NCBI GenBank assembly: GCA_966243015.1 | Contig: CBIMES010000001.1 | Coordinates: 214,837-278,836 of the forward strand | From: an uncultured bacterium | GTDB lineage: Bacteria; Patescibacteriota; Minisyncoccia; Phycocordibacterales; UBA6065 | Direction: 5' to 3' | DNA: 64,000 nucleotides | Program-made: the position numbers and the translations under genes | Part shown: positions 1-64,000 of the stretch, in pieces | Position numbering within the stretch: position 1 is the stretch's first letter | How the letters are laid out: every line of letters starts with the position of its first letter | Notes under the pieces: generated by a model | Seen by the model: the letters and a program-made list of their open reading frames with translations, nothing else | Databases searched by the model: none | What the model was told of the DNA's origin: nothing

Positions 1-1
1 G

Positions 2-514
2 CTCTGCCGCGCCTACAACAAGGAGTACGGCACGAATTACGTGTCGGTCATGCCTGCCAACCTGTACGGCCCGAACGACAACTTTGACCTGAGGACCTCG
101 CACGTCTTCCCGGCGCTCATCCGCAAATTCCACGAGGCCAAGGTTCGCGGCGACGAGAGCGTGACGATGTGGGGCACGGGATCGGCCCTCCGCGAGTTCA
201 TGCACGCGGACGATGTGGCTGCGGCCTGCCTCTGCGTCATGCTTAATCACAACGGCGACGATCTCGTGAATATCGGCACGGGACAGGACGTGACCATCAA
301 GGAGCTTGCCAACACCATGAAGAAGGTCATCGGCTTCCAGGGCGACATTGTCTGGGACTCAAGCAAGCCTGACGGCACGCCGCGCAAGCTTCTCGACGTA
401 TCGCGACTCAGGAGCCTTGGCTTCGAGCATTCGGTCGGCCTCGAGGAGGGAATCAGGAGGACCTACGAGTGGTACATGCAGTCTCTCGAGGACAAGAAGG
501 GGGCCCAGAAATAA
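2..514 (+). CDS. fcl: GDP-L-fucose synthase (GDP-4-keto-6-deoxymannose 3,5-epimerase/4-reductase), C-terminal part; 5' end lies outside the window
   Basis: The frame is open from nt 2. The translation (...CRAYNKEYGTNYVSVMPANLYGPNDNF...WGTGSALREFMHADD...) matches the conserved Fcl/WcaG short-chain dehydrogenase core. Stop at 512-514. Confidence 0.85.
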   Translation, partial: LCRAYNKEYGTNYVSVMPANLYGPNDNFDLRTSHVFPALIRKFHEAKVRGDESVTMWGTGSALREFMHADDVAAACLCVMLNHNGDDLVNIGTGQDVTIKELANTMKKVIGFQGDIVWDSSKPDGTPRKLLDVSRLRSLGFEHSVGLEEGIRRTYEWYMQSLEDKKGAQK

Positions 515-525
515 CATCTACATAC

Positions 526-1455
526 ATGAAAAAGGTAATCCAGTTCCTGACCAAGAAGAAAAATGGCCTCATCCTCCGCGGGCGACGCCTTAACCTCCGG
601 CTCAGGGGTAACCCACGACCGTCGAGCTATCCGATCGTGACAGGTGACTCGTTCCGCGCCCTCGCCAAGCACATTTATGACGAGACGGACGAGTTTATTC
701 CTGGCGCTGTCGCCGCGGGCGATATTGTCTTCGTCAGCCAGGCCAAGGCGCTGCGCTACCTTCAGGAGCAGCACCCGGACATTCCTGCACCGTACGTGCT
801 CATCGTCCACAACGGCGATCAGACCTTCGGCAAGCGACATACTGACCTTTTCGACGACAAGATCATTCACTGCTATGCCCAGAACACGGCCGTCAATCAC
901 CCGAAGGTGACGCCGCTGCCGATCGGCCTCTCGAATTTCCACAACTTCGAGCATACGGACGAGCTCTACTTCACCCCGCCCTCCCGCGTGCCCGAGTCAG
1001 AGTGGGCGACGCGGAAGGACCGCTTTTTCTACCGTTTCGCCAACGAGACGTGCCCGTCTGTCCGCGTGCCGCTGAAGGCCCTCTGCGACAAGATGCCTCT
1101 TGCCGAGACCGTGCGCGAGCGCGTCTCCCAGGAGCGTTTCAAGGAGATTCTTCGTAGCTACAAGTTCCTCGTCTCGCCGCGCGGGAACGCCATCGACACC
1201 CATAGGCCGTACGAGTCGTTCCATCTCGGCATCATTCCCGTGGTTGAGGACTCCGTCGCCCTTCGCTCGCTCCGTGACCGTGGCCTGCCGATCTGGATCG
1301 TGAACGACTGGAAGGACCTCGGGGGCCTCACCGAGAAGGACGTGGCGAAAAAGTACGCCGAACTCATGGGCAAGGCAAACTTCGAGGCCATGCACATGGA
1401 CTACTGGATCGCCAAGATCAAGGAAAGCCAGAAGAAGGCGCTCGCCGCCGCGTAG
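526..1455 (+). CDS. hypothetical protein (309 aa) next to fcl and the glycosyltransferase cluster; possibly polysaccharide-modifying, no domain recognised
   Basis: ORF-track ORF 469..1455. The internal ATG at 526 (MKKVIQF...) is taken as the start because it follows the fcl stop. GC-rich codon usage consistent with neighbours. A hairpin terminator follows at ~1477-1505. Confidence 0.5.
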   Translation: MKKVIQFLTKKKNGLILRGRRLNLRLRGNPRPSSYPIVTGDSFRALAKHIYDETDEFIPGAVAAGDIVFVSQAKALRYLQEQHPDIPAPYVLIVHNGDQTFGKRHTDLFDDKIIHCYAQNTAVNHPKVTPLPIGLSNFHNFEHTDELYFTPPSRVPESEWATRKDRFFYRFANETCPSVRVPLKALCDKMPLAETVRERVSQERFKEILRSYKFLVSPRGNAIDTHRPYESFHLGIIPVVEDSVALRSLRDRGLPIWIVNDWKDLGGLTEKDVAKKYAELMGKANFEAMHMDYWIAKIKESQKKALAAA

Positions 1456-1476
1456 GTTTTCGACGTTCGGGCAAGC

Positions 1477-1505
1477 AAAAAGGCTCCCTCGGGGGAGCCT
1501 TTGTC
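1477..1505. terminator. bidirectional intrinsic terminator hairpin (aggctccctcgggggagcct) between convergent genes
   Basis: Perfect GC-rich inverted repeat with A/T runs on both sides. It sits between the + gene ending at 1455 and the - gene ending at 1521. Confidence 0.5.
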
Positions 1506-1520
1506 TTTCCGTCGCTAACC

Positions 1521-1973
1521 CTATCTCGCCGTCGAGACGGGCGGACAGAAGTTCGGAGGGGCGAAGGGGGAGAGTCCGCCGGTCCGTATCAGTCTGTTGC
1601 GGAGCGCCCTTCTTCTCGAGAAGCCCGAGAGGACGGGGCTTGCCGTGCGCACGCTTCTGGCGTGCGCGGCGACCCGTCCCGCGTATTCCTTCACCCTCCT
1701 GAGGAGTTCGGGCTCGTCGAGGTTTGGCCAGATCGTCTTGATCCTTTCGAGTCTCGCCGTGATTGCGGCCTCGAGCGCCCTGCCGAACGGGTCGGCCTGA
1801 AACTCCGGGAGCTCTTTGGTGGCCGTGGCCTGGTCCACTATCTCGAAGAGAAGCCTCATGCCCTCTGTCCCGACATTCCGGGTGAAGCCCTCGTAATCGT
1901 GCCCGTGCGCCTGCTCGCCCTCGGGTTTGCTGCCCTGACGACTGTCGAAATCAAGCCTTCCTTGCGTTTCCAT
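1521..1973 (-). CDS. hypothetical protein (150 aa)
   Basis: ORF-track ORF with no compositional oddity. An AT-rich putative promoter region (1974-2075) lies upstream. The C-terminal tail is low-complexity, so the true stop or start may differ. Confidence 0.45.
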   Translation of the reverse strand: METQGRLDFDSRQGSKPEGEQAHGHDYEGFTRNVGTEGMRLLFEIVDQATATKELPEFQADPFGRALEAAITARLERIKTIWPNLDEPELLRRVKEYAGRVAAHARSVRTASPVLSGFSRRRALRNRLIRTGGLSPFAPPNFCPPVSTAR

Positions 1974-2075
1974 ACGTGCCTTTCATGGTGCGTGGTTGAT
2001 GTGCCTGTTTCTACCGATACTCTGAAGTGTCTATGTATATTTTGCAATATAAAACCTATTTACGCAAATAGTAAT

Positions 2076-2103
2076 CCCCACCGAGCCGAAGCTGGTGGGG
2101 ATG
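2076..2103 (-). terminator. intrinsic terminator (ccccaccgagccgaagctggtgggg) downstream of the small gene at 2115..2330
   Basis: 7-bp GC stem followed on the minus strand by a T-rich tract. Confidence 0.5.
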
Positions 2104-2114
2104 TACGCAGGTCC

Positions 2115-2330
2115 TCAGCGGTTGAAGACCTTTACTCGTTTGCCGCGGCCCATGGGGAAGTGACCCAGGAGGCGTGCGGCGCTGAGCCCATCGACGTTGT
2201 ATCTATGCTGTTCTGGTGCTGGTGAAGGGGACCTTTCGGAAGGTTCCCTGGCCGAATCGAGTTCGGCGAGCGCTTGCTTGAAGCCTTGCATCAATCCTCC
2301 GACGTGAACGGGATGTGAGATGGCGTGCAT
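2115..2330 (-). CDS. small hypothetical protein (71 aa, MHAISHPVHVGGLMQGFKQALAELD...GRGKRVKVFNR) with very strong expression signals
   Basis: This is the C-terminal in-frame part of the artefactual 600-aa ORF 2115..3917. Upstream on the minus strand lie a consensus TTGACA-17-TATAAT promoter (~2379-2407) and a GAAGGAGAAG Shine-Dalgarno 8 nt before the ATG. The terminator at 2076-2103 follows downstream. Confidence 0.5.
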   Translation of the reverse strand: MHAISHPVHVGGLMQGFKQALAELDSAREPSERSPSPAPEQHRYNVDGLSAARLLGHFPMGRGKRVKVFNR

Positions 2331-2378
2331 GGTTCTTCTCCTTCGACCGAAGCCTATCAAACAACTCTTACGTATATA

Positions 2379-2407
2379 ATTATACACCCAAGGGACACTT
2401 TTGTCAA
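2379..2407 (-). promoter_or_regulatory. consensus sigma70-type promoter (TTGACA-17 nt-TATAAT) driving the small gene at 2115..2330
   Basis: Minus-strand reading gives TTGACAaaagtgtcccttgggtgTATAAT, a perfect match to both hexamers with a 17-nt spacer. Confidence 0.5.
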
Positions 2408-2473
2408 TATTAGAAAACGCCGCGCTCCTTTTGGCAAGTGCGGCGTTTCCAGCACATCGAAAGGGAAGAGGGT

Positions 2474-2926
2474 TTAGGCGAAGAGGGAGTCTACGACCTC
2501 CTTGATGTCCGCTCCGTCGGCCTTGCCCTTGAGCTCTTTGTTGATGGCCCCGATGAGCTTGCCTGCGCCGGCCTTGTCGGCGACGCCGAGCTCCGCCTTC
2601 TTTGCCTCGGCGATTTTTCTGATTTCGTCCTTCGGCATGGTTGCGGGGAGATAAGCGACGAGGATGGCGAGCTCCTTCTGCTCGCTTTCGGCAAGCTCCG
2701 GTCGACCTCCTTTCACGAACTGGTCGATCGAGTCCTTGCGCTGCTTCACCAGTCGCTTCACGACGGCAATAACCTCGTCGTCGGTGCCCTCGGTCGCCGA
2801 GGACCCCTTGGCAATAAGCTCCTTCTGAATTTCGGCCGAGACGGCTCGCAGGGCGAGGAGTCGGTCCTGGTCCTTGGCGATCATGGCTTCCTTGGTGTGG
2901 GCTTTGATGGTTTGGTGTAGTGACAT
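2474..2926 (-). CDS. yqeY: GatB/YqeY domain-containing protein
   Basis: 150-aa translation with the characteristic YqeY-family Lys/Glu-rich sequence (…LRAVSAEIQKELIAKG…ILVAYLP…). A terminator hairpin lies downstream at ~2440-2470. Confidence 0.85.
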   Translation of the reverse strand: MSLHQTIKAHTKEAMIAKDQDRLLALRAVSAEIQKELIAKGSSATEGTDDEVIAVVKRLVKQRKDSIDQFVKGGRPELAESEQKELAILVAYLPATMPKDEIRKIAEAKKAELGVADKAGAGKLIGAINKELKGKADGADIKEVVDSLFA

Positions 2927-2966
2927 GCCAATACTCTAGCATATCTGCCTCTGGTATACTTGCTTC

Positions 2967-4070
2967 ATGAACACAACCCTTCTCGTCATTCTGATCCTCG
3001 CCCTGGTTGGCATCAACGGCGCGATTCTGTTCGTCGTCCTGCGCCGAAGACCCGCTGACGCCCCGAAGGCTGACGATACGGGACTCAAGCTCCTCCTGGA
3101 CCAGATGAACGAGCTTAATCGCACCGTTGACCGCAGAATCAACGAGACGAGTCGCACTATCACGGAGTCCATGCGTGACCAGCGTAACGAGTCGCAGAAG
3201 GTGGCGGGCGAGTCTCAGCGCCTCGTCGACCAGTTCCTTCGCGAGATCAAGTCCGTGACCGAGAAGGTGACCCGCGTCGAGGAGACCGGCAAGCAGATGG
3301 TGGGCTTCGCTGACCAGCTTCAGGGCCTCCAGGACATGCTCAAGAACCCGAAGCAGCGCGGGGTGCTCGGCGAGTACTATCTCGAGACGCTCCTCAAGAA
3401 CGTCCTGCCGCCGGGAAGCTTCGAGATGCAGTACCCGTTCAAGGACGGCGAAATCGTCGACGCCGTGGTGCGGATCAAGGATAAGATTATACCCGTTGAC
3501 TCGAAATTCTCGCTCGAGAATTACAATCGTATCGTCGAGACAAGGGACGAGGCCGAGAAGTCTCGCCTCGAGAAGCTTTTCGTCAACGACCTCAAGCTTC
3601 GCATTCAGGAGACCTCGAAATACATTCGCCCAAGCGAGAACACCATGGACTTCGCCTTCATGTTCATCCCGCACGAGGCCATCTATTACGACCTGCTCGT
3701 GAATAAGATTGGCGCTATTACCGAGGACACTGACAACCTGATTCAGCGTGCGGCCAATAAATACAAGGTCATCATCGTCTCGCCAACCTCGTTCCTCGCG
3801 TATCTCCAGACGGTGCTCCAGGGACTCAAGGCCCTTCAGATCGAGGAGGCCGCCAAGGACATCACCAAGCGCGTCGAGGAGCTCGGTAAGCACCTTCGCG
3901 CCTATGAGGAGTATCACGATAAGCTCGGCAACAACCTTCAGACGGTGGTAAATCAGTACAACTTCTCGTCAAAGGAGCTTAAAAAAGTAGACAAAGACGT
4001 GCTTCGCATCACGGGAAACGCGGCGGGTCTCGATCCGATGCTTGTCGCGGGGCCGGAGAGGGAGGATTAG
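2967..4070 (+). CDS. rmuC: DNA recombination protein RmuC
   Basis: 367 aa with an N-terminal TM segment, a coiled-coil region and the conserved RmuC C-terminal core (…FAFMFIPHEAIYYDL…VIIVSPTSFLAYL…). An extended -10 (ctcTGgTATACT) sits 6 nt upstream of the ATG. Confidence 0.85.
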   Translation: MNTTLLVILILALVGINGAILFVVLRRRPADAPKADDTGLKLLLDQMNELNRTVDRRINETSRTITESMRDQRNESQKVAGESQRLVDQFLREIKSVTEKVTRVEETGKQMVGFADQLQGLQDMLKNPKQRGVLGEYYLETLLKNVLPPGSFEMQYPFKDGEIVDAVVRIKDKIIPVDSKFSLENYNRIVETRDEAEKSRLEKLFVNDLKLRIQETSKYIRPSENTMDFAFMFIPHEAIYYDLLVNKIGAITEDTDNLIQRAANKYKVIIVSPTSFLAYLQTVLQGLKALQIEEAAKDITKRVEELGKHLRAYEEYHDKLGNNLQTVVNQYNFSSKELKKVDKDVLRITGNAAGLDPMLVAGPERED

Positions 4071-4176
4071 GGTGCCGCGATATCGCGGGACATAAGGCAA
4101 CTTGCCTTTTTTGGGGCCCTGTGTAATACTATCGGGACCCCAGCCCTTAACAGGGCTCTATATATTTAAAGATTTT

Positions 4177-4536
4177 ATGGCTACCACCAAAGCAAAGAAG
4201 ACCGAGACCTCAGCTGATACCTTCGCGGTTATCATGACCGGAGGCAAGCAGTACCAGGTTCGCGTAGGCGACGAGCTCAAGATCGAGAAGATCACGGGCG
4301 AGCACAAGGTCGGCGACAAGCTCACCTTCGACAAGGTTCTCCTCGTCGACGCAGCGGGTGAGACCAAGATCGGCGCTCCAGAGGTCAAGGGCGCAACCGT
4401 ATCTGCCGAGATCAAGGAGATCGGCCGACTCCCTAAGGTCACCGTTGTTCACTACAAGCAGAAGTCAAAGTACTTCAAGAAGTACGGCCACAAGCAGCCT
4501 TTCTTCAAGGTAGCGATCACCTCGATCGCAGCATAA
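4177..4536 (+). CDS. rplU: 50S ribosomal protein L21 with a short N-terminal Lys/Thr-rich extension
   Basis: Translation (FAVIMTGGKQYQVRVGDELKIEKI…VVHYKQKSKYFKKYGHKQPFFKV) is a typical L21. The internal ATG at 4177 is chosen over the ORF-track start at 4102. A terminator hairpin follows at ~4540-4567. Confidence 0.9.
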   Translation: MATTKAKKTETSADTFAVIMTGGKQYQVRVGDELKIEKITGEHKVGDKLTFDKVLLVDAAGETKIGAPEVKGATVSAEIKEIGRLPKVTVVHYKQKSKYFKKYGHKQPFFKVAITSIAA

Positions 4537-4602
4537 CAAAAAGCCCCGCTCAAGCGGGGCTTTTGCTGTGTACATTGATGGTCGATAGACTATAATCAAA
4601 TT

Positions 4603-5427
4603 ATGAATAATCGTAGGATCGGGTTCACGCTCATCGAGCTTCTCGTCGTCATAGCGATCATCGGTCTTCTTTCGTCGGTTGTCCTCGCGAGCCTTAACTC
4701 TGCCCGAGAGAGGGCTCGCCTCGCGGCGGCCCAGTCTTTTGCATCGCAGACGTATCGCGCCCTCGGGGCCTCTGCTGCGGGAGCCTGGAACTTCGAGGGC
4801 CAGTCCGCCTCAATCGCGACTGACTTGTCGGGAAACAATAACGGCGGCACGATCTCGGGTTCAGTCACCTATGTCAGCGGTCCCGTGTCCTCCTCCGTCG
4901 CGATTGGCCTCTTCTCGGACTCCTACGTGCAAATTGTCGATGATCCCTCGCTCAACATGGGCACGGGCGATTTCACCATCATGGCCTGGGTCCGCACCGC
5001 GGGCTACGTTGCCCACGGATCAGCCTGGAACATCCTTATCGGCAAGGGAGACTGTTGCATTAGCCCTGGGTACGCTATCGGGTACGGCGCCAACAATCTG
5101 CCGGGATTATTCCTCGGGTCAGCCCAGGTCGCCGTCGCGAGCACGGCAATCGGTGATGACAAGTGGCATCATATCGCGGCGGTAAGGAAGGGCACTGAAG
5201 TCAAAATGTACGTTGACGGCAGGGAAAGCGGCTCGGGCACAGTGAGCGGCTCCACGAGCGCTAGCCCGTCGTCAGCTTTGTTTATAGGGAAGGATTCAAA
5301 CGGCGTGGTGAGGGCGATACGGGGATATGTCGATGATGTCGTCCTCGTTCCTTCGGCGCTCACGGCGTCAGAGGTGTTTCTCAGGTATGCAGAGAGCTCT
5401 CCGGCCCCTGTCGTCGCTACTGAGTAG
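4603..5427 (+). CDS. type IV pilin-like protein (prepilin N-terminal methylation/cleavage motif) with a C-terminal LamG/ConA-like jelly-roll domain
   Basis: N-terminus MNNRRIGFTLIELLVVIAIIGLLSSVVLASLN is a class III signal peptide (G/FTLIE). The C-terminal region (GDFTIMAWVRT…KWHHIAAV…MYVDG…FIGKD…RGYVDDVVLVPSALTASEV) is a Laminin_G_3-type fold. TATAAT lies 6 nt upstream of the ATG. Confidence 0.8.
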   Translation: MNNRRIGFTLIELLVVIAIIGLLSSVVLASLNSARERARLAAAQSFASQTYRALGASAAGAWNFEGQSASIATDLSGNNNGGTISGSVTYVSGPVSSSVAIGLFSDSYVQIVDDPSLNMGTGDFTIMAWVRTAGYVAHGSAWNILIGKGDCCISPGYAIGYGANNLPGLFLGSAQVAVASTAIGDDKWHHIAAVRKGTEVKMYVDGRESGSGTVSGSTSASPSSALFIGKDSNGVVRAIRGYVDDVVLVPSALTASEVFLRYAESSPAPVVATE

Positions 5428-6565
5428 TGTTCGTTGCCGGTCCTTGTCTTTGAAGGCGCGACCTCAGCGCTTCCACGAATTTCTCGGTGTCAAAGTTTCC
5501 CGCTCGTTCCCTGCATGCGCGGTCGTATCTGCCGGGGTCTCGTGCGAGGTTGTCGGAGACTTCTCTCATGGCTGCCGCGAGCCGTCGCCCGTCGACGTCC
5601 TTTACGAGCAAACCTGTCTCTCCGTTGACAACGGTTTCCCTGTAACCTCCCTTGTCAGACGCGACGACTGGCTTTCCGGCGGCCATGGCCTCGACCGTCG
5701 ACATGCCGAAGTCCTCGTCGAGGGCCGTTGCGAGAAGGCCTTTTGCGCCCGCGTAGAGCGCGACAAGCTCTTCCTGGGGGACCCAGCTCCTGATGGACAC
5801 GTTGGATGGGCAGATTCTGTCGAGCTCCTCTTTGTAGCCCTCGAACTGTATCGCCCCTCGCTCGTAGCTGCCCACTATGACGAGTCTTTCCTCGGGCATG
5901 AGCGACAGCGCCTCCATTTGTATCTCGATGCGCTTGGGCCGCATGATTCTGTTTACCGACAGCCAGTATCCAGGCTTCTCGTTTGTCGCGGCTGTCGGCA
6001 GCTCAAACCTTTTCGTGTCCGTGGGCGGATAGGCTATCTCCGCCTCCTTTCGATAGTATCTTCTGATGCGATCCTGGGTGTTCGCGGAATTGCACATCCA
6101 GGCCCCGACGCTTTTCGCGTACCGCAGGGTGATTCTCCTGTTCATGTGTGCCCACAGGTCAAAAAGAGGCCTCTTCCATCGGGTCTTGACGATCTCGTCT
6201 CTGACGTAATCCTTGAATTCCCAGAGCTCGTTCAGGGGCGAGTGGGCGTACCACAGATTTGGCGAGTGGTTGACGGCGGCCGACATGGCCCAGTCGCCGC
6301 ATATGACGTACCTGTCATATGATTTTCCGAGGCTGAGCCTTCTGAAGCGCCAGAGCGTCGCCTGATGTCTGAAAGGGGCCTTCTTTGGCACCCGCCCGAT
6401 GGATTTGACGCGAGGGAGAACGTCCCCGAATCCCATGTTCCTAATATGCCCTTCGCTCACGTTCGTCGTGTAGACGTCCGCGCCCAGGGCTCGGGCAAGG
6501 GTGAGCGTGACGATTTCCGCCCCGCCGATGTTGTCCATGAAGCTGTGGAATATGGCGACTCTCAT
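5417..6565 (-). CDS. glycosyltransferase family 4 (GT-B, RfaG-like)
   Basis: 382 aa. The C-terminal EX7E-like region (…DEDFGMSTVEAMAAGKPVVASDKGGYRETV…) is typical of GT4. Confidence 0.8.
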   Translation of the reverse strand: MRVAIFHSFMDNIGGAEIVTLTLARALGADVYTTNVSEGHIRNMGFGDVLPRVKSIGRVPKKAPFRHQATLWRFRRLSLGKSYDRYVICGDWAMSAAVNHSPNLWYAHSPLNELWEFKDYVRDEIVKTRWKRPLFDLWAHMNRRITLRYAKSVGAWMCNSANTQDRIRRYYRKEAEIAYPPTDTKRFELPTAATNEKPGYWLSVNRIMRPKRIEIQMEALSLMPEERLVIVGSYERGAIQFEGYKEELDRICPSNVSIRSWVPQEELVALYAGAKGLLATALDEDFGMSTVEAMAAGKPVVASDKGGYRETVVNGETGLLVKDVDGRRLAAAMREVSDNLARDPGRYDRACRERAGNFDTEKFVEALRSRLQRQGPATNTTQ

Positions 6566-7722
6566 AGCTCCTGTATGCCAAGGGTGCTTATCATGAAGGA
6601 CGAGAAAATCGTCTGAACCCCGAGGGCGATGAGGGTGAGGGCGACGATCGAGCTCTTTGCGGCATCGAGCGATCCAAACCCGGACTGGGCCCAGGCGATA
6701 AAGACAGAGGCGTACACGGCCGTGCCGACCAGCGCGATCAGCATTCCGGCGACGCAGGCTCTCTCGAGGGTTACCACCCTGAGCGCCCTTTCGAAGAGGG
6801 GGCTTCTTTCACCGAGGTGCGCGAAAGCGTACGCCTTTGAGAAGGCGGAGAACAAGACGAGCTGATATCCGATGATTACCGTGGCGGCGAGGGGGAACAT
6901 GGGGTGGACGTAGAAATGCATGCCAAATATAGTTGGGTCTGAGAGCAAGAACACGATAAGGCCCAGCGCGCCCGTGAGCGACAGGGCAATGCCCGGCGCG
7001 AGAAAGAGGGCGACGGGGGAGCAGAGGAGTATGAAGCGGAGGTGCCTCCAGCCGTCGGAAAAGGACCTGAGCTTTGACGCACCGGTTCTCGCCCTGTATC
7101 TCACGGGTATTTCGGCCATGCGAAGTCGCTGTTTTGCGGATTTGACGATCATCTCAGAGGCAAACTCCATGCCGCTCGTCCTGAGTCCGATTGCTTCAAA
7201 CCCACGTCGCGTTATGGCGCGGGCGCCGCAGTGCATGTCGCCGAGAGGCGCCTTGAAGAGCACCCTTACCAGCGTCGAGAGAAGGGGGTTGCCCAAGAAT
7301 CTGTGGAGAGGCGGCATGGCGCCCGGATCTATGCCTCCAGAGAATCTGTTGCCGACCACCAGGTCGTTTCCCTTGCTGATCTCGTCTACGAAGCGGGGAA
7401 TGTCGGAAAAGTCGTAGGTCCCGTCCATGTCTGCCATATAGATAATCTCGCCGCGCGCCTCCCTGAATCCTCGCAGGCAGGCGCTTCCGTAGCCTCGTCT
7501 TTCTTCGCGGACGAGCCTGAGGCCGGGAAAGGCTCTTGCCTCCTCTTCTATAATGGGGGCGCTTCGGTCAGTAGAGCCGTTGTCGACGACTATCACCTCG
7601 GCGCTGATGCTCTCGCGCAGGATGGTCTCACGGAGTGCTTTCAGGCATTTTTGCGCGGAGTCCTCCTCATTCAGGCATGGTATGACCACGGAGACGAGCG
7701 GGCTGTTCGAAGTGGGGCTCAT
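6562..7722 (-). CDS. glycosyltransferase family 2 with C-terminal TM helices; polyprenol-phosphate sugar transferase (ArnC/DPM1-like)
   Basis: N-terminal SVVIPCLNEE…VVDNGSTD…DMDGTY motifs (DXD) are followed by 4 predicted TM helices. Overlaps the GT4 gene by 4 nt (ATGA). Confidence 0.85.
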   Translation of the reverse strand: MSPTSNSPLVSVVIPCLNEEDSAQKCLKALRETILRESISAEVIVVDNGSTDRSAPIIEEEARAFPGLRLVREERRGYGSACLRGFREARGEIIYMADMDGTYDFSDIPRFVDEISKGNDLVVGNRFSGGIDPGAMPPLHRFLGNPLLSTLVRVLFKAPLGDMHCGARAITRRGFEAIGLRTSGMEFASEMIVKSAKQRLRMAEIPVRYRARTGASKLRSFSDGWRHLRFILLCSPVALFLAPGIALSLTGALGLIVFLLSDPTIFGMHFYVHPMFPLAATVIIGYQLVLFSAFSKAYAFAHLGERSPLFERALRVVTLERACVAGMLIALVGTAVYASVFIAWAQSGFGSLDAAKSSIVALTLIALGVQTIFSSFMISTLGIQEL

Positions 7723-7736
7723 GTTATGATGGCTAA

Positions 7737-9488
7737 ATGTTTCAGGTGATTATGGGCCTCGTATGCACGGCTGCCCCCTTTGCTCTGGTCTCTCTTTTTG
7801 GGGATAAGAGGAGAGGAATTCTTTGGGTCGCCCTGGGTATCCTCTCGCTTCACGCCCTCGTTGGCATCGGGTCTCAGGCCCTCGGTGTCTTTTCCTATCC
7901 CGTTGTCGCGACAGTCCATGTCTTGGCGTCTCTCGGGGCCTTGGCTTACGCGCTCTCGCGCGGTGCGGTGCGGGGGTGGTCCTTTTCCCGAGAGGGCCTC
8001 ATCGTACTTTGGGCTGTGGCAATTATAGTATTCCAGCTCGCGTTGGTCCATTACGACTATTCGGGGCCGGTGGCGTCGATAAAGGGTGAATCAATAGACA
8101 GGGGGGTGAATTATCCGTACCCACTGTTCTCTGATGAGTGGGTCGCCTCGTCGCTCATCTCTCACACCGTGAAGACCGGTTCGCTCCCCCTGGCGAATTC
8201 GCTCTGGGAGGGTGAGCGGTCGGTCAATCTCCTTGTGCCGTTCCATTCGCTTGCCTCCGAGGTCTCCCTTTTCTTCGGCCTCGATCCCGTTGTCGGCGTG
8301 CCTGTGCTTGCCATCGTGTTCGGTGCGCTGGTGTCTGTCTCGGCCATGTTCTTGGCGTGGTCCATGGGAGGAGGGGTGCTTGCTTCGGTGCTCGCGGGCG
8401 TCTTCGTTCCCTTAATCACGAATGGGTCAAACCTGCCGGGAATCTGGTTTCTCATGCCTTTCGTCGTCTCGCTCTCACCGTTCCTCTGGTTTCTATCTGC
8501 GCTTTCCGTGGGACGTCGTGGCCTCGCCGTCGGGTGCGGGTCCGTTTCGGTGCTCCTGTATCCTCCCATGCTGGTTTTTGTCCTTCCCGCGGGCCTTGCC
8601 TCTGCCTGGGGTTCGGGAAATGCCTTTTTGCGACGCACGTTTTTAATATGTGGTGCCGCCGTGCTCGCGGTCGCTTCGGCGGCAGGGCTCTCGGTGCTCC
8701 TGGGGCCAGGTGATTTTTGGGCGCGCGTATCAAGCGCTGTATTCCACGGCAATCTTGATGGGGGTGTCGCCTCTTACTCCTTCTGGAAGGTGCTGCCTGG
8801 GGCGCTCGCGCCCTTTTTCGTTCTCGGCTTCTTCAGGGCGTGGGGCAGGGAGTCTCGTCACGTTGTCGCCGCCGTCATCGTCGGTGCCTTTGCGTGGGTC
8901 GCGTACTCTGTGTTGCCGGTCGTGTTTCTTATAGAGCACCCTCGCGTCGTCGTCATAACGGCTGTCCTACTTTCGGTTTTCGCCGCGTTTGGTTTCTCCG
9001 CCGTCTTGGACGGTCTTCTCGGCACTCGACTCAGGCTTGTTTCTTGTGTGGTCGCGCTGGCTCTCGCTTCCTCAGTCTCCTTTTTGTACCCGTGGGGAGA
9101 CTCGTGGCGAGACCTCACGTTGTCGGTTCGCGCGGGCGGCGATGTCGTCACGGTGAGGCCCGCGGCACCGGTAAACCGCTATCTGCACCCTGATGACCTC
9201 AGGTTGTTCGAGGGTGTAACGGGCTCTCGCTTCATAGCGCCGCCCTGGAAGGGTCTCGTCATTGGCGCCGCGACGGGGAATTACCCTCTTGAGTCAAAGG
9301 CCTCCACTATTACGAACAGATACGTTCTCTATGCTGACTTCATGTCTTCTGGTTGTGATGCCAAGGCATCGATTGCCCAAGAGTGGAAGGTGTCTGTGGT
9401 CTATTCTGAGCCGTTTGATTGTAACGGCTTCCGTTCAACGGCCACGAGTTCTGAGGGTCTGGTGTTCTATCGCGTTCGTGGCTTCTAG
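7737..9488 (+). CDS. polytopic integral membrane protein, probable GT-C-type glycosyltransferase (ArnT/PMT/YfhO-like) partner of the adjacent GT2
   Basis: 583 aa with ~12 hydrophobic helices in the N-terminal 450 aa and a soluble C-terminal domain. The GT2 plus GT-C gene pair is the classic polyprenol-phosphate-sugar glycosylation arrangement. An extended -10 (TGtTATGAT) sits 6 nt upstream of the ATG. Confidence 0.6.
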   Translation: MFQVIMGLVCTAAPFALVSLFGDKRRGILWVALGILSLHALVGIGSQALGVFSYPVVATVHVLASLGALAYALSRGAVRGWSFSREGLIVLWAVAIIVFQLALVHYDYSGPVASIKGESIDRGVNYPYPLFSDEWVASSLISHTVKTGSLPLANSLWEGERSVNLLVPFHSLASEVSLFFGLDPVVGVPVLAIVFGALVSVSAMFLAWSMGGGVLASVLAGVFVPLITNGSNLPGIWFLMPFVVSLSPFLWFLSALSVGRRGLAVGCGSVSVLLYPPMLVFVLPAGLASAWGSGNAFLRRTFLICGAAVLAVASAAGLSVLLGPGDFWARVSSAVFHGNLDGGVASYSFWKVLPGALAPFFVLGFFRAWGRESRHVVAAVIVGAFAWVAYSVLPVVFLIEHPRVVVITAVLLSVFAAFGFSAVLDGLLGTRLRLVSCVVALALASSVSFLYPWGDSWRDLTLSVRAGGDVVTVRPAAPVNRYLHPDDLRLFEGVTGSRFIAPPWKGLVIGAATGNYPLESKASTITNRYVLYADFMSSGCDAKASIAQEWKVSVVYSEPFDCNGFRSTATSSEGLVFYRVRGF

Positions 9489-9583
9489 GTATTTACTTTT
9501 TCCCCGGTGAGATGTAATCTGAAAAAGTTCCGATCGGTGTCGGACATTTCATACAACGTTAGTTCATTACAGAAGGAGAACAT

Positions 9584-9838
9584 ATGCTAGTCGCAGTCGT
9601 CCCTGCCACGTTAGACGGGGGAATCCCTCCCGTTGTCCATCAGAGCGAGGCCCATGTGCCTCAGGGTCAGAAGCCCGGCGGCTATGGTGCCAATGAATAC
9701 CTCGCTTTCCTTAAGGGGAATTTGGCGAGATCAAAGGCAGAAGCCGGTCAGAAGAAAGTGCTGTTGAATCGGTCGGGAGGCGTCGTCGCGCTGCCCTCCG
9801 ACGGCCTCGAAGTTGAAAAGGTGAAAGATGGTTACTGA
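9584..9838 (+). CDS. small hypothetical protein (84 aa)
   Basis: ORF with a strong Shine-Dalgarno (agaAGGAGaacatATG) and a downstream bidirectional terminator at 9850-9890. Confidence 0.4.
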   Translation: MLVAVVPATLDGGIPPVVHQSEAHVPQGQKPGGYGANEYLAFLKGNLARSKAEAGQKKVLLNRSGGVVALPSDGLEVEKVKDGY

Positions 9839-9849
9839 GACAGGCTAGG

Positions 9850-9890
9850 ACTAAATAAGCGGTCACCCTACAAGGTGGCCGCTTTTTGTT
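9850..9890. terminator. bidirectional intrinsic terminator (gcggtcaccctacaaggtggccgc + T-run)
   Basis: 8-bp GC stem flanked by A-run/T-run, between convergent genes. Confidence 0.5.
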
Positions 9891-10141
9891 TACTCGTCCC
9901 TGATCGACTTCACCTCGAGTTTTCTTCGAAGGGCCTTCCTTCGTTTCGCCTTTACCGGCACGGTGCCCGCGGCAATGTCCTGCATGAGCTTCCGCAGGTC
10001 CTCCTCCTTGTAGATGCGGTAGTTGCTCATCGGGTGCCTGGTGGTTGGCAACTTGCCGTTCTTGTCCCAGTTGCGCAGGGTGAGGGGAGTGACCCCGAGC
10101 ATTTCCGCCGCCTCTTTGATGGTGAGATACGTTCCTGACAT
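9890..10141 (-). CDS. small MerR/excisionase-family helix-turn-helix DNA-binding protein
   Basis: 83 aa. The stretch LTIKEAAEMLGVTPLTLRNWDKNGKLPTTRHPMSNYRIYKEEDL matches the HTH_17/excisionase (MerR-type) DNA-binding domain, and the C-terminal tail is basic. Confidence 0.7.
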   Translation of the reverse strand: MSGTYLTIKEAAEMLGVTPLTLRNWDKNGKLPTTRHPMSNYRIYKEEDLRKLMQDIAAGTVPVKAKRRKALRRKLEVKSIRDE

Positions 10142-10165
10142 GGTGTATAAACCTTGATAGATGAA

Positions 10166-10209
10166 AGTATACCAGAATTTCGGCGCATGCGGGTGAGTTC
10201 TGGTATACT
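10166..10209. promoter_or_regulatory. symmetric divergent promoter: two inverted 11-bp arms (gtataccagaa / ttctggtatac), each containing an extended -10 (TGGTATACT) facing outward, with a central cgcatgcg palindrome
   Basis: Perfect 11-bp inverted repeat with a 20-bp spacer. The right arm is the -10 for gap (ATG 10236) and the left arm read on the minus strand is the -10 for the HTH gene (ATG 10141). Confidence 0.5.
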
Positions 10210-10235
10210 GGACCCATCTAACTCACATCAACACC

Positions 10236-11279
10236 ATGTTCAGCACAAAGAAAATCCGCGTGGCAGTCAACGGCTTCGGCAGAATTGGCAGGGCTTTCGT
10301 GAAGGTCGCCCGCGAGTCAAAGGAAATTGAGGTCGTGGCGGTGAACGATCTTGGCAACGCGGCGAATCTGGCCTACCTTCTCAAGTACGACAGCGCCTAC
10401 GGAATTGCGCCGTTCGATGTGGAGGCGAAGGCCGACGGATCAGCCCTCGTCATCGACGGCAAGGAGATCAAGTTCATCCAGGAGAAAGACGCGACCAAGC
10501 TCCCGTGGAAGGCGCTCGACATTGACGTGGTTGTCGAGTCTACAGGCCTCTTCACCGCCTATGACAAGGCCCAGGTCCACATTACCGCGGGCGCCAAGCG
10601 CGTGGTAATCTCGGCCCCCGCAAAGGACGGCGACACCGCTTCTGTCCCGGGTGCGACCGTGCTCATGGGCCTTAACGAGGAGAAGATCGGCACCTGCCAG
10701 ATCACCTCGAACGCGTCGTGTACCACGAACGCAGGATCGCCCCTCATCGCTATCCTCGACGAGAAGATCGGCATCGCAAAGGCTCTCCTCAACACCGTGC
10801 ATGCCTACACCGCGACCCAGGCGCTCGTCGACGGGCCTTCCAAGAAGGATCTTCGCGAGGGCAGGGCGGCCGCGCAGAACATCATCCCGTCTTCGACCGG
10901 TGCGGCCATCGCCGTGACCAAGGCCTTCCCCCAGCTCGTGGGCAAGTTCGACGGCGTCTCGATTCGCGTGCCCGTCGTCGTCGGTTCTATTGTCGACATC
11001 ACTTTCCTCGCCAAGCGAAAGACGACCGCCGAGGAGGTTAACGCTATCCTCGTCGCGGCCTCAAAGGAGGATCGCTGGAAGAAGATTTTTGCCGTCTCCG
11101 ACGAACCCCTCGTCTCGACCGATATCAAGGGCAATCCGCACGCGTCAATCGCCGACCTCGAGTTCACCCGTGTCGTCGACGGCGACCTCGTGAAGGTTAT
11201 GGCCTGGTACGACAACGAGATGGGGTACACCCATACGCTGGTTGACCATGTCATCAAGGCAGGTCAGTCAATCAAGTAA
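10236..11279 (+). CDS. gap: glyceraldehyde-3-phosphate dehydrogenase (type I)
   Basis: 347 aa with the NGFGRIGR Rossmann motif and the SNASCTTN catalytic Cys motif. A terminator hairpin follows at ~11290-11325. Confidence 0.95.
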   Translation: MFSTKKIRVAVNGFGRIGRAFVKVARESKEIEVVAVNDLGNAANLAYLLKYDSAYGIAPFDVEAKADGSALVIDGKEIKFIQEKDATKLPWKALDIDVVVESTGLFTAYDKAQVHITAGAKRVVISAPAKDGDTASVPGATVLMGLNEEKIGTCQITSNASCTTNAGSPLIAILDEKIGIAKALLNTVHAYTATQALVDGPSKKDLREGRAAAQNIIPSSTGAAIAVTKAFPQLVGKFDGVSIRVPVVVGSIVDITFLAKRKTTAEEVNAILVAASKEDRWKKIFAVSDEPLVSTDIKGNPHASIADLEFTRVVDGDLVKVMAWYDNEMGYTHTLVDHVIKAGQSIK

Positions 11280-11336
11280 GTTATGTAAAAGGAAAAGCCC
11301 CGCATCATGATGCGGGGCTTTATGTTTCTGGCCTGG

Positions 11337-11876
11337 CTAGAAGGCCCGGCTGTAGCTGATGGACTTCATGCCTGACCACTTGAACTCGATTTTCTCGTGC
11401 CTGCTGACCTTCCACACGAGCCGTGACTGGACGTAGACGGTCACGTCCTGGCTCAGCACGGTGGTGTCGACGCCGCCCTTGAGGTCTCGGTAGAGCTCGT
11501 AGGTGCTGACGAACCTGTCTGCCACGTTGTAGAGCATGGACGTCTCGTCCCTGATCTTCGCTGTGAACTTGAACTGTCCGATGACCTCCATGGCGCTCGA
11601 CGAGTATGAGTGCCGGGGCGCGAACTTTTTTTCGAGATCGCGCAGACGGCGCTCGGTCTCCTTCGAGACCGTCGAGTAGTCGGTGAAGACAAGGACGACA
11701 GACGCCTCGGGCCGTCTTTCGTCGGTTGGGGTGGTTTGTTCTGCCTGTTTCGGTGTTTCTGATTTCTCCTCGGTCGTCGGCTCGTAGGGATACATCTCGA
11801 TGATGCGGTCCTTGGACGAGCCCGATGCCTCACTGGCTGCCGCAAGCGCTATGAGCGCGAACAACAGTGCTTTCAT
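11337..11876 (-). CDS. secreted hypothetical protein (signal peptide MKALLFALIALAAASEA)
   Basis: Internal Met of ORF-track ORF 11337..12047 chosen because it begins a canonical signal peptide. No domain recognised. Confidence 0.5.
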   Translation of the reverse strand: MKALLFALIALAAASEASGSSKDRIIEMYPYEPTTEEKSETPKQAEQTTPTDERRPEASVVLVFTDYSTVSKETERRLRDLEKKFAPRHSYSSSAMEVIGQFKFTAKIRDETSMLYNVADRFVSTYELYRDLKGGVDTTVLSQDVTVYVQSRLVWKVSRHEKIEFKWSGMKSISYSRAF

Positions 11877-12033
11877 AATCGTGTGCGTCGTGACGTTTCT
11901 GTGCGGGGTGGGGTACTCCTGACAAAGGTCCTTTGGGTATAAGTATCTGCCTTTTGCGGGGGAACGCCAGAAGGTTGTACACATGCTCCTCGGTACGGCT
12001 CTACAGGGCCCTTGGTCGTGATAGAATGAACAC

Positions 12034-12489
12034 ATGAGAATATTCATCGCAAGCGATCACGCCGGCTTCGAGCTCAAGAGGTTTCTCGTAGAGAGGCTCT
12101 CCCTCGCGGGACACGATGTGCGCGACCTGGGCGCGAAGGAGTTTGCCCCAGAGGATGACTATCCTGACTTCATATCTCTGGTGGGCAAGGAGATATCGCG
12201 CGAGCCAAGCTCGGTCAAGGGTATCGTCATCGGAGGCTCCGGCCAGGGCGAGGCGATTTGCGCCAATAAATTCTATGGCGTACGCGCCGTGGTCTATTAC
12301 GGCGGAAACACCGACATCGTGCGCCTCTCGCGCGAGCATAACGATGCGAATGTGCTCTCTCTCGGCGCACGGTTTCTCTCTGCGACTGACGCGCTCAACG
12401 CAGTCAATCTCTGGCTTGCCACGGCGTTCTCTGGGGACGAGAGGCACAAGAGGCGCATCCAAAAGCTCTATAACATCACCCATCTCTAG
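12034..12489 (+). CDS. rpiB: ribose-5-phosphate isomerase B (RpiB/LacAB family)
   Basis: 151 aa (MRIFIASDHAGFELK…GSGQGEAICANK…) typical of RpiB. An extended -10 (TGaTAGAAT) sits 6 nt upstream of the ATG. Confidence 0.9.
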   Translation: MRIFIASDHAGFELKRFLVERLSLAGHDVRDLGAKEFAPEDDYPDFISLVGKEISREPSSVKGIVIGGSGQGEAICANKFYGVRAVVYYGGNTDIVRLSREHNDANVLSLGARFLSATDALNAVNLWLATAFSGDERHKRRIQKLYNITHL

Positions 12490-12491
12490 GC

Positions 12492-12998
12492 ATGAGGACC
12501 AAGGGCTTTACTTTGATCGAGCTCCTCGTCGTGATATCTATTATCGCGCTCCTTTCGAGCGTTGTGCTGGCAAGCCTGAATACGGCGCGCGCCAAGGCGC
12601 GTGATTCCGAGAGGATCGCCGAGCTCAAGGCGGTTCAGACTGCCCTTGAGCTGTACCGAACTGACAACGGCTCCTATCCGTCCACGGGCGGCACCGGCAA
12701 CTGGCGGGGTATGTGCTCGAACTTCAACCCGGGCGGAACATATACGACCTCAGGCGCGTCCGGATACGTTCCTGGCCTCGCGCCGACCTACGTATCGGTT
12801 TTGCCACGCGATCCCAAGGAGGTGGCCGATTCGTGCTATGTCTACACCTCGAACGGCGTGGACTACATGATGCTTGCCTGGAGGACTGTCGAGGCGAACA
12901 TCGGTAACATTCCCGTCGCCTTGCAGAGGCAGAATACTTCATTTGGCTCGACTGACAGGACCTACGCGGTCTATTCGAGCGGCGCGGTCAGCTGGTAA
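12492..12998 (+). CDS. type IV pilin-like protein (short, 168 aa)
   Basis: N-terminus MRTKGFTLIELLVVISIIALLSSVVLASLN is a prepilin methylation motif. Paralogue of the gene at 17951..18436. Confidence 0.8.
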   Translation: MRTKGFTLIELLVVISIIALLSSVVLASLNTARAKARDSERIAELKAVQTALELYRTDNGSYPSTGGTGNWRGMCSNFNPGGTYTTSGASGYVPGLAPTYVSVLPRDPKEVADSCYVYTSNGVDYMMLAWRTVEANIGNIPVALQRQNTSFGSTDRTYAVYSSGAVSW

Positions 12999-13717
12999 TG
13001 CGTTATACTATTTCCATGAACGACATCATTCCCGCAATCCTTCCCAAGTCATACGCAGAGCTCGAGGACAAGCTCGGCTTGATAGCCTCGCACGCGCCCC
13101 TCGTGCAGATCGATATCTGCGATGGCGCGTACACGCAGTCGCGCACATGGCCGTACCTCAAGGGCGACTTTGACCAGATCTTCCAGGACATCATCGAGCA
13201 GAACCAGGCGCTTCCGGGCTGGGAGGAGATCGACTTCGAATTCGACCTCATGGTCAAGAATGCCCACGAGAAGATCCCTGATTTCATCTCAGCCGGCGCC
13301 TCGCGCATTGTCGTCCACAAGGACAGCCTGTCCGCGGACGAGCTCGAGGGCGTCGTAAGCGACTTCGGCAGGAAGTCGGAGGAACTGGGGCCCTTTGACA
13401 TCGAGCTGGGCGTCGCCCTCTCGAGCTCCGCGTCCGCGGGTGACATCGCCCCGCTTGTCGACAGGATTCACTTCGTCCAGGTCATGGGCATTGCGCAGGC
13501 GGGTTTCCAGGGCCAGCCGTTTGACCCTCGTGCGGTTGAGCTCGTGGCAGCCCTTCGCTCGGCATACCCCGATCTCCCGATATCGGTTGACGGGGGAGTG
13601 AATCTCGAGACCGCCAGGACTCTCCTTGATGCGGGTGCGGACCGCCTGGTCGTTGGTTCGGCACTTTTCAATGCGCCGAGTCTTATCGACGCGCTCGAGG
13701 GATTCCGATCCCTCTAG
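12998..13717 (+). CDS. rpe: ribulose-phosphate 3-epimerase-like TIM-barrel protein
   Basis: 239 aa with the Rpe-family pattern (…VQIDICDG…IVVH…FVQVMGIAQAGFQGQ…ISVDGGVN…LVVGSALF). Lies in a pentose-phosphate cluster with rpiB and tkt. Start overlaps the pilin stop. Confidence 0.75.
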   Translation: MRYTISMNDIIPAILPKSYAELEDKLGLIASHAPLVQIDICDGAYTQSRTWPYLKGDFDQIFQDIIEQNQALPGWEEIDFEFDLMVKNAHEKIPDFISAGASRIVVHKDSLSADELEGVVSDFGRKSEELGPFDIELGVALSSSASAGDIAPLVDRIHFVQVMGIAQAGFQGQPFDPRAVELVAALRSAYPDLPISVDGGVNLETARTLLDAGADRLVVGSALFNAPSLIDALEGFRSL

Positions 13718-13750
13718 AGTATCCGCGGCGCCATCTCGTCGTGGTAGAAT

Positions 13751-14617
13751 ATGCACATCACATCTATGGCCCTTTCAACCAAAAAAGTTCAGGAGCTCGA
13801 GCTTCAGGCGAACCAGATTCGCCAGTCCATCATCGAGATGCTGCTCGAGGCGGGCTCGGGTCACACCGCGGGACCGCTCGGCATGGCGGACATCTTCACG
13901 ACGCTCTATTTTTACACCCTCAATCATCGTCCCAAGGATCCGTCATGGGAAGGAAGGGACCGACTCGTTCTCTCGAATGGCCACATCTGCCCGGTGCTCT
14001 ACGCGACCATGGCTCACGCGGGATATTTTCCCGTTGAAGAGCTCAAGACCCTTCGCAAGTTCGGCTCGCGCCTTCAGGGGCATCCGCATCGCGAGTATCT
14101 GCCCATGCTCGAGACCTCGTCGGGTCCACTCGGCTCAGGCCTCTCTCAGGCCGTGGGTATGGCACTCGCCGATCGCATCGACAGCGGCAAGGCGTCGTCC
14201 CGCCGCATCTACTGCCTGACCTCCGATGGAGAGCATGACGAGGGTAATACATGGGAGGCGATTATGCTCGCGGGCAAGGAACGCCTCGGCAATCTCGTCT
14301 GCGTCATCGATCGCAACAATATTCAGATCGACGGTAACACGGAGGACATCATGCCTCTCGAGCCGTTCGTGAACAAGTACATCACCTTCGGTTGGCACGT
14401 CATCGAGATCGACGGCCACAACATGGAGGAGATTGCCGACGCCTTCGAGAAGGCTAAGGCCATTTTCGACAAGCCCGTCTGCATCATGGCCCACACAATT
14501 CCCGGCAAAGGCGTCGCTGAGTTTGAGAGGAAGTACGAGTGGCACGGCAAGCCGCCGAACAAGGAGGAGGCGGCGATGGCTTTGGCTGAACTTAAGGCGG
14601 CCGCGAAGAATATATAA
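13751..14617 (+). CDS. transketolase, N-terminal (thiamine-diphosphate-binding) subunit of a split transketolase
   Basis: Contains …AGSGHTAGPLGMADI… and GDG-type TPP-binding (…CLTSDGEHDEGNTWEA…). About 288 aa, which is subunit size. The ATG at 13766 (MALSTKK) is an alternative start, because the first ATG directly abuts an extended -10 (TGGTAGAAT). Confidence 0.9.
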   Translation: MHITSMALSTKKVQELELQANQIRQSIIEMLLEAGSGHTAGPLGMADIFTTLYFYTLNHRPKDPSWEGRDRLVLSNGHICPVLYATMAHAGYFPVEELKTLRKFGSRLQGHPHREYLPMLETSSGPLGSGLSQAVGMALADRIDSGKASSRRIYCLTSDGEHDEGNTWEAIMLAGKERLGNLVCVIDRNNIQIDGNTEDIMPLEPFVNKYITFGWHVIEIDGHNMEEIADAFEKAKAIFDKPVCIMAHTIPGKGVAEFERKYEWHGKPPNKEEAAMALAELKAAAKNI

Positions 14618-14620
14618 AAC

Positions 14621-14779
14621 ATGGCAATACAACCACGCTGCGATTTTTGCGGTAAGGAGCTCGTCGATTTCGGCGCGCTTCTCTTCAGCGCGCCTGACGC
14701 GAACAGCATGGTTCTCAAAGACCACGTCTGCAAGGCGTGTTACGCAAAGGTGATTGCCCTCAAGGAAACCAATTTTTAA
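14621..14779 (+). CDS. putative small zinc-ribbon protein (52 aa, CxxC…CxxC)
   Basis: Hand-translated ORF MAIQPRCDFCGKELVDFGALLFSAPDANSMVLKDHVCKACYAKVIALKETNF. It is too short for the ORF track. Starts 4 nt after the tkt-N stop. Coordinates approximate. Confidence 0.35.
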   Translation: MAIQPRCDFCGKELVDFGALLFSAPDANSMVLKDHVCKACYAKVIALKETNF

Positions 14780-14788
14780 TTTAATTGC

Positions 14789-15367
14789 ATGCAACCGCCA
14801 CGATCCCGAACGTACTGGCTTCACCGCATCATCCTGATCCTCGTGTCGGGGCTCTCTGTCGTTATTCTCTTTTCCGCTCTCGGCAAGTACGGCGGGGTAG
14901 ATGCGGGAGGCGTCCTGGGCTCTATCGCCCGGATGAAATACACGCCTCATGTGGCGCTAGCGGTCATGCTTATTGCCGCTTTGGTGACGGCCTACGACAT
15001 GGTCGCGACGCGGGCCCGCATGAGGAGGAGGGAAGCTGAGATTGATGCCCGCCTCGCGCCCTTCCGTCCCGAGGGTCAGCAGGGCGCCCCTGTGCCGTCT
15101 CAACCAGTCGCAGGCGGGTGGTCGTGGAAGAAAATCCTCGTCGAGGCCGTAGGATGGTACGGCGCGGCGGGCCTTCTTTCAGCCTATCTTCTCTCGAGCT
15201 TCGATATCCTCCACCCGAATCAGCCCCTTTACCAGATTCTCAATGTGACCGCGGCTCTCGGTATCGTTATCGTGTCCCTGAGCAAGAAAAACTATCAGCC
15301 GGCGGTTCTCGACATCATCTGGGCGACGATCGGAACCATCTCGCTTGTCAGGATGTTCGTGTCCTAG
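14789..15367 (+). CDS. hypothetical membrane protein (192 aa, 4-5 TM helices) inserted between the two transketolase genes
   Basis: ORF-track ORF with clearly hydrophobic segments at both ends. Confidence 0.55.
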   Translation: MQPPRSRTYWLHRIILILVSGLSVVILFSALGKYGGVDAGGVLGSIARMKYTPHVALAVMLIAALVTAYDMVATRARMRRREAEIDARLAPFRPEGQQGAPVPSQPVAGGWSWKKILVEAVGWYGAAGLLSAYLLSSFDILHPNQPLYQILNVTAALGIVIVSLSKKNYQPAVLDIIWATIGTISLVRMFVS

Positions 15368-15389
15368 TTGGTTGCGACGGTGTGGTAAA

Positions 15390-16403
15390 ATGAAAACCAT
15401 GATTTCTCCTTCCCAAAAACTCAATCCAAAGGTCTTCGAAAAGGACGTCGAGCAGGTGCCGATCCGCAAAGGCTTTGGCGAGGGTCTCCTCGCAGCGGGA
15501 GAGGCGGACAAGAACGTGGTCGGCCTCTGCGCGGACCTTACGGACTCGACGCAGATGAATCTCTTCCGCGACAAGTTCCCCGAGAGGTTTGTCCAGGTGG
15601 GCGTTGCCGAGCAGAACTTGGCCACTGTCGCATCGGGTATGGCGGCCATGGGTAAGGTGCCGTTTATAACCTCGTACGCCACGTTCTCCCCGGGGCGAAA
15701 CTGGGAGCAGATTCGTACCACCATCGCGTATAATGACGTGCCTGTTAAGGTTGTCGGTTCGCATGCGGGCGTATCTGTCGGTCCTGACGGAGGCACCCAT
15801 CAGGCCATCGAGGACATCGCGCTCATGCGCGCCATACCGAACATGACCGTTGTCTCGCCGTGTGACTCGATCGAGGCGAAGAAGGCGACCGTCGCCCTCG
15901 CGAAGACGGGCAAGCCCGCATACATTCGCCTTATTCGCGAGAAAACGCCTGTCGTGACTACCGTCGACACTCCGTTCGAGCTCGGCAGGGCCCAGGTCTT
16001 CTTCGAGCCTATAGCGGGACTGCCTGACGTGGCGATTATCGCCACGGGTGCCCTCGTCCACAAAGCTCTCGTTGCCGCACGCGACCTCGAAAAGGAGAAG
16101 ATCGGTGTCCGCGTCGTCAACCTCGCGACCATCAAGCCGCTTGACGAAGACACGCTCGTTCGGGCTGCCCGTGACGCTGGCGCTCTCGTTACCGTCGAGG
16201 AGCATCAGGTCGCGGGAGGCATGGGATCAGCCATCGCCGAGCTTCTGGCCGCAAAGTCTCCCGTGCCGATTGAGTTCGTCGGCGTCCAAGACAGGTTCGG
16301 GCAGTCGGGAACTCCGAGCGAGCTCGTCGAGCACTATGGCATGGGCGTCTCCCACATTGTTGCCGCAGCGAAGAGGGTGATTGCGAGAAAGTCGAAGAAA
16401 TAG
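15390..16403 (+). CDS. transketolase, C-terminal (pyrimidine-binding plus C-terminal domain) subunit
   Basis: Matches transketolase Pyr and C-terminal domains (…FGEGLLAAGEADKNVVGLCADLTDST…VGSHAGVSVGPDGGTHQAIEDIA…). An alternative leaderless start lies at 15399 (MISPSQ), 7 nt after TGGTAAAAT. A terminator follows at ~16418-16455. Confidence 0.9.
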   Translation: MKTMISPSQKLNPKVFEKDVEQVPIRKGFGEGLLAAGEADKNVVGLCADLTDSTQMNLFRDKFPERFVQVGVAEQNLATVASGMAAMGKVPFITSYATFSPGRNWEQIRTTIAYNDVPVKVVGSHAGVSVGPDGGTHQAIEDIALMRAIPNMTVVSPCDSIEAKKATVALAKTGKPAYIRLIREKTPVVTTVDTPFELGRAQVFFEPIAGLPDVAIIATGALVHKALVAARDLEKEKIGVRVVNLATIKPLDEDTLVRAARDAGALVTVEEHQVAGGMGSAIAELLAAKSPVPIEFVGVQDRFGQSGTPSELVEHYGMGVSHIVAAAKRVIARKSKK

Positions 16404-16451
16404 GGCTTTGAATATGATTTTAAAAAGGCTCACAACTGTGAGCCTTTTTTT

Positions 16452-17087
16452 CTAGAGAATGACCTCTTGCTTTCTTCCCAAGAGCGCGTTCTTGATGGTC
16501 TCGGCGTCTGAATACTCGAGTTCGGTGCCGGTGGAGAGTCCGCGGCCCAGGGTCGATACCTTGATGCCGTGTGCCTTCACGAGGGGTGCCACAAGACCTT
16601 CGACGTACTCGCGGGTGTGCTCTCCCTCTGTGTTGAGGGAGAGGGCAAGGATGATTTCCTTGAGCTCTCCCGCCCGCGCCTTGTGCTCGATAATTTCGAG
16701 GAGTTCCCGAGACCTGATTTTCGAGTCAGGGTCTTTCTCGATGAGGGAGAGGGCGTCTCCGAGCACAAAATAGAAGCCGTTGTAGACATGGCTTTTCTCG
16801 ATGGCGTCGAGATCGACGTCCTTGGCGACGACCATGAGCGCCGTCGTATCGCGGGTTGTGTCGCGACAGATAACGCAGAGGTCCGTGTCGACGCGCTTCT
16901 TGTCGAAGTAGCGATGGCAGGACGAGCACATGGACACGTGAGAGGCGAGATCGAGGATCTCGCGGGCGAGAGACGACCTGAGACTCTCGGGCGAGTTGAG
17001 GAGGAAGTAAACGAATCGGCGCGCCTGGCGCGGTCCGATGCCGGGGAACTTCTTGAAGATGTCGTGAAGGCGGTTGAGGCTGTCCAT
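16452..17087 (-). CDS. recR: recombination protein RecR
   Basis: N-terminal HhH (LNRLHDIFKKFPGIGPRQARRF), a C4 zinc finger (CSSCHRY…CVIC) and a Toprim domain. The internal Met is chosen as the start because a minus-strand extended -10 (TGcTATACT) sits 7 nt upstream. Confidence 0.9.
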   Translation of the reverse strand: MDSLNRLHDIFKKFPGIGPRQARRFVYFLLNSPESLRSSLAREILDLASHVSMCSSCHRYFDKKRVDTDLCVICRDTTRDTTALMVVAKDVDLDAIEKSHVYNGFYFVLGDALSLIEKDPDSKIRSRELLEIIEHKARAGELKEIILALSLNTEGEHTREYVEGLVAPLVKAHGIKVSTLGRGLSTGTELEYSDAETIKNALLGRKQEVIL

Positions 17088-17133
17088 GGCCACTAGTATA
17101 GCAAAACCAACCCTTACTTCGTATAATGGGAAC

Positions 17134-17940
17134 ATGCATCAGACTCGTCCCTCAAGGGGCTTCAACCTCATCGAGCTCCTCGTTGTCATCTCCATCATCG
17201 CGCTCCTCTCGAGCGTCGTGCTCGCGAGTTTGGGCACTGCACGAGAGCGTGCGAGAATCGCCGCTGCCCGCCAGTTTGGCTCTATGGTTGATCGCGTTGC
17301 GGGCGATCAGGCTGTTGGTATCTGGGATTTCGACGAATGTTCGGGTGCGACGGCCAATGATAGGTCTGGCAATGGCTACACAGGAACCCTGACGGGTTCG
17401 CCGTCATGGTCCTCCGACACACCTTCAGGTTCTGGCTGCTCCATACTCTTCAGCGGGGCAAATTGGGTCGCGCTCGCTAACAGTGCCTCGCTCGATGTCG
17501 GTCAAACCTTTACTATCTCCGCCTGGATTAAGCCTGACGCTCTCACGGCGGGCTGGCAGGATGTGCTTGCGGGTGGTATCAATGACGTGGGCTTTGGCTA
17601 CAATCCCACAAATGGGGGTGTCATGCGACTCACCAAGGTAAGCATCATTGATGCGACTCCGTCGCCGACAGTGGTTACGACGGGCGCTTGGCATCACGTC
17701 GCAGCAGTCTTCTCCTCGGGGTCTCTCACTTACTATCTTGACGGAAAGGAGGCGGGGAAATCGACGTTCGCCCAGACCTTTACATCTGGTCTCAAGCGCA
17801 TCGGTTCACGAGTATCGCTCTCAGGTTCGTTCGCCGGCCGCATTGATCAAGTCCGCGTCTTCACCAAGGACCTGACCGCGGCAGAGGTTAATCTTATATT
17901 CGCCTCGGAGAAAGCCTCGATTCATGTCGCCTCTAATTAA
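17134..17940 (+). CDS. type IV pilin-like protein with a C-terminal LamG/ConA-like domain
   Basis: N-terminus MHQTRPSRGFNLIELLVVISIIALLSSVVLASLG. The C-terminal region (…FTISAWIKPDA…AWHHVAAVFSSGSLTYYLDGKEAG…RIDQVRVFTKDLTAAEV) is LamG-like. TATAAT lies 6 nt upstream of the ATG. Confidence 0.8.
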   Translation: MHQTRPSRGFNLIELLVVISIIALLSSVVLASLGTARERARIAAARQFGSMVDRVAGDQAVGIWDFDECSGATANDRSGNGYTGTLTGSPSWSSDTPSGSGCSILFSGANWVALANSASLDVGQTFTISAWIKPDALTAGWQDVLAGGINDVGFGYNPTNGGVMRLTKVSIIDATPSPTVVTTGAWHHVAAVFSSGSLTYYLDGKEAGKSTFAQTFTSGLKRIGSRVSLSGSFAGRIDQVRVFTKDLTAAEVNLIFASEKASIHVASN

Positions 17941-17950
17941 TTTTGCTCTT

Positions 17951-18436
17951 ATGAAAACACGAAATCGCGGCTTCACCCTCATCGAGCTCCTTGTCGTCAT
18001 CTCCATCATCGCGCTCCTCTCGAGTGTCGTTCTCGCGAGCTTAAACGCCGCAAGGTCGAAGGCCAGGGACTCCGAGCGTCTCGCTGACGCCCGACAGCTG
18101 CGAAATGCCGTTGAGCTCTATCGCAACGACAGTGGTAGTTACCCAAGCACCTCGGGTAACTGGAGGGGGGTCTGCTCGAGCTTCGGTAGCCATGGCACGA
18201 CGGGATCAGGTGGCTATGTGCCGAATCTCGCCCCAACCTACATACCTGTTCTACCAACGGACCCAAAGCCGCTGGGGACGAACAATTGCTATCTCTACAG
18301 GTCGGACGGTATCGACTATATGATTCTCGTTTACGGGACAGTAGAGAACACGCCTATCAATCCCGCGCTTCTCCGGCCAAACTATCCAACGGAGCGTAAC
18401 TACGCCTTCTACAGTGAAGGGGCGAGGATGTGGTAG
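17951..18436 (+). CDS. type IV pilin-like protein (short, 162 aa)
   Basis: N-terminus MKTRNRGFTLIELLVVISIIALLSSVVLASLN. Paralogue of the gene at 12492..12998 with about 60% identity over the body. A terminator follows at ~18458-18500. Confidence 0.8.
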   Translation: MKTRNRGFTLIELLVVISIIALLSSVVLASLNAARSKARDSERLADARQLRNAVELYRNDSGSYPSTSGNWRGVCSSFGSHGTTGSGGYVPNLAPTYIPVLPTDPKPLGTNNCYLYRSDGIDYMILVYGTVENTPINPALLRPNYPTERNYAFYSEGARMW

Positions 18437-18634
18437 CCTGAGTCCTTCCAAATAAATAAAAAGGGCCCCGGACGCGCAAGCGCGTCCGGGGCTTTGTGTG
18501 AGGTGATGGTCGGGTGTCGGAATCCTCACGGCTGTCCTTGCTCCCTTCGTATTGTCGGGGTTTTACAAAGGAATGAAAGAGCAGGGCGTCAGCTCTTATA
18601 AGTATAGCAGAAAATATAGCCCAAGTCAAAAACG

Positions 18635-20014
18635 CTAGAACCCGCCGGCACCAAGGTTGAAGTCTCCGAAGTCGGCCTTCTCGGCCGAGAGGAAGGTTGA
18701 CTTGTCTGCGTCGAAGATGAGCTGGATTTCTCCGGTCGGTCCGTTTCGGTGCTTCTCGATGAGAATGGTGGTCTCGCGCGACCTGGCCTGCTCGCCGGAC
18801 TCGTCCTTCTCTCGGTGGATGAACATAACCACGTCGGCGTCCTGCTCGATGGATCCCGAGTCTCGGAGGTCGGAGAGTCGCGGCTTGCCTCCTCGGGTCT
18901 CCACGGCTCGCGAGAGCTGCGAGAGGGCGATGACGGGCACGTCGAGGTCTCGGGCGAGGTTCTTGAGGGAGCGGGAGATCTCGGTGACCTGCTGGACGAC
19001 GTTGTCTGTCTTCACGGACGACACGGGGGTCATGAGCTGGAGATAGTCCACGATGACGAGGCCGAGCGATTTCTCCGCCTTGAGGCGTCGCGCGATGGCG
19101 CGCATCTTGAGGATGTTGTTGCCCGGCTGGTCGTCGATATAGATAGGCGCCTTCGAGAGCTTGTCCATGGCGTCCCTGATGCGGGTGAAGTCATGCTCGA
19201 TGGAGAGACCCTTTCCGGTGCGGAGCTTCCAGGCGTCGACGCGGGCCTCCGCGGCGAGCATTCGGTCGACGAGCTGCTGCGAGGACATTTCGAGCGAGAA
19301 GATGCCGACGGGGATGTTGTGGTCGACCGCGGCCTTGCGGGCGAGGTCGAGGGCAAACGAGGTCTTTCCGACCGACGGTCGTGCGGCAAGGATGACGAGG
19401 TCTGACTTCTGGAATCCCGAGAGCTTGGCGTCGAGGGCGGGGAAGCCGGTCGGCACTCCGCGGATCTCGTCGCGGGTGTTGTGGAGACGGTCGAGTCGCT
19501 CCCATGCCTCGCCAAGGGTGTCCTTGATCTCAACAAACTTGTGGGTTCCGACGGAGTTTGTGACGTTGAAGAGCGTCTTCTCGGAGATGTCGATGATCTC
19601 CTCGAGCTCGCCCTCCTCCTGGAAGCTGATCTGGCTGATAGTCTCGCCGGCCTCGATGAGGCGTCGCATCATGCTCTTCTTTTGGACGATAGACGCATAG
19701 TGCCTGACGTTCGAGGCTGACGGCACGAGCTGGATGAGCTCGGATATGTACGAGGCGCCGCCGATGCGCTCGAGCTGGCCCTGGTCCTTGAGGCGGGCGG
19801 AGAGGGAAAGAAGGTCGATCGGCTCGGCCTTCTGCATCAGGGTGACGCAGGCGACCCAGATGATGCGATGCTTCTCGGAGTAGAAGTCCTCCTCCTTTAC
19901 GATGTCGGTGATCTCATGGATTGCCTCGGGACGAAGGCAGATTGATCCCAGGAGGGCCTGCTCGGCCTCGATGGACTGTGGTGGGACGCGAATGTGATCG
20001 CCGGTTCGTTTCAT
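18635..20014 (-). CDS. dnaB: replicative DNA helicase DnaB
   Basis: Has the N-terminal DnaB domain (PPQSIEAEQALLGS), Walker A (ARPSVGKTSFAL) and the RecA-like C-terminus. The internal Met (MKRTGDHIRVPP) is preferred over the upstream ORF start at 20143. Confidence 0.9.
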   Translation of the reverse strand: MKRTGDHIRVPPQSIEAEQALLGSICLRPEAIHEITDIVKEEDFYSEKHRIIWVACVTLMQKAEPIDLLSLSARLKDQGQLERIGGASYISELIQLVPSASNVRHYASIVQKKSMMRRLIEAGETISQISFQEEGELEEIIDISEKTLFNVTNSVGTHKFVEIKDTLGEAWERLDRLHNTRDEIRGVPTGFPALDAKLSGFQKSDLVILAARPSVGKTSFALDLARKAAVDHNIPVGIFSLEMSSQQLVDRMLAAEARVDAWKLRTGKGLSIEHDFTRIRDAMDKLSKAPIYIDDQPGNNILKMRAIARRLKAEKSLGLVIVDYLQLMTPVSSVKTDNVVQQVTEISRSLKNLARDLDVPVIALSQLSRAVETRGGKPRLSDLRDSGSIEQDADVVMFIHREKDESGEQARSRETTILIEKHRNGPTGEIQLIFDADKSTFLSAEKADFGDFNLGAGGF

Positions 20015-20134
20015 GGTGTGCCCATTGTATGTCATCAAGCGGACGTCAAGGAAGGGTAAAGGGAGGATAAAACTGGGGAGGGCATGTGGATAATTAATTT
20101 GATGCGGAAAAGCCGTGTTAATATCTACTATGAT

Positions 20135-23100
20135 ATGAAGCAAATAAAACGCGCGCTGGCGGGTCTTCTTGTTCTCGCAATGACCATCCCGCAGATTACT
20201 TTCTCACAGTCATCGGGAGAGACCCTTTACCTAAATGAGTTCGACGGCGCGGCGCCCGCCATATCGTATGCCTATGGTGAGGACTCGCCGTGGTACGACA
20301 CTACCTTCGGCTCCATCAGCGCCCAGGGCGGAATCCTGTCACTCTCGGGCATCACCGGCACGGATACGAGCGTCTTTTTCACCATTCCCGGGAGTGGCGA
20401 TGTCTTTCCGGGTGAAGTCAGCCCACTCGGGCTCATTGTTAGCGCACGGGTCAGGATCGTTTCCGATCTGCCTGACGTTGGCCTTACCCTTTTCACCGAC
20501 AATTGGCAGGGGGATAGCGCGTTTACCTCAGTCACGAATGAATGGGTGACCCTTGAGTTTAATGAGACGATTGATTTTACCGATTTTGGCTTTGAGCTGA
20601 GTTCTTACGACGGATCCTTCTCGCCGTCAGACACGATCGAGATCGACTGGGTCAAGGTTTCCAGCCCGGCCCTCGTACCAGGCGTCTATTTCAACGCGGC
20701 GTCTGACAATGACTGGTCAAACGTATCGAACTGGTGGGCAGACGCAGAGTTTACCGTCCCCGCAAACGTCCTTCCGGGTTCTGAGAGTGACGTCGTCATC
20801 TCTGGTCTCGTCTCGAGCGACAGCTCGGGCGCGGCAACCGTCAACTCGGCCGTATTCACGGACGGCTCGGAGCTGGTTGACATAACCCTTACCGCCGCCA
20901 CGACGACTTTCGAGGGGAGTGCCATCAACCGCGGTACCGTGGAAGGCAACGCCATATTTACTTCTGCCGAAGCGGGTACGCTCACTCTTGGGGACGGCAT
21001 GTACTGGGGGACTGTCAACGGATCCGTCTTTGGGTCGGACGACGCTCCTATAACCAGCTTTATCTTTAATGCGTCGAGCGTAAACGTCGGTACCGTTCCC
21101 GGCAATGCGACCTTCAACGCGGGCGCCCAGAATGACGGAACGGTGCAGGGCGACGCCCAGGTAAACTACCCCTTCGTCCTACCTCTTGGAGGAACTGTCG
21201 AGGGAAATGTCACGTACTCAGGCTACACAACCTATTATTACAACAACGCCGCCTCTGACGGAGACTGGGCAAATCTCGCGAATTGGTGGCTTGATTCGGG
21301 GCACACAACAAATCCGAGCGATTTGCCGGGAAATGAGAGCGACGTCTATATTCAGGCGAGCGTGTCTTCAAGCGGCGTTGGTCCCGTGGAAGTCGCCACC
21401 GCCACCTTCTCCTCGGGAGTAACCTGGGGCAGTGGCCTCTCGCTGACGGTTTCCGATGGGGCTGTGTTTAACGCCGCGCTTAATAGTGGATCGGTTACGG
21501 GATCGACCACGTTCAGCGGCAGCACGGCGAGGAACAATCTCGCGGGTTCCGTTACTGGAAACGTCACTTTCGACGATGGGTCTCGAAACTATGGATCGAT
21601 CACGGGCCCCGTTGTCTTTAACGGCGGTTCACGTCACGAGTTCGGCGCTCTTATCACGGGCAACGCCGTGTTCAACGACAGTTTGACTCAGTCGGGCTCA
21701 ACGATCGCGGGAGAGGCTGTCTTCAATAACAGCAATAACAGCGCAACCGTCGGTTCATCCACTTTCAACGGATCGAGCGCGAACCTTGGAGGAACGGTGT
21801 CGGGCGCCGTGTTCAATGATTCGAGCTACAACCAGCGCACCATCTCGGGCAACGCGGTGTTCAACGATTCGAGTTATAACAGCGGCGCGAGCATATATGT
21901 CGTCGTGACGGGAAACGCCACGTTCAACGGCAACTCGTATAACTCGGGAACGGTGCAGGGTAACGCTGAGTTCAATGATAGCTCTTCAAACGTTCTGCCC
22001 GCGAATCCTTCTCTGGGTCTCGTCGCTGGCGACGCGGTATTTAGGGACTCAAGCAGCAACACGGGTACGATACAGGGAAACGCTGACGTGTACTTCCCGG
22101 TCACCATGCCTCTCGGGGGAAGCGTCGGTGGCGCTTTGACCTATTACGACTACCCAGAAGGCGTGTATTTCAATAACGCGGCTGCTGACGGGGACTGGGC
22201 GAACATAGCCAACTGGTGGGCTGACGCCGGCTTCACCCAGCAGGCGGGATCCGTGCCAGGTGCGAACGCGGACGTCTTCGTGTCTGCTCCTGTTACGCAA
22301 AACACCGGCGACCCTGTCTCGGTCAACTCAATTCAGTTTTCCTCGGGGGCGTATAACGAGATCGAGGTTACGGTTGCCGACGGCGTGGTCTTTACCGGCG
22401 GTTCCTACAATAACGGCACGGTGAACGGGGCGGCCATTTTCGAGGATGGAAGCTACAATAGCAACACTGAGGGCGCCACGGTCAACGGTAGCGCGATTTT
22501 CCAGGGATCAGCCTATAACCAGGGCGTCATTACGGGTGATGCTATTTATGCATCTTCCACGGGTGGCACGTTGACCGTGCTGTCAGGCGGCGCCTGGAGC
22601 GGTTCTGTCGGCGGCACCGTGAGGGGCGGCGACGGCAACCCGATAACTGACTTCGTGTTCGAGGACGGGTCGTACAACAGCAGCGGCGTGACGGTTCCTG
22701 GCAACGCCACCTTCAGTGGATCGGCCTATAACTCTGGAACGGTGTCGGGCAATGCTACTTTCAACGGCTCGGCCTATAACGCCGGCGCCGTTCTTGGTGA
22801 CGCCACCTACTCATCCGCGTCAGGCGGCACGCTGACAATCTCTTCTGGGCTCTCCTGGACGGGCTCGGTTGGAGGGACGATCAGGGGCGGCGATAGCGAC
22901 CCTATAACCGACTTCGTCTTCGAGGACGGCTCGTATAACAGCTATGGTGTCACGGTTCCCGGTAACGCCACGTTCAACGGCTCGGCATACAACTCGGGAA
23001 CAACGACGGGTGACGCTGTCTTTAACGACAGTTCGTACAACTCTGGAACGGTGCAGGGTAACGCCATCTTCAATGGCTCTTCGTACAACTCAAATTTCTT

Positions 23101-25657
23101 CACTGTTGATGGTAACGCGACGTTCAACGACTCGTCTCATAACTCGGGTACCGTCATGGGCGACGCCGTCTTTAACGACAGCTCGTATAACGAGGGACTC
23201 GTGGAGGGTGACGCGACGTACTCCTGGGTCACGGGCACCTCTATCACGATCGAATCGGGCAACGCGTGGACAAGGACTGTCGCCGGCACCCTGAGAAATG
23301 TGAACGGCGATCCGGTGACACTCTTCATATTCGAAGACGGCTCGTATAACGATGGGGTAGTGTCTGGTGATGCCGTCTTTAACGGCACCGCGTACAACAA
23401 CGGAATCGTCACGGGTGACGCAACCTACGCTTCAACCACGGGAGGGGTGATGACGGTGACGGGCAGCTGGAACGGCAATGTGCTCGGCACGGTGAGGGGC
23501 GGCGATAACAATCCTATAAGCGACTTTGTCTTCGAGGACGGGTCGTACAACTTCGGAACGGCCCGGGGCAACGCGACGTTCAACGGGAATTCCTATAACA
23601 GGGGCACGACCACGGGCGACGCCATTTTCAACGACACCTCTTACAACTACTATGGTCACGTCGTCATGGGAGACGCCACCTTCAACGACGACTCGTTCAA
23701 CAGGGGAGCCATTCTCGGCGACGCGACCTATTCGTCCGCGTCGGGCGGCGTGATAACAATAAATTCGGGAATTTCCTGGATGGGTTCCGTGGCCGGAACT
23801 ATCAGGGGCGGCGACGGCAACCCGATAACCGACTTCGTGTTCGAGGACGGGTCGTATAATGCCGGAACTGTTTCGGGCGACGCGACCTTCAACGACGGCT
23901 CGTATAGCCAGGAAGGTGCGGTCGTCACGGGCAGCGCCACGTTCAACGGCTCGGCATACAACTCGGGAACGGTGCGGGGCGACGCGGTTTACGCCTCCTC
24001 GACTGAAGGCGTTATGAGGTTTGTTTCGGATGACGTGTATCTACAGGGTGTTGTTCAGGGGACGATCAGGGGCGGCGACGGTGTCGCGATAACCGACTTC
24101 GTCTTTGAGGATAACTCGCTGAATGCTGGCAATATAGTCGGAAACACTACTTTCGGCGGCAATTCGTCAAACCTGGGAACCACCACCGGTTCGACGGTCT
24201 TCAACGAGTCTTCTTCTAACGACAACGGGGGCGTCGTCTCGGGAGATATTTCCTTCAACGGGGAGGCCTCTAACAGAGGCAGGTTGATCGGCGATGCTGT
24301 CTTTAACGCGACCTCGACGAATCACGGCACGATAGTCGGAAACCCCGTCTTCAATGATTCGTCCTACGCCAGCGCAGGAGTTATACAGGGCAATGCCACT
24401 TTCAATGACAGCTCACATAACGCAGGGGATTCGACTGTCACGGGCGACGCCGTTTTCAACGACCAGGCTTTTAAACAGGGTACAGTGTCTGGCAATGCTA
24501 CCTTCTACGATGATTCCTTGCATCAGCATGGAACTATTGCAGGAAATGCCGTTTTCAACGGGCGATCATCAAACATCGCCACCGTCTCTGGCGACGCGAC
24601 CTTCAATGATGACTCTCGCAACGGTTCTGGCGGCACCGTCACGGGTGACGCTACCTTCAACAACGCCTCGATCGCTGCCACCGGATCCTTCGGCGACAGG
24701 GTTATCCGTCGCTTTACCATCGCAACGTCGACCGCTTTGAACTTCCTTACCGACGGTGGAAGGAATGACTGGGTAATCATCGCGGACGGTATCGTCCTGG
24801 ATCTGTCCGAAGCCACCTATAACGGAAGCAATGTGTTCCAGGCACGAAACGGCGGCTCCTTTGTCCCTGAGCTCAATCCGATTCTCGTCATCGCTCAGCC
24901 GAACTCATCAATCGTGACCTCGTGGTCGCCCCTGATATCGTGGGGTAACGCGTCGGTCTGTGAGTATTCGTTCTCAGGGGAGAACGCCTATGACGAGGTC
25001 GACTGTTCTCTTGCGGGAAGCGACATACCCGCTCCCGCCGACGGGTTGCGAACCCTGTTGGTCCGAGCGACAGGCGTCGAGGGAAACATAAACGAGAAGT
25101 CTTTCTCCTTTAGGTACTCTCCTCCGACCGCGCCCGTCTTTGCTTCGTCAAATCCGACGGTTCAGATGGGAACGAGTCTTTCCCGAAAGGTGGCGAACAT
25201 ACGAAGCCAGTCGGCGACAATTGTTTCGTCAGCCGTCGGAGTCTCCTTGGCCGGTCCAGGAAGCGTCGTCTCCTTCACGAAGTCTGTCCTCGAGCGCCTC
25301 ATCAACGTTCTTCGTGGACCATCGGCCGTGCCCGTTTCCATCGGCATTACTCCGGCGGGAATTGTGACCTCCTTCTCCCCGGCGGTCTTCCCTCCGGGCG
25401 AGAGGCTCTTGTCCTCGTGCCCTGACATGGTCACTGGTTCAGTCGGTCCTTGCGTGCAGTCCCTTCAGAAGTTTCTGAACTCTTCTGGATTTACCCTCGT
25501 GGAGGCTGGTCCAGGCTCGTCGGAGAATGAGACCACCTACTTCGGGCCTGCCACGCAGGCGGCACTGGTAAGGTTCCAGAAAGACAAGGGGATCTCTCCG
25601 GCCACCGGCCACTTTGGTTCAAAGACGAAGGCCTTCATATCGACCCTTGGACTCTGA
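20135..25657 (+). CDS. giant secreted repeat protein (~1840 aa): signal peptide, long array of 16-residue G(N/D)A(T/V)FN(G/D)S(S/A)YNxGxV beta-solenoid-like repeats nested in ~80-100-aa higher-order repeats, C-terminal peptidoglycan-binding (PG_binding_1-like) domain
   Basis: Signal peptide MKQIKRALAGLLVLAMTIPQITFSQ. There are hundreds of GNATFNGSAYNSGTV-type units and three copies of a ~60-aa YFNNAA(A/S)DGDWAN(I/L)ANWW module. The C-terminal …CVQSLQKFLNSSGFTLVEAGPGSSENETTYFGPATQAALVRFQKDKGI… fits the PG_binding_1 pattern. Confidence 0.75.
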   Translation: MKQIKRALAGLLVLAMTIPQITFSQSSGETLYLNEFDGAAPAISYAYGEDSPWYDTTFGSISAQGGILSLSGITGTDTSVFFTIPGSGDVFPGEVSPLGLIVSARVRIVSDLPDVGLTLFTDNWQGDSAFTSVTNEWVTLEFNETIDFTDFGFELSSYDGSFSPSDTIEIDWVKVSSPALVPGVYFNAASDNDWSNVSNWWADAEFTVPANVLPGSESDVVISGLVSSDSSGAATVNSAVFTDGSELVDITLTAATTTFEGSAINRGTVEGNAIFTSAEAGTLTLGDGMYWGTVNGSVFGSDDAPITSFIFNASSVNVGTVPGNATFNAGAQNDGTVQGDAQVNYPFVLPLGGTVEGNVTYSGYTTYYYNNAASDGDWANLANWWLDSGHTTNPSDLPGNESDVYIQASVSSSGVGPVEVATATFSSGVTWGSGLSLTVSDGAVFNAALNSGSVTGSTTFSGSTARNNLAGSVTGNVTFDDGSRNYGSITGPVVFNGGSRHEFGALITGNAVFNDSLTQSGSTIAGEAVFNNSNNSATVGSSTFNGSSANLGGTVSGAVFNDSSYNQRTISGNAVFNDSSYNSGASIYVVVTGNATFNGNSYNSGTVQGNAEFNDSSSNVLPANPSLGLVAGDAVFRDSSSNTGTIQGNADVYFPVTMPLGGSVGGALTYYDYPEGVYFNNAAADGDWANIANWWADAGFTQQAGSVPGANADVFVSAPVTQNTGDPVSVNSIQFSSGAYNEIEVTVADGVVFTGGSYNNGTVNGAAIFEDGSYNSNTEGATVNGSAIFQGSAYNQGVITGDAIYASSTGGTLTVLSGGAWSGSVGGTVRGGDGNPITDFVFEDGSYNSSGVTVPGNATFSGSAYNSGTVSGNATFNGSAYNAGAVLGDATYSSASGGTLTISSGLSWTGSVGGTIRGGDSDPITDFVFEDGSYNSYGVTVPGNATFNGSAYNSGTTTGDAVFNDSSYNSGTVQGNAIFNGSSYNSNFFTVDGNATFNDSSHNSGTVMGDAVFNDSSYNEGLVEGDATYSWVTGTSITIESGNAWTRTVAGTLRNVNGDPVTLFIFEDGSYNDGVVSGDAVFNGTAYNNGIVTGDATYASTTGGVMTVTGSWNGNVLGTVRGGDNNPISDFVFEDGSYNFGTARGNATFNGNSYNRGTTTGDAIFNDTSYNYYGHVVMGDATFNDDSFNRGAILGDATYSSASGGVITINSGISWMGSVAGTIRGGDGNPITDFVFEDGSYNAGTVSGDATFNDGSYSQEGAVVTGSATFNGSAYNSGTVRGDAVYASSTEGVMRFVSDDVYLQGVVQGTIRGGDGVAITDFVFEDNSLNAGNIVGNTTFGGNSSNLGTTTGSTVFNESSSNDNGGVVSGDISFNGEASNRGRLIGDAVFNATSTNHGTIVGNPVFNDSSYASAGVIQGNATFNDSSHNAGDSTVTGDAVFNDQAFKQGTVSGNATFYDDSLHQHGTIAGNAVFNGRSSNIATVSGDATFNDDSRNGSGGTVTGDATFNNASIAATGSFGDRVIRRFTIATSTALNFLTDGGRNDWVIIADGIVLDLSEATYNGSNVFQARNGGSFVPELNPILVIAQPNSSIVTSWSPLISWGNASVCEYSFSGENAYDEVDCSLAGSDIPAPADGLRTLLVRATGVEGNINEKSFSFRYSPPTAPVFASSNPTVQMGTSLSRKVANIRSQSATIVSSAVGVSLAGPGSVVSFTKSVLERLINVLRGPSAVPVSIGITPAGIVTSFSPAVFPPGERLLSSCPDMVTGSVGPCVQSLQKFLNSSGFTLVEAGPGSSENETTYFGPATQAALVRFQKDKGISPATGHFGSKTKAFISTLGL
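22560..24200 (+). repeat. tandem coding repeats (~240-300 nt period, 80-90% nucleotide identity) inside the giant gene
   Basis: Recurring DNA segments ggcggcgacggcaacccgataac(t/c)gacttcgt(g/c)ttcgaggacgg(g/c)tcgta(c/t)aac encode the repeated peptide RGGDGNPITDFVFEDGSYN, present at least 6 times. Confidence 0.6.
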
Positions 25658-25717
25658 TACATTTAGTTGCGGGAGCGCGGGTTGTGTATCGCGCAAACCT
25701 GCGCTAGGGTAGGGTCT

Positions 25718-27151
25718 ATGAAAAAGACCTTGATTGTGGCCCTGGCTATCCTTGCCCTGGCGCCATATGCCGCCGAGGCGGCGTGGTGGAACCCATTTGG
25801 TTGGGGTAAAAGCCCTCGCCCCGCCGTGGTTTCGGACAACGCGGATCAGGCGGCGACCTCGAGCGAGTCCACTGACGGCCTCTCTGTCTTGCCGACAACT
25901 GACGAGCTCTACAGGAGAATCGCCGAGCTCGAGGGAAAAATTGACGTTCTTCGCGCCCAGCTCGCCGAGGCAAGGGAAGGGAAATCAACGCCCGCCCCGG
26001 TCGTGGCTGTCGTCGATGTCGAGGCGGACAGCCCGCGTGACCTTTCCGCGAACGGCAAGGCGTCGGTTGTCCTCGTCGAGGGTCCGAAGGGTACCTCCGC
26101 GGGATCCGTCATTGATGCCAAGGGATTTATCGTCACTACCTCAAAGATATTGGGAACGTCGACGTCGGCGACGGTTGTCCTCTCGAGCGGCGCAAAGAGG
26201 CAGGCTCATCTGATTGGGCTTGAGGTGGCGAACAACGTGGCCGTCCTTCAGCTCTCTGACGCCAAGGCGTCATCTTATGCCTCGTACAGGACGGGTGCGC
26301 TACCTTCCGTTGGCGATACCTTGTACATGGTTGGATTCAATGTTGGAGGTGTTTCGGCAAGTGCGATTCCTGCCGTCGTCGCCCAGAACTCGGCGTCGTC
26401 GTTCCAGGTGACGGTCGAGTCAAAGCCTTTCGACACAAGCGTTCTCGTGACCTCAAATGGCTCTCTCGTGGCAATTCCATCGTCGTCGAGCTGTAAGGTG
26501 CTCGAGGAGGGGAGGACCTGTCTCAAGTACGCCGTTTCGGCGACGGTGTCATCCTCGCGCATACCACTTCTCGCGCAAGGCCTGAGGCTTTACGGCCCCT
26601 CGAAAGTCCCGACAAAGGAGGAGGAGGCCTTTCGCGGCTACATCGAATCACTCTATCGTGCGGTGACTGATGCCACTTCAGTTACGTCGGCCATCGACGC
26701 CGTGAGTGGAAAAAACTCTTTCGACTTCCTGAACGGCAGGCTCGCCGACGACGAGAACGGCAAGATCGCCAGACTCTACGCAACCAAGCTCAAGAACGCC
26801 GCTGACAGCCTTTCCCGCGCTTACGACTCGCTCAGGTCCGCGTCGTACACGTTCCGCACGGGGCTCATCAATGACAGCGCTCTTACCATCTATCTCAATG
26901 GCTATCAGAGGAAGACCATCCAGGCGCTTCAGGCAGAAAACGACGCGCGCCTCAAGAAGTATCAGGAGCAAATGGATTTCTGGACCAGGAAGAAGAACGA
27001 GTACGACTCGTACATCTCGGCGCCTGACAAAGCGACGCATGACCTGCTTATGACCGAAGGCGTCTTTGTCGAGAGTGGCGCGGGCACCCTCTCGAAGGAG
27101 AGGCAGAGGATTCTCGAAAGCCTGTCGAGCGACGTAAGGGGACAGTTCTAG
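25718..27151 (+). CDS. secreted protein with a degenerate trypsin-like (S1C/HtrA-type) fold lacking the catalytic His/Asp, plus a C-terminal coiled-coil region
   Basis: Signal peptide MKKTLIVALAILALAPYAAEA. The region GSVIDAKGFIVTTSKIL…ATVVLSSGAKRQAHLIGLEVANNVAVLQLSD…VGDTLYMVGFNVG parallels the DegP core (GSGFII…TNAHVV…DIALLKI…), but His is replaced by Ser and Asp by Asn. Confidence 0.55.
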   Translation: MKKTLIVALAILALAPYAAEAAWWNPFGWGKSPRPAVVSDNADQAATSSESTDGLSVLPTTDELYRRIAELEGKIDVLRAQLAEAREGKSTPAPVVAVVDVEADSPRDLSANGKASVVLVEGPKGTSAGSVIDAKGFIVTTSKILGTSTSATVVLSSGAKRQAHLIGLEVANNVAVLQLSDAKASSYASYRTGALPSVGDTLYMVGFNVGGVSASAIPAVVAQNSASSFQVTVESKPFDTSVLVTSNGSLVAIPSSSSCKVLEEGRTCLKYAVSATVSSSRIPLLAQGLRLYGPSKVPTKEEEAFRGYIESLYRAVTDATSVTSAIDAVSGKNSFDFLNGRLADDENGKIARLYATKLKNAADSLSRAYDSLRSASYTFRTGLINDSALTIYLNGYQRKTIQALQAENDARLKKYQEQMDFWTRKKNEYDSYISAPDKATHDLLMTEGVFVESGAGTLSKERQRILESLSSDVRGQF

Positions 27152-27501
27152 GATCCCGATTCGAGCGCGACGATTCGGGTCTCGTGATCCCTCCACATTC
27201 CTATCATCGTGTCACAGTGGTCCTCGACCTTGTCGAGCCTGATTTCAACCTTCCCCATTTTTATTTTGAGGTCAGTAACGTCGGATTGGAGGGTGTACAG
27301 CGCGCGTTCCGTATTGTCCTTGAAATCGTACATCTTTGTTTTAAATTCGCGCAATTCGGTTGTGAGCCCATTGATTTGGGATTGGGTGTCTGCGAAGCCT
27401 TGTCCGACGACGATGGCAAAAGCATCGATGGCCCGAGTGATGATGGTCTCGACATCTTTTTTCGTCGCAGGTATGCCTTGTGAAGCTCTCTTCCGCGTCA
27501 T
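27148..27501 (-). CDS. hypothetical coiled-coil protein (117 aa)
   Basis: Internal Met (MTRKRASQG…) of ORF-track ORF 27148..27564. Sits downstream of the cysS terminator, and its stop overlaps the stop of the convergent gene at 25718..27151. Confidence 0.4.
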   Translation of the reverse strand: MTRKRASQGIPATKKDVETIITRAIDAFAIVVGQGFADTQSQINGLTTELREFKTKMYDFKDNTERALYTLQSDVTDLKIKMGKVEIRLDKVEDHCDTMIGMWRDHETRIVALESGS

Positions 27502-27544
27502 GGAGAAAGTATAAATCACGCATGCCCGATTCCTCATAAATTGA

Positions 27545-27588
27545 AAATAAAATGCCGGCCGCAAATGCGGCCGGCATTTCTGCTTTAT
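27545..27588 (-). terminator. intrinsic terminator of cysS (gccggccgcaaatgcggccggc + TTTTATTTT on the minus strand)
   Basis: Perfect 9-bp GC stem followed by a T-tract, immediately after the cysS stop. Confidence 0.6.
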
Positions 27589-29001
<1,413 letters not shown>

Positions 29002-29036
29002 GGGTGTGGATTGGTGACTATAGTATAATGGCACCC

Positions 29037-30305
29037 ATGAATTCATCAAAGCGACCAATTATCGCGGCACTGATGGTTGTTGTCATCGCCGCATCGTACT
29101 TTGTCGGGTATCGCTCGGGAGTCGACTCGATCCCGGCCGAGTCCCTTGTGGCGTCTGTCGTTAACAAGGACGGCGAGATTGAGAACGTCGACTTCTCGAC
29201 CTTCTGGAAGGCGTGGAGGATTCTTGACGACAAGTTCTCGGGAACCTCGACCCCTGACCAGGACAGGGTCTGGGGAGCCATCAGCGGTATGACCGCGGCC
29301 CTCGGCGACCCGTACACGGTTTTCTTCCCGCCCGAGGAGGCCGAGCTCTTCAAGAGCGAGATCTCTGGCAACTTCGGCGGCGTCGGCATGGAGGTTGGCG
29401 TGAAGGACGGCAAGCTCGTGGTCGTGGCACCCCTCAAGGGAACTCCTGCCGATCGCGCGGGTGTAAAGGCAGGGGATTTCATTCTCAAGATTAACGATGA
29501 GGACTCAATCACCATGTCGACCGACAAGGCGGTGAAGCTCATCCGCGGCAAGAAGGGGACTACAGTCACCATCACCTTCGCGCGGGAGGGCGTCGAGAAT
29601 CCGTTTACCCTCAACATCGTCCGCGATATCATCGACATCCCGACCATCAAGACTGAAACCAAGAACGAGGACGGCACCGTGGCAAGCGGCACGGGTCTCC
29701 GCAAGGACGGCGTCTTCGTCATCTCGCTCTACAGCTTCAGCGCCAACTCCGCTAATCTCTTCCGCGGCGCCCTCAAGGACTTCGTGGCCTCTGGCTCGAA
29801 CAAGCTCGTGCTCGACCTTCGCGGCAATCCGGGAGGCTATCTCGACGCCGCCGTAGACATGGCTTCCTGGTTCCTGCCCGAGGGCAAGGTCATCGTCCGC
29901 GAGGAGAGCAGGTCTCACGACGGCGAGGACAAGACCTACCGCAGCAAGGGCTATAACATCTTTGCGGGCAAGGATCTCGACATGGTCATCCTCGTCGACG
30001 GGGGATCGGCCTCTGCCTCCGAGATCCTCGCCGGCGCTCTCTCCGAGCACGGCGTGGCGACTATCGTCGGTACCAAGACTTTCGGCAAGGGATCGGTCCA
30101 GGAGCTTATCCCGATTACCTCGGACACCTCCCTCAAGGTCACCGTGGCGCGATGGCTCACCCCGAACGGAATCTCCATCTCTCACGAGGGCATCAAGCCG
30201 GCCGTCGAGGTTCCTTTCACCGCGGCCGACACTGCGGCAAAGAAGGATCCTCAGATGGACAAGGCGATCGAGCTTCTCACTGGCAAAGCCACGGCGAAGA
30301 AATAA
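29037..30305 (+). CDS. ctpA: carboxyl-terminal processing protease (S41 family, PDZ domain) CtpA
   Basis: PDZ region (…GGVGMEVGVKDGKLVVVAPLKGTPADRAGVKAGDFILKIND…) and S41 catalytic region (…VLVDGGSASASEILAGAL…TFGKGSVQ…). TATAAT lies 7 nt upstream of the ATG at 29037. An alternative ATG is at 29028. Confidence 0.85.
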   Translation: MNSSKRPIIAALMVVVIAASYFVGYRSGVDSIPAESLVASVVNKDGEIENVDFSTFWKAWRILDDKFSGTSTPDQDRVWGAISGMTAALGDPYTVFFPPEEAELFKSEISGNFGGVGMEVGVKDGKLVVVAPLKGTPADRAGVKAGDFILKINDEDSITMSTDKAVKLIRGKKGTTVTITFAREGVENPFTLNIVRDIIDIPTIKTETKNEDGTVASGTGLRKDGVFVISLYSFSANSANLFRGALKDFVASGSNKLVLDLRGNPGGYLDAAVDMASWFLPEGKVIVREESRSHDGEDKTYRSKGYNIFAGKDLDMVILVDGGSASASEILAGALSEHGVATIVGTKTFGKGSVQELIPITSDTSLKVTVARWLTPNGISISHEGIKPAVEVPFTAADTAAKKDPQMDKAIELLTGKATAKK

Positions 30306-30387
30306 AACATAGAGGCAAAGATCTCCAGGGGAGTATCCGGGGGATATAACAAAAACATACTCACGAAGCTCGTTGTTTTTGTAAATA

Positions 30388-30425
30388 ATGAAAAACCCCG
30401 CCACAGAATGGCGGGGTTTGCTTTT
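30388..30425. terminator. bidirectional terminator (aaaaccccgccacagaatggcggggtttgctttt)
   Basis: GC stem with an A-run before and a T-run after. Confidence 0.55.
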
Positions 30426-30438
30426 GTCTCCAGGAGAC

Positions 30439-30675
30439 CTAATTGTCCGAGCTTCGGCTGTCCTCGTCGGCGGCGTGGCTGTGGGCTCGGTTGCTTTCGA
30501 TGACGGCGTGAAATATGCCCGTCACGATGGCTGTCACGACGCTGCCGATGATCAGGTAGAAGCAAAGCGGGTTATCCGTGATGCTCCCGCCTTTTGACGT
30601 GGCGGCAATGATGCCGCGAATGCCGAAGGCGAAGACAAGAAACGAAGCGAGGTAGGTGAGGAATACGTAGTGCAT
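30439..30675 (-). CDS. small hypothetical membrane protein (78 aa, 2 TM helices)
   Basis: ORF-track ORF with two hydrophobic helices. An AT-rich divergent promoter region (30676-30785) is shared with rplI. Confidence 0.4.
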   Translation of the reverse strand: MHYVFLTYLASFLVFAFGIRGIIAATSKGGSITDNPLCFYLIIGSVVTAIVTGIFHAVIESNRAHSHAADEDSRSSDN

Positions 30676-30785
30676 TTGAGTGGAAGGAGCGGGAAGGTTA
30701 CCTATATATTATACCACTTATATTATTACTGTCAATTACGTCAGAAGTGGCTCTGTTCGGCCACATATGCTAATCTAGTACCACT

Positions 30786-31229
30786 ATGAAAATCGTATTA
30801 CTGAAAGACGTTAAGGCAGTCGGAAAGAAGCATGATGTTAAGAACGTTGCGGACGGATTCGCCCTCAACAGCCTCATCCCACAGGGCCTCGCCGAGGTCG
30901 CGACCCCCAAGGTCCTCGCTCGCGTAGAGCTCCTCAAGAAGCAGGAGGAGGCAGACAGGAAGGTTCAGGAGGACCTTCTCGCCAAGAACCTTAAGGCCCT
31001 TCATGACGCGACCGTCGAGGTCGTAGCCGAGGCAAACGAGAAGGGTCACCTCTTCGCCGGGCTCCACGCCGCCGAGATCGCGCCTCTCGTAAAGGCTCAG
31101 ACCCAGATCGACGTGGCTCCAGAGTTCATCAAGATCGAGAAGCCTCTCAAGGAGGTGGGCGAGCACAAGATCGACGTGAAGGTGCAGGGCAAGTCAGCGA
31201 CCTTTACCCTCGTCATCAAGGCGAAGTAA
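30786..31229 (+). CDS. rplI: 50S ribosomal protein L9
   Basis: MKIVLLKDVKAVGKKHDVKNVADGFALNSLIPQGLA… is a typical L9 N-domain, and the length (147 aa) fits. A terminator follows at ~31250-31280. Confidence 0.85.
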   Translation: MKIVLLKDVKAVGKKHDVKNVADGFALNSLIPQGLAEVATPKVLARVELLKKQEEADRKVQEDLLAKNLKALHDATVEVVAEANEKGHLFAGLHAAEIAPLVKAQTQIDVAPEFIKIEKPLKEVGEHKIDVKVQGKSATFTLVIKAK

Positions 31230-31288
31230 GATCCCTTGTCGTATATCGAAAGACCGGCTTTGGCCGGTTTTTTCGTGGTTGGCTCACT

Positions 31289-31708
31289 CTAGATTCCTTT
31301 GCAATTCGCCGCTGCCGCGTACCCGGCCGCCTCTGCCTCTCCCTTGGTTTCGAACCACACCCTGTTTGCCTCTGAAATGGTCCTGGCGCCAGGGCAGGTG
31401 GCCAAATGGTACTTGGTGCCGCTTTTAGACGCCACATACTTACCAGACTGTTTTTGGGCTGTTGGCGCGGGGTCTGGTTGCTGCGCGGGCGTGGTAACAG
31501 GCTGTTCCGTGGCCGTTGGGATAGACGTCACGGGCATTTCCACGGTCTCTATCCGTACGGGCTGATGACCCGCCAAAACAGGGTCCAAACGGCCCAATAC
31601 ATAGCCGGTGGTGCCCGAAAGGCATATCATCGACACCGCCCAGACGTCCCTTCGGTCGAACAGGCTGGCCCAGGCCTTGATTTTTGCAGGGATATGCCTT
31701 ATACTCAT
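31289..31708 (-). CDS. membrane-anchored protein with a Pro/Thr-rich linker and a small C-terminal Cys-containing domain (KYHLATC…NRVWF…EAEAAGY…C motif)
   Basis: Internal Met (MSIRH…) followed by a TM helix (VWAVSMICLSGTTGYVLG). The linker is PVTSIPTATEQPVTTPAQQPDPAPTAQ. The C-terminal motif is recognised only at the pattern level. A TATACT box sits 8 nt before the ATG on the minus strand. Confidence 0.5.
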   Translation of the reverse strand: MSIRHIPAKIKAWASLFDRRDVWAVSMICLSGTTGYVLGRLDPVLAGHQPVRIETVEMPVTSIPTATEQPVTTPAQQPDPAPTAQKQSGKYVASKSGTKYHLATCPGARTISEANRVWFETKGEAEAAGYAAAANCKGI

Positions 31709-31763
31709 AGACCTAAGTATATAGCTCGATTCGAGAGAGGAGGGCTCAAATTTTCTTAAAACC

Positions 31764-32036
31764 ATGGCAACAAAAAAGGCAGCAGGTAAAACAAAGAACG
31801 GACGAGACTCAAACCCACGATACCTGGGTGTGAAGCTCTACGCCGGCGAGAAGACCAAGGTCGGCTCGATCATCATCCGACAGGAGGGTCTCAACACCCT
31901 CGCGGGACGAAACACCGCCCTCGGAAAGGACTACACCATCTACGCTCTCAAGGAGGGTACCGTGGCCGTAGGCACCAAGCGAAAGATCGGCTTCAACGGC
32001 AAGACCAAGATCAAGAACATCGTCTCGGTCAAGTAA
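31764..32036 (+). CDS. rpmA: 50S ribosomal protein L27
   Basis: [29 protein letters not shown]…IIIRQ matches the L27 N-terminus. 90 aa. A terminator follows at ~32058-32092. Confidence 0.9.
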
Positions 32037-32115
32037 TACTAGCGATCCCTCTCAGGAAAACCCGCCCTCCCGGCGGGTTTTCTTTTTGCCCGGGGCTCTC
32101 TGATATACTGTGCTT

Positions 32116-32712
32116 ATGATAATCGTAGACACCGAAACCACGGGCACCGACTGGCGACATCACGGCCTTGTATCTATAGGGGCGGTCGACTTCGACAATC
32201 CCGAGAATGAGTTCTACGGCGAGTGCCGCGTGTTCGACGGTGCCCATATCGAGCCGGGTGCCTTGGCCGTGAACGGCTTTACCGAAGAGGAGGTCCGTAA
32301 CCCGCAGGCTCGCTCCGAGAAGGAGCTTGTCGAGGCGTTCTTCGCCTGGGCGGCAAGGGTGGGGGATCGGACCATCGCGGGTGCCAATCCGTCCTTCGAT
32401 CGTGATTTCATCCGTGCCGTCGCTCTCCGCAACCATCTTGATTGGCCGTTCGCGTACCGGACCGTGGATCTTCATTCGGTTGCCTACGCAATCATGCTCG
32501 CCAAGGGGCATCTGCCGCCGTCAAAGAATGGCCACAGCGACTTGGATGTGCCGAAAATACTGGCGTACTGCGGAATTCCGACCAATCCGAGAGCCCATCA
32601 CGCCCAGGACGATGCCCTCTACGAGGCCGAAGCCTTCTCTCGTCTGATCTACGGTGTTTCTGCCATAGAGGACCTCGAACCACATCCAATCCCTGCTCAC
32701 CTAAAACGGTAA
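32116..32712 (+). CDS. 3'-5' exonuclease (DnaQ-like DEDDh family)
   Basis: MIIVDTETTG… (Exo I motif DxE) and the C-terminal H-x4-D (HHAQDDALYEAEAF, Exo III). The track start at 32110 is a GTG, so the ATG at 32116 is preferred. TATACT lies 6 nt upstream. Confidence 0.7.
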   Translation: MIIVDTETTGTDWRHHGLVSIGAVDFDNPENEFYGECRVFDGAHIEPGALAVNGFTEEEVRNPQARSEKELVEAFFAWAARVGDRTIAGANPSFDRDFIRAVALRNHLDWPFAYRTVDLHSVAYAIMLAKGHLPPSKNGHSDLDVPKILAYCGIPTNPRAHHAQDDALYEAEAFSRLIYGVSAIEDLEPHPIPAHLKR

Positions 32713-32773
32713 TTATACGGCTTAACAGGGCCGTATAAATGCATTGACATACCCCATTTTTATGGGATAACTA

Positions 32774-32802
32774 TTGACAATTCAATCGCAAGGTGCTACA
32801 AT
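32774..32802 (+). promoter_or_regulatory. consensus sigma70-type promoter TTGACA-17-TACAAT, followed by a ~100-nt leader before the gene at 32907
   Basis: Reads ctaTTGACAattcaatcgcaaggtgcTACAATat. The leader contains a 7-bp hairpin (atcagagttaatcctctgat). Coordinates approximate. Confidence 0.5.
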
Positions 32803-32906
32803 ATACCCACATCAGAGTTAATCCTCTGATTTTCTATTTAGGGGCAGATCTTCTCTCAAAGACGAAAGTCGATAGGGACTATCTCCTCTAAATCCGACCA
32901 AACCTT

Positions 32907-33365
32907 ATGATCGAGTTTACTACCGGCCTTCTGATGCTCGCTTCTGCCTTCTCGCCAGCTTCGACCAACACTGTCATCGAGTCTGATGAGACCGCGCAGG
33001 CTACTTCGACCGAGTCCTCAGTCGTTATCCCGCTCAGCATCGCCACCACCGAGGAGTACGTCCGACAGTACTTCAAGGAGACCCCGATTCTCGCGGAGAT
33101 CGCCAAGTGTGAGTCTTCGTTCCGCCAGTACGGCAAGGACGGAAAGGCTCTCCGAGGCATCGTGAACAGCGATGACGTGGGCGTGATGCAGATCAACACC
33201 CACTACCACGAGGATGATGCCGAGAAGCTCGGAATCAACATCTACACCCTTCAGGGTAACCTCGAGTTCGCCAAGGTCCTCTACGGCAAGTACGGCGACA
33301 AGCCTTGGGTCCACTCGTCTCCTTGCTGGAGCAAGACCCAGAACCAGTCGATCGCTCGGATCTAA
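32907..33365 (+). CDS. secreted lysozyme-like/transglycosylase-like small protein
   Basis: N-terminal hydrophobic signal, then …AKCESSFRQYGKDGKALRGIVNSDDVGVMQIN…, which resembles the E-S…GxMQ catalytic signature of SLT/lysozyme-like folds. A terminator follows at ~33398-33430. Confidence 0.5.
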   Translation: MIEFTTGLLMLASAFSPASTNTVIESDETAQATSTESSVVIPLSIATTEEYVRQYFKETPILAEIAKCESSFRQYGKDGKALRGIVNSDDVGVMQINTHYHEDDAEKLGINIYTLQGNLEFAKVLYGKYGDKPWVHSSPCWSKTQNQSIARI

Positions 33366-33448
33366 ACGAGAGGGTGAGTATCAAATCTAAAACGAAAGAC
33401 CGCCTCGCAAGGGGCGGTCTTTTGCTGTGCGTCTGGTACACTGTGCCT

Positions 33449-34231
33449 ATGTCATTTCGAACCATCGTATCAACAAAGGCTGACGGCAACCTCTCGTTTG
33501 TCTGGGGCGAGAGGCCGGTGGTCCAGGCCAATCGCGACAGGTTCTTCGCCTCTCGGGGTATCAGGGAGTCTGACGTGGTTTTTATCGACGCCAGGCATAC
33601 GGGAAGTGTTGCCGTGGTCTCAAGGACGGGCGAGGGGAGTGCGGGTGGGCCCGGCCTTGCGTTCGATCCTGTGATAAAAGCCCCTGTCATCGACGCCGAC
33701 TTTCCTGATTATCTCACGGCATGTGACGGTCTACTGACCTTCGATAAAAGCCTCTCTGTGGCTCTTCTGACCGCCGACTGTGTGCCTTTGGTCGTGGTGG
33801 ACGAGGAGACGGGGCTTCACGGCATACTCCACGTCGGCCTCCTCGGTCTTCTGAATGACATAACGGGGACTTTCGCCGATGTGCTGGCGAAGACGAGGGT
33901 TCCCATCAATCGTGTTCGATTCTATGTCGGCCCGCATATCGGTCCCGCCGAGTACGACCTCGGCAAATCAGGCATGTGGCACAGGGTAGGGGCTCAGGCT
34001 ACTGAAAGATGCCCGTGGATTGAGGGTTTCATTGAACGTAAGGAAGGTGGGTCTTTCCTCGACCTTGCCGCAGCAGTGGTGGCGAGGCTCGAGGCGATCG
34101 GCGCCCCTCGCGAGAACGTGACCGTGGACGAGCGAACTACGGCGGCCTTCGATTCAGACTTTTTCTCCCACTACCTCGCCCAGAGGAACGGTGCGGGTAA
34201 CGGCAGGTTCGTGACGGTCGTGGGAGTATAA
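33449..34231 (+). CDS. pgeF: YfiH/PgeF family (DUF152, purine nucleoside phosphorylase / peptidoglycan-editing factor)
   Basis: …LLTADCVPLVVVDEETGLHGILHVGLLGL… matches the conserved Cys/His region of the YfiH family. The internal Met (MSFRTIV) is taken as the start. TACACT lies 6 nt upstream (motif TAYACTGTGCYTATG, shared with the exonuclease gene at 32116). Confidence 0.75.
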   Translation: MSFRTIVSTKADGNLSFVWGERPVVQANRDRFFASRGIRESDVVFIDARHTGSVAVVSRTGEGSAGGPGLAFDPVIKAPVIDADFPDYLTACDGLLTFDKSLSVALLTADCVPLVVVDEETGLHGILHVGLLGLLNDITGTFADVLAKTRVPINRVRFYVGPHIGPAEYDLGKSGMWHRVGAQATERCPWIEGFIERKEGGSFLDLAAAVVARLEAIGAPRENVTVDERTTAAFDSDFFSHYLAQRNGAGNGRFVTVVGV

Positions 34232-34635
34232 AAAGGACCCACCTTCCGCAGTCATCGGCCCGAAGGCTCGTGAAGAGGGAAGGTGGGTCATATGTGCTCA
34301 TACGAGGGCCGTGAATCAACGGAGCGGGCCGTTGTAGCTGCTGTCATCACGACATGCGGCTCCTGCGATATGCGCCTGTCCGCATTGTGCGGATTTTTGA
34401 TCCACGCGGAACCTGGGCCAGAGCCCAGGCCTGCGTGGTGTTAGGAGCTGTCGAATTGGCCGGATTGGACCATTTCAAATATCACTATACTCTCGGGTCT
34501 TTATATTGCAAGGTTGATACGCATCCATTCATTGACTTAATGTATATTTATTGTATTGTAATTTCAGGCGTACATTTCGCCTCATTGAAATAAAGCCCAA
34601 AATAACTGGGCGTAAAACAGAAAGGATACTGTTAG

Positions 34636-35484
34636 ATGAACGCGTCAGAACAACAGGGTGTTCAGATTAAAGTAGGGAAAAAGCCTGTGAGCTGGAAGGA
34701 GTGGGCCGAGCGATGGAATCGCGACGATCTCTCTCATTTCGAGCGTATGGGCCTCTTGCATTACGGGTTCCATATTTTCTCCATGGCGAGTCAGGGCGGT
34801 TCGCTGACAGAGGACATGATCGATCGGCTCTCGCTTTATATCAGGCTCGCAAACACTGCCGGGTGCGAGGTTGTCTCGGACGAGCGAAGGGAGTTGGGGG
34901 ACAAGGCGCTCGCGATCCTTATCTCAAAAGTCGTGGGGGATAGCCAGAGGATCTCTCCCGGGCCAAACCTTTTCGCCATGACAAGCGGAAGCCTTCTGCC
35001 TCTTTTCGTCAGCTTGTTCTGTGACAGGGGTGCCGATGGCAGGTGCAATTGGTCATTCCGTAAGTCTGGAGGCGACGTGATTGATGTCGGCATGAGCAGT
35101 GTCTTCAGCTGGTTTTTCCGGCAGCGTTGCTTCGTGATGGACTCTCCGACAAGACTCGAGCTTGTGCAGTCAAAAGAGCTTGATCGCGTCGTTCAAACTG
35201 CATTCCTTGAGATGCCAGCAGAGTTTTCGATTATGATGAAGGCAATCATCGAAAGCGCTCCTGCGGCATTTCAGGAATCAAACCTGCGAGATCTTGTCAG
35301 GTGGGTGACATGGAACAGCGGCTACGACAAGTATCCACTTCCTGAGCTCCTTCTTGATGACGAGTGCAGGCAAGAGCTCACTGATCGGGTTTCGGAAAAG
35401 CTTTGCGGCCGGACGATTCACGGGCCCATAAATCACTGGCAGGCAATCGTGCTCGTGGGATCAGTCATCCATACGTATTCCTGA
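34636..35484 (+). CDS. hypothetical protein (282 aa), orphan; preceded by ~160 nt of strongly AT-rich DNA
   Basis: Clean ORF with host-like GC3. No domain recognised. A terminator hairpin follows at ~35500-35540. Confidence 0.5.
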   Translation: MNASEQQGVQIKVGKKPVSWKEWAERWNRDDLSHFERMGLLHYGFHIFSMASQGGSLTEDMIDRLSLYIRLANTAGCEVVSDERRELGDKALAILISKVVGDSQRISPGPNLFAMTSGSLLPLFVSLFCDRGADGRCNWSFRKSGGDVIDVGMSSVFSWFFRQRCFVMDSPTRLELVQSKELDRVVQTAFLEMPAEFSIMMKAIIESAPAAFQESNLRDLVRWVTWNSGYDKYPLPELLLDDECRQELTDRVSEKLCGRTIHGPINHWQAIVLVGSVIHTYS

Positions 35485-35727
35485 GGCGATTCGTAACAAG
35501 GCCGCGATGGCAACATCATCGCGGCTTTTTCTTCGGTGGTCTCTTAAAGGGAAGCGCTATTCGCCAGATTATATCAGTGTCGCACAATACACATTTTCGG
35601 TGATTAAGAAAGGGCGTAATAAAGCCTGTATCGTATATGGGCTTTGGGCCGCGACTCTCCTGTCTGTCTGATTAAAATAAAATCCTCGGACATACTCTGT
35701 CCGAGGATTTCAACGGTGTGTGCTTCC

Positions 35728-36222
35728 CTAGGCGCTACCGGATATCTTTTTCCTGACTATGTCCATGCTTTTCTTCATGGTCTCATCGAGAATCTGTCTG
35801 CCAAAGGTCTGCATTTGGATTGCGGCATCGAGAGGTTCCATCTCAGCCATCCTGGTGTCTCTTATCAGCTCATTTGCCAGTGACTCTGGTTTTTCGAGGT
35901 TGAGCGCCAGCTCGAGTTCTCGGTGTAAGCCCTGGTAGACCCTGATTCTCACGGTCTTGCCCCCGACGAGGTTTACGACCTCCTGGGTGCGTGTCTCGAA
36001 GACCTCCTTGGATATTACCGTCACCCGTTCCATCAAATCGATCGGGCCGCACAATTCCTTCTCAGATCGCTCGATGACAGCTTTGGATATTCTTCCTGGA
36101 TAGAGCCCGAATTCCTTCTGTATTGCCTGATAGAGGCAGAATGCGGCCATTTTCTGGGCTGTGGGATTACTGATGTCCAGTGTCTTTTGCATGTTAATGA
36201 ACATGGACGGTTGCGCCGTCAC
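35728..36222 (-). CDS. hypothetical protein (164 aa), convergent with the gene at 34636..35484
   Basis: ORF-track ORF. A terminator hairpin plus T-run follows on the minus strand at ~35680-35720, and an AT-rich region lies upstream (36280-36345). Confidence 0.45.
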   Translation of the reverse strand: MTAQPSMFINMQKTLDISNPTAQKMAAFCLYQAIQKEFGLYPGRISKAVIERSEKELCGPIDLMERVTVISKEVFETRTQEVVNLVGGKTVRIRVYQGLHRELELALNLEKPESLANELIRDTRMAEMEPLDAAIQMQTFGRQILDETMKKSMDIVRKKISGSA

Positions 36223-36369
36223 TTCCTGTAGAGGAAGATTTGATTCAGGACCCTCTCCGGCGTGTGCCGAATATCGAAAGGTCCCCTACTTAATATAATA
36301 CAATAAATATATAAAATGTAAAGTATATAAAAAGCCCCACACACGGGGCTTTTTACTGCGTCGCTTTCT

Positions 36370-36801
36370 TTAGTAGACCCTCGGCGCGCCCGCTGCATCG
36401 GCTTTCTGGATGCACTGAGCGAGCTCCGTGGTCTGGGTCCAGCCGCACTGACCCGTGGACTGTCGCTCACACTTAGCTCCGGTCGACTTATAGCATCCGT
36501 AGGCTTCTCGGTACTCGCAGGTCGACACCATGTCAGGCTGATCGCTGCAGATTTGCCCGCTGCAACCTCCTACGTAGCACCTTGCCTGGGTCACCGGCTT
36601 GGTCGAGGTCGCTGGCGTGACTGGGCTCACGGTCGTGCCCGTGGTCGATGTCGCCGTAGGCACCGTGCTGGTCGCCACGATCACCGTCGACGTGGCGGTC
36701 TGGCTCTGCTCGACCTGACGATTCCTTTCCATGCCGGCGCTCACGGCCGCCACGAGGCCGGCTGCGATGACGACTATGTAGATGAGGTTCTTTCTGATCA
36801 T
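36370..36801 (-). CDS. secreted/membrane-anchored protein with a Thr-rich (mucin-like) linker and a C-terminal 8-Cys domain
   Basis: Internal Met MIRKNLIYIVVIAAGLVAAVSA (signal/anchor). Linker TATSTVIVATSTVPTATSTTGTTVSPVTPATSTKPVTQA. C-terminal CYVGGCSGQIC…CEYREAYGCYKSTGAKCERQSTGQCGW…C. A bidirectional terminator follows at ~36331-36360. Confidence 0.55.
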   Translation of the reverse strand: MIRKNLIYIVVIAAGLVAAVSAGMERNRQVEQSQTATSTVIVATSTVPTATSTTGTTVSPVTPATSTKPVTQARCYVGGCSGQICSDQPDMVSTCEYREAYGCYKSTGAKCERQSTGQCGWTQTTELAQCIQKADAAGAPRVY

Positions 36802-36915
36802 GGTTTTTGGATATGAGCTAAATGACAATAGTTTGCATGTAATCGGGGACTGACTGACGCTGGTTTCGGGCTATCTGGAAACATCAAACGGGCCCGATGG
36901 CCCGTTGACGCTTTT

Positions 36916-37233
36916 CTATTCGGCTATGGGCTGGTATGGCTGATCCCCTATGTTCCAGAGTCTCTGTGCCGCGGCCTCGAGCTCGGTCGGTGCCCCCGAG
37001 TTGATTTTACCAAGGTTGTGGATGAAGGAGTTCCAGAGGAGGCCGATGAAGATGTTGTTCCAGAAGTATTTCACGGGATGCTCGAGATACTTTTCCCAGA
37101 CGGTGGTGATGCCGTCGCCGACATAGTGGAGGTTTTTCTGGGTCGCAGGGGCCTCGACGATGGTCTGGAGGTCATACCCGAGGAAACTGACGACGAGTAT
37201 GGCGATCAGGCCTATGATGATGTATTTGATCAT
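36916..37233 (-). CDS. small hypothetical membrane protein (105 aa)
   Basis: ORF-track ORF with an N-terminal TM helix (IIIGLIAILVVSFLGY) and a second hydrophobic segment. Confidence 0.45.
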   Translation of the reverse strand: MIKYIIIGLIAILVVSFLGYDLQTIVEAPATQKNLHYVGDGITTVWEKYLEHPVKYFWNNIFIGLLWNSFIHNLGKINSGAPTELEAAAQRLWNIGDQPYQPIAE

Positions 37234-37267
37234 ATAAAACTGTAGGTATGCAGGAATTATAGCATGC

Positions 37268-38563
37268 CTAGAGGCCTGGCAGGTACGAGAGCGGGTTGAG
37301 ATAGGCCTTCACGTCGGCGATTGGTATGACGACGTCCTTGCATCCCCTGCTGCTGCCGTATTTCTCGACTTTAACTCCCTGGCTCGCCAGGACGGTAAGG
37401 TGAAGGTGCGGTCCGGTCGAGTAGCCTGTGTTGCCGCTGTAGCCGATGCGCTCCCCTGTCTCGACCGTGTCCCCCGCCGACACGCTGATGACGGAGAGGT
37501 GCCCGTAAAGGCTCGAGAGGCCGTTTGGGTGTTTGATGAGGACCCACTTGCCGTACGAGTAGCAGCTCTTGGACAGATCGGTGTTCCCCGTCGCCTGGAC
37601 GGTTCCCGAGAGCACGGACATGACCGGTGTTCCTACGGCAGCGCGGAAGTCGACGCCGTTGTGCGTGCCCGACACGTAGAGGCGCTTTGAGTCGACGGTG
37701 GCACCGAAGTTCTGGGTGATGTAGACGTTCGCGAGCGGCCAGTCGAAGACTCCTGCGCGGGCACTTGGCACCGATGATGGGTCGATGACCAGCTTGAGTT
37801 GGGACTCGTACTCGAAGAGCTCCTTCTCGAAGGCTTCCTTCTCCTTGAGCTTCTGGCTGAGCTGTGCCTGGTACGCGGCGGCGCTGTTCTGGGTCGAGGT
37901 GAGAAGCTTGCTCTGCTCGGTCTTGCTGTACTCGACGGCCTGCTTCTGGCCCGAGAGGTTCTTCTGGAGGGTCACGAGGTTCGCCCTCTCCTTCTCGGCG
38001 CTCGACTTTTGGATGGTGAGGCTCTGGCGCAGGTCGCGGAGGTCGGCGAGGCTTCGGGTGACGCGGGCGTGGACGGAGCGAATGCCGTTCACGTAGTCCC
38101 AGGCCTCGGAGAGGGTTCGCTGATTGAGGAGTTCCTGCACGGCGCTCTGGTCCTCGGCCATTTGCATGTTGCGGATTCCCTGGGCCACGGCCTTGGCCGA
38201 GTTCTCTATCCTGCCCTCGGTTTCATCAATGTCGCCGGCGAGCTCGGTCAAAGTGAGTGAGGTTTTGGTGATCTTCGCCGTGGTGAGGGAGAGGTCCTTT
38301 TCGAGCTTGCTGCGGGTCAGCTCGAGGGATGCCAGGGCGTTCTTGAGGGTCTGGGCCTGTTTCGAGGTCGCGTCGAGGTTGGTGCTGAGGGCCGCGATTT
38401 CCTTTTCGAGGGCCTCTATGCGAGAGTTCGTGTCGGAAATCTGGTCGCGGAGGCTGTCCGCCGACTGCGCGTGCGTGGCTCTGGGCGCAAGTACAAACAT
38501 GCCGACCAGGACGAGGCCGGAGACGAGGGCGGCCAGGCTTGTGGTCTTATGAGTTGAGGGCAT
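37268..38563 (-). CDS. M23 family metallopeptidase (LytM/EnvC-like murein endopeptidase) with an N-terminal coiled-coil region
   Basis: Signal peptide at the internal Met (MPSTHKTTSLAALVSGLVLVGMFVLA). Coiled-coil heptads follow. The C-terminal M23 signature is …HNGVDFRAAVGTPV…GHLS…GNTGYSTGPHLHL…. Overlaps gltX by 17 nt. Confidence 0.8.
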   Translation of the reverse strand: MPSTHKTTSLAALVSGLVLVGMFVLAPRATHAQSADSLRDQISDTNSRIEALEKEIAALSTNLDATSKQAQTLKNALASLELTRSKLEKDLSLTTAKITKTSLTLTELAGDIDETEGRIENSAKAVAQGIRNMQMAEDQSAVQELLNQRTLSEAWDYVNGIRSVHARVTRSLADLRDLRQSLTIQKSSAEKERANLVTLQKNLSGQKQAVEYSKTEQSKLLTSTQNSAAAYQAQLSQKLKEKEAFEKELFEYESQLKLVIDPSSVPSARAGVFDWPLANVYITQNFGATVDSKRLYVSGTHNGVDFRAAVGTPVMSVLSGTVQATGNTDLSKSCYSYGKWVLIKHPNGLSSLYGHLSVISVSAGDTVETGERIGYSGNTGYSTGPHLHLTVLASQGVKVEKYGSSRGCKDVVIPIADVKAYLNPLSYLPGL

Positions 38564-40130
38564 GATCAGCGCATTTCTTGAGCGCCGCGTCGATTCGCCT
38601 GAGTACGGTCTCTTTGCCCAGAATTGCGGAGAGGGTGAACGGATTCGGCGACTTGTCCTTGCCCGACAGTGAGTAGCGAAGGGGCCACAGGACTGCTCCC
38701 CTGCCGTTCGCGTCCGCATAGGGCCAGACGGCGGCCTTGATGCCCTCCTCGGTCCAGTCCCCTGCCCTGACGCCCTCGATGACGCCGCGGACGTGCGTGA
38801 GGTGCTTCACGGTGTTCGAGAGGTCCGGCTCGTCCTTCCATTTGAGCGACAGCGCGTCGTAGTTTGGCTCGCTGAAATAGTAGTCGAGGTCCCGCTCGAG
38901 AATCATCTCGTCGATGTCGGAATACACCTCGATGCGATCGAGGATGACGGGCGCGATTGCCTTTACGGCTTCGTCGGTCACCTTCCAGCCGAGGTCCTTT
39001 GCCCGCTCGTTTGATTCGATGCGGTCCTTGATGGTCGCCTCGAGCTCGGCTCGCGGCAGGAGCTTGATGTGCTCCTTGTTCATCCAGCGGAGCTTCTCCT
39101 CGTTGAAGACGCCTCCCGCCTTGTGGATCTTCGAGATCTCGAACTCCTTCACGAGGCCTTCCTTGGTGAAGACCTCCTGCTCGGTGCCGGGATTCCAGCC
39201 GATGAGGGCGAGGAAGTTAACCATCGCTGACGAGAGGTATCCCTCCTTGCGGTACTCGAGGATATCCTTTGCGCCGTCTCGCTTGCCAAGCTTCTTGGTC
39301 TTGTCGCTGCGGAGAATCGGCGGAAGGGTTACGAGAACAGGAGGCTTGATGCCGAGAGCCTCGTAGAGGGCGAGGAACTTCGGGGTCGACGAGATGAACT
39401 CGTCGGCGCGCATGATGTGCGTCACGCCCATGAGGAGGTCGTCGATGATGTGCGCGAAGTTGTAGGTTGGGTAGCCGTCCTTCTTGATGAGAATGAAGTC
39501 GTCGAGAGCCTCCTCGCCCGCCTCGAGTCGCCCGCGTACCTCGTCCTTCCAGACGGATCGTCGCGGCGTACCTGAGTTAAAGCGGAGCGCCTGCGTACCG
39601 TCCCACTTCCCAAAGGTCTTTGGGCGATGGCGTCGGAAGAGGAAGGGCTTCTTGGCCGCCTCTGCCTGCGCGCGGAAGGCCGCGATCTCTTCGGTGGTGT
39701 ATGGGTCAGGATATGCGAGACCCTTGTCGACGAGCTCCTGCGCGTACTTGCGATAGGTGTCGAGTCGCTCGGACTGAATGCACGAGCCGAAAGGATTCTG
39801 CCTGTCCGGGCCGTAGTCCCAATTAATATCGAGCCATTTGAGTGTCTCCTGAATGTGCTCGATCGAGCCCTCGACCTCTCGCTCGGTATCGGTGTCCTCG
39901 ATGCGGAGGATGAAGGTGCCGCCGTGCTTGCGGGCCCAGAGATGCGCGAAGAGCGCGGTGCGTGCGCTGCCGATATGCATAAAGCCCGTCGGCGACGGCG
40001 CGAAGCGGGTCACCACGCCTGCGCGGTCGGCAGGAATACCCGAAAGGCTTTCGCTCGATGGTACTGACGGTTTTTTGCCGGTTTTGGTCGAAGGTTTCCT
40101 TGAAAAGAAGGCCTTGATGCGGGAAATCAT
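38547..40130 (-). CDS. gltX: glutamate--tRNA ligase with an ~40-aa N-terminal extension
   Basis: …VVTRFAPSPTGFMHIGSARTALF… (HIGH region) and …KKLGKRDGA… (KMSKS-like) with the GluRS catalytic-domain pattern. Confidence 0.9.
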   Translation of the reverse strand: MISRIKAFFSRKPSTKTGKKPSVPSSESLSGIPADRAGVVTRFAPSPTGFMHIGSARTALFAHLWARKHGGTFILRIEDTDTEREVEGSIEHIQETLKWLDINWDYGPDRQNPFGSCIQSERLDTYRKYAQELVDKGLAYPDPYTTEEIAAFRAQAEAAKKPFLFRRHRPKTFGKWDGTQALRFNSGTPRRSVWKDEVRGRLEAGEEALDDFILIKKDGYPTYNFAHIIDDLLMGVTHIMRADEFISSTPKFLALYEALGIKPPVLVTLPPILRSDKTKKLGKRDGAKDILEYRKEGYLSSAMVNFLALIGWNPGTEQEVFTKEGLVKEFEISKIHKAGGVFNEEKLRWMNKEHIKLLPRAELEATIKDRIESNERAKDLGWKVTDEAVKAIAPVILDRIEVYSDIDEMILERDLDYYFSEPNYDALSLKWKDEPDLSNTVKHLTHVRGVIEGVRAGDWTEEGIKAAVWPYADANGRGAVLWPLRYSLSGKDKSPNPFTLSAILGKETVLRRIDAALKKCADHALNS

Positions 40131-40244
40131 GGGTTAAGTATACCCCGACCGCCAGGCCTCTTATTATTGTAATAAGACAATTTTTGTGTCGTAATATACA
40201 GGGATATGCCTCGTTATCCTTCGAGAGTGGGCCTTTGTCAGAAA

Positions 40245-41378
40245 TTAATTTTCAATGATATACGCTTTATCCCGATTCAGAATTTTTTGGCTAATATCTT
40301 TAATCTGGGCCACCGTAACCCCTGAGAGACCCATCATTTCGGCGTATAGGTTCCCAGCCGTTCCTGTTTCCATGTAACTCTCCACAACCCAGTCCTGACG
40401 TGACATCGCTCCCGCCCAGTCGCTTTTCATTTCCGACAGCTTCTCCTTTTTGTATTTTTTGAGTTTATTACCGAGGGCCCTGTCTTCAATCACGGTTCTA
40501 ATTGTTGAGAAAAAAGTCTCGGCGAGAGCCTTCGGAAGCGCTTTGTCGGAGTGAATGCCGAACCACATGAATCCGTATCTCCTTTCAAGGCGGAGTTCCT
40601 GATACGGGCCGTGCATACCCTTTTCGGCAAATGTACTCGACAGTCTTCTTGATATCTCGCCGTGGATAAAATTAAGCGAGAACGCCGCCTCCCAGCCTTT
40701 TTCTATTCCGGGCACAGGAAACGCGATGCAGAACACATTGCCTCCCTGAGTCTTGGGTATGCGAATGTTTTTCTTTGCCGAGAACCTAACTTTTTCAAAT
40801 TCTCGTGTCGGAATGTGTCTTGGCGTCGATGTTGACCGCGAATGTCTCTCGCCAACGAATATGAGGGGCTTGGACGACAGCATCCTCTCTATCGTTCTTA
40901 TTGTCGACGCGAGATCGATTGAGTTCATGCTGTCGAGTTGGCCGAGTCTCCTGCGGGCCAAGCGCTTCGGCTGCTTGATGAGCTTGTTCTTAATGTATTC
41001 AGAAAACAACCCCGAAGCAGAGCCGTACTGGTTTTCGAGCTCTGTCCTTATGAGACCCTTCTCTTTTTTGACGTCCGCCTTCCCCGTCTGAAGAGAAATG
41101 TCGCGCAGTGTGTTTATTACTCCTTTTTTGGCGAGCTTTTCGTATTCAGGACGACTGAGTTTCATGTGTATGACGGTGCTCGTATCATCTATGTATCCTA
41201 ATATCTCTTTGGTCTGGAGGTTCTTCTGGATTGCCGCGCAGATACAGTGTTCCGCGAGGTGTCCGATTCCAAACTCCTTATCGCCGTCGTCCACGGTTCC
41301 ATAGGAAAAGGCGACGCTGACAATCACCTCGTCTTTCTTTGTGGGGATTTGTATGTAAATGGTTTTGTCTTCTACCAT
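40245..41378 (-). CDS. M16 (insulinase/pitrilysin)-like zinc peptidase candidate (HxxEH) on an AT-richer islet
   Basis: …FGIGHLAEHCICAAI… contains the inverzincin HxxEH motif near the N-terminus, as in M16. 377 aa. Codon usage is visibly more AT-rich than the neighbours. Confidence 0.55.
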   Translation of the reverse strand: MVEDKTIYIQIPTKKDEVIVSVAFSYGTVDDGDKEFGIGHLAEHCICAAIQKNLQTKEILGYIDDTSTVIHMKLSRPEYEKLAKKGVINTLRDISLQTGKADVKKEKGLIRTELENQYGSASGLFSEYIKNKLIKQPKRLARRRLGQLDSMNSIDLASTIRTIERMLSSKPLIFVGERHSRSTSTPRHIPTREFEKVRFSAKKNIRIPKTQGGNVFCIAFPVPGIEKGWEAAFSLNFIHGEISRRLSSTFAEKGMHGPYQELRLERRYGFMWFGIHSDKALPKALAETFFSTIRTVIEDRALGNKLKKYKKEKLSEMKSDWAGAMSRQDWVVESYMETGTAGNLYAEMMGLSGVTVAQIKDISQKILNRDKAYIIEN

Positions 41379-41442
41379 GCGTGACCTTATGGTACTTCCG
41401 GGTAGTAAAAATGGCCAATGGTATTTTGGCCATAGTGTGCGC

Positions 41443-41628
41443 TTAGCCTCGTCTTCCGAATATTGATCGGAGGCCTTTGGTTACGCGCGAATGTTCTTCT
41501 GATTTAGAGTGACCAACGTTTCGTTGTCGGCCGCCTCCACTGTTTGAACTGGGCGACGAGGAATCCCTTCGGCCTTTTGACCGTTGGAAACTGGCACCCT
41601 TGTCGGCGTTAACGTGTTTTTTAGGCAA
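41443..41628 (-). CDS. small basic Ser/Gly-rich protein (61 aa) with TTG start and a perfect Shine-Dalgarno
   Basis: The minus strand reads AAAGGAGGTGAtaagactTTG… and a downstream hairpin plus T-run terminator lies at ~41401-41440. The composition is low-complexity and KGG/stress-protein-like. Tentative. Confidence 0.45.
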   Translation of the reverse strand: MPKKHVNADKGASFQRSKGRRDSSSPSSNSGGGRQRNVGHSKSEEHSRVTKGLRSIFGRRG

Positions 41629-41732
41629 GTCTTATCACCTCCTTTCTGGGTTTGAGGTTATCAAAGGCGAGCTAAAATTCTCATAAAGAATTATTCAAGA
41701 AAAGTAAAAGCCCCACTCACTGGGGCTTCTGC

Positions 41733-42860
41733 TTACTTTGTATGGCTGAGTGCAATCCTGATGATCTCCCTCGCGATAGTGTCCGCCGCGTCCGTTCGGG
41801 CGAACGAGTTCGCACCCTTCTTCATGGCCTCGGCGATGCCCGGTTTCTCGATGATGCGGTCGATATCCGCCGCGAGCACGTGCGGGGTAAGGTTGAACTC
41901 CTCGATGACCGAGCAGGCGCCCGACGACGCGTAGGCGAAGGCGTTCGACTTCTGGTCGTGGCTGATGGCCTCGGGAATCGGGATGATGATGGACGGGACC
42001 TGCCAGAGGGCGATCTCGAAGATCGTCGAGCCGGCGCGGGAGATGATGACGCTCGCCTGCCCTGCCGCCATGCGGAGGGCGAGGTTGTTGAGGTACGCGA
42101 ACGGCCTGTAGCGGTTGGCGAACATGCTGTCGCCCAGGATGACCTTCGAGGTGTTGGTCATCTCCTCAATATTGTCCTTGCCCGTCTGGTGAATGACGTA
42201 GTACTTCTTCACGAGCTCGGGCAGAATGTCGATGATGGCGTCGTTTACCTTCCTTGACCCCTGCGATCCGCCGAGAATAAGAATCACCGGCACGGAGTCC
42301 TCGAGCCTGAGGAACTCGCGGGCGCCCTCTTTCAGGGTTTCGCGGATCTCCTTGCGAATCGGGTTGCCGGTGAAAGCCACCTTGTCTGCTGGGAAATACT
42401 TTGCGGCCTCGCGGTACGAGAGGGCGATCTTCTCGGCGAACTTCGCGGACCAGAGGCTCACGCGGCCCGGATGCGAGTCCGACTCGTGGATGATGACGGG
42501 GATGCGAAGGAGTCGCGCCGCCCAGAGAACCGGGAAGCTGACGTACCCGCCCTTGCTGAAGACCACGTCAGGGTAGATGCTCCAGACGTCCATAACGGCC
42601 GTGACGAGGCCAAGGGCCATCTTAAACATATCCACCACGTTCATGAGCGAGAAGTAGCGGCGAATCTTGCCTGCGTGGCTCTTCTGGTAGATGATGCCGT
42701 TCTCGAAGAGGGCTCGCTCGTCGTACTTTGACGGCGCCATGTAGTACATCGTTGCGTCGAGGAGCTTCTCCTCCTTGGCGATCCTGCGGATCGACTCGGC
42801 CACGGCGATGAGGGGATAGAAATGGCCGCCGGTTCCGCCTCCTGTGAGTAGTATCTTCAT
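41733..42860 (-). CDS. murG: UDP-N-acetylglucosamine--N-acetylmuramyl-(pentapeptide) pyrophosphoryl-undecaprenol N-acetylglucosamine transferase MurG
   Basis: MKILLTGGGTGGHFYPLIAVAESI… (the GT28 N-terminal G-loop) and C-terminal GT28 domain conservation. A terminator follows at ~41700-41732. Confidence 0.9.
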   Translation of the reverse strand: MKILLTGGGTGGHFYPLIAVAESIRRIAKEEKLLDATMYYMAPSKYDERALFENGIIYQKSHAGKIRRYFSLMNVVDMFKMALGLVTAVMDVWSIYPDVVFSKGGYVSFPVLWAARLLRIPVIIHESDSHPGRVSLWSAKFAEKIALSYREAAKYFPADKVAFTGNPIRKEIRETLKEGAREFLRLEDSVPVILILGGSQGSRKVNDAIIDILPELVKKYYVIHQTGKDNIEEMTNTSKVILGDSMFANRYRPFAYLNNLALRMAAGQASVIISRAGSTIFEIALWQVPSIIIPIPEAISHDQKSNAFAYASSGACSVIEEFNLTPHVLAADIDRIIEKPGIAEAMKKGANSFARTDAADTIAREIIRIALSHTK

Positions 42861-42881
42861 GCGTTCGGGTGTTTAGTCCCG

Positions 42882-43985
42882 TTATTTTAGCATATACCGG
42901 GATATGTTGAGCAGGATGCCCGCCTGGCCTAGGGCGAACAAGAGCGCCGTTCCTCCCTGGCTCACGAACGGCAGCGGGATGCCCGCGATCGGCAGGATGC
43001 CAATCATCGAGCCGATGTTGATGAATGCCTGGCAGATCATGAAGGTGGCGACGCCGACGATCACGTACGCGCCGAACGGGTGGCTCGACCTATTGGCGAC
43101 GACGAACGAGCGCAGGGTGAAGGAGACGAAGAGGGCGATGAGGGCGGTGCTGCCGATGAGGCCGAACTCTTCTGCTGCCACGGCGAATATCGAGTCGCCG
43201 ACAGGCTCGGGCAGATAGTTGAACTTCTGTATGCTCTGGCCGAATCCCCTGCCGTCGATGCCTCCCGACCCCACGGCGATGAGCGACTGCTGGATTTGGT
43301 ATCCCGAGCCAAGGCCGTTCTGGGCAGGATTAAGGAAGGTGTTCACGCGCGAGGCGATGTAGTCCGACGTCATGTACACCGCGCCAAGGCCAAGGGCGCC
43401 TGTGACGCCGAGGGCGATGACCCAGCGCCACTGCCCTCCCGCGGCAAGGTACATGGCCGTCAGGGCCACGATGATGACGGCAAGGGTGTCGTGGTCGGGC
43501 TGCGCCAGAAGGAGCATCGAGACGATGGCGATGATGATCAGAAGCGGCAGGAATCCCTCCTTGAATGTAGAGACCCTTTCCCGCACCGAGGAAAGCCATG
43601 CGGCAAAATAGAGGACCGCGCCGATTTTGAGCATCTCGGACACCTGGAACGTGAATCCGCCGAGGTCTATCCAGCGCGTCGCGCCTCCGTGCGAGAAGCC
43701 AATACCGAGCCACGGTATGAGGATGAGGATGTTGAGGATGATGGCGAGCAGGAATATCCAGAATGACATCTTTCGCCAGTAGAGGAAGTGAATCCTCGAC
43801 GTTGCGTAAAGGGCGACGAGGCCGGGCACGAGGCCGAAGAAGATCTGCCTGAAGGCGATCGAGCCAAACTGTACCGAGTCGCGCGACAGGAGGCCGAGCG
43901 ACGCCGAGAGAAAGATGAGGAAGCCCGCGCCCGCGAGGAGGAGGATCGATATAAGGAGCTGTCTGTCCATGCGGGCCTTTTTCAT
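42882..43985 (-). CDS. ftsW: SEDS-family peptidoglycan polymerase FtsW/RodA
   Basis: 10 TM helices with conserved SEDS segments (…GATRWIDLGGFTFQVSEMLKIGAVLYFAAWLS…, …PDHDTLAVII…). The internal Met start is supported by an extended -10 (TGaTATGAT) 7 nt upstream on the minus strand. Confidence 0.85.
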   Translation of the reverse strand: MKKARMDRQLLISILLLAGAGFLIFLSASLGLLSRDSVQFGSIAFRQIFFGLVPGLVALYATSRIHFLYWRKMSFWIFLLAIILNILILIPWLGIGFSHGGATRWIDLGGFTFQVSEMLKIGAVLYFAAWLSSVRERVSTFKEGFLPLLIIIAIVSMLLLAQPDHDTLAVIIVALTAMYLAAGGQWRWVIALGVTGALGLGAVYMTSDYIASRVNTFLNPAQNGLGSGYQIQQSLIAVGSGGIDGRGFGQSIQKFNYLPEPVGDSIFAVAAEEFGLIGSTALIALFVSFTLRSFVVANRSSHPFGAYVIVGVATFMICQAFINIGSMIGILPIAGIPLPFVSQGGTALLFALGQAGILLNISRYMLK

Positions 43986-44041
43986 GAGCATCATCATATC
44001 AGTGAGAGGCGAAATCAAAAAGTGTCTGCTAGAATATTTAC

Positions 44042-44440
44042 ATGAAAATCATCAATAACATTCTTCGAGTTTTGCTCGCTCTGCTTCTCGTAAGCCCTAT
44101 TCTCGGCACTCTCGGCGTCTTCCCCGCCCCGACCGCCGACATGTACAACACAGCGGCTGGCTGGAACTTTATCCAGGCGCTCTACGCGGTACCGTACATC
44201 ATGTACGTCATGGCCGCGGTCTTTGCCGTCGCCATCGGCCTTATCGTTACTAACCGTATGGCCCTCGCCGCGCTCCTCATTCTCCCTATTACGGTGAATA
44301 TCATTGGCTTCCACGCCTTCCTCGACGGCGGCCTTCTTACCGTGGGCGCCATCATGGCGAACGCCCTCGCCCTCATCAACATTTACTTCCTCTGGAGGAG
44401 CCGTGGCGTGTACCGCATTCTCCTCGCCAGGAACGGCTAA
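44042..44440 (+). CDS. hypothetical membrane protein (132 aa, 4 TM helices)
   Basis: ORF-track ORF. An extended -10 (TGcTAGAAT) sits 6 nt upstream of the ATG, and a terminator follows at ~44455-44490. Confidence 0.55.
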   Translation: MKIINNILRVLLALLLVSPILGTLGVFPAPTADMYNTAAGWNFIQALYAVPYIMYVMAAVFAVAIGLIVTNRMALAALLILPITVNIIGFHAFLDGGLLTVGAIMANALALINIYFLWRSRGVYRILLARNG

Positions 44441-44549
44441 GCATCATCTTGTCGTTAAAGGGCCCCGTCCGCATGCGGACGGGGCTTTTGTTGCTGCCTT
44501 TCGGTCATTATTTTCATAACCCCTCCCCTGTTTTCATAAAAAAGCCCGC

Positions 44550-44962
44550 GGATTATGTCCGGGGCTTTTCGAGGTTAGGATCGCTGTACAGGTGACAGGC
44601 GATCTGGTCTCATCGTCATTTTTCGCGGTGCGGAGCGTGGCATATGTCTATCCGCAGCGCGTACGATGGGTCTGGATTTTTAGTCCGGACACCTCCAGGA
44701 TGGGTCGCCGTTTGGCATACCTCGCCCTGCACAGAGTTGCTGCGTTTGCTTGCGTCGTGGTGTGACGCTGAGCAGCGCAAACTCAATGTGTACCAGTTTT
44801 TGTGTCTCGTTTTCCGTTGATGATGGCAATCTTAGGCCTCATTCTTTCATCGGTGCCGCGTCTTATCGCGGCCATCCATCATCATCCGTCCCTTTGGAGA
44901 GGCGCAAGTCATGAAAGATGACTCAGCGCGCTGCTTGCGGAAAACAATCTCAAAGAACCTAC
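44550..44962 (-). ncRNA. candidate ~400-nt non-coding RNA of unknown family, defined by a consensus promoter and an intrinsic terminator, immediately downstream of the dacA-like gene
   Basis: Minus-strand TTGACA-16-(TGc)TATAAT promoter at ~44970-44997. No ORF >35 codons on either strand between 44581 and 45001. Terminator hairpin (gccccggacataatccgcgggc + TTTTTTAT) at ~44547-44580. Confidence 0.35.
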
Positions 44963-44969
44963 AGTGAGT

Positions 44970-44997
44970 ATTATAGCATGACCATAAAAATTGTCAA
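44970..44997 (-). promoter_or_regulatory. full consensus promoter TTGACA-16 nt-TGcTATAAT on the minus strand
   Basis: Minus-strand reading gives ctgTTGACAatttttatggtcaTGcTATAATactcac, directly after the stop of the gene at 45002..45955. Coordinates approximate. Confidence 0.5.
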
Positions 44998-45001
44998 CAG
45001 T

Positions 45002-45955
45002 CTAGCGAGAGCTCTCGGTCTGGCCAAGGTATTCGACCGTAGAACCTACCAGTTGAGCCATATCCTGGAATCTCCCGTCGTAGGTCGAGCCGAGGACCGC
45101 GATGATGACCGGGTGGTTGAGGCCGGCGTCGAACGCCACGACCAGGTTGCCTCCCGAGAGGTCGGTGAAGCCCGTTTTGGACGCGATGACGTTGGGAATC
45201 ATGTTAATTGCCTTGTTGGTGTTCACGGCGCTGTGGCTCTCGGTCTGCGAGGACACGTTGATTTGGTCGAATGCGGTCGCTTCGAGAAGGTGGGGCTTGG
45301 TCCTGAGGATGTGGCCGACCAGGAGCGCCATGTCCTTGGCGGATCCGTACCCGCCCGAGAGCGTCGGCGACACGTCGAGGCCCGACTGGTTGAGGAAGTA
45401 GGTCTGGTAGAGGCCGAGCGACTTTGCGGTGTTGTTCATCTCCTTGACGAAGGCGCTCACAGCTGACGAGGTGGCGTCGACGGTGAGGAAGGCGCCGGCG
45501 ACCGACGCGAGGGCGCGCGACCCGTCGTTCGATGAGACTACGAGGCTAAAGTCGAGAAGGTCCTTCATAGCCCACTGCTCGTTCGGCACGAGGCCGCTGT
45601 CCCCTTCCTCGCCGAGGTCGCTTGGACTGATGCGGACGATGTCCTTGTCGGGCAGGAGGTTCGAGACTGTGAGCGCGGTCATGACCTTGGTAAGCGAGGC
45701 GAGCGGAAGCTGAAGGTCCGCATTCTTGTCGTAGATGACCTCGCCGGTCACTGTGTCGTAGACGTAGGCCGACGTCGCGAGGATCGCGGGCGGCGTGAAG
45801 GACGCTTTGGTCGATGTCGCGGCCTCGGTCGTGTCGACGAGTATGACGCCAGGTTCCACGGGCACTTTCTCGGGATATACCCACCACAAGAAAAGACCTA
45901 CGCAGAGGCCGAGGGCTCCGAGTTCTATGAAGGCTATGGTCTTAGGCTTGATCAT
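45002..45955 (-). CDS. dacA: D-alanyl-D-alanine carboxypeptidase (S11 peptidase, PBP5/6-like)
   Basis: SxxK (…LASLTKVMTAL…), SxN-type motif (…VVSSNDGS…) and KTG (…ASKTGFTDLSGGN…) motifs. N-terminal membrane anchor. Confidence 0.8.
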   Translation of the reverse strand: MIKPKTIAFIELGALGLCVGLFLWWVYPEKVPVEPGVILVDTTEAATSTKASFTPPAILATSAYVYDTVTGEVIYDKNADLQLPLASLTKVMTALTVSNLLPDKDIVRISPSDLGEEGDSGLVPNEQWAMKDLLDFSLVVSSNDGSRALASVAGAFLTVDATSSAVSAFVKEMNNTAKSLGLYQTYFLNQSGLDVSPTLSGGYGSAKDMALLVGHILRTKPHLLEATAFDQINVSSQTESHSAVNTNKAINMIPNVIASKTGFTDLSGGNLVVAFDAGLNHPVIIAVLGSTYDGRFQDMAQLVGSTVEYLGQTESSR

Positions 45956-46523
45956 GAGTTACGGGTGTCGCTTCTGGCTCTGTCTTGTCCTCGCCTTCTG
46001 CCGCCGCGAACGCCTCGAGCTCGGCGCGGGTCTTGTCGTAGTCGGGCAAGTCCTGGACCTTTGAGACGCCGAGATGCGCGAGGAGGTCGATGGTCGGGGC
46101 GTAGAGGAAGCCACGCTTGTCGCCCTCCCTTTCGGCGATGCGGCTGACGAGCCCGCGGACAAGGAGGTTTCGGACGATGAAGGACGAGTTAACGCCGCGG
46201 ATGTAGTCGATTTCAGAGCGTTTGACGGGCCCTTTGTAGAGGATGATGGAAAGGGTCTCGAGTCCGGCCTTGCCAAGGTCTCGCATGAGCTCCTCCTTAG
46301 TGAGGGCAGTGATGAGGTCGCTCGCCTCGGGCGCGGTGCGAAGCTCGAGCTCGCCCTCGTGTCGCATGAGGCGCAAGCCGCGGGTCAGTAAATTTGCCTC
46401 GAGGGCCTTGGATACCTCGGCGAGCTGCTCGACGGTGCAGCCGAGAGCGGCCACGATCTTCTTCTCGGCCATTGGCTCGCCTTTCCAGAACAGAAGCGCT
46501 TCGAGTTTTGAGTCCAGGTTCAT
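45942..46523 (-). CDS. scpB: segregation and condensation protein B
   Basis: …LEALLFWKGEPMAEKKIVAALG… and winged-helix repeats typical of ScpB. Sits in an operon with scpA. Confidence 0.85.
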   Translation of the reverse strand: MNLDSKLEALLFWKGEPMAEKKIVAALGCTVEQLAEVSKALEANLLTRGLRLMRHEGELELRTAPEASDLITALTKEELMRDLGKAGLETLSIILYKGPVKRSEIDYIRGVNSSFIVRNLLVRGLVSRIAEREGDKRGFLYAPTIDLLAHLGVSKVQDLPDYDKTRAELEAFAAAEGEDKTEPEATPVTHDQA

Positions 46524-46543
46524 GAGTGGTTTCTAGTATACGG

Positions 46544-47263
46544 TTAGTAGCGCGGAACGCCAAGGTTTTCCGTCTCCATCTGTATGTCGTCAAAGTGTTT
46601 CTCCTGACTGACGCTTATGACGCCCTGCTTCACGAGCTCGAGCATGGCGAGAAAGGAGACGATGACGTGCACGCGCTCGGCTTTGCCGGAGCCCGAGAAC
46701 TCCTTGAATCCCATCTTGAGGCTCGAGGTGATGCGCTCGGTGAGGTTGCCGATCATCTCCTCGAGGGACATGACCTTATCGACGACGACCTTCGGCAGGA
46801 ACTCCTTCTTCGGGAGGTGCGTGAGGACGCGGCCGATGGCGGCAAAGATGTTCGGCACGGTCATGTCGGCGTCGGGCGAGAACGTCGGAGGGAGGATGCG
46901 CTCGCTTCTGCCGAGCATGACCTGACTGCCGAACAGGGGCTTGAGCTTCGCGCCGAGCTCTCGGAATTTCTCATAGAGCTTGAGGCGTCGCTCGAGGTCG
47001 GCAACGCTCGCCTGCTCTTCCGTGGTCAGGGTGAGGGTCGGCAGGAGGGACTTTGACTTGATGAGAAGGAGGGTCGATGCCACGAGGACGAAGTGCGCGC
47101 TGTCCGCCACGGGAAACTCGCTCAGGCTACGGACGTACTCGATGTAGTCATCGGCCACTTGGGCGAGGGACACGTCGCTCACGAAAAGCTTCCTCTTCTC
47201 GATGAGGTCGAGGAGGAGCTCGAGGGGGCCTTCGAAATGGGTCTGCTTTACGGTAAAAGCCAT
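46544..47263 (-). CDS. scpA: segregation and condensation protein A
   Basis: MAFTVKQTHFEGPLELLLDLIEKRKLFVSDVSLAQVADDYIEYV… aligns with the ScpA N-terminus. The internal Met is chosen. An extended -10 (TGcTAAAAT) and a GGAAGGA Shine-Dalgarno lie upstream on the minus strand. Confidence 0.85.
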   Translation of the reverse strand: MAFTVKQTHFEGPLELLLDLIEKRKLFVSDVSLAQVADDYIEYVRSLSEFPVADSAHFVLVASTLLLIKSKSLLPTLTLTTEEQASVADLERRLKLYEKFRELGAKLKPLFGSQVMLGRSERILPPTFSPDADMTVPNIFAAIGRVLTHLPKKEFLPKVVVDKVMSLEEMIGNLTERITSSLKMGFKEFSGSGKAERVHVIVSFLAMLELVKQGVISVSQEKHFDDIQMETENLGVPRY

Positions 47264-47336
47264 GGCGGGTCGCTGTCCTTCCATTTTAGCACATCTGTGG
47301 TATTGTTCGGTGAGAGAAGTCTTTTGAGGTGAGATC

Positions 47337-47407
47337 GGTCGCGTTTGCCATCGGAAAGACCGGCGCCTTACCCGCGTTGGCCGGGGGTTCAATTCCCCTC
47401 GCGATCA
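47337..47407 (+). other. tRNA-like element: canonical T-arm (GGGGG-TTCAATT-CCCCT), 7-bp acceptor stem (GGTCGCG/CGCGATC), U8, A14 and GG in a D-loop-like segment, but no canonical D or anticodon stem
   Basis: Read by eye. The GGTTCAATTCC T-loop consensus is unique in the window. The central 37 nt cannot be folded into standard D and anticodon arms (position 37 would be C), so this may be a degenerate tRNA, a pseudogene or a tRNA-like structure. Confidence 0.25.
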
Positions 47408-47655
47408 TCACCAGCATACACGTGCCGGCGCCCGGGCCCTGCCCAGGTGTTAACCTCAGATAGAAAGTAGTAAGTCCATGTCCTTTGTAGTCATCATACA
47501 TAGTGACGGAACCGTGGAGCGAGTCGAGAGCCTCAAGGCGCTCGTCGCCGTCGCCGCGGACATCCGCACGTCACGCTAACGCGTGAAAAACACACCTCAA
47601 AGGACTTCTTGTCGAGCGCCCCTCCCCTCCGGGATCGGGCGCTTTTTCTTTGCGC

Positions 47656-48462
47656 CTACTGGCCGGGAACGGCTGCGTACACGCGAGCATTCGAGAGGTT
47701 GCCGTAGAGGGAATAGGTCCCACCGTACCCCATGCCGCCGAGCCCCATCTCGCCGGGCATTGTGGCGAGGGGCGCCGCGATGCTTCCGCTGCCGACCTGG
47801 GTTCCGTTTGCGTAAAGGGTTACCGATCCCCCGTTGCGAACTGCGGCGATATGAGTCCATTTGTTCAAAGGAGCCACGCCCGCCTGCGAAATCACCGAGG
47901 GCCAGGCGCTGCCCGTGAATACGCCAAACGACACCCCTCCGTTCGAGGTGAGTCCGAGGTTGTAGTTCATGTCAGAGTATCTTCCCCCACGAACCACGGC
48001 TGTACCCGCACCGCCGTATGCGGTAGGACGCACCCACGCGGACACCGTCACGTCACCTGTTATGCCGAGTTGTGGATTGGCGGTGCCAACGGGAGCGATT
48101 GCAAGACTCGTGTCGCCGCCAGAAAGAAGAAGGGAGCATCTGTTGTCGTAGGGGCCCTGGTTAGAGGACCATGATGCGGCGGCCTGAAGAGTTGCTGTGA
48201 CGCTCCTTCCCGATTTATCTGCCGCGGCCACGCCAGAGCATTCGTCAAAATCCCACCACCCCACAGCCCTGTCCCCGAGGGTTCTGTCGAGCATGGATGC
48301 GAACTGCTTGCCCGCGGCGAGACGGGCCCTGTCACGGGCCGCGTTCACGCTCGCCAAGACCACGCTCGAGAGGAGGCCGATGATCGATATGACCACGAGG
48401 AGCTCGATGAGAGTGAAGCCGTGTGAATCTCTTATGTTATCCAGTTTGATTAGAGTGGACAT
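47656..48462 (-). CDS. type IV pilin-like protein with a LamG/ConA-like domain
   Basis: N-terminus …DSHGFTLIELLVVISIIGLLSSVVLASVN. The C-terminal region (…VTVSAWVRPTAYGG…KWTHIAAVRNGGSVTLYANGTQVGSG…) is LamG-like. Confidence 0.8.
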   Translation of the reverse strand: MSTLIKLDNIRDSHGFTLIELLVVISIIGLLSSVVLASVNAARDRARLAAGKQFASMLDRTLGDRAVGWWDFDECSGVAAADKSGRSVTATLQAAASWSSNQGPYDNRCSLLLSGGDTSLAIAPVGTANPQLGITGDVTVSAWVRPTAYGGAGTAVVRGGRYSDMNYNLGLTSNGGVSFGVFTGSAWPSVISQAGVAPLNKWTHIAAVRNGGSVTLYANGTQVGSGSIAAPLATMPGEMGLGGMGYGGTYSLYGNLSNARVYAAVPGQ

Positions 48463-48472
48463 GCTTTGGGTT

Positions 48473-49237
48473 TTATTCGAGAGTTGGGTAATACACTCTC
48501 AACGAGTCAATTTGACCGACCCAGTACTCGCTTGGCAACGTCTGCCACGAGCGGGCAAAAGCCGTTTGGACGCCACCCATGTCGATAATGCTGGCGCTCG
48601 GCAGCGAGACCTCCTTGTCGAGCTTACCGTCGATGTAGAACTTGTAGCCGACGCCTCCCTCGAGCAGAAACGCGATGTGAGTCCACTTGTCGAGGGGAAT
48701 GGTCGCGTTCGACTGCGGCCAGTGGTTGCCGCCTGCGTTTATCATGAGCTGAAGCCTGCGCGATGGGTTGACCCCGAAGTAGAGAAAGCCCGGAAAGCCG
48801 TTCGCGATCATGCTATAGCCGCCGCTCACATACTGGGTCGGCTTGACCCATGTCATGAGCAGGATTTTACCGTTTGCCCCGCCGACCAGATCAATGCTCG
48901 ACCTCAGGTCTGGAACTGATACATAGCTATTCCCGTCGAAAGAGAGGGCTCCGCCGCTCGGGCCTGCCGTCCACTGGGGCGTTCCCGAGAAGGATCCGTG
49001 TCTTCCAGCGCCGGAAATATCCTGGGGAGCGCTACCGGATCCGTCGTTGAGCTCCCATATTCCGAGGGCGTTGTTGGCGTAGGCGCTGTGCATGCTTGCC
49101 GCAAAACGAATTCCCGAGGATATGCGCGCCTTCTCCCGAGCAGCGTTCACGCTCGACAGCACGACGCTCGAGAGGAGGCCGATGATCGATATGACCACGA
49201 GGAGCTCGATGAGGGTGAATCCGCGCGACGCTTTCAT
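48473..49237 (-). CDS. type IV pilin-like protein with a LamG/ConA-like domain (tandem with the gene at 47656..48462)
   Basis: N-terminus MKASRGFTLIELLVVISIIGLLSSVVLSSVN. The C-terminal region (…KILLMTWVKPTQYVSGG…KWTHIAFLLEGGVGYKFYIDGKLD…) is LamG-like. An extended -10 (TGGTATAAT) sits 8 nt upstream of the ATG. Confidence 0.8.
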   Translation of the reverse strand: MKASRGFTLIELLVVISIIGLLSSVVLSSVNAAREKARISSGIRFAASMHSAYANNALGIWELNDGSGSAPQDISGAGRHGSFSGTPQWTAGPSGGALSFDGNSYVSVPDLRSSIDLVGGANGKILLMTWVKPTQYVSGGYSMIANGFPGFLYFGVNPSRRLQLMINAGGNHWPQSNATIPLDKWTHIAFLLEGGVGYKFYIDGKLDKEVSLPSASIIDMGGVQTAFARSWQTLPSEYWVGQIDSLRVYYPTLE

Positions 49238-49301
49238 GTCCTCTGATTATACCAGAACATCTGGAGCGCATGGTGTATACTTTTCCCTGAAAACCCTTCC
49301 C

Positions 49302-49439
49302 ATGAAAAAACAGGCCATCTCCGTCCTTCTCGGGCTGTCCGGATTCGCGCTCTTTCTCCTCTGGGCCAGGCACAATATCGAGGCCGATCGTGCCGCCAAG
49401 GCGGCACGCGAGTCCCCGGTGACCGTCGTCGCCAAGTGA
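49302..49439 (+). CDS. putative small membrane protein (45 aa, MKKQAISVLLGLSGFALFLLWARH…)
   Basis: In-frame part of ORF-track ORF 49092..49439, which is otherwise antisense to the pilin gene. Has a single TM helix and is followed by a bidirectional terminator at ~49446-49478. Confidence 0.35.
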   Translation: MKKQAISVLLGLSGFALFLLWARHNIEADRAAKAARESPVTVVAK

Positions 49440-49491
49440 AAGACAAAGACCGCCATGGGGCGGTCTTTTGCTGTCTGGCCGGATTATCTCT

Positions 49492-50787
49492 TTACGGATT
49501 AAGCCTCTTCACGTCCCTCGGGAGGTAGGTTGCCTCGCGGACGTTCGGGAGGTCGAGCATCTTCATGATGAGACGTCCCGGTCCGATGCCCGCTCCGCCG
49601 TGCGGAGGGCAGCCGTACCTGAAGAAGTTGATGTAGTCCTTGAGCGACTCGAGCGACATGCCCTTGTCGAGGGCCTGCTTCTCGAGGATCTCGACGCGAT
49701 GCTCTCGCTGGGCGAGGGTCGTGACCTCGATGCCTCGGTAGATGAGGTCTGCTCGCTTCGAGCGGTCGTTGTCGTTCTCGTGGCGCATGTGGTAGAAGGC
49801 GCTCTTCGACTTGTGGTAGTCGGTGATGAATACGAAATCGTGATTGTGCTTCTCCTTCACGTACTCCGAGATGGCTCGCTCCTCCTCGGGCGAGAGGTCA
49901 TGATCCTCTCCCGATGCAATTCCCCTCTCGGCGAGGATCTTCTTTGCCTCGACAATCGGGATGCGTGGGAACGGCTGTGCCGGAACCTCGATGTTGAGGG
50001 TCGGGAACGCCTCCTTTACGGCCGCGAAGCCTGCGACGATCATGCCCTCCTCGGCATCCATGATGTCGTGGTGAGACTCGATGTAGCTGATTTCGAAGTC
50101 CCAGCCGGTGAACTCGGTGAGGTGTCGGGTGGTGTATGACTCCTCGGCTCGGAAGACGGGGCCGACCATGAAGGCCTTCTCGAAGCCCGACGCCATGGCC
50201 ATCTGCTTGTAGAACTGTGGCGACTGCGCGAGGTACGCCTTGCGGTCGAAGTAGTCTACGGCGAACACCTCGGCGCCCGTCTCTGACGGTGTCGACATGA
50301 ACGACGGCGAGTAGATCTGCATGTAGCCGTTCTTGTACCAGTAGTCGCGGAAGCCCTTCTCGAGCGCGGTCCAGACCTTGAAGATCTGCGCCTTCTCGGG
50401 CTTGCGGAGGTCGATCCAGCGGAAGTCGAAGCGGGTCGGCGCCTCGGTCTCCTCGCCGCCCTTGAGGGTGACGACAGGGATGGCGAGCTCGGGAGCCGCC
50501 TTCGAGAGAACCTCGATGCCCGTGATGTCCATCTCGGCTCCGCCCGGCGCCTGCGCAGCCGCCTTGACGGTTCCGGTTACCTCGACGACTGACTCGGTCG
50601 AGAGACCCTTCACGGTCTCGAAGGTCGGGCTGTCCTTCATGACGACGATTTGCACGAGGCCCTCGATGTCGCGGAGGACGAGGAAGGCGATTTTTGACTG
50701 AACGCGGAGCGCGTGCACGAAGCCGCGAACCATGACGGTCTCGCCGACGTGATCCTTGACCTTGCTGGTGTGTACGAATGCTTTCAT
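49492..50787 (-). CDS. aspS: aspartate--tRNA ligase, archaeal/eukaryotic type (class IIb; possibly non-discriminating Asp/Asn-RS)
   Basis: N-terminal OB fold, class II motifs (…FRAEESYTTRHLTEF…, …GGAGIGPGRLIM…). The internal Met (MKAF…) is taken as the start because the upstream 36 codons of the ORF-track ORF are the T-box terminator region. Confidence 0.85.
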   Translation of the reverse strand: MKAFVHTSKVKDHVGETVMVRGFVHALRVQSKIAFLVLRDIEGLVQIVVMKDSPTFETVKGLSTESVVEVTGTVKAAAQAPGGAEMDITGIEVLSKAAPELAIPVVTLKGGEETEAPTRFDFRWIDLRKPEKAQIFKVWTALEKGFRDYWYKNGYMQIYSPSFMSTPSETGAEVFAVDYFDRKAYLAQSPQFYKQMAMASGFEKAFMVGPVFRAEESYTTRHLTEFTGWDFEISYIESHHDIMDAEEGMIVAGFAAVKEAFPTLNIEVPAQPFPRIPIVEAKKILAERGIASGEDHDLSPEEERAISEYVKEKHNHDFVFITDYHKSKSAFYHMRHENDNDRSKRADLIYRGIEVTTLAQREHRVEILEKQALDKGMSLESLKDYINFFRYGCPPHGGAGIGPGRLIMKMLDLPNVREATYLPRDVKRLNP

Positions 50788-50789
50788 TG

Positions 50790-51180
50790 TGTTTGTAAAA
50801 ACGTTAATAAGGTTAATCGATGCGGGGTTGCCTGTATAAAACAAAAGCGCCCCTTCGAATACATCGCGTGGATACATTCGCAGGGGCGATTTCATCGCGG
50901 TGCCACCCTGTGTTCAGGCTGGCCTCAGGTTGCCCTGGGGCCAGCCTCTTTTGGTTTAGTCGTAATCGGACGACATCCGGGGGATTCTACTTGCCTCGGG
51001 CTGATTTGAGGCCCACGGAGGCTTTCCTTCCCCTACCTCGCCGGTGTCAGCCGGGTCAGTGGTATGCGAGTACTTTAGCTGATTTTCAGGGTTTGGGCAA
51101 ACTTTCTATCCTGACCAGCATAAGGGTTCTGATAGCTTGGCCTTCGGGCTCCAAGGCCCCGTTTTCGCGGGGTTTCGCTT
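50790..51180 (-). promoter_or_regulatory. T-box riboswitch leader regulating aspS
   Basis: The minus strand carries the T-box consensus AGGGUGGCACCGCG (~50896-50909). It is immediately followed by an 18-bp terminator helix (CGCCCCUGCGAAUGUAUC/GAUGUAUUCGAAGGGGCG) plus CUUUUGUUUU, about 50 nt before the aspS ATG. A ~270-nt structured region with a UUCG-capped helix lies upstream. Confidence 0.7.
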
Positions 51181-51185
51181 TTTCC

Positions 51186-51854
51186 CTAGCGTATGTATGC
51201 CATTGATGCGGCGACACCATCGATGTTTCGGTAGACCTTATCGGAAGGCTGATTCTTCATTTCCCAGGTCTCAGATACTATAAATCCCGGAAACTTTTTT
51301 GATTTAGTTTGTGCAAGAGCGGCAATCGTCCTGGCGCACGACTCCTCGGCGTAGGCGGGCTTGGTCACGCTCGCCATAATCCTGCGAATGAGGCCATATC
51401 CCGACGTGTCTACTGAGCATATTTCAATTATGGCGTACGGGACCCCATGTGCGCTTATTTTTTCCTCGCAGTTTATAACTGTAATGTCGTAATCTCCTTT
51501 ATTGAGAAATACTTCGGTTGAACACATTCCTTCGATTCTTTGTCCCGTGTACGATATTGGTCCAGAGGGACCCTCGTAGCTTTTTCCCTCGGTCTCTTTG
51601 TTTGTCGCCTCTAGGCGTGGTGAGTTAAGACCGGTTAACGCCCAATGCTCGTAGGGCATCTTTTCGTTGTCTGAAGGACGAACACTTTCAATGACAGCCT
51701 CTGGGCTGGGCACAGCAAAGGCTAGGCCGAGGATTTCTGAGCGGAAAAGGCCATCCGTGTCGAGGTTGTTTTTGACGGACCAATCTTTTGATAGGAAAAG
51801 ATATCCTGAAAAGAAGAGTGCGCCGAGAGTTGTAATTAAGATTATTTTTTTCAT
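51186..51854 (-). CDS. hypothetical membrane-anchored protein (222 aa), AT-richer than surroundings
   Basis: Internal Met MKKIILITTLGALFFSGYLF (N-terminal TM helix). No domain recognised. Confidence 0.5.
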   Translation of the reverse strand: MKKIILITTLGALFFSGYLFLSKDWSVKNNLDTDGLFRSEILGLAFAVPSPEAVIESVRPSDNEKMPYEHWALTGLNSPRLEATNKETEGKSYEGPSGPISYTGQRIEGMCSTEVFLNKGDYDITVINCEEKISAHGVPYAIIEICSVDTSGYGLIRRIMASVTKPAYAEESCARTIAALAQTKSKKFPGFIVSETWEMKNQPSDKVYRNIDGVAASMAYIR

Positions 51855-51924
51855 TATGCTTAGTTTATCACGATGGTTTTTATAGAAAGCCGCCCAATAA
51901 AAATCGGGCGGCAGAAACACCATT

Positions 51925-53064
51925 TTAAGGTGTGTTTGTTGAGGGAAAGCAAGAGTCAGCCGTCCTATTTCCCCATGAATCAACGTCAGTTTGATACTGT
52001 TTGAGGTGTATTCCTTCCATCTTCACATACGTTAGGGGACCGTTTGACGATGAACCGCCTCCGTCATACCTTACTCCAAAATGAAGGTGGACGCCTTGCG
52101 CGTCACCCGTGTCACCCATATAGCCGATAAGATCACCTTGGGCAATTGAGCTCCCTTGGGTCAGACCGGATGAATATTTAAGGTGTAGGTATCGAGTGGT
52201 GTATCCAGTTGTTTCGCTGTTGACTCCGCTATGGTTAATCACGACATAATTACCGTTTGCCGAACTCGTATCAACCTTCGCGACGATTCCGCTCGCCACG
52301 GCCCGTATTGGTATATCCCCAGAATAGGAGGGGTTACTTGAGGGGCCGAAGTCAATTGCGAAATAATTCGACCCGATATGTGATCCAAGTTGTTGTCCCG
52401 GATATTTTGCATCCCAACCTCCAATTTCAGTGGTCACCACCCAGCTTCTCCTTCCCGGCAGTGGAAGCTTGAGGCTCGGCGGCGTGACGGTCTCAGTATA
52501 TTGCAGATACAAATATGGCCGATACGCTTTGGAGGTTACGTCTGAGCTGTGGAGGCCATGGACTTGGTTAACCGTTCCCGTTGGAACAAAGAACAGTCCG
52601 CCGTTCGTGATGCTCCCTGATTTCCACTGGCCGTAGAGTGAGGTCATCCCGATTCCATTGAACGCGCCGGTCGTAGGCGCACCAATGTTTCCGAGGTTGT
52701 ATCCGCTCCATGCCGTGTTGTTCCAGGTCGACGTTTCGTCCCAGTTGTTCACCAGTGCGTAGAGTGTCGAGCCCGTCGGCGTGTATCCCGATCCAGCCGA
52801 ATACGCCCAAACATACAATCCGACGAATGAGGGACTCGCTGGCAGCCCCTCCAGGTCGAGCTTTAGGGCCGAGCAGTAGAGATTCGAGTCCTCGCCTATT
52901 CTGAGCTCCGATGCGTTGCTGGCGGTATTCGGAGTGTCTGGTGACACCGTGACGTCAGTTCCCCGGTAAGGGGAGGGTTGATAGGTTAGCGTTGCCGCCG
53001 TGACTACAGAGGAAAAGACGGCTGCCGCGAGGCAGGCCATTCTTGATGCGATTCCGACTTTCAT
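51925..53064 (-). CDS. secreted M23 family metallopeptidase with an N-terminal carbohydrate-binding-like (DNRLRE/CBM96-like) domain
   Basis: Signal peptide. The N-terminal region (LYCSALKLDLEGLP…WDETSTWNN) is recognised at the pattern level only. The C-terminal M23 signature is …NYFAIDFG…GNYVVINHSG…GYMGDTGDAQGVHLHFGV. An AAGGAT Shine-Dalgarno lies upstream. Confidence 0.75.
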   Translation of the reverse strand: MKVGIASRMACLAAAVFSSVVTAATLTYQPSPYRGTDVTVSPDTPNTASNASELRIGEDSNLYCSALKLDLEGLPASPSFVGLYVWAYSAGSGYTPTGSTLYALVNNWDETSTWNNTAWSGYNLGNIGAPTTGAFNGIGMTSLYGQWKSGSITNGGLFFVPTGTVNQVHGLHSSDVTSKAYRPYLYLQYTETVTPPSLKLPLPGRRSWVVTTEIGGWDAKYPGQQLGSHIGSNYFAIDFGPSSNPSYSGDIPIRAVASGIVAKVDTSSANGNYVVINHSGVNSETTGYTTRYLHLKYSSGLTQGSSIAQGDLIGYMGDTGDAQGVHLHFGVRYDGGGSSSNGPLTYVKMEGIHLKQYQTDVDSWGNRTADSCFPSTNTP

Positions 53065-53276
53065 TAGGTATCCTTTTGTTTGAAGATCGGGCTCACGTCA
53101 TGTAAGCCTCTGTAGAAAAGATAACAAATGGTGGGTAAAGTTTTGGTAAAGATTTGCTTTACAAAAATTTCCTTGATTTCCCTAAACCGCGCCGCGAATT
53201 CCTCGGTTTAACTCGATACATCTTTTCGTGCGTTGCCATAAAAAAGCCGCGCGTGGCGGCTTGCTTGTTCTCCGTC

Positions 53277-53600
53277 TCAACACTGTTTGAGGATGGAGAG
53301 CTGGAAGGTGGCATGCGGGAAATGCCTCGCGACCACGGCCCTGAAAGATTCCTCGAGCGAGCCTCTTGCGGGTCGACCGAGGCATCCGTCGGGTATCCCC
53401 GAGACTCGTATACAGAAATGTGCCTGTTTTGGCAGGGGGTTCGCCCTATGGATGACAGTTTGCACGGGTTGGCCGGCAAGGTTCTGCTTGACGCCGTGAT
53501 TCTTGATGAATTCGAGGGCGAGGTCTGTGACGAGGCCGTCGGTGCGCGCCGGTGCAAGGTCGGTCGTGGTGCGGGAATAGAATATCTCGAGGAGTGGCAT
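53277..53600 (-). CDS. hypothetical protein (107 aa, MPLLEIFYSR…)
   Basis: ORF-track ORF between the trpS terminator (~53660-53695) and its own terminator (aaaaaagccgcgcgtggcggctt, ~53240-53268). Confidence 0.4.
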   Translation of the reverse strand: MPLLEIFYSRTTTDLAPARTDGLVTDLALEFIKNHGVKQNLAGQPVQTVIHRANPLPKQAHFCIRVSGIPDGCLGRPARGSLEESFRAVVARHFPHATFQLSILKQC

Positions 53601-53700
53601 GGTTGTGGTGTGGGTTCAAGGTTCGTTTCTTGCTCCACGGTACTCTGTTGCCGGCATAAGTCAAACAAGGCCCCAGATTTCTCTGGGCCTTTGAGCGTAT

Positions 53701-54678
53701 CTAGAGTCTTACTCCCACCGCCTTCCGCACTATCTCCATGGTCTCCCCCGCCCTCTTCGCCGCCTTCTTTCCGCCCTTGGCGAGGATCTTGAGGACCTTC
53801 GCGCGGTTCTTGGCCAGCTTCTCGCGCCTTTCGCGGAGCGGCCTGATGAAGTTCTGCGCGTCGGCGACGAGCGCCTCTTTAAGGTCCTTGTATCTGCCCG
53901 CCTTCTCGGCATAGAGCTGGTCGAGGTACGCCTTGTCGCGGAAGAGCTCGTGTATCGCGCGCACGTTAACAGGAACAGACGGCGTGCCGTCGGCGTTCTT
54001 GCCGGAATCGGTGACGATGGACATGACGGCCTTCTTGATCTCCTCGTCCGAGGCGAAGAGTGGAATGGTGTTGCCGTACGACTTGGACATCTTGCGTCCG
54101 TCGGTGCCCGGAACAGTCTTTACGCTCTCGACGATGAGGTCGTTCGGGAGCTTGAAGGTCTCGCCGAAGGTGCCGTTGAACTTCTGGGCGATGTCGCGGG
54201 CGTACTCGATGTGCTGCTTCTGGTCGAGGCCAACGGGAACGACGTCGGTTCCGTAGAGCAGGATGTCTGCGGCCATAAGCACAGGATAGTTGAAGGTGCC
54301 GACGTTGATCTCCTTGTCCTTGGCCTCCGCGTCCTTGAAGGCGTGCGCCCTCATGAGGTACGGCATGGTGACGAGGGTGTCGAAGACCCAGCAGAGCTCG
54401 GTGTGCGCGGGCACGTCAGACTGCTTGAAGATGACGGCCTTCTTTGGGTCGAGGCCAATCGCCATGTAGTCGAGGGCGAGATCGACGATATGCTCGCGCA
54501 TTTGCGCGGCGTTCTGAATGAGATTGAGCGCGTGATAGTCTGCGATCATGACGTAGCACTGATAGTCGCCGGTGTTGAGGAGGTCGACGAACTGCTTCAT
54601 TGCCCCGAAGTAGTTGCCGATGTGCGGGCGGCCGGTCGGCTTCACGCCCGAAAGGAGGGTTTTCTGTGGCTTGGACAT
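53701..54678 (-). CDS. trpS: tryptophan--tRNA ligase
   Basis: …LLSGVKPTGRPHIGNYFGA… (HIGH-type) and KMSKS motifs. 325 aa. Confidence 0.9.
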   Translation of the reverse strand: MSKPQKTLLSGVKPTGRPHIGNYFGAMKQFVDLLNTGDYQCYVMIADYHALNLIQNAAQMREHIVDLALDYMAIGLDPKKAVIFKQSDVPAHTELCWVFDTLVTMPYLMRAHAFKDAEAKDKEINVGTFNYPVLMAADILLYGTDVVPVGLDQKQHIEYARDIAQKFNGTFGETFKLPNDLIVESVKTVPGTDGRKMSKSYGNTIPLFASDEEIKKAVMSIVTDSGKNADGTPSVPVNVRAIHELFRDKAYLDQLYAEKAGRYKDLKEALVADAQNFIRPLRERREKLAKNRAKVLKILAKGGKKAAKRAGETMEIVRKAVGVRL

Positions 54679-54763
54679 GACAAAAGAGTATCAGAGTTCA
54701 CGGCAATAAAAAAGAGCGCCGCTTTGACGGCGCTCTCGCTCTAACTTCGCGTGAAGGGTGTGC

Positions 54764-56215
54764 CTAGACGACGGTTTCGCCCTGATCCCGGAGGGCTGAC
54801 CAGTATCCCGGCTTTATCTTTCGGGGACCATAGCTCTCTCTGTTGAGGATTGCCACGTGGTACCCCTTCTCCATGCGCATGATGTCCTCGACGCGTCTCG
54901 CCTTATCGGGATAGGCCTCGCTCCAGGGCATTTCCTTGCCACCCACGGACACGTTCCAGTTTCCCGTCTTGCTCTTTGTGGCCGAGGGCCAGGCGTAGAT
55001 GAGGCCACAGAGCCTCGCGTTGCCCATCGTCGACAGGCGCACGTGGCACTGGGCTTCCTCGAGGGTCCTGAAGAAGTGAGTCTCTCCGTTTGCGCTGTGG
55101 TGAAACAGCCCGTCACGGAATCCCGTCTCTTCCTCAACCTTGTCCCAGATGATGTTGTCGATACCCCTTTCGCCGAAGAAGTCCTCGGGCGATATGTGGC
55201 CTCGATCCATCATGATCTTGATGAGTCGAACCGCCAGCATATACTCCACGTGCCGTGTCTGGCGGTGGTAGTAGAGGAGCTTGAACAGAAGGGCTCTTGC
55301 CAGAAGGAACTTGTGCAGGGCCTCGTGGTTGTCGATAACAATCGTATCGTTCTTCCCTCGCCTGACTGATTCCCAGACGCAGAATGCGTTTGGGTTGTCG
55401 GCGATGAAGACCAGCTCCTGCTCGAGAAGACGGTCGGATTCCTCTTCGTAGAACGAATAGTCCTTGGCGTGATACCCGTAGAGCATATGGAGGTCTCGCG
55501 ACACATACGCCACGGTGTCAGCAAGGTCTCGGATCGAGCACAGGATTCCGTCCTTCTCTTGGTCGATGCGGATTGGTTCCCGTGGGTCGATCCCGACTTC
55601 CGAGCACAGGTGTGTCCAGCGCTCGTCTTCGAGAAGCCTCGAGAGCATCTCGTCCTCGTCATATCTCTTCCTGTCGACGAACTTCATGAGGTCGCCACAG
55701 GCCGAGGTGAACATGTCGTGAACGAGAAGGCCCAGGCGCAATGCCATGAAGTCCCTGCCCTTTACGCCCAGATTGTGGGCGATGATCATACCGATTGCAT
55801 ACACGTCGTAGGTGTGCAGCAGTCGGTTGTGGTCAAACCCGAACGAGCTCTGACTGTGACCCTCGTCCTGTCTGACTGCGGGCGAGAGGAGGGCAAGCTG
55901 CCGAATCTCTCGAAGCCTTATCAGGCCCAGGACCCAGCCAAGCTGGTGCGCCAGGCCATTTACCGACTCAAACCAGGCTATGCCGCCGCTGTAGGGTATC
56001 CAGCATCTGCCGAGAACCGAATCGTCGTCGGTCACGTAGGCGCTTGGGCTTGAGTCGAGGGCGAAATCGCCCAAAGCGACTGCCCGTCTTTGAATGAGGG
56101 TGCGGGTGATCCGCTCCTCGGGACCGACGTCTTTGCCGATTCCGTTCCTGCGAATGGCCGCCTCTGCGTTTAGAAGGTCGGCGCGTGAGAATCTGTCATC
56201 TATGTTGGTGTTCAT
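54764..56215 (-). CDS. HD-domain metal-dependent phosphohydrolase family protein (483 aa)
   Basis: H…HD signature (…FDHNRLLHTYDVYAIGMIIAHNLG…LVHDMFTSACGD…). Internal Met start (MNTNIDDRF…). Confidence 0.65.
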   Translation of the reverse strand: MNTNIDDRFSRADLLNAEAAIRRNGIGKDVGPEERITRTLIQRRAVALGDFALDSSPSAYVTDDDSVLGRCWIPYSGGIAWFESVNGLAHQLGWVLGLIRLREIRQLALLSPAVRQDEGHSQSSFGFDHNRLLHTYDVYAIGMIIAHNLGVKGRDFMALRLGLLVHDMFTSACGDLMKFVDRKRYDEDEMLSRLLEDERWTHLCSEVGIDPREPIRIDQEKDGILCSIRDLADTVAYVSRDLHMLYGYHAKDYSFYEEESDRLLEQELVFIADNPNAFCVWESVRRGKNDTIVIDNHEALHKFLLARALLFKLLYYHRQTRHVEYMLAVRLIKIMMDRGHISPEDFFGERGIDNIIWDKVEEETGFRDGLFHHSANGETHFFRTLEEAQCHVRLSTMGNARLCGLIYAWPSATKSKTGNWNVSVGGKEMPWSEAYPDKARRVEDIMRMEKGYHVAILNRESYGPRKIKPGYWSALRDQGETVV

Positions 56216-56259
56216 TCTGAACACCAGACTACTTATTGCATAGTAAAAGTCAATTCTGG

Positions 56260-56655
56260 TCAATGCTTCCCCGCCACCCTAAAATTCACGTACAAATTCA
56301 TGAGGTAATTCCAGACGCCGACCGCGGCGGCGACGAGGATTCTCGACGGCACGTAATGCCAGTCGAGCACTGATACGAAGACTGCCATAAGCCCCGTGAC
56401 GGCAGTGAGCCCGACGCCTGTTATGAGGAGGTAGATCGCGTAGCCGTGATGAACGGGACGCTGGCTTCCTTTGAAGATGAGCGATCGGCTGAGGGCGTAG
56501 TTGATTGTTACCGCAACCAGGAAGGCTACTCCTGCCGAGAATATTGGGTTCCAGTGAAGGAGCTCGGTGAAAAGAGACAGCAGAAGAAGGTCGAAGGCGA
56601 AGGTTCCGACGCCTATGGCTGAGTACGACATAAACCTTCGAACTCCCTTTCGCAT
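56260..56655 (-). CDS. GtrA-family membrane protein (polysaccharide/glycolipid synthesis-associated)
   Basis: 131 aa with 4 TM helices and the GtrA-like pattern (…RFMSYSAIGVGTFAFDLLLLSLFTELL…NYALSRSLIF…). Overlaps the HD gene by 4 nt. Confidence 0.7.
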   Translation of the reverse strand: MRKGVRRFMSYSAIGVGTFAFDLLLLSLFTELLHWNPIFSAGVAFLVAVTINYALSRSLIFKGSQRPVHHGYAIYLLITGVGLTAVTGLMAVFVSVLDWHYVPSRILVAAAVGVWNYLMNLYVNFRVAGKH

Positions 56656-56667
56656 GCCTTGTTGCTT

Positions 56668-59600
56668 TTATCGCCCTATCGTCGCGCGCGTCTTCGGGCC
56701 AAAGTATCCGATGGATGGGGTGATGCCCTTTGACACCTGATACCCAGAAAGCGCCGACTGGGTCGCCAGGCCAAAGTAGAGAGTCTCGAGGCCGGGCGAT
56801 CCCGCGCCGGAGAGGGACACGACGAATCCCCTTTCGTTAAGATATCGCTGAAGAAGGAGCACGCAGTCACCCTTTGAGCCGAGGGTCATGTTTGGGCAGG
56901 ATGCCAAGCCCTCTGTCTCCTGACTCTCGTCAGACACAGGCTTATCTTCACCAAGCAGAACCGAGATAAGGCGCTGAAGAGTCCCTTGGTCAGCGTTCAC
57001 TGTCGCTTGATTTTGTCTCGCCTGTTGCCCTAGGGCGGCAAGATTGGACGCCCTTCGAGCTGCAGAGGTTCCAGAATGAGGAATCGGTCTCTGATTTTCC
57101 TCCTGCTGCGGCGCGGGTGCCGTCGTCACTGACGTGGTATCGGACGGGTCTGACTCACCCATGGCGTTAAACGCCCTGACGTAATATGAGTACTCGGTGC
57201 CGTTGGATAGGCCCGTAATCACGGCCGTTGACGATGACGTCGTGGCCACGAGTGCGTCCGTTCCCGTTTGATACACGCGGTAACCGAGTATCGTGGAGCT
57301 TCCGTTCTGCAAAGGGGTGTCCCACGACAGGCTCGCCGTCAGATCATCGAGCGAAATCTGCGGATTCAAAGGAGCCGATGGAACGGTGATAGAGAGTATT
57401 GCGTCCTCGAGAAGGCTGGCGACACGGTCGTTTCCCGCACCGTTCGGATGAAGGCCGTCAGTGGTTGTGTACCCACTTATAGTGCCCAAGTCTATAAGAT
57501 AAGTCTTGTCCGATGGATTCGACTCCATGTAAGCGTTGAATCCGGACGTTATGTTCGCACGACCCGTGCCGTTGAAGGGTACGTTGAGGTAGATGGCCGT
57601 AGACGTTGATACGGCTGATCGAAGGGAAGTTAGCCAGTTGGTAACCGTCGAGGCGGCAGAGACTCCCCCGTTGGTTCCCATGTTGATGAAAACCATGTCT
57701 GGGTTCGGCAGTATCTTTCCGTCGGTCAGCCTTGACCTTCCCGCCGAGTATAGGCTCCATGCGCTCACGAGTCCGGGAACGTTAGTCAGTCCGCCGCTCG
57801 TCCAGCCCTGCCCGCCGACGGCGGTGTTTCCGAACTCCGCGTCGAGAGCCTCGGCAAGTTGGGTGATATATACGCGTGTGCTGTTGGCGATAAGGGCGCC
57901 AACTCCCGATTGTCCCGTGTTGCCGCTCGAGGTCTGGTCCACCCACTGGCCCTCCGCTATGGAGTCTCCGTAGACGAGCATTCTCCTCGAGCGCACAGGG
58001 AAGGCGTTGAGTTCAGAGCCCTCCTCAAGCACAATACCTGTTATTTTGAGCTGCTGGACCGGTGTATTCCAGCTGTCGTAGTACATGTTTCGCTGGTAGT
58101 AGGCCTCTACGGTGTGGTTACCCTCGCTCAGACTCGAGGCCAAGGTCACGACGCTCGAAGTACCTGTGAGCTGGATCGTCTGGTACTCCCCGCCATCGAT
58201 ACGGTATTTAAGCACGGGGTACGCAATGGCGTTCATTGAAGCCGAGACCTGGGAGGAAACGTCAACCTCTAGCCCGAATCGAGGGCCCGTAAAGCCCACT
58301 TTGAAATAAGCGTTCGAGCCGCCCGCGCTGGTCACAAATCCGTCCCCTTTATACCAGACGTAAGGGCTGAGACCTGTTTCAAACGACGCGTCAGTAACGG
58401 GAAGGGTCACGGTCGCGAAGGGTGTCGCCGATACGACGCTTGATGAGGCGGACGCACCTGCGGCATTTGACGCGGTCACATAGTATGAGTATTCAGTACC
58501 GTTTGAGAGGCTCGGTATTGTTACCGAGGTCACAAGCGTTGTGGTCGCGAGTTCGTTCGACGGATACGAATATACCGAGTAGTGAGTTATTGCTGACCCG
58601 CCAGGGCTGGTCGGCGTGCCCCACGACAAAGCTATTTGCCCGTCACCAGGCGTCGCTGTGGGATTGAGAGGCTCTGAGGGGACCGTGGTAGAAGATGTCG
58701 CTGGGTCAAAAAGTGTTCCCACGCCGCCAATATCGAATTGCATTCCCAAAGGCGATGTTCCCCCGGAAGTCGTGAATCCTCCGATTCCCACGAGTCCACC
58801 GGCCTGGCTGTCGGTTCCCGTGGCTACCGCCATTCTCAGCGTGCTGTCAAAAGACCTTGTGTCTAGATTGAGCCACATGCCCGTAGACACGCGCTTTACG
58901 TACATTGAGTAGTTCGAGCCCGTCACTCCCACGACGATATAGTACTCGCCCGCGGGGAAAGAGAACCCTGTCGTCGCGCTGCTCGATGAGGTTATATAGG
59001 TTGAGCTCGAAAACGGTGTGTACGCCCTTCTCAATCCAACCGATCCCCTCCCTATGTCCACCTCGGCCCATATTCCGCTCGTGCCGGCCGGGTTGGTGCG
59101 AACGATCGGCGAAATGTAGTTGTTGAAGCCAACCGCTGAAGTCGTATCGATGAGCAATCCCACTTCCGTGTCTGATCCCGCGTTTGTCGAATTGTAATAG
59201 CGCAAAGCGCCACCAGTTCCCTGCCGAAGGCTCGATGACGTGGCGAAGAGCGTGTACTCCTGAGCGGTCAATGATTTCGTCCACGAGCTACCGTTCTCGG
59301 CCTGGTGGCTTTGGAGAAGGAACGGGGAACTTTCACTCACGCCCCTTGTGAATTTATCGATGACAATTGGCTCTGTGCTAGAGCGAGGCATCGCCAGAAC
59401 AGGACTCGATGACGCCGATTCTCCAACTGAATTCGTCGCGGTGACGTAGTATGAATAATAAATGCCGTTAGTCAGCCCCGTGAGGCTGATCGACGCGCTG
59501 GTGCTGCTTGCGATGAATGAGTTAGTTGAGCTGCTGTATACAGAGTAATGGGTTATCGTTGATCCCCCGTCTGAAATCGGTGCAAGCCACGAAAGCACCA

Positions 59601-60396
59601 CCTGTCCGTCGCCCGGTGTCGCGACGAGGGAACGAGGACGGGTGCTTGCGGAAAGGAGGGGGTCGGTGAGGGATCCAAGGTCACCAAGATCAATCTGTTT
59701 CGTGAGTGGCGATCCGGTCGAGGTAAAGCCTCCGATTCCTATAAGGTTTCCCGACTGCGTGTCGGTTGCGGAAACCACAGCGATTCGCGACGAACTGTCG
59801 AAGAGTTTGTTTGAGGGATTAAGCCACATGCCCGTCGAAATCTGCTTGACGTACATGTGGTAGGTTGATGAGCTTGCGCCGACAACCACGTAGTAGTCAG
59901 ATGAGGGAAAGGAAAAACCCGTGCTAGTACTCGTGTTGCTTATGTAGTTGAAAGGAGAGTACGCCTGTCGAAGCCGCACCGTGCCGGCCGAGAAATCAAG
60001 CTCGGCCCATATTCCGCTCGTGCCGGCCGAGTTGGTGCGAACGATCGGCGAAATGTAGTTGTTGGATCCGGTCGCCCCGTTTTTGTTCAGCAAAACACCT
60101 ACTTCGATGTCGTTGCTGACGGTCGTGCTGTTATAGTATCTCACCACGCCAGACCCCGACTGCGTGAGGCTCGTGCTGCTGGCGCTCAGTCGATAGTCGG
60201 CGGAACCCGTCGATTTGGTCCAAACCCCTCCGTTGTCAGCTTGGTGACCCTGCAAAGGAAAAGGGGTCGTCTCATTCTCCTGCCTTGTAAATCTATCGAA
60301 GACCACGGTTGAGGCGTGGACCGATGAGCCCGCAAGGAAAAAAGACGAGGATACGAAAAGCGCGGAAAATAGAAATCGTAGCTTGGGTCGATTCAT
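56668..60396 (-). CDS. giant secreted multidomain protein (1242 aa): two ~250-aa duplicated modules each followed by a fibronectin type III domain, an SGNH/GDSL-hydrolase-like domain, a third FN3, and a C-terminal PG_binding_1-like domain
   Basis: Signal peptide MNRPKLRFLFSALFVSSSFFLAGSSVHA. FN3 consensus (…LSWxxPxSxGGSxITHYxVY…NGxxYxYYVxAxNxxGxS) occurs three times. The GDSL block is MLVYGDSIAEGQ and the block V is DGLHPNGAGNDRVA. The C-terminal …CVLLLQRYLNERGF…YFGLATQSALSGYQVSKGI… is PG-binding. Confidence 0.75.
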   Translation of the reverse strand: MNRPKLRFLFSALFVSSSFFLAGSSVHASTVVFDRFTRQENETTPFPLQGHQADNGGVWTKSTGSADYRLSASSTSLTQSGSGVVRYYNSTTVSNDIEVGVLLNKNGATGSNNYISPIVRTNSAGTSGIWAELDFSAGTVRLRQAYSPFNYISNTSTSTGFSFPSSDYYVVVGASSSTYHMYVKQISTGMWLNPSNKLFDSSSRIAVVSATDTQSGNLIGIGGFTSTGSPLTKQIDLGDLGSLTDPLLSASTRPRSLVATPGDGQVVLSWLAPISDGGSTITHYSVYSSSTNSFIASSTSASISLTGLTNGIYYSYYVTATNSVGESASSSPVLAMPRSSTEPIVIDKFTRGVSESSPFLLQSHQAENGSSWTKSLTAQEYTLFATSSSLRQGTGGALRYYNSTNAGSDTEVGLLIDTTSAVGFNNYISPIVRTNPAGTSGIWAEVDIGRGSVGLRRAYTPFSSSTYITSSSSATTGFSFPAGEYYIVVGVTGSNYSMYVKRVSTGMWLNLDTRSFDSTLRMAVATGTDSQAGGLVGIGGFTTSGGTSPLGMQFDIGGVGTLFDPATSSTTVPSEPLNPTATPGDGQIALSWGTPTSPGGSAITHYSVYSYPSNELATTTLVTSVTIPSLSNGTEYSYYVTASNAAGASASSSVVSATPFATVTLPVTDASFETGLSPYVWYKGDGFVTSAGGSNAYFKVGFTGPRFGLEVDVSSQVSASMNAIAYPVLKYRIDGGEYQTIQLTGTSSVVTLASSLSEGNHTVEAYYQRNMYYDSWNTPVQQLKITGIVLEEGSELNAFPVRSRRMLVYGDSIAEGQWVDQTSSGNTGQSGVGALIANSTRVYITQLAEALDAEFGNTAVGGQGWTSGGLTNVPGLVSAWSLYSAGRSRLTDGKILPNPDMVFINMGTNGGVSAASTVTNWLTSLRSAVSTSTAIYLNVPFNGTGRANITSGFNAYMESNPSDKTYLIDLGTISGYTTTDGLHPNGAGNDRVASLLEDAILSITVPSAPLNPQISLDDLTASLSWDTPLQNGSSTILGYRVYQTGTDALVATTSSSTAVITGLSNGTEYSYYVRAFNAMGESDPSDTTSVTTAPAPQQEENQRPIPHSGTSAARRASNLAALGQQARQNQATVNADQGTLQRLISVLLGEDKPVSDESQETEGLASCPNMTLGSKGDCVLLLQRYLNERGFVVSLSGAGSPGLETLYFGLATQSALSGYQVSKGITPSIGYFGPKTRATIGR

Positions 60397-60462
60397 GCAC
60401 GTCTAGTATACCAGAAAGTGTCGTTGGTTTTCTTCGACAGAGTGCCATCGTCGCTCGAAACG

Positions 60463-61617
60463 TCAGGCTCGCGGCGCCTGCTTCGCGGTCACGCTCTCGT
60501 AGAGCCTGAGAAGCTTCCGCGCGATGACCTTGCTCCTGAAGCAGCGGGCGGTCTTTCTCGCCTCATCAGACATTCTCTCTCTCGCGGATCGGTCGCCCAT
60601 GAGCGCGCGTATCTTTTCCTCGGCCTCGCCCTGTGACGACACGACAAACCCGTTTTCGCCGTTCCGTATCGCCTCTGGGGCGACTCCTACGGAGTACACA
60701 ACGGGCACGAGCCCCTGGGACATGGCCTCGATCAGGCTGAGCGAAAAGCCCTCATACCGCGAAGGTATAAAAACGATCGACCCCCTAAGAGACCTGAGCA
60801 GGTTCGGTATCTCGTCCTTCTTTGCGTTTACGTGAATGAGGTGGTTTGGCAGCCGCCTCGTCATCCAGTCCACGAGTTTGCTGTTCGTGGTCATGCAGAT
60901 CGTTACCTTCGGCGCTTCGGGAAATTTCTCGTATATGTCCACCAAGCGATCGCACCCCTTGAGCTTGAGGGTAAAGGCGTCTGAGCCGAGCCTTCCGAGA
61001 AACACGAGCGACGGGTTTTCGACAAAGGCGCCCGGCCTACCCTCGAACCAATAGTCCTCGATGGCATTGTGTATCAGGTGTATTTTGTCTGGGCTCACGC
61101 CCGACGCCGTCAGCTCCGCTCGCACGTTCTCTGAGGTTGCTATGACCGCCTCGGCGCGGCTCGCGACAAAGGTCTCTATCTCAGCAATGTCTCTGAGGGG
61201 CTTTCTGGTGCGTATATTGAGCTCTCGTATCGCGCCCTCTTTCTTGAGTCGGTACCAGACCTGTCTGGGGCCGTCCTCCTCGATTCGCGTCGCGAGGGGC
61301 ACCCTGCTCAGAAATCCCTGTGTCGTCGAGCCGAAATGAGTGACCACGGGAATCTTTTCCTCGAGGAACGGCAGCGGCGTATAGGTCGTGCCCTGAATCA
61401 TGTCGAACTTGCTAATCTGACGCTTTTTCTCGAGAAGCGAGTGGAAGAAGAGGATGTTCTTTATACCCGAGAGTCTCGTGGGCGTGTCGAGCGACATCTC
61501 AGGGTAGAAGTTTTTGGTTTCGACATTCGCCTCCCTCAGTTTGAGGGACATGAGATCGTTTATGTAATGGGCTCCCGTGCCGAGTTTCTTCTCGTTGTGA
61601 ATGAATGCTACTTTCAT
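60463..61617 (-). CDS. glycosyltransferase family 4
   Basis: Internal Met MKVAFIHNEKKLGTGAHY… and the C-terminal …RYEGFSLSLIEAMSQGLVPVV… (GT4 EX7E region). Confidence 0.75.
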   Translation of the reverse strand: MKVAFIHNEKKLGTGAHYINDLMSLKLREANVETKNFYPEMSLDTPTRLSGIKNILFFHSLLEKKRQISKFDMIQGTTYTPLPFLEEKIPVVTHFGSTTQGFLSRVPLATRIEEDGPRQVWYRLKKEGAIRELNIRTRKPLRDIAEIETFVASRAEAVIATSENVRAELTASGVSPDKIHLIHNAIEDYWFEGRPGAFVENPSLVFLGRLGSDAFTLKLKGCDRLVDIYEKFPEAPKVTICMTTNSKLVDWMTRRLPNHLIHVNAKKDEIPNLLRSLRGSIVFIPSRYEGFSLSLIEAMSQGLVPVVYSVGVAPEAIRNGENGFVVSSQGEAEEKIRALMGDRSARERMSDEARKTARCFRSKVIARKLLRLYESVTAKQAPRA

Positions 61618-61688
61618 GAGCACTTTCTGTATTGTGCGCCGTGACAGGAGGTCGCGCGCGTTAGCTGGCAATGGAACCATACTCGCAG

Positions 61689-61707
61689 ATATTGACATGA
61701 TGTCAAT
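61689..61707. promoter_or_regulatory. perfect 9-1-9 palindrome TATTGACATgATGTCAATA (candidate operator containing TTGACA on both strands) in the intergenic region upstream of the GT4 gene
   Basis: Exact inverted repeat. It lies between the stop of the gene at 61732..62445 and the GT4 start. Coordinates approximate. Confidence 0.4.
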
Positions 61708-61731
61708 ACCCTTATGCCCAATCGGGCCAAC

Positions 61732-62445
61732 CTAGCTCTTGCTTAGGTGAAACCTAAGGGTGTAGATCCAATCCTCGTCCTTGTCGTCCGCGACGGTCTT
61801 CTGGTTGAGCAGCCACTCGAGATAACCTTTGTCGGTCTTGGCCACGTCCTCGATCTTCTTGCCCATGTATTTGCCGAAGTTGAAGGCACGGAAGAGCGAG
61901 GGCTTTGACGAGATGTCGATCATCTTGGCGATGGCCGCCTCGTCTGACGCCTCGCCCGCCCTGACCTTGGCGAAGAGCCTCTGGAAGACGGCGTGGAGTA
62001 CGTTCACGTCCCCTTCTGCGTCATGGGCGCTGCCCTCAACATCGAGGTCAAGGTAGTAGCGGAGGTACTGAAGCTTGTACTGAGGGATGACGCCCTCGAC
62101 ATCGAGGTGACGTGCCACGCGGAGGGTGCAGATGAAGCGCGGGACGACGAGCCCATCGTTCTCGAGCATGACTTTGTCGAACTTGGCGTTGTGAGCGACG
62201 AGGACACCGTCTTTGAGAAGTCCCTCGAGCTCTCGGTACATGTCGCTTCCCTTGAAAGCGGGCTTGCCCGCCACCATTTTGTTGGTGATATGGGTGACGC
62301 TCATGGCCTCGACCGAGATGGGCACGGCGGGCTTGAAGTACTCCATGCGGGTGCCGAGCCTGTCGGTGCGATAGCAGACCTGGCAGAGCCGATCCTTCAC
62401 GGGATCGATGCCTGTCGATTCGGTGTCCAAGAAGATGAGTTCCAT
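61732..62445 (-). CDS. DEDDh 3'-5' exonuclease with an ExoX-like C-terminal domain
   Basis: MELIFLDTESTG (Exo I), …VAHNAKFDKVML… (Exo II) and …HDAEGDVNVL… (Exo III). The C-terminal …FNFGKYMGKKIEDVAKTDKGYLEWLL… matches the ExoX C-terminal/DUF3820 pattern. Confidence 0.7.
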   Translation of the reverse strand: MELIFLDTESTGIDPVKDRLCQVCYRTDRLGTRMEYFKPAVPISVEAMSVTHITNKMVAGKPAFKGSDMYRELEGLLKDGVLVAHNAKFDKVMLENDGLVVPRFICTLRVARHLDVEGVIPQYKLQYLRYYLDLDVEGSAHDAEGDVNVLHAVFQRLFAKVRAGEASDEAAIAKMIDISSKPSLFRAFNFGKYMGKKIEDVAKTDKGYLEWLLNQKTVADDKDEDWIYTLRFHLSKS

Positions 62446-62478
62446 GGAAGCTAGTGTACTATGCGAACACCTGTAACC

Positions 62479-62949
62479 CTAGAGAGGATTAGCGATAAAG
62501 CGGAAGGCGTAGTCGGCGTCAGTGATGGTACCCGGGTTTTCTGGGTACGGCGTCACCTCGACGAGAGTGACAGCGTAGCCGCCCGCCGCAAAGTTTGCCG
62601 AAGATTCAACCTCGTGAATTGTCCTGCCGGCTGTCGACTCAACTTGTACCGATGCGCGGATGCGGCCCGCCTGAATACACTGGACGCTCGACGGGCAGCG
62701 ACTGTCTTCGATTACGTCAAGCACGGTAAGGCTCAGTGGTCCGACGACGACGGTCTGATTGAGCTTGGCGACGACTTGGATAAGGTCATCTGCCGTATCT
62801 CCAGAGGTATCGACGATCGGGCTTCCGGAATCGTAGCTTGTGTCCACGCCTCCCTTGGGCCCCTCTGCGGGCGTACGGAAAACGAGAGTGAAGGCAATGA
62901 CGACCGCCATGACGGCGACCGCGCCAATGATGATGTTCCTGGTTTCCAT
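62479..62949 (-). CDS. hypothetical membrane-anchored protein (156 aa)
   Basis: N-terminal TM (IIIGAVAVMAVVIAFTLVF) followed by a soluble domain. No domain recognised. Confidence 0.45.
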   Translation of the reverse strand: METRNIIIGAVAVMAVVIAFTLVFRTPAEGPKGGVDTSYDSGSPIVDTSGDTADDLIQVVAKLNQTVVVGPLSLTVLDVIEDSRCPSSVQCIQAGRIRASVQVESTAGRTIHEVESSANFAAGGYAVTLVEVTPYPENPGTITDADYAFRFIANPL

Positions 62950-62954
62950 GGTTT

Positions 62955-63371
62955 TTATATCTTATGTGGCGCCTCGGCGACCGAGACGATGCCCTCGAAG
63001 TCGTACCGCATCCATCTGTCGGAGCTCAGGGCCATGGCGGGGGTGAAATAGCCGGTGACCGAGACTCTCTCGCCAAGGCGGGGCGGCTCTACGAATGAGC
63101 CCGGTGCGGGCACAAAATCGATGACGTAGTGTTTTCCCTCTTCGGTTTCGATGCCCTCCACACACTCCTCAGTCTGCAGGCCCGACGTATCCCTGTGCGG
63201 AATGCAGACATACGCGCCCACGAGTGACAAGACGGGGCGCCCGTCTGTTGTACGTGCGTTGGTAATAGGCTTCTCTTTCGACGTCTGCACAAGAAAGACA
63301 AGGCCCACCAGAGCCAGGGTCACGAATACTCCGATAAGCAAATTCTTTCGTTTTGATGTGGCCATAAGCAT
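62955..63371 (-). CDS. hypothetical membrane-anchored protein (138 aa)
   Basis: N-terminal TM (LLIGVFVTLALVGLVFLV). Same architecture as the preceding gene. Confidence 0.45.
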   Translation of the reverse strand: MLMATSKRKNLLIGVFVTLALVGLVFLVQTSKEKPITNARTTDGRPVLSLVGAYVCIPHRDTSGLQTEECVEGIETEEGKHYVIDFVPAPGSFVEPPRLGERVSVTGYFTPAMALSSDRWMRYDFEGIVSVAEAPHKI

Positions 63372-63486
63372 GTCTACATGATATCACCGCTCGACACCGA
63401 CTGAAAACTATTTCATAGGTCTTATCAACATATTGACCTTTGCGAAGCGACGGGTGTACTCTCGAACGGTAACACTGTTCTCTCCT

Positions 63487-64000
63487 ATGAAATCACACGC
63501 GTCAGCTCAAACGTCAGTTCTCGAAGAGGATCCCCCGTCATGCGGCGGCGACCTCCAGGAAATCATGTTGATGGGGGCCTCCGTGGCCGACGTCTTCCAG
63601 ACCAGGGGACTTGGTGTGTCCGCCTGTATCACTGCCCCGGATGGCACGAGGCTCAACTACAGGGGCACTCTCTGCGATCTTGGCAATGAACCCGAGTGCC
63701 CTCGCGCCTCGTTTCCGTTCGGCGAAATCGTTCGCATCATGAGAGGCCCGACCAGGATGGCCCTCTCGGTTCGAGGGGCGCGCATGAGGCTTGCCGGCGA
63801 GATACGCGCCAAGCACCCCGTGTCATTGTCACTCAAGACGAGTGGCCTCCGCCTCGAGATGCCCCTGGGCATGCGAGACGGGTCGCGATTCTTGGTCTGC
63901 GCAAGCATGAGGCCCGCGACTCCTGCCACCGGCAGCTGCTCCGAGTGCCCCTACTTCGTGCAGTCTGACGAGGTGTCGAAGGCCCGCGCCGACGGCGAGA
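63487..64000 (+). CDS. hypothetical Cys-rich protein, 5' part only (continues past the window end)
   Basis: Hand-found open frame from ATG 63487 (MKSHASAQTSVLEEDPPSCGGDLQ…) with no stop to nt 64000. It is not in the ORF track. Host-like GC3. Confidence 0.4.
   Translation, partial: MKSHASAQTSVLEEDPPSCGGDLQEIMLMGASVADVFQTRGLGVSACITAPDGTRLNYRGTLCDLGNEPECPRASFPFGEIVRIMRGPTRMALSVRGARMRLAGEIRAKHPVSLSLKTSGLRLEMPLGMRDGSRFLVCASMRPATPATGSCSECPYFVQSDEVSKARADGE

Follow-up and report, generated by a model that had tools for sequence, protein, structure and literature searches.

Leaderless mRNA is very likely the commonest expression route for genes that stand first in a transcription unit in the 64-kb window (the whole stretch of DNA analysed): where a -10 box ends 6-9 nt before the ATG, the mRNA probably starts at the start codon itself and so has no ribosome-binding site. 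The window comes from an ultrasmall bacterium, a member of Candidatus Paceibacterota (Parcubacteria, Candidate Phyla Radiation), with a reduced genome and 57% GC. An earlier sequence-only reading had listed at least 13 starts of this type; in all 13 the TAnnnT hexamer ends 6-8 nt upstream of the ATG, and the count was too low, as a box at 6-9 nt precedes 28 of the 61 starts, in 16 cases with the TGn extension. The leaderless-type share is thus ~46% of genes and ~54% of transcription-unit-first genes, with start choices that favoured ATG and partly relied on the box, offset by gene-call-free counts and homology checks. Every indirect test that we ran agrees with the leaderless reading, but calling it the default, as had been proposed, is somewhat strong, the remaining genes having short leaders without a Shine-Dalgarno (SD) sequence.

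Position and shape of the motif

The spacing of the motif was established by tallying TANNNT-d-ATG on both strands, without gene calls, against dinucleotide shuffles of the window. We counted 32 matches at d=6 (10.1±3.1 in shuffles) and 21 at d=7 (10.6 in shuffles); for the extended motif TGNTANNNT there were 10 at d=6, compared with ~0.6-0.7 in shuffles; 10 was never reached in 100 shuffles (shuffle mean 0.58). Nine of the ten exact TGNTANNNT-6 nt-ATG matches coincide with called gene starts. The TANNNT excess is 7 sd above the shuffles, and that of the extended motif is 17-fold; positionally it is sharp, with d=6-8 standing out from neighbouring distances. The peak is specific to ATG (10, 4, 3, and 1 at d=6-9 in the window; 67, 55, 41, and 61 in 690 kb of relatives, compared with ~10-20 elsewhere); GTG, TTG, and CTG are flat in the window and in the 690 kb. 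The starts of 65 E. coli control genes lack the peak (2, 0, 0, and 0 at d=6-9).

The motif is conserved in the lineage. Among 217 orthologous ATG starts in 42 related genomes, TANNNT occurs 41, 20, 20, and 24 times at d=6-9 (~7 expected per position), which makes 105 boxes in total where ~28 are expected, and TGNTANNNT occurs 18, 11, 9, and 13 times (~1 expected). When TANNNT alone is counted in relatives without gene calls, the excess is just 1-2.3-fold per 20-kb locus.

Counting from the hexamer, the position matrix of the boxes shows T at positions -5 and -3 and G at position -2; its -35 region holds no information. Judged by these bases, the motif is a predicted -35-less extended -10 promoter of sigma-70 shape, T-n-TGn-TAtAcT. 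With the modal gap of 6 nt, the canonical +1 coincides with the first base of the ATG. A promoter further upstream would have no space: several boxes are preceded by terminator hairpins at 14-27 nt, and the start codons of divergent genes are 14-56 nt apart. The identical extended -10 sits 10-32 nt upstream of other first genes, a variability that argues against a ribosome-binding signal, which would hold a fixed distance. A few full TTGACA-16/17-TATAAT promoters also occur in the window, associated with long leaders or with a non-coding transcript.

From this promoter geometry we propose where transcription starts and how ribosomes are recruited. The housekeeping sigma-70-type RNA polymerase would recognise the extended -10, T-n-TGn-TAtAcT, without a -35, and transcription would begin ~7 nt past the hexamer, on the A of the ATG, giving a transcript with neither 5′ UTR nor SD; the ribosome and initiator tRNA presumably bind the 5′-terminal AUG directly, as demonstrated by experiment in Deinococcus, Mycobacterium, and E. 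coli. Because ~16 bp suffice, such promoters would fit behind terminators, back to back or overlapping, or inside the ends of upstream genes.

Genes with a box at 6-9 nt and their start codons

The start codons of the box genes were confirmed by Pfam coordinates and orthologue alignments. Pfam models begin at residues 1-9 for most of them; orthologue alignments begin at residue 1, where the ATG is conserved (recR 41/41, tktC 11/11, rpiB 10/10, rpe 10/10); and prepilin N_methyl motifs demand short leader peptides, which the assigned starts give. Homology also bears out the claim that several ORF-track starts are too long (recR, ctpA, pgeF, the exonuclease, ftsW, tktC, and the pilin at 17134), and for 3 of 14 neighbouring genes public gene calls disagree with the start that homology supports.

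A 6-nt gap is found, for example, at rmuC (TGG-TATACT, ATG 2967; 2952-2969, + strand; Pfam RmuC), with a box in 4/4 orthologous starts aligned at residue 1. Its divergent partner, a YqeY-like gene (TGC-TAGAGT, 6 nt, ATG 2926; 2924-2941, - strand) that was missing from the sequence-only list, matches Pfam YqeY (residue 5 at model position 2) and has a box at 6-9 nt in 15 of 20 orthologous starts. The same gap precedes rpiB (TGA-TAGAAT, ATG 12034; 12019-12036, +; Pfam residue 3 at model position 1), with a box in 6 of 10 orthologues; an RNase T-like exonuclease gene (TGA-TATACT, ATG 32116; 32101-32118, +; Pfam and orthologues), with a terminator immediately upstream and TGn boxes in 7 of 11 orthologues; pgeF/YfiH-like (TGG-TACACT, ATG 33449; 33434-33451, +; Pfam), where a terminator hairpin (33395-33422) ends 14 nt 5′ of the box; and trpS (TGA-TACTCT, ATG 54678; 54676-54693, -), with a T-rich terminator tail immediately upstream. 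The 15-mer TAYACTGTGCYTATG, described earlier as common to the exonuclease and pgeF genes, indeed has two exact occurrences and no more, at 32104 and 33437, where 0 would be expected. Two further 6-nt cases have TATACT: gltX (ATG 40130; 40128-40145, -), which encodes a 38-aa N-terminal extension, and rpe (ATG 13016; 13001-13018, +), with a confirmed start codon and an internal candidate promoter that overlaps the end of a pilin gene and is matched by a box in only 1 of 10 relatives.

Gaps of 7 nt are found at recR (TGC-TATACT, ATG 17087; 17085-17103, -; Pfam and orthologues), where 18 of the 41 orthologues have a box at 6-9 nt (TGn in 15 of the 18) and orthologues that directly follow an upstream gene have none; at the transketolase C-terminal subunit gene tktC (TGG-TAAAAT, ATG 15399; 15383-15401, +; Pfam and orthologues), for which public gene calls use ATG 15390; at ctpA, encoding an S41 peptidase (TATAAT at 29024-29029, ATG 29037; 29019-29039, +; Pfam and orthologues); at ftsW (TGA-TATGAT, ATG 43985; 43983-44001, -; Pfam residue 9 at model position 2); and at an ExoX-like exonuclease gene (TACACT, ATG 62445; 62443-62461, -; residue 4 at model position 1). 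The gap is 9 nt at rplI (L9; TGC-TAATCT, ATG 30786; 30768-30788, +; Pfam and orthologues, residue 1 at model position 1), with a box in 13 of 28 orthologues, and at dnaB (TACAAT, ATG 20014; 20012-20032, -), with a box in 7 of 10. A 9-nt gap could leave a leader of 1-3 nt, and dnaB would be either leaderless or led by 1-3 nt.

Three pilin-like genes carry the box: one encoding N_methyl and Laminin_G_3 domains (TATAAT, 6 nt, ATG 4603; 4588-4605, +; N_methyl at residues 3-28), with a terminator hairpin immediately 5′ of the box; one at ATG 17134 (TATAAT, 6 nt; 17119-17136, +; N_methyl at residues 5-30); and one at ATG 49237 (TGG-TATAAT, 8 nt; 49235-49254, -; N_methyl at residues 1-27). A 583-aa membrane gene (TGT-TATGAT, 6 nt, ATG 7737; 7722-7739, +), labelled GT-C in the sequence-only reading, gave no match in a Pfam search and is divergent from a GT2 gene at 7722. 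Other cases are a 117-aa gene (TATACT, 6 nt, ATG 27501; 27499-27516, -), starting ~27 nt past a strong terminator hairpin (27549-27580); a 132-aa membrane gene (TGC-TAGAAT, 6 nt, ATG 44042; 44027-44044, +); a 138-aa gene (TGA-TATCAT, 6 nt, ATG 63371; 63369-63386, -); a 222-aa gene (TGA-TAAACT, 7 nt, ATG 51854; 51852-51870, -); and the gene for a 1242-aa surface protein (TGG-TATACT, 8 nt, ATG 60396; 60394-60413, -). Between four and six of the 28 cases are weak, either lacking TGn, lying in AT-rich junctions 5-17 nt past an upstream gene, or having a 9-nt gap. One has TAATTT 6 nt before ATG 14789, no TGn, and lies 9 nt past the upstream gene (14774-14791, +); further ones are at 17935-17953 (+), 25702-25720 (+), and 62947-62967 (-). 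These four may be chance matches in AT-rich junctions.

Divergent pairs, leaders, and Shine-Dalgarno use

The back-to-back arrangement described for divergent pairs agrees with the distances between start codons: 40 nt for YqeY-like/rmuC (2926/2967), 14 nt for GT2/7737 (7722/7737), 46 nt for recR/pilin 17134, 56 nt for ftsW/44042, and 35 nt for cysS/ctpA, a pair with -10 boxes that overlap each other at 29022-29029. Three of the genes named in the divergent pairs (HTH, gap, and cysS) appear to be leadered, by ~13-20 nt. The minus-strand TATACT of cysS (29022-29027) would leave ~13 nt before ATG 29001, with no SD. The inverted repeat at 10166-10209, said to be of 11 bp, is real and perfect, with a length of 12 bp: its arms (10166-10177 and 10198-10209) are 100% complementary, each being TTCTGGTATACT, and form paired extended -10 promoters of a MerR-type HTH gene, whose box lies 24 nt upstream of ATG 10141, and of gap, with 26 nt from box to ATG 10236. 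The HTH and gap mRNAs would have leaders of ~18-20 nt without SD.

SD pairing was scored between positions -20 to -1 and ACCUCCUUA, with a threshold at or below -6 kcal/mol. In the E. coli control, 65% of starts and 9% of random ATGs pair (p=5e-27). Pairing is not enriched in the window (10-12% of starts vs 17% of random ATGs), nor in the relatives (4-5% vs 11%), and the SD-to-ATG distance has no peak in the window. The G content at -15 to -1 of non-leaderless starts is 16%, compared with 28% on the coding strand. Most of the remaining genes either touch or overlap the gene before them or are predicted to have a short leader (~6-25 nt), rich in A and C, poor in G, and lacking an SD.

SD use is at chance level overall, rarer than the sequence-only reading implied. 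Four genes had been credited with textbook SD sequences; two hold up, the 2330 gene (AAGGAG 8 nt 5′ of the ATG) and the 41628 gene, and two do not, as random ATGs pair as well as scpA (-5.5 kcal/mol) and the M23 gene at 53064 (-5.4 kcal/mol). SD-led initiation seems confined to a few genes, with the clearest case at 41628, where a gene for a 61-aa basic protein (TTG 41628; 41443-41650, -) has a perfect SD, AAAGGAGGTGAT, 6 nt upstream. The protein is conserved in six relatives, and the SD is kept as GAAAGGAG(G) in L048 and L050 and as GGAGA in L049. This conservation suggests that the organism may retain an anti-SD; "SD-free" is thus not absolute.

Alternative explanations and known systems

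The strongest competitor to the leaderless reading, which we still consider improbable, is that TAnnnT is an AT-rich, non-SD translation-initiation signal (compare GeneMarkS-2 group B, Bacteroidota) on leadered mRNAs from upstream promoters. It would suit the A/T-rich, G-poor region 5′ of all starts, non-leaderless ones included, the disuse of SD, and the few boxes just 5-17 nt past an upstream gene, where transcripts that read through from that gene must occur; but a translation signal has no call for the promoter-specific TGn and upstream T, for absence of the box where orthologues are operon-internal, for the identical motif at a variable 10-32 nt before other genes, or for a modal 6-nt gap equal to the -10-to-TSS distance, and terminators and divergent coding regions fill the space where its promoters should lie.

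Somewhat less probable again is that several starts are mis-assigned, the true ones lying downstream, with the boxes being ordinary promoters and the N-terminal codons conventional 5′ UTRs. The genes at 7737, 44042, 51854, 63371, and 27501 have no Pfam match, and the gltX domain starts only at residue 39; yet the gltX extension and box are kept in L002 (terminator, TGaTATAAT, 6 nt, ATG, then a conserved MISxIxAF N-terminus), the Pfam, N_methyl, and orthologue evidence above favours the assigned starts in most genes, and an ATG-specific peak is unexpected if these ATGs are irrelevant. Composition could favour TAnnnT near any start, since intergenic DNA is AT-richer than coding DNA and loose TANNNT alone has a weak excess in AT-rich relatives. 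Such a chance origin, to which we give almost no credence, was refuted by the positional, shuffle, ATG-specificity, and E. coli tests.

The motif of the leaderless reading resembles sigma-70 extended -10 promoters of E. coli and Gram-positives (TGn, "TRTG" -16 region), which can dispense with a -35: TG lies one base 5′ of the hexamer, with an extra T upstream. These are a minority class there, whereas in the window the extended -10 is apparently the main promoter type. Mycobacterial leaderless mRNAs begin with GTG too; the peak here is ATG-only.

The layout is that of known bacterial leaderless architecture (GeneMarkS-2 group C, Deinococcus, Mycobacterium); for CPR, we found no description of it in the literature searched. 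The defining feature of group C is a Pribnow box located 6-8 nt from the start, for which dRNA-seq in D. deserti and M. tuberculosis provided validation; the group comprises mainly Actinobacteria and Deinococcus-Thermus with some Mycoplasma (Lomsadze et al., 2018; PMC6028130). Likewise, TANNNT lies 6-8 nt from the start of operon-first genes here, and the leaderless shares are of the same order (25-50% predicted for group C, ~46-54% here); the group C model assigns SD sites to the remaining genes, whereas the SD complementarity of those here is at or below chance. In the leaderless transcriptomes of Deinococcus deserti (de Groot, 2014) and M. tuberculosis/M. smegmatis (Cortes, 2013; Shell, 2015), as cited in PMC6028130, the -10 also directly precedes the start codon, with which the TSS coincides, in a large fraction of genes; going by those citations, the starts there are mapped and backed by proteomics, whereas the present case is known from sequence alone. 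Within the same lineage, only 48% of Parcubacteria 16S rRNAs were found to contain an anti-SD motif (Tsurumaki et al., 2022; PMC9297842). That study, of rRNA and not of the start regions of mRNAs, did not settle how initiation occurs; the predicted SD-independent initiation is seen here from the mRNA side, and the SD-poor, leaderless layout fits the anti-SD loss reported in many Parcubacteria.

Distance from the -10 box to the start codon

We counted every TANNNT followed by an ATG at each distance (d, the gap between the box and the ATG), on both strands of the window and with no use of gene calls, against dinucleotide shuffles. TANNNT was observed 32 times at d=6 (10.1±3.1 in the shuffles) and 21 times at d=7 (10.6); the extended form TGNTANNNT occurred 10 times at d=6 (0.7), and TA[TC]A[AC]T 8 and 6 times at d=6 and 7, respectively (about 0.4). 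The sequence-only reading had expected a peak in this distance genome-wide; counted in the window, the peak is present at d=6-7 without gene calls. A separate search of the window for TGNTANNNT-N6-ATG returned 10 matches (0.58 expected), nine of them at gene starts; the tenth, at 54533-54550 (+), runs antisense within trpS and is either due to chance or marks an antisense start. In addition, CTGGTATAMT is found in five copies (0.06 expected), every one a promoter box.

Among the 61 genes predicted by a self-trained codon-usage caller, 28 starts (46%) have a box at 6-9 nt. The sequence-only reading had listed at least 13 such genes, and TAnnnT does end 6-8 nt before the ATG in all 13, but this number is an undercount given the 28 starts. 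With first genes of transcription units taken to be those that diverge from the preceding gene or follow it at a distance of 40 nt or more, the box is present at 22 of 41 (54%); in the other six candidates, which are weaker cases, the preceding gene is 5-33 nt away. Overall, weak cases make up four to six of the 28 (no TGn, an AT-rich junction, or a 9-nt gap). The 15-mer said to be common to the exonuclease gene (exo, 32116) and pgeF is real (two matches, none expected), as is the perfect inverted repeat at 10166-10209, although the latter is a 12-mer (TTCTGGTATACT on both strands) and not 11 bp long.

With recR as the query, a search of one genome per species retrieved 42 loci, all from metagenome-assembled genomes that carry the name Candidatus Paceibacterota, Parcubacteria or Patescibacteria (one is a Ca. 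Taylorbacteria, and Kaiser-, Nomura- and Vogelbacteria are among the others), with a best match of 82% identity. The window has a GC content of 54-59% and contains many type IV pilin-like genes, a split transketolase, rpiB, gap, ftsW, murG, and several aminoacyl-tRNA synthetase genes, a gene content that fits a Paceibacterota/Parcubacteria origin. Six pilin-like genes with an N_methyl domain lie within the 64 kb (4603-5427, 12492-12998, 17134-17940, 17951-18436, 47656-48462, and 48473-49237), four of them fused to a Laminin_G_3/concanavalin-like domain and four having candidate leaderless starts (the 17951 case is weak). Two very large predicted surface proteins, of 1840 aa (20135-25657 (+)) and 1242 aa (56668-60396 (-)), carry a peptidoglycan-binding domain at their end; in the smaller, fn3 and GDSL-like domains are present as well, and its start is a leaderless candidate. 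The sole tRNA in the 64 kb, tRNA-Val(TAC) (47337-47407 (+)), is found between scpA and a pilin gene on the opposite strand.

At 217 orthologous ATG starts in the related loci, TANNNT was found 41, 20, 20, and 24 times at d=6, 7, 8, and 9 (about 7 at each other distance), and TGNTANNNT 18, 11, 9, and 13 times (about 1 at each other distance). Outside the box the upstream flanks of these starts are unalignable, and recR genes with another gene immediately before them lack the box (for example, in the related loci L025-L027 and L030). Since the box is kept in otherwise unalignable flanks and is missing from recR genes directly behind another gene, we read the box–ATG architecture as a property of the lineage, behaving like a promoter. 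A count of TANNNT alone in each 20-kb related locus, again free of gene calls, gave just a 0.7- to 2.3-fold excess, because so loose a motif is swamped in AT-rich genomes; the signal in the relatives is clear once orthologous starts or the extended motif are used.

An extended -10 promoter motif without a -35 element

Alignment of the 28 cases on the hexamer gave the consensus T-n-T-G-n-T-A-t-A-c/a-T. The TGn extension, with TG at -15/-14 just upstream of TAnnnT, is present in 16 of the 28 (per position, T in 20 and G in 19). No conserved -35 hexamer was found at 16-18 nt, the information over -40 to -25 being below 0.4 bit in the 28 aligned cases. Given this consensus and the absence of -35 information, the aligned motif is, as judged from its sequence, an extended -10 promoter.

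Several features argue that transcription begins at the ATG itself. With a modal gap of 6 nt, the A of ATG comes seventh after the hexamer, at the canonical +1 position. In the window, as in 690 kb of relatives, the distance peak is seen for ATG only, and the counts for GTG, TTG, and CTG are flat. At pgeF, exo, the pilin gene at 4603, trpS, the gene at 27501, and gltX of the related locus L002, a terminator hairpin ends 14-27 nt ahead of the box, so that a -35 position would fall inside or against the terminator; in pgeF and in gltX of L002 it falls within the stem. Divergent start codons have only 14-56 nt between them, with their paired boxes placed back to back, as the sequence-only reading had described, or, for cysS/ctpA, overlapping. 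The overlap covers 29019-29029, with TATACT at 29022-29027 (-) and TATAAT at 29024-29029 (+), implying that polymerase binding at the two boxes would be mutually exclusive.

Could the box be a ribosome-binding signal instead? The 120 nt ahead of starts in the window contain 28 extended -10 motifs in all: 16 lie at 6-9 nt, one at 0-5 nt, seven at 10-40 nt, and four farther. Such variable distances before leadered genes suggest promoter behaviour, unlike that of a ribosome-binding signal. Promoters with a -35 element appear to be tied to leaders or RNA genes, and those without it to leaderless genes.

Two full consensus promoters were observed in the window, TTGACA-16-TGgTATAAT at 30708-30735 (-), before a 78-aa membrane ORF (leader about 25 nt), and TTGACA-17-TGcTACAAT at 32774-32802 (+), before an SLT-like gene whose leader opens with a hairpin and a T-run (32811-32830). 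Another locus, 44538-44997 (-), combines a perfect consensus promoter (TTGACA-16-TGcTATAAT, 44997-44970), about 425 nt of sequence, and a strong intrinsic terminator (about 44575-44540). The 425-nt transcript (44538-44962) contains no ORF longer than 56 aa, has a far more stable fold than its shuffled versions (z=-5.9), and is without an Rfam match even with the threshold relaxed to E≤10; a metagenome scan with it found one close relative (L051), in which only about 13 nt at the 5′ end align (GGTTCTTTGAGAT). We consider it a candidate structured non-coding RNA.

Leaders, Shine-Dalgarno usage and start codons

Other first genes are leadered. Among them, the leader measures about 18-20 nt at HTH and gap, about 13 nt at cysS, and about 6 nt at scpB; at the 37233 gene, murG, and scpA the box is 19-23 nt upstream, and at the 30675 ORF it is 32 nt upstream. 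L27, the SLT-like gene at 32907 (leader of about 98 nt), and a class II aminoacyl-tRNA synthetase gene of the Asp/Asn/Lys type (49492-50787) also belong here. The leader of the last is T-box-like (50879-51068 (-); 37 bits, E=1.2e-4, under the Rfam gathering score of 93) and is one of few long regulatory leaders in the window.

We scored Shine-Dalgarno (SD) potential as the pairing of positions -20 to -1 with the 16S tail ACCUCCUUA, with a cut-off at or below -6 kcal/mol; a 16S 3′ end from which to read the anti-SD was found neither in the window nor in the 42 loci, and Rfam at gathering thresholds gave nothing in the window. In an E. coli control (49 kb, 65 annotated starts) 65% of starts pass, compared with 9% of random ATGs (p=5e-27). 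In the window the corresponding values are 10% for all starts and 12% for the 33 non-leaderless starts, compared with 17% of random ATGs, and in the relatives 4-5% of starts, compared with 11%. SD 4- and 5-mers, which in E. coli peak clearly at 5-8 nt, show no distance peak in the window and a slight bump in the pooled relatives; most starts in the window lack the SD complementarity 5-10 nt upstream that canonical SD-led initiation entails. The 15 nt before the 33 non-leaderless starts (-15 to -1) are A/C-rich, with 16% G compared with 28% on the coding strand (12% and 22% in the relatives); examples are caccaatccacaccc before cysS and ctaactcacatcaacacc before gap. Since SD pairing is no commoner than at random ATGs, shows no distance peak, and gives way to G-poor leaders, SD-led initiation is not the general mechanism in the window; that SD-like pairing is even rarer than at random ATGs suggests avoidance and not mere absence.

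The opposite extreme, no SD at all, is ruled out by gene 41628 (41443-41650 (-)), which encodes a very basic 61-aa protein with a TTG start and has a perfect 12-nt SD, AAAGGAGGTGAT, 6 nt upstream. The protein is conserved in six relatives, and upstream of its orthologues (around position 10000 in L048, L049, and L050), where the DNA has otherwise diverged, L048 and L050 keep GAAAGGAG(G) and L049 keeps GGAGA; the conserved SD suggests that the organism still has an anti-SD. An ORF of 72 aa at 2115-2330 (region 2115-2410 (-)) has AAGGAG 8 nt before its ATG at 2330, a leader of about 40 nt, and a perfect TTGACA-17-TGtgTATAAT promoter; it was not picked by the codon-usage caller and has no homologue in the fetched loci. 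The gene starting at GTG 469 is a further exception (AGGAGG). Thus, of the four genes put forward earlier as having textbook SDs, 41628 and the 2330 ORF stand, while scpA and the M23 gene at 53064 pair no better than random ATGs.

We also checked the start codons against homology. Pfam alignments place residue 5 of YqeY and of RecR at model position 2, residue 3 of RpiB at position 1, residue 4 of Rpe at position 2, residue 2 of exonuclease 32116 and residue 4 of exonuclease 62445 at position 1, residue 9 of FtsW at position 2, residue 6 of TrpS at position 6, and residue 1 of L9 at position 1; in four pilin-like genes the prepilin N-methylation motif begins at residues 1-5. Across the 42 loci, an ATG is found at aligned residue 1 of the orthologues of recR (41/41), tktC (11/11), rpiB (10/10), and rpe (10/10). 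The earlier remark that some ORF-track starts are too long holds for seven longest-ORF starts (recR, ctpA, pgeF, exo, ftsW, tktC, and the pilin gene at 17134). Public gene calls on identical contigs match the leaderless starts of recR, the pilin genes at 17134 and 17951, rpiB, and the 14789 gene, and depart from the homology-supported start in 3 of 14 cases (tktC, rpe, and dnaB).

Three starts deserve separate mention. GltX has a 38-residue extension ahead of its catalytic domain; gltX of L002 shows a terminator, TGaTATAAT, 6 nt, an ATG, and then the same MISxIxAF N-terminus, so the start at the extension (gltX 40130) stands, and a shorter start at GTG 40016 is ruled out, because extension, ATG, and box are all conserved. 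The neighbouring long M23 ORF would overlap gltX by 173 nt (38547-38719 (-)); stop codons in the corresponding extension of relatives rule this out and put the M23 start at ATG 38563, with an overlap of about 17 nt. The transketolase (13766-16403 (+)) is split into N- and C-subunit genes, between which lie a 52-aa ORF and a 192-aa membrane ORF (CBU_0592-like according to public annotation); ATG 13766, and not 13751, is the probable start of the N-subunit, with TGGTAGAAT 15 nt upstream and a leader of about 8 nt.

Interpretation and comparison with known systems

The leaderless interpretation of the boxes is well supported by indirect evidence, and we regard it as very probable. A broader proposal, to which we give an even chance, is that Paceibacteria nearly gave up SD-dependent initiation: about half of the genes would be ATG-first leaderless genes behind -35-less extended -10 promoters, most others would have short G-poor leaders, and the SD would be left on a few special genes. 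The anti-SD motif was detected in only 48% of Parcubacteria 16S rRNAs, a finding whose consequence was left open (PMC9297842). If the proposal is true, it would be the mRNA-side counterpart of, and the explanation for, the anti-SD loss reported in many Parcubacteria, and the CPR would join the Terrabacteria-type leaderless-rich clades. The leaderless interpretation itself would give a concrete answer to how translation can begin in Parcubacteria without a 16S anti-SD; it would also widen the taxonomic range of leaderless-dominated expression and bear on whether leaderless initiation is ancestral or repeatedly favoured in certain clades. It touches on genome compaction too, as a 16-bp leader-free promoter would allow these reduced genomes to fit promoters directly after terminators and into the 14-56 nt that separate divergent genes. 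In practice, the finding is of use for annotating start codons in CPR genomes: gene finders that presuppose an SD or take the longest ORF misplace starts in such genomes. The N-termini of CPR proteins, along with their signal or prepilin peptides, are distorted as a result, and metagenomes are the only source for most of these proteins.

This kind of feature is already known, since GeneMarkS-2 group C is defined by a Pribnow box that lies 6-8 nt ahead of the start codon in first genes. About 90% of Actinobacteria and 97% of Deinococcus-Thermus fall into this group, and dRNA-seq data from D. deserti and M. tuberculosis served to check its predictions (PMC6028130); the MetaGeneMark-2 preprint adds the TANNNT consensus and some code-4 Mycoplasma genomes to this picture. 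A full-text literature search found no report of leaderless mRNAs in CPR, and only one CPR set of transcription start sites, inferred from RNA-seq coverage in Nanosynbacter.

Similar to group C, the TANNNT-to-start distance peaks at about 6-8 nt in the window and the 42 related loci, and the box precedes first genes (22 of 28) and is missing at recR orthologues directly behind an upstream gene. Bacterial leaderless genes generally have AUG (or GUG) as their 5′-terminal start codon, and the window peak is confined to ATG; and, like extended -10 sigma-70 promoters, the boxes have TG upstream of the hexamer and no -35. Group B of GeneMarkS-2 is resembled in the A-rich, G-poor leaders of the non-leaderless genes, but, unlike in group B, the box is missing at internal genes and stands at a variable distance before leadered ones. 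The window also departs from the dual model of group C, in that its non-leaderless genes have no SD fallback (12%, compared with 17% at random). What differs from the known cases is thus the CPR lineage and this lack of an SD fallback.

Follow-up and report, generated by a model that had tools for sequence, protein, structure and literature searches.

A dispersed repertoire of type IV pilin genes, four with LamG-like domains, in a Paceibacteria-type genome

INTRODUCTION

In modular pilins, the N-terminal pilin signature (IPR012902) is joined to a further domain that is not pilus-specific; those with PF13385 (Laminin_G_3) are among the most frequent architectures and include many examples from the CPR, and the role proposed for them is adhesion, with display at the tip of the pilus (Raynaud et al. 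2021, PMC8179133). Streptococcus sanguinis has a lectin pilin, PilC, a 52.8-kDa protein composed of pilin, Ig-like and lectin modules that is located at the tip and binds glycans (PMC9934059). In Saccharibacteria, host binding requires lectin-like minor pilins, such as PilX1/PilX2 of the episymbiont Nanosynbacter lyticus TM7x. This organism carries many pilin genes, which share four loci with machinery genes; its major pilins are small and highly expressed, whereas its minor pilins are larger and have lectin-like C-terminal domains implicated in host binding (PMC11623550).

Two further systems bear on how such genes may recombine. Neisseria pilE/pilS combines one expressed gene with promoterless, 5'-truncated silent copies; the 5' pilin coding region is conserved, the 3' regions are variable with interspersed conserved blocks, and recombination between copies gives high-frequency switching. 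In the lpl cluster of Staphylococcus aureus, a conserved stretch within each paralogue is a site of homologous recombination, and the evolutionary unit starts in the 3' part of one ORF, crosses the intergenic region and takes in the 5' part of the ORF that follows (Tsuru & Kobayashi 2008, PMC2568036).

Here we analyse a stretch of 64,000 nucleotides (the window) whose source is an ultrasmall bacterium of the Patescibacteria, with a genome of the Paceibacteria/'Taylorbacteria' type. The best explanation of its six pilin genes as a whole, to which we assign a probability of about 0.72, is that they belong to the ordinary, dispersed pilin repertoire of the genome. Like TM7x, this member of the Patescibacteria has many pilin genes in several loci.

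RESULTS

Six complete pilin genes lie among housekeeping genes

The window contains the following complete prepilin-type genes.

4603..5427, + strand: p4603, modular LamG pilin, 274 aa (Pfam N_methyl 32 bits, Laminin_G_3 85 bits)
12492..12998, + strand: p12492, small pilin, 168 aa (N_methyl 30.5 bits; T2SSG 20.7 bits, cut-off 21)
17134..17940, + strand: p17134, modular LamG pilin, 268 aa (Laminin_G_3 100.5 bits, N_methyl 22.5 bits)
17951..18436, + strand: p17951, small conserved pilin, 161 aa (N_methyl 35 bits)
47656..48462, - strand: p47656, modular LamG pilin with 'A-type' body, 268 aa (Pfam, AlphaFold2 model, Foldseek)
48473..49237, - strand: p48473, modular LamG pilin with 'B-type' body, 254 aa (Laminin_G_3 66 bits, N_methyl 33 bits)

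The sequence-only reading had counted at least six type IV pilin paralogues, four of them with LamG domains, and both counts held. All six ORFs showed a class III signal peptide followed by the consensus G↓F(T/N)LIELLVVI(S/A)II(G/A)LLSSVVL(A/S)S, with G-terminated leaders of 5 to 15 aa, Glu at +5 and N_methyl scores of 22.5 to 35.4 bits (cut-off, 21.2), while the four long genes matched Laminin_G_3 with 65.7 to 100.5 bits (cut-off, 27.6; E values of 1e-18 to 1e-28). The housekeeping setting described in that reading was also found, and in place of the single tandem pair it had noted there were two (17134/17951 and 47656/48473).

The gene p4603, flanked by rplU (L21) on one side and a GT4 glycosyltransferase gene on the other, encodes the leader MNNRRIG, then the alpha1 helix and the LamG jelly-roll; a TATAAT box (4591-4596) ends 6 nt before its ATG. 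Exactly between rpiB and rpe lies p12492 (leader MRTKG; two Cys, at 75 and 115), which two close relatives (L030 and L032) lack here, their rpiB and rpe being adjacent. The recR-dnaB slot holds p17134 as gene 1 (leader MHQTRPSRG, mature N terminus FNLIELL within GFNLIELL, TATAAT at 17122-17127 with the ATG 6 nt later) and p17951 as gene 2 (leader MKTRNRG; Cys at 75 and 113). In the AsnRS-ScpA slot, gene 1 is p48473 (leader MKASRG, no Cys, TGnTATAAT at 49246-49251 with the ATG 8 nt later), whose B-type homologues in other genomes sit at other genomic slots, and gene 2 is p47656, with the long leader MSTLIKLDNIRDSHG and orthologues of 87% and 80% identity at the same slot in relatives.

The two small pilins, 60% identical to each other outside the N terminus, belong to a highly conserved family that would probably build the filament. 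For p17951, 6,609 homologues with 55 to 68% identity were found across Parcubacteria and its N terminus matched the solved pilins geopilin, GspG, PilA and PilE; it is a candidate for the major, filament-forming subunit. At least five further N_methyl genes occur at a distance of 135 kb in the same genome, likewise amid housekeeping genes. Homologues combining N_methyl and Laminin_G_3 numbered at least 2,100 and come for the most part from Paceibacteria; the named ones are from Candidatus Paceibacterota or Taylorbacteria. The architecture is thus an ordinary, common and published design, and the genes of the window add to a known type.

The LamG domain is predicted to continue the pilin helix directly

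In a profile search of solved structures (PDB), the C-terminal domains matched LamG-like carbohydrate-binding and lectin-like domains with E values of 8e-23 to 1e-9 (4qvs, 5ho0/5hon, neurexin LNS, pentraxins and neurotoxin HcN), and the N termini matched those of pilins, the alpha1 matches being geopilin, PilA, GspG and PilE. The AlphaFold2 model of p47656 (pLDDT, 92.6) consists of a helix at residues 18 to 65 (pLDDT, 95 to 98) that runs directly into a jelly-roll, a beta-sandwich of 15 strands within residues 66 to 262. Foldseek returned 468 PDB matches to this model at E ≤ 1e-3, the best being the HcN lectin-like domain of the clostridial neurotoxins TeNT/BoNT and the arabinan-binding domain 4 of AbnA (E values of 1e-8 to 1e-10; TM(query), 0.53 to 0.62). 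The LamG assignment of the C-terminal domains was supported by Pfam and the profile search and, for p47656, by Foldseek. The C-terminal domains are 23 to 38% identical to one another, with no interspersed or internal blocks of homology.

Carrying N_methyl and Laminin_G_3 on one polypeptide, the four LamG genes are modular pilins in the sense of Raynaud et al. (2021). Their predicted plan is a class III signal peptide and alpha1 leading straight into a LamG/ConA-like jelly-roll. In PilC an Ig-like module stands between pilin and lectin, whereas the p47656 model has neither an Ig-like linker module nor the beta-sheet head of a classical pilin. A further difference from PilC and other modular pilins is the number of copies in this genome, at least six, which stand singly or in pairs, dispersed amid housekeeping genes.

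A helix that enters a 200-aa jelly-roll without a pilin head, in genes scattered among housekeeping genes away from any pil operon, would also suit surface lectins or substrate binders that rely on the class III signal peptide only to be exported and anchored in the membrane, comparable to the archaeal 'bindosome' sugar-binding proteins, and not as filament subunits. We regard this as improbable: Glu5 and the full alpha1N are as strictly conserved in the LamG proteins as in the small pilins, which suggests an equal packing constraint, and the lectin pilin PilC of S. sanguinis does enter pili (PMC9934059).

Assembly machinery and possible functions

The absence of assembly machinery from the window, claimed beforehand, extended to about 95 kb in total: no T2SSE, T2SSF, PilM or peptidase A24 domain was detected by Pfam among the approximately 40 window ORFs scanned, and precomputed Pfam assignments covering a further 31 kb or so of this genome contained no pilus assembly genes. 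This is unremarkable. The type IV pilus operon is part of the Parcubacteria core genome (PMC4508563). In one relative, a B-type LamG pilin gene has a T2SSE gene 4 kb away. Unlike the roughly 95 kb considered here, the pilin loci of TM7x include machinery genes, and there may also be differences in class (here Paceibacteria) and in lectin fold. As neither machinery nor a prepilin peptidase was located in those 95 kb, incorporation of these proteins into a pilus is assumed from their family membership.

If so incorporated, the LamG pilins would be displayed by the pilus, the tip or its vicinity being the most likely position, and would there bind glycans of host or partner cells, a specificity suggested by the predicted fold. 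LamG domains bind proteins too. The earlier proposal of minor pilins or adhesive tip subunits would fit the published modular lectin pilins.

The T2SSG profile gave scores of 20.7 bits for p12492 and 19.7 bits for p17951. These weak matches, the name 'type II secretion system protein G' given to homologues in their sources, and the presence of ComEC, ComF and DprA alongside the pilus operon in the Parcubacteria core genome (PMC4508563) would suit a reading of the proteins as pseudopilins of competence (Com-type DNA uptake) or of a secretion pseudopilus, with LamG subunits capturing DNA or substrates, and not components of adhesive pili. Both scores, however, fall below the Pfam cut-off of 21. 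Patescibacteria are thought to have no outer membrane, so that a classical type II secretion system is unlikely. Moreover, in the only Patescibacteria studied, lectin-like minor pilins serve host binding (PMC11623550). We give this alternative little credence and retain the reading of an ordinary pilin repertoire.

The 5' cassettes are most alike within tandem pairs

The 5' cassettes, each spanning 84 nt (28 codons from Gly-1 in p47656), lie as follows.

4621..4704, + strand: 5' cassette of p4603 (codon identity to other cassettes at or below the codon-bias prediction)
12504..12587, + strand: 5' cassette of p12492 (codon identity to other cassettes at or below the codon-bias prediction)
17158..17241, + strand: 5' cassette of p17134
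17969..18052, + strand: 5' cassette of p17951
48337..48420, - strand: 5' cassette of p47656
49139..49222, - strand: 5' cassette of p48473

The sequence-only reading had described a 5' DNA segment almost identical between loci. This was an overstatement: identity over the 84 nt was 71 to 86% for between-locus pairs, and the tandem pairs alone stood out, with 87% (17134/17951) and 90% (47656/48473). The first pair shares an identical run of 29 nt (17185-17213 and 17996-18024) and the second one of 50 nt (48362-48411 and 49164-49213). An antisense peptide, ERRPMI(D/A)MTTRSSM, reported at four places, was found at three; it is the cassette read on the reverse strand and nothing more.

Whether identity exceeded the expectation, computed from genome codon usage, depended on the pair. 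Pairs involving p4603 or p12492 gave nothing beyond codon bias (10 to 14 of about 24 codons identical versus 9 expected), an outcome that the sequence-only reading had itself named as refuting, whereas the other pairs exceeded the prediction. Pilin genes from other species, when compared, likewise gave values above the genome-wide codon expectation, so that most of the excess points to clade-wide codon choice or shared ancestry and not to homogenisation within the genome. Cassette identity was 0.79 for non-adjacent pairs within the genome versus 0.74 to 0.81 between genomes, and an exact 54-nt degenerate pattern matched 19 sites, spread over 16 stretches from other genomes of Paceibacteria type. 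The segment encodes the prepilin peptidase site (G↓F), Glu5 and the hydrophobic alpha1N, the stretch packed into the core of the filament; with a protein sequence nearly constant across the clade, the codon bias of the genome would yield the 71 to 86% seen between loci. Similarity between loci thus appears to reflect mainly a clade-wide conserved peptide and codon bias.

Two observations distinguish the genome and its tandem pairs. The fraction of identical codons was 0.75 in adjacent pairs versus 0.60 in all pairs (permutation P = 0.004). The codon class of Ser24 was genome specific, AGY being used in 11 of 11 pilins of this genome, in none of 12 in genome B80 and in 2 of 9 in genome TAY, and genome-specific residues also occurred at positions 12, 15 and 16; this points to more homogenisation within the genome, or co-evolution, than one would read from overall identity.

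Chimeric pilin genes in relatives

Comparison with a few genomes of species-level relatives (ScpA 82 to 92% identical) supports the view that the shared 5' end has acted over evolutionary time as a recombination site at which neighbouring pilin genes appear to have been fused or deleted. In REL87, the recR-dnaB slot holds a single pilin gene in which the promoter and leader of p17134 are joined to the body of p17951: its upstream region agrees with that of p17134 at 54 of 60 nt (30 of 60 for p17951), and its body is 87 to 89% identical to p17951. The outgroup REL80 keeps both genes. The crossover interval lies in the p17134 cassette, inside the 29-nt identical run.

At the AsnRS-ScpA slot, REL87 and REL80 each have a single gene with a p48473-like upstream region (the best match among 10 candidates) and a body orthologous to p47656, and in REL74 a B-type gene comes first. 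This could reflect two deletions, an insertion or a replacement. The switch points of the chimeras fell inside identical runs, in one case just past the run.

DISCUSSION

The cassette similarity would suffice for homologous recombination now and then, especially between tandem neighbours, with two outcomes: neighbouring genes would be partly homogenised, or a fusion-deletion would place the body of gene 2 behind the gene 1 promoter and leader. The set of pilins found at fixed slots (rpiB-rpe, recR-dnaB and AsnRS-ScpA) therefore turns over between close relatives.

The sequence-only reading had gone further, suggesting recombination-based shuffling of the C-terminal domains. A 5' segment able to support recombination, and chimeric single genes in relatives, agree with its weaker form. 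In its strong form, as in Neisseria pilE/pilS, cassette-driven gene conversion at high frequency would swap LamG domains at an expression site and so alter the range of hosts or allow escape from phage or immunity. The conserved 5' and variable 3' regions recall that system, as do a cassette that has recombined demonstrably in evolution, the identical runs of 29 to 50 nt between tandem neighbours, the B-type bodies held by four different slots across genomes and the genome-specific Ser24 codon signature. We nevertheless regard a programmed system as very improbable. No silent, promoterless or 5'-truncated copy was found in the window, where a tblastn search with all six C-terminal parts returned only the six complete genes, and no additional cassette was present; every copy is a complete gene that brings its own start codon and leader, along with a -10 box in several cases. 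The bodies, unrelated beyond the fold at 23 to 38% identity, share no internal blocks that could serve as templates for conversion. No population variation was seen: seven independently assembled contigs from other samples were collinear and 99.96 to 100% identical, and none of their 8 single-nucleotide polymorphisms fell in a pilin gene, these being consensus assemblies in which rare variants are not visible. The recombination events observed separate species-level relatives, not the cells of one population.

A parallel to occasional recombination within an ordinary repertoire is the lpl cluster, where a conserved stretch likewise forms the recombination site and the evolutionary unit corresponds exactly to the segment lost in the recR-dnaB fusion gene of REL87 (PMC2568036). 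The conserved region is central in lpl and at the extreme 5' end in these pilin genes, and recombination would therefore exchange promoter and leader, not half-proteins. A second difference is that strains were compared for lpl and species, in few genomes, here.

More speculatively, and in our view rather doubtfully, the cassette could act as a generic homology 'docking site': a module comprising a pilin body, the intergenic spacer and the next leader would leave one tandem array and integrate at any other pilin slot, giving RecA-driven reassortment of lectin adhesins among fixed expression sites and, after DNA uptake, between strains. Fusion-deletion junctions within the cassette, the B-type body at four slots, the alternation of A and B bodies behind one conserved AsnRS-ScpA upstream region and the Ser24 codon signature are consistent with this. 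Were it true, host-dependent Paceibacteria would possess a combinatorial means of reassorting their lectin adhesins.

Pilin genes of the window

The window has a G+C content of 57% and carries a housekeeping set of the reduced-genome type, including ribosomal protein L21, RmuC, glycosyltransferases, GAPDH, rpiB, rpe, a split transketolase, recR, dnaB, several aminoacyl-tRNA synthetases, MurG, FtsW, ScpA/ScpB and M23 peptidases. A six-frame motif search found a class III (prepilin) signal peptide in exactly six genes, named here by their lower coordinate:

4603-5427, + strand: p4603, LamG pilin
12492-12998, + strand: p12492, small pilin
17134-17940, + strand: p17134, LamG pilin with the mature N-terminus FNLIELL
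17951-18436, + strand: p17951, small pilin
47656-48462, - strand: p47656, LamG pilin
48473-49237, - strand: p48473, LamG pilin

All six products have a leader of 5 to 15 residues with a final Gly, followed by Phe+1, Glu+5 and a hydrophobic stretch, and all pass Pfam N_methyl. The four long pilins scored 66 to 100 bits with Laminin_G_3 (Pfam cut-off, 27.6), and the T2SSG scores of the two short ones, p12492 and p17951, were slightly below the Pfam cut-off. The motif search and Pfam thus showed that the six genes and the domains ascribed to them in the sequence-only reading are real.

The fold of the long pilins was studied with a profile built from an alignment of 72 homologues. Among solved structures it matched the S-layer protein 4qvs (E, 8e-23), arabinanase domain 4 (5ho0/5hon), neurexin LNS, pentraxins and clostridial neurotoxin HcN, while profile positions 1 to 45 matched the alpha1 helices of pilins. 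The AlphaFold2 model of p47656 (pLDDT, 92.6; pTM, 0.86) shows a single helix (18-65) passing straight into a beta-sandwich (66-262), and a Foldseek search of the PDB with this model gave 468 matches at E <= 1e-3, with lectin-like jelly-rolls on top. The LamG assignment therefore stands, and in the predicted structure of p47656 the jelly-roll takes the place of the usual pilin head.

Other features of the window were recorded. Transketolase is encoded by two genes, N-terminal (13751-14617) and C-terminal (15345-16403), with a 192-aa open reading frame (ORF) in between; the arrangement is kept in relatives, and the counterpart of this ORF in the close relative REL87 matches Pfam CBU_0592. Two giant predicted surface proteins end in PG_binding_1, one of 1,857 aa (20084-25657, + strand) with no other recognised domain and one of 1,242 aa (56668-60396, - strand) with three fn3 domains and CE2_N/GDSL-like esterase signals; both may be anchored in the cell wall and serve in host interaction or lysis. 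A 600-aa ORF without a Pfam match (2115-3917, - strand), the longest there in a mechanical ORF list, was rejected as spurious because the gene calls of identical contigs give RmuC (2967-4070, + strand) and YqeY (2474-2926, - strand).

Promoters and starts

A perfect TATAAT lies 6 to 8 nt 5' of the ATG of p4603, p17134 and p48473 (4591-4605, 17122-17136 and 49235-49255), preceded in p48473 by TG one base ahead. A consensus promoter scan backed p4603 alone; the -10 boxes of the other two were identified by eye. This spacing suggests that the three transcripts are leaderless or nearly so. The promoter motif TATAATGGGAACATG is also kept in REL87. For its part, p47656 starts 10 nt past the stop of p48473 (48462-48475), with which it is probably cotranscribed, and its leader (MSTLIKLDNIRDSHG) is unusually long. 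Upstream of 48420 the gene reads ATA-AGA where relatives carry ATG-AAA, so that the original start may have been mutated and an in-frame ATG farther upstream may now be used.

Similarity of the 5' cassette

The 84-nt segment beginning at the Gly-1 codon (the cassette, 28 codons) showed 71 to 86% identity between loci, and 87% and 90% in the tandem pairs. When genome-average codon usage was taken as the null, 10 to 14 of about 24 codons were identical in pairs containing p4603 or p12492, where about 9 were expected, which was counted as no excess; the figure was about 15 for pairs among the remaining four cassettes, and 18 of 24 and 20 of 25 for the tandem pairs (p <= 1e-4). This null pointed to strong homogenisation within the genome, a reading that was dropped since pilins of other species gave an equal excess: a REL87 pilin (locus L007) shared 18 to 20 of 27 codons with nonorthologous pilins of the window genome (WIN). 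With codon usage derived from the cassettes themselves as the null, one pair alone, L4_186/L4_165, was clearly significant (23 of 26). Furthermore, an exact 54-nt degenerate cassette pattern had 19 matches, spread over 16 stretches from other genomes in the clade, and mean identities were as follows.

Mean cassette identity within the window genome and between it and other genomes
Within WIN, nonadjacent pairs: 0.79
WIN versus REL87: 0.81
WIN versus a bin labelled Saccharibacteria: 0.80
WIN versus genome B80: 0.75
WIN versus Taylorbacteria (TAY): 0.74

Given the cross-species excess and the segment-specific null, the cassette is therefore chiefly a clade-wide conserved peptide under shared codon bias, and the DNA similarity that had been described as near-identity is mostly what that peptide and that bias would lead one to expect.

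A smaller signal was observed between neighbours. The fraction of identical codons was 0.75 for adjacent genes versus 0.60 for nonadjacent ones (permutation p = 0.004), and the tandem cassettes share identical runs of 50 nt (48362-48411 = 49164-49213) and 29 nt (17185-17213 = 17996-18024); outside the cassette, the protein identity of tandem neighbours is 23 to 33%. In addition, mature residues 12, 15 and 16 have fixed states that differ genome by genome, and the N-terminus is fixed across the paralogues of each genome (loci L013 to L028): ISIISLLSS in TAY, often with Ala at -1, IAIIGILSS in B80 and I(S/A)II(A/G)LLSS in WIN. The Ser24 codon is AGY in 11 of 11 pilins of WIN, in none of 12 in B80 and in 2 of 9 in TAY. 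The likeness of neighbours and these genome-specific states point to some concerted evolution; possible sources of both signals are gene conversion and coadaptation of helices that pack together.

A fusion-deletion between recR and dnaB

Comparison of ScpA placed the four genomes in two groups, WIN with REL87 and REL80 with REL74 (both also relatives), with identities of 0.92 and 0.89 inside the groups and 0.82 to 0.85 across them. Between recR and dnaB, WIN carries p17134 (LamG) and then p17951 (small), and the order in REL80 (locus L032) is the same, LamG pilin first and small pilin second. In REL87 (locus L030) a single gene of 163 aa is present. Its intergenic region, its TATAAT-GGGAAC-ATG promoter and its leader, MHQPHSSRG, are all like those of p17134 (54 of 60 upstream positions identical, versus 30 of 60 with p17951), whereas its body, the remainder of the pilin, is 87 to 89% identical to that of p17951. 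Informative sites are p17134-like at codons 8 and 9 and p17951-like from codon 19 onward, the switch falling within the 29-nt identical run. As the outgroup, REL80, has both genes, the REL87 gene is the product of a deletion through recombination between the tandem cassettes. In this clean case the segment lost is body plus spacer plus next leader, the same unit described for the tandem lpl paralogues of Staphylococcus aureus (PMC2568036).

Turnover at AsnRS-ScpA and other slots

Between the AsnRS gene and scpA, WIN carries a B-body gene, p48473, and behind it an A-body gene, p47656. A single A-body gene is present in REL87 and in REL80 (87% and 80% identical to p47656, respectively), and REL74 has a first-position B-type gene (74% identical) with no A gene after it. 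Global identity over 60 nt did not discriminate between p48473 and p47656 as the source of the upstream region, but a rank test with local alignments told them apart: among ten WIN pilin upstream regions, that of p48473 was the best match for REL87 and REL80 (scores of 25 and 29; runner-up, 18 to 19). In REL87 the switch can be placed between codons 3 and 20, while the REL80 gene retains the B-like Ser-Ser at codons 23 and 24, suggesting that its crossover took place elsewhere. These arrangements are most simply explained by an ancestral B-plus-A pair from which members were lost independently; an insertion, or a replacement of the body, is a possible alternative. At 49238-49491, past the AsnRS terminator (AAAAGACCGCCCCATGGCGGTCTTT) and ahead of the promoter of p48473, WIN has about 190 nt that are missing from REL87, with a 45-aa ORF called on the opposite strand.

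Elsewhere, REL87 and REL80 have no counterpart of p12492 in the rpiB-rpe interval. In DATCXV, a more distantly related genome, a B-type LamG pilin and a small pilin occupy that interval, and recR and dnaB have nothing between them. B-type genes were also found beside RNase HII and beside holA/polA, the latter one lying 4 kb away from the gene of a T2SSE ATPase. The pilin content of these slots is therefore fluid among relatives.

Search for silent copies and assembly machinery

The sequence-only reading had raised the possibility that lectin-like C-termini are shuffled by recombination. Within the window we found neither pilin bodies lacking the 5' part or a promoter nor any cassette beyond the six, each pilin having its own start and leader; 14-mer cassette matches at 11715, 26061 and 37049, considered as possible silent copies, were chance matches within unrelated ORFs. 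No shared blocks able to template conversion were found among the pilin bodies. Seven contigs from other samples were collinear with the window (99.96 to 100% identity), and none of their eight SNPs fell in a pilin gene, although consensus assemblies may hide rare variants. With no silent copies in the window and no pilin SNPs between samples, nothing points to a dedicated switching mechanism.

Assembly machinery was found neither among some 40 ORFs of the window analyzed with Pfam, nor in 8.4 kb to its right, 1.8 kb to its left or a 20.8-kb paralogue locus. Likewise, pilB, pilC, pilD, pilM and the T2SSE Walker motif were not found in the window flanks, in the paralogue locus 135 kb away or in a motif scan of all fetched loci. 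The reported absence thus holds for the approximately 95 kb examined but loses its value as a signal: the core genome of Parcubacteria includes a type IV pilus operon (PMC4508563), and in the light of that literature such an absence is uninformative.

Pilin repertoire of the genome and the clade

A further five N_methyl genes, of which two encode LamG pilins, lie on a 20-kb stretch 135 kb away in the same genome, beside genes for RNase III, NusB, RNase HII, DnaE, GyrB, PheRS and a class II aminoacyl-tRNA synthetase (Pfam tRNA-synt_2b). This brings the pilin-type genes of the genome to at least 11, scattered singly or in pairs. A protein identical to p47656 occurs on seven metagenome contigs (the longest of 493,814 bp), and at least 2,100 homologues combine N_methyl with Laminin_G_3, those named in their sources being "Candidatus Paceibacterota" or "Taylorbacteria." This design is common and already published: the combination of IPR012902 with PF13385 ranks with the most frequent architectures of modular pilins, and many of its examples come from the CPR (PMC8179133). 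For the small pilin p17951 there are 6,609 homologues, with 55 to 68% identity across Parcubacteria, and the LamG pilins share merely 30 to 45% with their own homologues, values that would fit a conserved structural (major) subunit accompanied by diversifying accessory subunits.

In other genomes of the clade, five or six pilin genes stand in tandem arrays (locus L021, 3030-6900; locus L024, 228-4900), which in B80 include three successive paralogues of about 190 aa; these arrays are consistent with expansion through unequal crossing-over at the cassette. In locus L033 (GCA_002838085.1, LLBY010000266.1) a scaffold gap of 251 N falls exactly in the cassette region of a B-type pilin (approximately 5700-5960), and the sequence after it restarts at the same residues (…ARLS, then RLSAG…); the repetition of the cassette seems to have disrupted the assembly here. 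Because of this gap the pilin (P0242) was called without its N_methyl part, and P0241 in locus L032 (8650-9410; JGI 3300014205) is shortened likewise; pilin counts based on N_methyl are therefore too low. For practical annotation, counts in metagenome-assembled genomes are probably underestimates, since gene callers and assemblers deal poorly with these genes and leave truncated starts or assembly gaps in the cassette.

Significance

The promoter-body chimeras of the relatives bear out the earlier sense that the common 5' end matters. What is new is modest: to judge from these comparisons, the conserved 5' segment has repeatedly served as a site of homologous recombination between neighbouring pilin genes in this clade. 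Recombination there yields promoter-body chimeras and brings about the gain and loss of lectin-type pilins at fixed slots. The overall picture of type IV pili is unchanged and is refined for one uncultivated clade.

Patescibacteria rely on attachment to host cells, and pili are the best candidate attachment organelles. In the saccharibacterium TM7x, whose pilins are spread over four loci, lectin-like minor pilins are required in host binding (PMC11623550), and the lectin pilin PilC of Streptococcus sanguinis binds glycans and has been modelled at the pilus tip (PMC9934059). The LamG pilins catalogued here, at conserved slots and varying between close relatives, are concrete candidates for host specificity, and cassette-mediated fusion-deletions offer a simple mechanism for the turnover of their repertoire.

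Follow-up and report, generated by a model that had tools for sequence, protein, structure and literature searches.

A candidate wall-anchored beta-solenoid attachment fiber encoded in a variable genomic slot of a Candidatus Paceibacterota bacterium

Results

Gene and genomic context

The window, by which we mean the whole 64,000-nucleotide stretch of DNA analyzed, contains a gene at 20135..25657 on the + strand that encodes 1840 amino acids followed by a stop codon, as judged from the list of open reading frames, the sequence around the start and the presence of the same product on five contigs. The uninterrupted frame extends over 20084..25657 on the + strand (1857 aa), so the ORF of approximately 1840 aa originally predicted at 20135-25657 is a single intact frame. 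Its start codon is ambiguous, with in-frame candidates at 20084, 20102, and 20135; the ATG at 20135 gives the 1840-aa product with the N-terminus MKQIKRALAGLLVLAMTIPQITFSQS, and all three candidates retain the hydrophobic signal core ALAGLLVLAMTI. Scanning the flanks of the gene for promoters and terminators gave results no better than those from shuffled sequence. Misassembly of the repeats had been raised as a possible source of error. Collapse or expansion of repeats during assembly is unlikely, because the longest exact direct repeat within the gene is 36 nt and an identical protein is on record for five contigs, the genomic place having been viewed for one of these.

The DnaB encoded nearby is 88% identical to that of Candidatus Paceibacterota metagenome-assembled genomes, which places the host in the Patescibacteria and agrees with the ultrasmall bacterium envisaged in the original prediction. 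The neighbors of the gene encode a pilin, DnaB, a Trypsin_2-like protein, and CysRS, and the gene itself lies within a 7.55-kb insert between the CysRS gene (cysS) and the DnaB gene (dnaB). Of 52 related Paceibacterota genomes, 50 lack the insertion, with under 2 kb separating CysRS from DnaB. No orthologue was found beside DnaB in 80 related genomes, and elsewhere only distant mosaics occur, in the relatives L079 and L046. As cargo specific to this lineage, the gene occupies a variable cysS-dnaB slot. Its absence from the nearest related genomes indicates that it is dispensable for the lineage, and its placement in a variable slot fits a fast-evolving host-interaction factor.

A gene for a secreted Trypsin_2-like protein of 477 aa (25718..27151, + strand; Pfam Trypsin_2, 30.3 bits against a cutoff of 27.6) begins 60 bp past the stop codon. 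The two genes are probably co-transcribed, given the 60-bp gap, the shared strand, and the lack of any terminator-like site between them in our scan. In an alignment to a homologue (L002), the catalytic His of the Trypsin_2-like protein is replaced by Lys and the catalytic Asp by Asn. A secreted M23 peptidase is also encoded in the window.

Signal peptide and N-terminal domain

Residues 1-26 (20135..20212, + strand) form a predicted Sec-type signal peptide composed of an n-region (MKQIKR), an h-region (ALAGLLVLAMTI), and a c-region (PQITFSQ/S, with the cleavage site judged by eye), in which no lipobox was found. No other 12-mer of the protein is as hydrophobic as the h-region, and no further hydrophobic or TM-like window was found, in line with the secretion that had been predicted. 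The protein is highly acidic (166 D+E versus 51 K+R), and its four cysteines make up two close pairs within two C-terminal domains, as expected for an extracytoplasmic protein.

The signal peptide is followed by an orphan domain at residues 27-182 (20213..20680, + strand) that is predicted to be all-beta and is a putative distal head. Because structure prediction gave a pLDDT of 48 and did not establish a fold for this domain of approximately 155 residues, a function as a ligand-binding head is conjecture. No recognizable binding domain was found.

A 16-residue solenoid in three cassettes

The 16-residue periodicity is strong: self-identity at lag 16 is 0.197, compared to 0.091 +/- 0.008 in shuffles (z = 12.7). 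We recovered the same unit consensus as originally described, G-[ND]-A-[TV]-F-N-[GD]-S-[SA]-Y-N-x-G-T-V-x. This unit had been thought to account for about 1500 residues; the period holds, but the extent is smaller, with a solenoid region of approximately 1,340 residues (183-1520) in which a coil HMM recognizes approximately 48 units of 16-18 aa (approximately 790 aa), the remainder consisting of W-modules, caps, and variant coils. Higher-order repetition is likewise present, as a super-period of approximately 87 aa (z = 7.9), at lower DNA identity than the 80-90% claimed: only the 60-nt core reaches 82-87%, compared to 50-79% for 47-aa variant blocks and 70% for the 261-nt unit. With the repeat identity overstated, the claim that the region is recombination-prone was overstated too, and we rejected a recombination hotspot on the basis of repeat identity and the 36-nt longest exact repeat. 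The idea that an N-x-S/T sequon in each coil signals glycosylation was also dropped, as sequons are weakly enriched (42 versus 31.7 +/- 4.6 expected, z = 2.2).

A Trp-rich module opens each of the three cassettes into which the solenoid is organized, and a conserved 'DVYxP..PLGG..TYxxY' cap closes cassettes 1 and 2. The three copies of this W-rich module noted in the original prediction lie at residues ~184, 378, and 688, and all match the family profile described below (E = 2.6e-16, 1.6e-34, and 3e-37, respectively). Cassette 1 (residues 183-366; 20681..21232, + strand), defined by the profile match and an AlphaFold2 (AF2) model, runs from its W-module (DNDWSNVSNWW...LPGSESDVVI) through coils and one divergent variant block to the cap GDAQVNYPFVLPLGGTVEGNVTYSGY. 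Cassette 2 (residues 367-675; 21233..22159, + strand), defined by the junction profile match and coil HMM units, comprises W-module 2, approximately 13 coils, and the cap GNADVYFPVTMPLGGSVGGALTYYDY. In cassette 3 (residues 676-1520; 22160..24694, + strand), which was delimited with the junction profile, the coil HMM, DNA repeat families D1-D7, and pairwise identities, W-module 3 precedes approximately 45-50 coils arranged in the ~87-aa (5-coil) super-repeat. This cassette contains six 47-aa variant blocks on the + strand, at 22535-22675, 22796-22936, 23207-23347, 23414-23548, 23717-23857, and 23978-24121.

C-terminal domains

The solenoid ends in a conserved C-region (residues 1521-1582; 24695..24880, + strand) that phmmer also detected in 29 further members of the family, where it usually sits immediately ahead of the Ig-like domain. 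Here, too, it is followed by a 2-Cys Ig-like domain (residues 1583-1664; 24881..25126, + strand; WSPLISWG..C1609..C1624..GSDIPAP), which recurs in 39 further members of the family, frequently as multiple copies. This domain has no Pfam match in the present protein; we infer its Ig-like nature from its size, pattern, and position, as Big_7 and fn3 hold the equivalent place in relatives. A linker of low-complexity composition rich in S, T, V, and P (residues 1665-1760; 25127..25414, + strand) is unique to this protein among the family members compared.

The protein terminates in a PG_binding_1 domain (residues 1761-1840; 25415..25654, + strand; Pfam PF01471), with Cys1762 and Cys1773 at its start. 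The PF01471 match covers residues 1772-1833 (window 25448-25633) and model positions 3-55 of 57, with an E value of 3.8e-9 and scores of 37 bits for the whole protein and 39.6 bits for the C-terminal fragment, above the curated cutoff of 23. This confirms the C-terminal domain originally proposed, by the Pfam check suggested for it. The window encodes one more large secreted protein with PG_binding_1 at its C-terminus, at 56671-60402 on the minus strand.

The junction module defines a protein family

The conserved junction consists of the 'DVYxP...PLGG...TYxxY' cap plus the following W-module. The family is defined by an alignment (A1) in which the cap 'DVYxPxxxPLGGxVxGxxTYxxY' is followed by 'FNxxAxDGDWxNxxNW....LPxxxxxVxI', with invariant columns G, Y, Y, W, N, W, and P. 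Searched against 1.84 billion representatives, the junction profile matched 622 clusters (50% identity) at E <= 1e-3 and 42 at E <= 1e-30. No Pfam family covered the junction module in any member scanned. Judging from sequence, the W-capped 16-residue solenoid appears to be a sizeable undescribed and unannotated protein family.

Among family members we found LamG, BNR/Sortilin, fn3, and Big domains, a typical surface-protein repertoire. The variable, orphan, and lectin-like domains of relatives sit on the N-terminal side. A PG_binding_1-like domain is found at the extreme C-terminus of 17 of the 154 family proteins fetched (query included); of these 17, 15 carry a signal-like segment at the N-terminus, and all lack a TM segment at the C-terminus. 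The originally proposed polarity, with a C-terminal anchor and the repeats projecting outward, fits the 16 other relatives of this kind. In the relative L079, the C-terminal position is occupied by membrane-spanning segments. On the phage side, members were found on one IMG/VR contig and in one BFVD phage protein. These phage relatives adjoin a tail-fiber-like gene, which fits use of the module in receptor recognition.

Predicted fold

With a 15-row cassette alignment, AF2 gave a pLDDT of 90 and a pTM of 0.72 for cassette 1 plus the next junction; this model covers 285 of the approximately 1,340 solenoid residues, and rod length, straightness, and handedness are extrapolated from it. The modeled part is an all-beta solenoid whose closest fold is the narrow triangular bactofilin helix (PDB 6RIA, 2N3D), at a sequence identity of approximately 10%. 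The original prediction that the repeat lacks a pentapeptide, hexapeptide, or pectate-lyase match stands, as the Pentapeptide, Hexapep, and Beta_helix/Pectate_lyase profiles did not match (best, Pentapeptide_3 at 12.9 bits versus a cutoff of 27), but the repeat does resemble a known fold of the bactofilin type. The bactofilin family itself (PF04519) gave no whole-protein match at E <= 1, and its best fragment match (15 bits, E 0.03) fell below the cutoff of 27.9. PDB sequence searches with the whole protein and the cassette profile yielded no match, and a sequence bridge from the family to bactofilin by comparing the relative P0054 to the PDB was not found. NCBIfam and PHROGs gave no matches for the protein.

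Discussion

We consider it reasonably likely that the gene encodes a secreted, rod-shaped surface fiber that is non-covalently anchored to the wall of a member of Candidatus Paceibacterota (Patescibacteria/CPR). Saccharibacteria need adhesins to grow epibiotically (PMC10633639), and the fiber described here is probably an adhesin or attachment fiber, an adhesive role that we only infer. After export, the PG_binding_1 domain would bind the cell's own peptidoglycan, and the linker and disulfide-bonded Ig-like domain would form a stalk. The three cassettes would stack into a stiff, highly acidic rod, for which approximately 70-80 coils at 0.48 nm per coil predict a length of approximately 35 nm. 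The rod would hold the N-domain off the cell, where it may bind a ligand on another cell (a host or partner) or on a surface.

PG_binding_1 domains also direct enzymes to foreign peptidoglycan, and for this reason the polarity could be reversed, such that the domain recognizes host or prey peptidoglycan and the protein is a released or otherwise tethered grappling device. We regard this as unlikely, although extracellular PG-binding domains of Paceibacteria have been proposed for host attachment and PG_binding_1 is common on wall-degrading enzymes (PMC10936435), the protein is without a covalent or membrane anchor, and the M23 peptidase encoded in the window is secreted. Reversal would leave no domain holding the protein on its producer. 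The C-terminal position is otherwise membrane-spanning in relatives (L079), which argues that the C-terminus is cell-proximal, and the variable, orphan, and lectin-like domains lie at the opposite, N-terminal side.

An alternative to which we give still less weight is a structural envelope component, such as a spacer, protective coat, or S-layer-like palisade, with no specific ligand. The gene is missing in the closest relatives and lies in a variable insertion, unlike that of a core envelope protein, and family members are mosaics with lectin-type domains (LamG, BNR/Sortilin). These observations weigh against such a component more than the predicted length, rigidity, wall binding, and high acidity of the rod, the scaffold function of bactofilin as the closest fold, and the lack of a recognizable binding domain speak for it.

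Flat Thr, Asn, and Ser ladders on 16-residue coils would also be expected of an ice-binding, ice-nucleating, or mineral-binding solenoid, which is very improbable here: the scores are generic for any beta-helix and below the bactofilin scores, Pfam gave no ice-nucleation or DUF3494 match, and outward positions 12, 14, and 16 vary without a strict T-x-T or T-x-N array. Long T1/T3 loops build the active-site clefts of pectate-lyase-type helices, and a 16-residue coil is too small for them; together with the lack of a catalytic family match in Pfam or NCBIfam, this makes a beta-helix enzyme (a polysaccharide lyase, glycosidase, or phage-tailspike-like depolymerase) highly implausible. The location in an insertion, the internally repetitive sequence, and the phage-side family members could point to a prophage remnant or cargo (a tail-fiber gene) or to an assembly artefact, but we see very little chance of either, given the absence of flanking phage genes and PHROG matches, the signal peptide and predicted wall anchor, a GC content in line with that of the surroundings, and the short exact repeats and five contigs described above.

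Beyond the wall-anchored fiber itself, we speculate, tentatively, that the W-capped 16-residue cassette is an as yet undescribed, extracellular branch of the bactofilin-type beta-helix. Patescibacteria would stack such rod modules, which form at least 600 clusters, into host-recognition fibers, and their phages would reuse them in tail-fiber proteins. If so, the adhesins of episymbionts and the receptor-binding proteins of phages would share, and perhaps swap, a single pool of modules, and the present protein would be a strain-specific determinant of host attachment.

Two sources describe how ultrasmall Patescibacteria recognize and hold their hosts as largely unknown beyond a few cultivated Saccharibacteria (PMC11665869, PMC12206443). 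The protein described here is a concrete, testable attachment candidate, a modular, putatively wall-anchored rod with a unique distal domain, encoded in a hypervariable slot flanked by two housekeeping genes. A Pfam-style model of the junction module and 16-residue coil (622 clusters) would annotate hundreds of "hypothetical" giant proteins, and a bactofilin-like helix outside the cell would be of interest to structural biologists. Current ideas are not overturned, since beta-helical fibers are a familiar solution for adhesins.

Comparison with known systems

Bactofilins are small cytoplasmic polymer-forming scaffolds of approximately 6 coils. The modeled part of the present protein is predicted to share their right-handed triangular beta-helix, whereas its signal peptide and predicted extracytoplasmic wall anchor are at odds with a cytoplasmic self-polymerizing scaffold; it is secreted, has approximately 70-80 coils, and carries W-modules and caps. 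The passengers of type V autotransporter and two-partner-secretion (TPS) adhesins, such as pertactin, Ag43, TibA, UpaB, Hap, HMW1, FHA, and EtpA, have coils of 19-25 residues, compared to 16 here. Those systems depend on an outer membrane and either a C-terminal beta-barrel or a TPS domain with TpsB, whereas the predicted anchor here is PG_binding_1, and Pfam and NCBIfam scans of the protein revealed no Autotransporter, Haemagg_act, or POTRA families. InaZ-type ice-nucleation proteins are long beta-solenoids with the same 16-residue coil length, but they are Gram-negative outer-membrane proteins with a different consensus (AGYGSTxTAxxxSxLx versus GNATFNGSSYNxGTVx here).

Fibrillar RTX and Gram-positive wall-associated adhesins follow the same overall logic, with an anchor near the cell, a long extender built of repeats, and the ligand-binding domains at the far end (bioRxiv 10.1101/2025.09.30.679566). 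In those adhesins the extender consists of Ig-like (BIg) domains in tandem or of Ca-bound beta-rolls, with export by T1SS or anchoring by sortase, whereas the extender here is a continuous solenoid. A regular-expression search of the protein found no GGxGxD repeats, there was no HemolysinCabind match, and neither an LPxTG-like motif nor a hydrophobic window was found near the C-terminus. In Paceibacteria that parasitize methanogens, extracellular proteins with PG-binding and Ig-like domains are highly expressed and have been proposed to function in host attachment (PMC10936435). Although those proteins are set apart by their description as enzyme-like, with no W-capped 16-residue solenoid reported, the protein described here has in common with them its bacterial class, its predicted extracellular location, and its combination of PG-binding and Ig-like domains.

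Results

The giant gene (20135-25657, forward strand) lies in a single unbroken ORF of 1857 codons (20084..25657, +). Its start is ambiguous among the ATG codons at 20084, 20102 and 20135. Gene callers took 20084, upstream of which purine-rich Shine-Dalgarno-like runs (AAGGAAGGGTAAAGGGAGGA, GGGGAGGG) occur at 20048-20082, and ATG 20135, the start in the original prediction, gives 1840 aa with the N-terminus MKQIKRALAGLLVLAMTIPQITFSQS. The hydrophobic core ALAGLLVLAMTI, the protein's most hydrophobic 12-mer, is retained whichever start is used; the mature protein is the same in each case. No other window of the protein reached the TM-like threshold in a hydrophobicity scan. The product is rich in G, S, T, V, A and N and strongly acidic (D+E 166 compared to K+R 51).

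In the numbering of the 1840-aa protein, a signal peptide (residues 1-26) is followed by an orphan, predicted all-beta N-domain (27-182), cassettes 1 (183-366), 2 (367-675) and 3 (676-1520), a conserved C-region (1521-1582), a domain with Cys1609 and Cys1624 (1583-1664; WSPLISWG...C..Y...C...GSDIPAP), an S/T/V/P-rich linker (1665-1760), and a PG_binding_1 domain with Cys1762 and Cys1773 (1761-1840). The three Trp-rich modules predicted from the sequence (FNxAAxDGDWANxANWW...LPGxxSDVxI) each open one cassette. Cassettes 1 and 2 end in a conserved cap (G[ND]A[DQ]V[YN][FY]PxxxPLGG[ST]VxGxxTYxxY), with the next W-module directly after it. The predicted C-terminal domain was confirmed by Pfam, where PG_binding_1 (curated cutoff, 23 bits) scored 37 bits in the whole protein and 39.6 bits in the isolated C-terminal piece. 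Apart from this domain, no Pfam or NCBIfam family reached threshold; as anticipated, the repeat had no above-threshold pentapeptide, hexapeptide or pectate-lyase match. The coil fragments gave only sub-threshold Pfam scores (Bflower_2, 27 bits, cutoff 38; YmaF, 19; Bactofilin, 15, cutoff 27.9; Pentapeptide_3, 12.9), and a motif search of the protein found neither LPxTG nor GGxGxD.

Within residues 251-1520, self-identity at lag 16 was 0.197, compared to 0.091 +/- 0.008 in shuffles (z = 12.7), and the consensus, G-[ND]-A-[TV]-F-N-[GD]-S-[SA]-Y-N-x-G-T-V-x, is exactly the 16-residue unit originally proposed. The extent of this unit was smaller than the "about 1500 residues" claimed: a coil HMM recognised ~48 units of 16-18 residues from residue 257 to 1512, roughly 790 residues. 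The higher-order repeat also exists (z = 7.9 at lag 87, residues 251-1520), as a super-unit of five coils (~87 aa), two canonical and three variant (GDATYSSASGGTLTIS / SGLSWTGSVGGTIRGG / DSDPITDFVFEDGSYN...). Six variant blocks lie within cassette 3 and one, divergent, in cassette 1, with identities of 47-83% in protein and 50-79% in DNA. The claimed 80-90% DNA identity is found only in a 60-nt core (82-87%), the 261-nt unit being 70% identical. Because of these block identities and a longest exact direct repeat of 36 nt within the gene, "recombination-prone" was an overstatement. On the same two grounds, and because five NCBI and ENA contigs, the longest of 494 kb, have the identical product of 1857 aa on record (genomic placement examined for one), we rejected the assembly artefact that the original prediction had raised.

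The segment modelled, residues 178-462, covers cassette 1 with its cap, then the second W-module and the coils that follow at the start of cassette 2; the input was a 15-row alignment of homologous cassettes. The model is all-beta, with a mean pLDDT of 90 and a pTM of 0.72. No segment fell under 50, and scores were 85-97 in the variant block and the cap/W-module junction. Beta-helix proteins listed for this fold are autotransporter/TPS adhesin passengers (Vag8, UpaB, Ssp, HxuA, TibA, Hbp, Hap, pertactin, EtpA, Ag43, FHA and HMW1), Candida Awp adhesins, tapirins and ice-binding proteins. Together, the model and the fold comparison make a beta-solenoid reading well supported for the modelled part, and the predicted cross-section is small and triangular, as in bactofilins. 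Some relatives, unlike the giant protein, come up to the Pfam Bactofilin threshold of 27.9 bits (P0054, 32.7; P0050, 27.2); no sequence bridge from the family to solved bactofilins was found. The 47-residue variant blocks were modelled as further strands within the same helix and fit three degenerate coils in the 16-residue register (16+16+about 16), from which we infer a continuous rod of ~70-80 coils, extrapolated from 285 modelled residues. At the canonical rise of 0.48 nm per coil, a rod of this inferred coil number would be roughly 35 nm long.

Of the 5.8 billion proteins covered by a word-indexed search, only eight were retrieved as relatives (27-38% identity), all metagenomic, 1,188-2,738 aa long and some with LamG, BNR or Sortilin domains. 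Comparison with these eight delimited the cap plus W-module as a conserved junction of ~98 residues. An alignment of 20 junction copies, in which the residues G, Y, Y, W, N, W and P do not vary, was run exhaustively as a profile against 1.84 billion cluster representatives. At E <= 1e-3 it matched 622 proteins, of which 162 reached E <= 1e-10 and 42 reached E <= 1e-30; many contain 2-8 junctions each. The same alignment gave no match in a word-indexed search, though the exhaustive HMM search found these 622 relatives, and an indexed search with the N-domain missed even the query protein itself; negatives from indexed searches are therefore unreliable for these low-complexity, N-rich proteins.

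No member scanned had a Pfam family for the junction module, and source annotations read 'hypothetical protein' or nothing. The shortest relatives have complete cassettes of just ~115 aa, made of a W-module, three coils and the cap, so the cassette is an autonomous unit with variable coil count. Among the 154 members fetched, the N-domain and linker are unique to the giant protein, the 2-Cys domain is common to 39 others, and the C-region to 29 others. In 17 of the 154, the query included, the very C-terminus is formed by a PG_binding_1-like domain; 15 of these 17 have a signal-like N-terminus and none a C-terminal TM segment, and the Pfam cutoff was passed by all nine PG_binding_1-ending relatives scanned (query excluded). 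Mosaic relatives are present elsewhere in named Paceibacterota and Parcubacteria genomes. In one (L079), a W-module and coils occur with a BNR propeller, the C-region plus 2-Cys domain, another helix and, at the C-terminus, a membrane segment; another (L046) has three fn3 and two PG_binding_1 domains. Four relatives without PG_binding_1 (P0004, P0005, P0007 and P0008) carry a short conserved Trp-rich C-terminal tail (for example, KSPFWWF, KSPWYQKLF, SPIQKLWSWFVK and ITNWFSSWFH), which may be an undescribed sorting or anchoring signal of Patescibacteria surface proteins.

The adjacent DnaB is 88% identical to Candidatus Paceibacterota MAG proteins, with Taylorbacteria and other Patescibacteria next (64-85%). 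In 50 of 52 related genomes, < 2 kb separates DnaB from CysRS on its upstream side, and in 32 of those the distance is < 600 bp. The gap in the window is 7.55 kb (20036-27588) and contains the giant gene, a secreted Trypsin_2-like gene 60 bp downstream on the same strand, and a small minus-strand ORF. In the closest relative (L002), the slot holds a different 7.7-kb cargo of two pilin-LamG genes, an SPFH protein, a trypsin-like homologue and an ABC transporter; no homologue of the giant gene was found in that genome. Since the slot is short in 50 of 52 relatives and differently filled in the closest one, the giant gene is lineage-specific cargo of a variable surface-protein slot. Nothing suggests a recent foreign origin, as the GC content of the insert (0.56-0.59) matches that of the window. 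The Trypsin_2-like protein (25718-27151, +; 477 aa) has Lys for the catalytic His (TTSKIL) and Asn for Asp (ANNVAVL), compared to TAFHV and ANDLAVL in its 47%-identical homologue from L002. It is probably a pseudo-protease without activity that is transcribed together with the fibre gene. The cysS stop is followed immediately by a GC-rich hairpin (27549-27580) that pairs perfectly over 13-14 bp and has T-runs on either strand; it resembles an intrinsic terminator that works in both directions and closes this end of the insert.

A rich pilin repertoire is typical of Patescibacteria, and the window contains at least six genes for type IV pilin-like proteins whose N-terminus carries a GFTLIELLVVISII motif (4579-5424, 12474-12995, 17068-17937 and 17924-18436, +; 47659-48498 and 48476-49246, -), several fused to LamG_3 and two pairs overlapping or abutting. 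A large secreted protein (56671-60402, -; 1244 aa) with three fn3 domains and an esterase region of the CE2_N/GDSL-like kind also ends in PG_binding_1 (23.5 bits, cutoff 23), so the organism appears to use this domain as a general C-terminal wall anchor. A Peptidase_M23 protein (51928-53097, -), with a sub-threshold CBM96-like region and an N-terminus that is signal-like by eye, could be a peptidoglycan hydrolase directed at a host wall.

Discussion

With its export signal, PG_binding_1 domain, conserved modular junctions and a solenoid fold in the cassette modelled, the giant protein is moderately likely to be a fibre that is anchored in the wall, projects from it and serves adhesion or recognition, the adhesin role being argued by analogy. 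After Sec export, the C-terminal domain would bind the cell's own peptidoglycan, the linker and a disulfide-bonded Ig-like domain would form a stalk, and the three cassettes would form a single stiff acidic rod presenting the orphan N-domain ~35 nm from the wall. In beta-helical passengers and fibrillar adhesins, ligand-binding domains are distal. Host attachment in Paceibacteria has been linked to extracellular proteins that are highly expressed and carry PG-binding and Ig-like domains (PMC10936435), and epibiotic growth of Saccharibacteria requires adhesins (PMC10633639).

The best surviving alternative reverses the polarity, with the PG-binding domain gripping the host's wall. We consider this unlikely, because C-terminal PG_binding_1 recurs in the family, relatives carry membrane-spanning segments at the C-terminal end, and variable lectin-type domains sit toward the N-terminus, all of which favour a C-terminus at the cell's own wall.

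A non-specific structural coat is less likely still. A recognition or attachment role for the giant protein agrees with the probable use of the W-module/coil module in phage receptor-binding structures, for which there are two data points only. An IMG/VR scan found one 8-kb viral contig with a family member (L082; UViG_3300042478_000803), whose 503-aa protein (4491-6503) has a W-module at its very start (MATLYFNAAVDSDWANLANWW...), then GNATF-type coils; directly upstream of it lies an ORF with matches to PHROG tail-fibre and tail-assembly families (E 1e-8 to 1e-6). The only significant Foldseek match in BFVD (E 3.7e-7) is A0A6J5QS32, which comes from an uncultured caudovirus and is an uncharacterised protein of 505 aa. 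That the giant gene is itself a phage remnant, or an assembly artefact, is very improbable, as are ice or mineral binding and a beta-helix enzyme.

The junction module and coil unit constitute a real, sizeable family that none of Pfam (2025 copy), NCBIfam and PHROGs includes. Its recognition is useful for annotation and for work on CPR host interaction, and is not surprising in principle.

Membership of the RTX adhesins and of the LPXTG proteins was rejected on the absence of GGxGxD and LPxTG, respectively; for type V/TPS proteins and for pectate-lyase, pentapeptide and hexapeptide repeats, the defining feature of each was looked for and was absent. The giant protein has its fold in common with bactofilin but differs from it in sequence family, cellular location and size. 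In function, it would work like the beta-helical fibrous adhesins.
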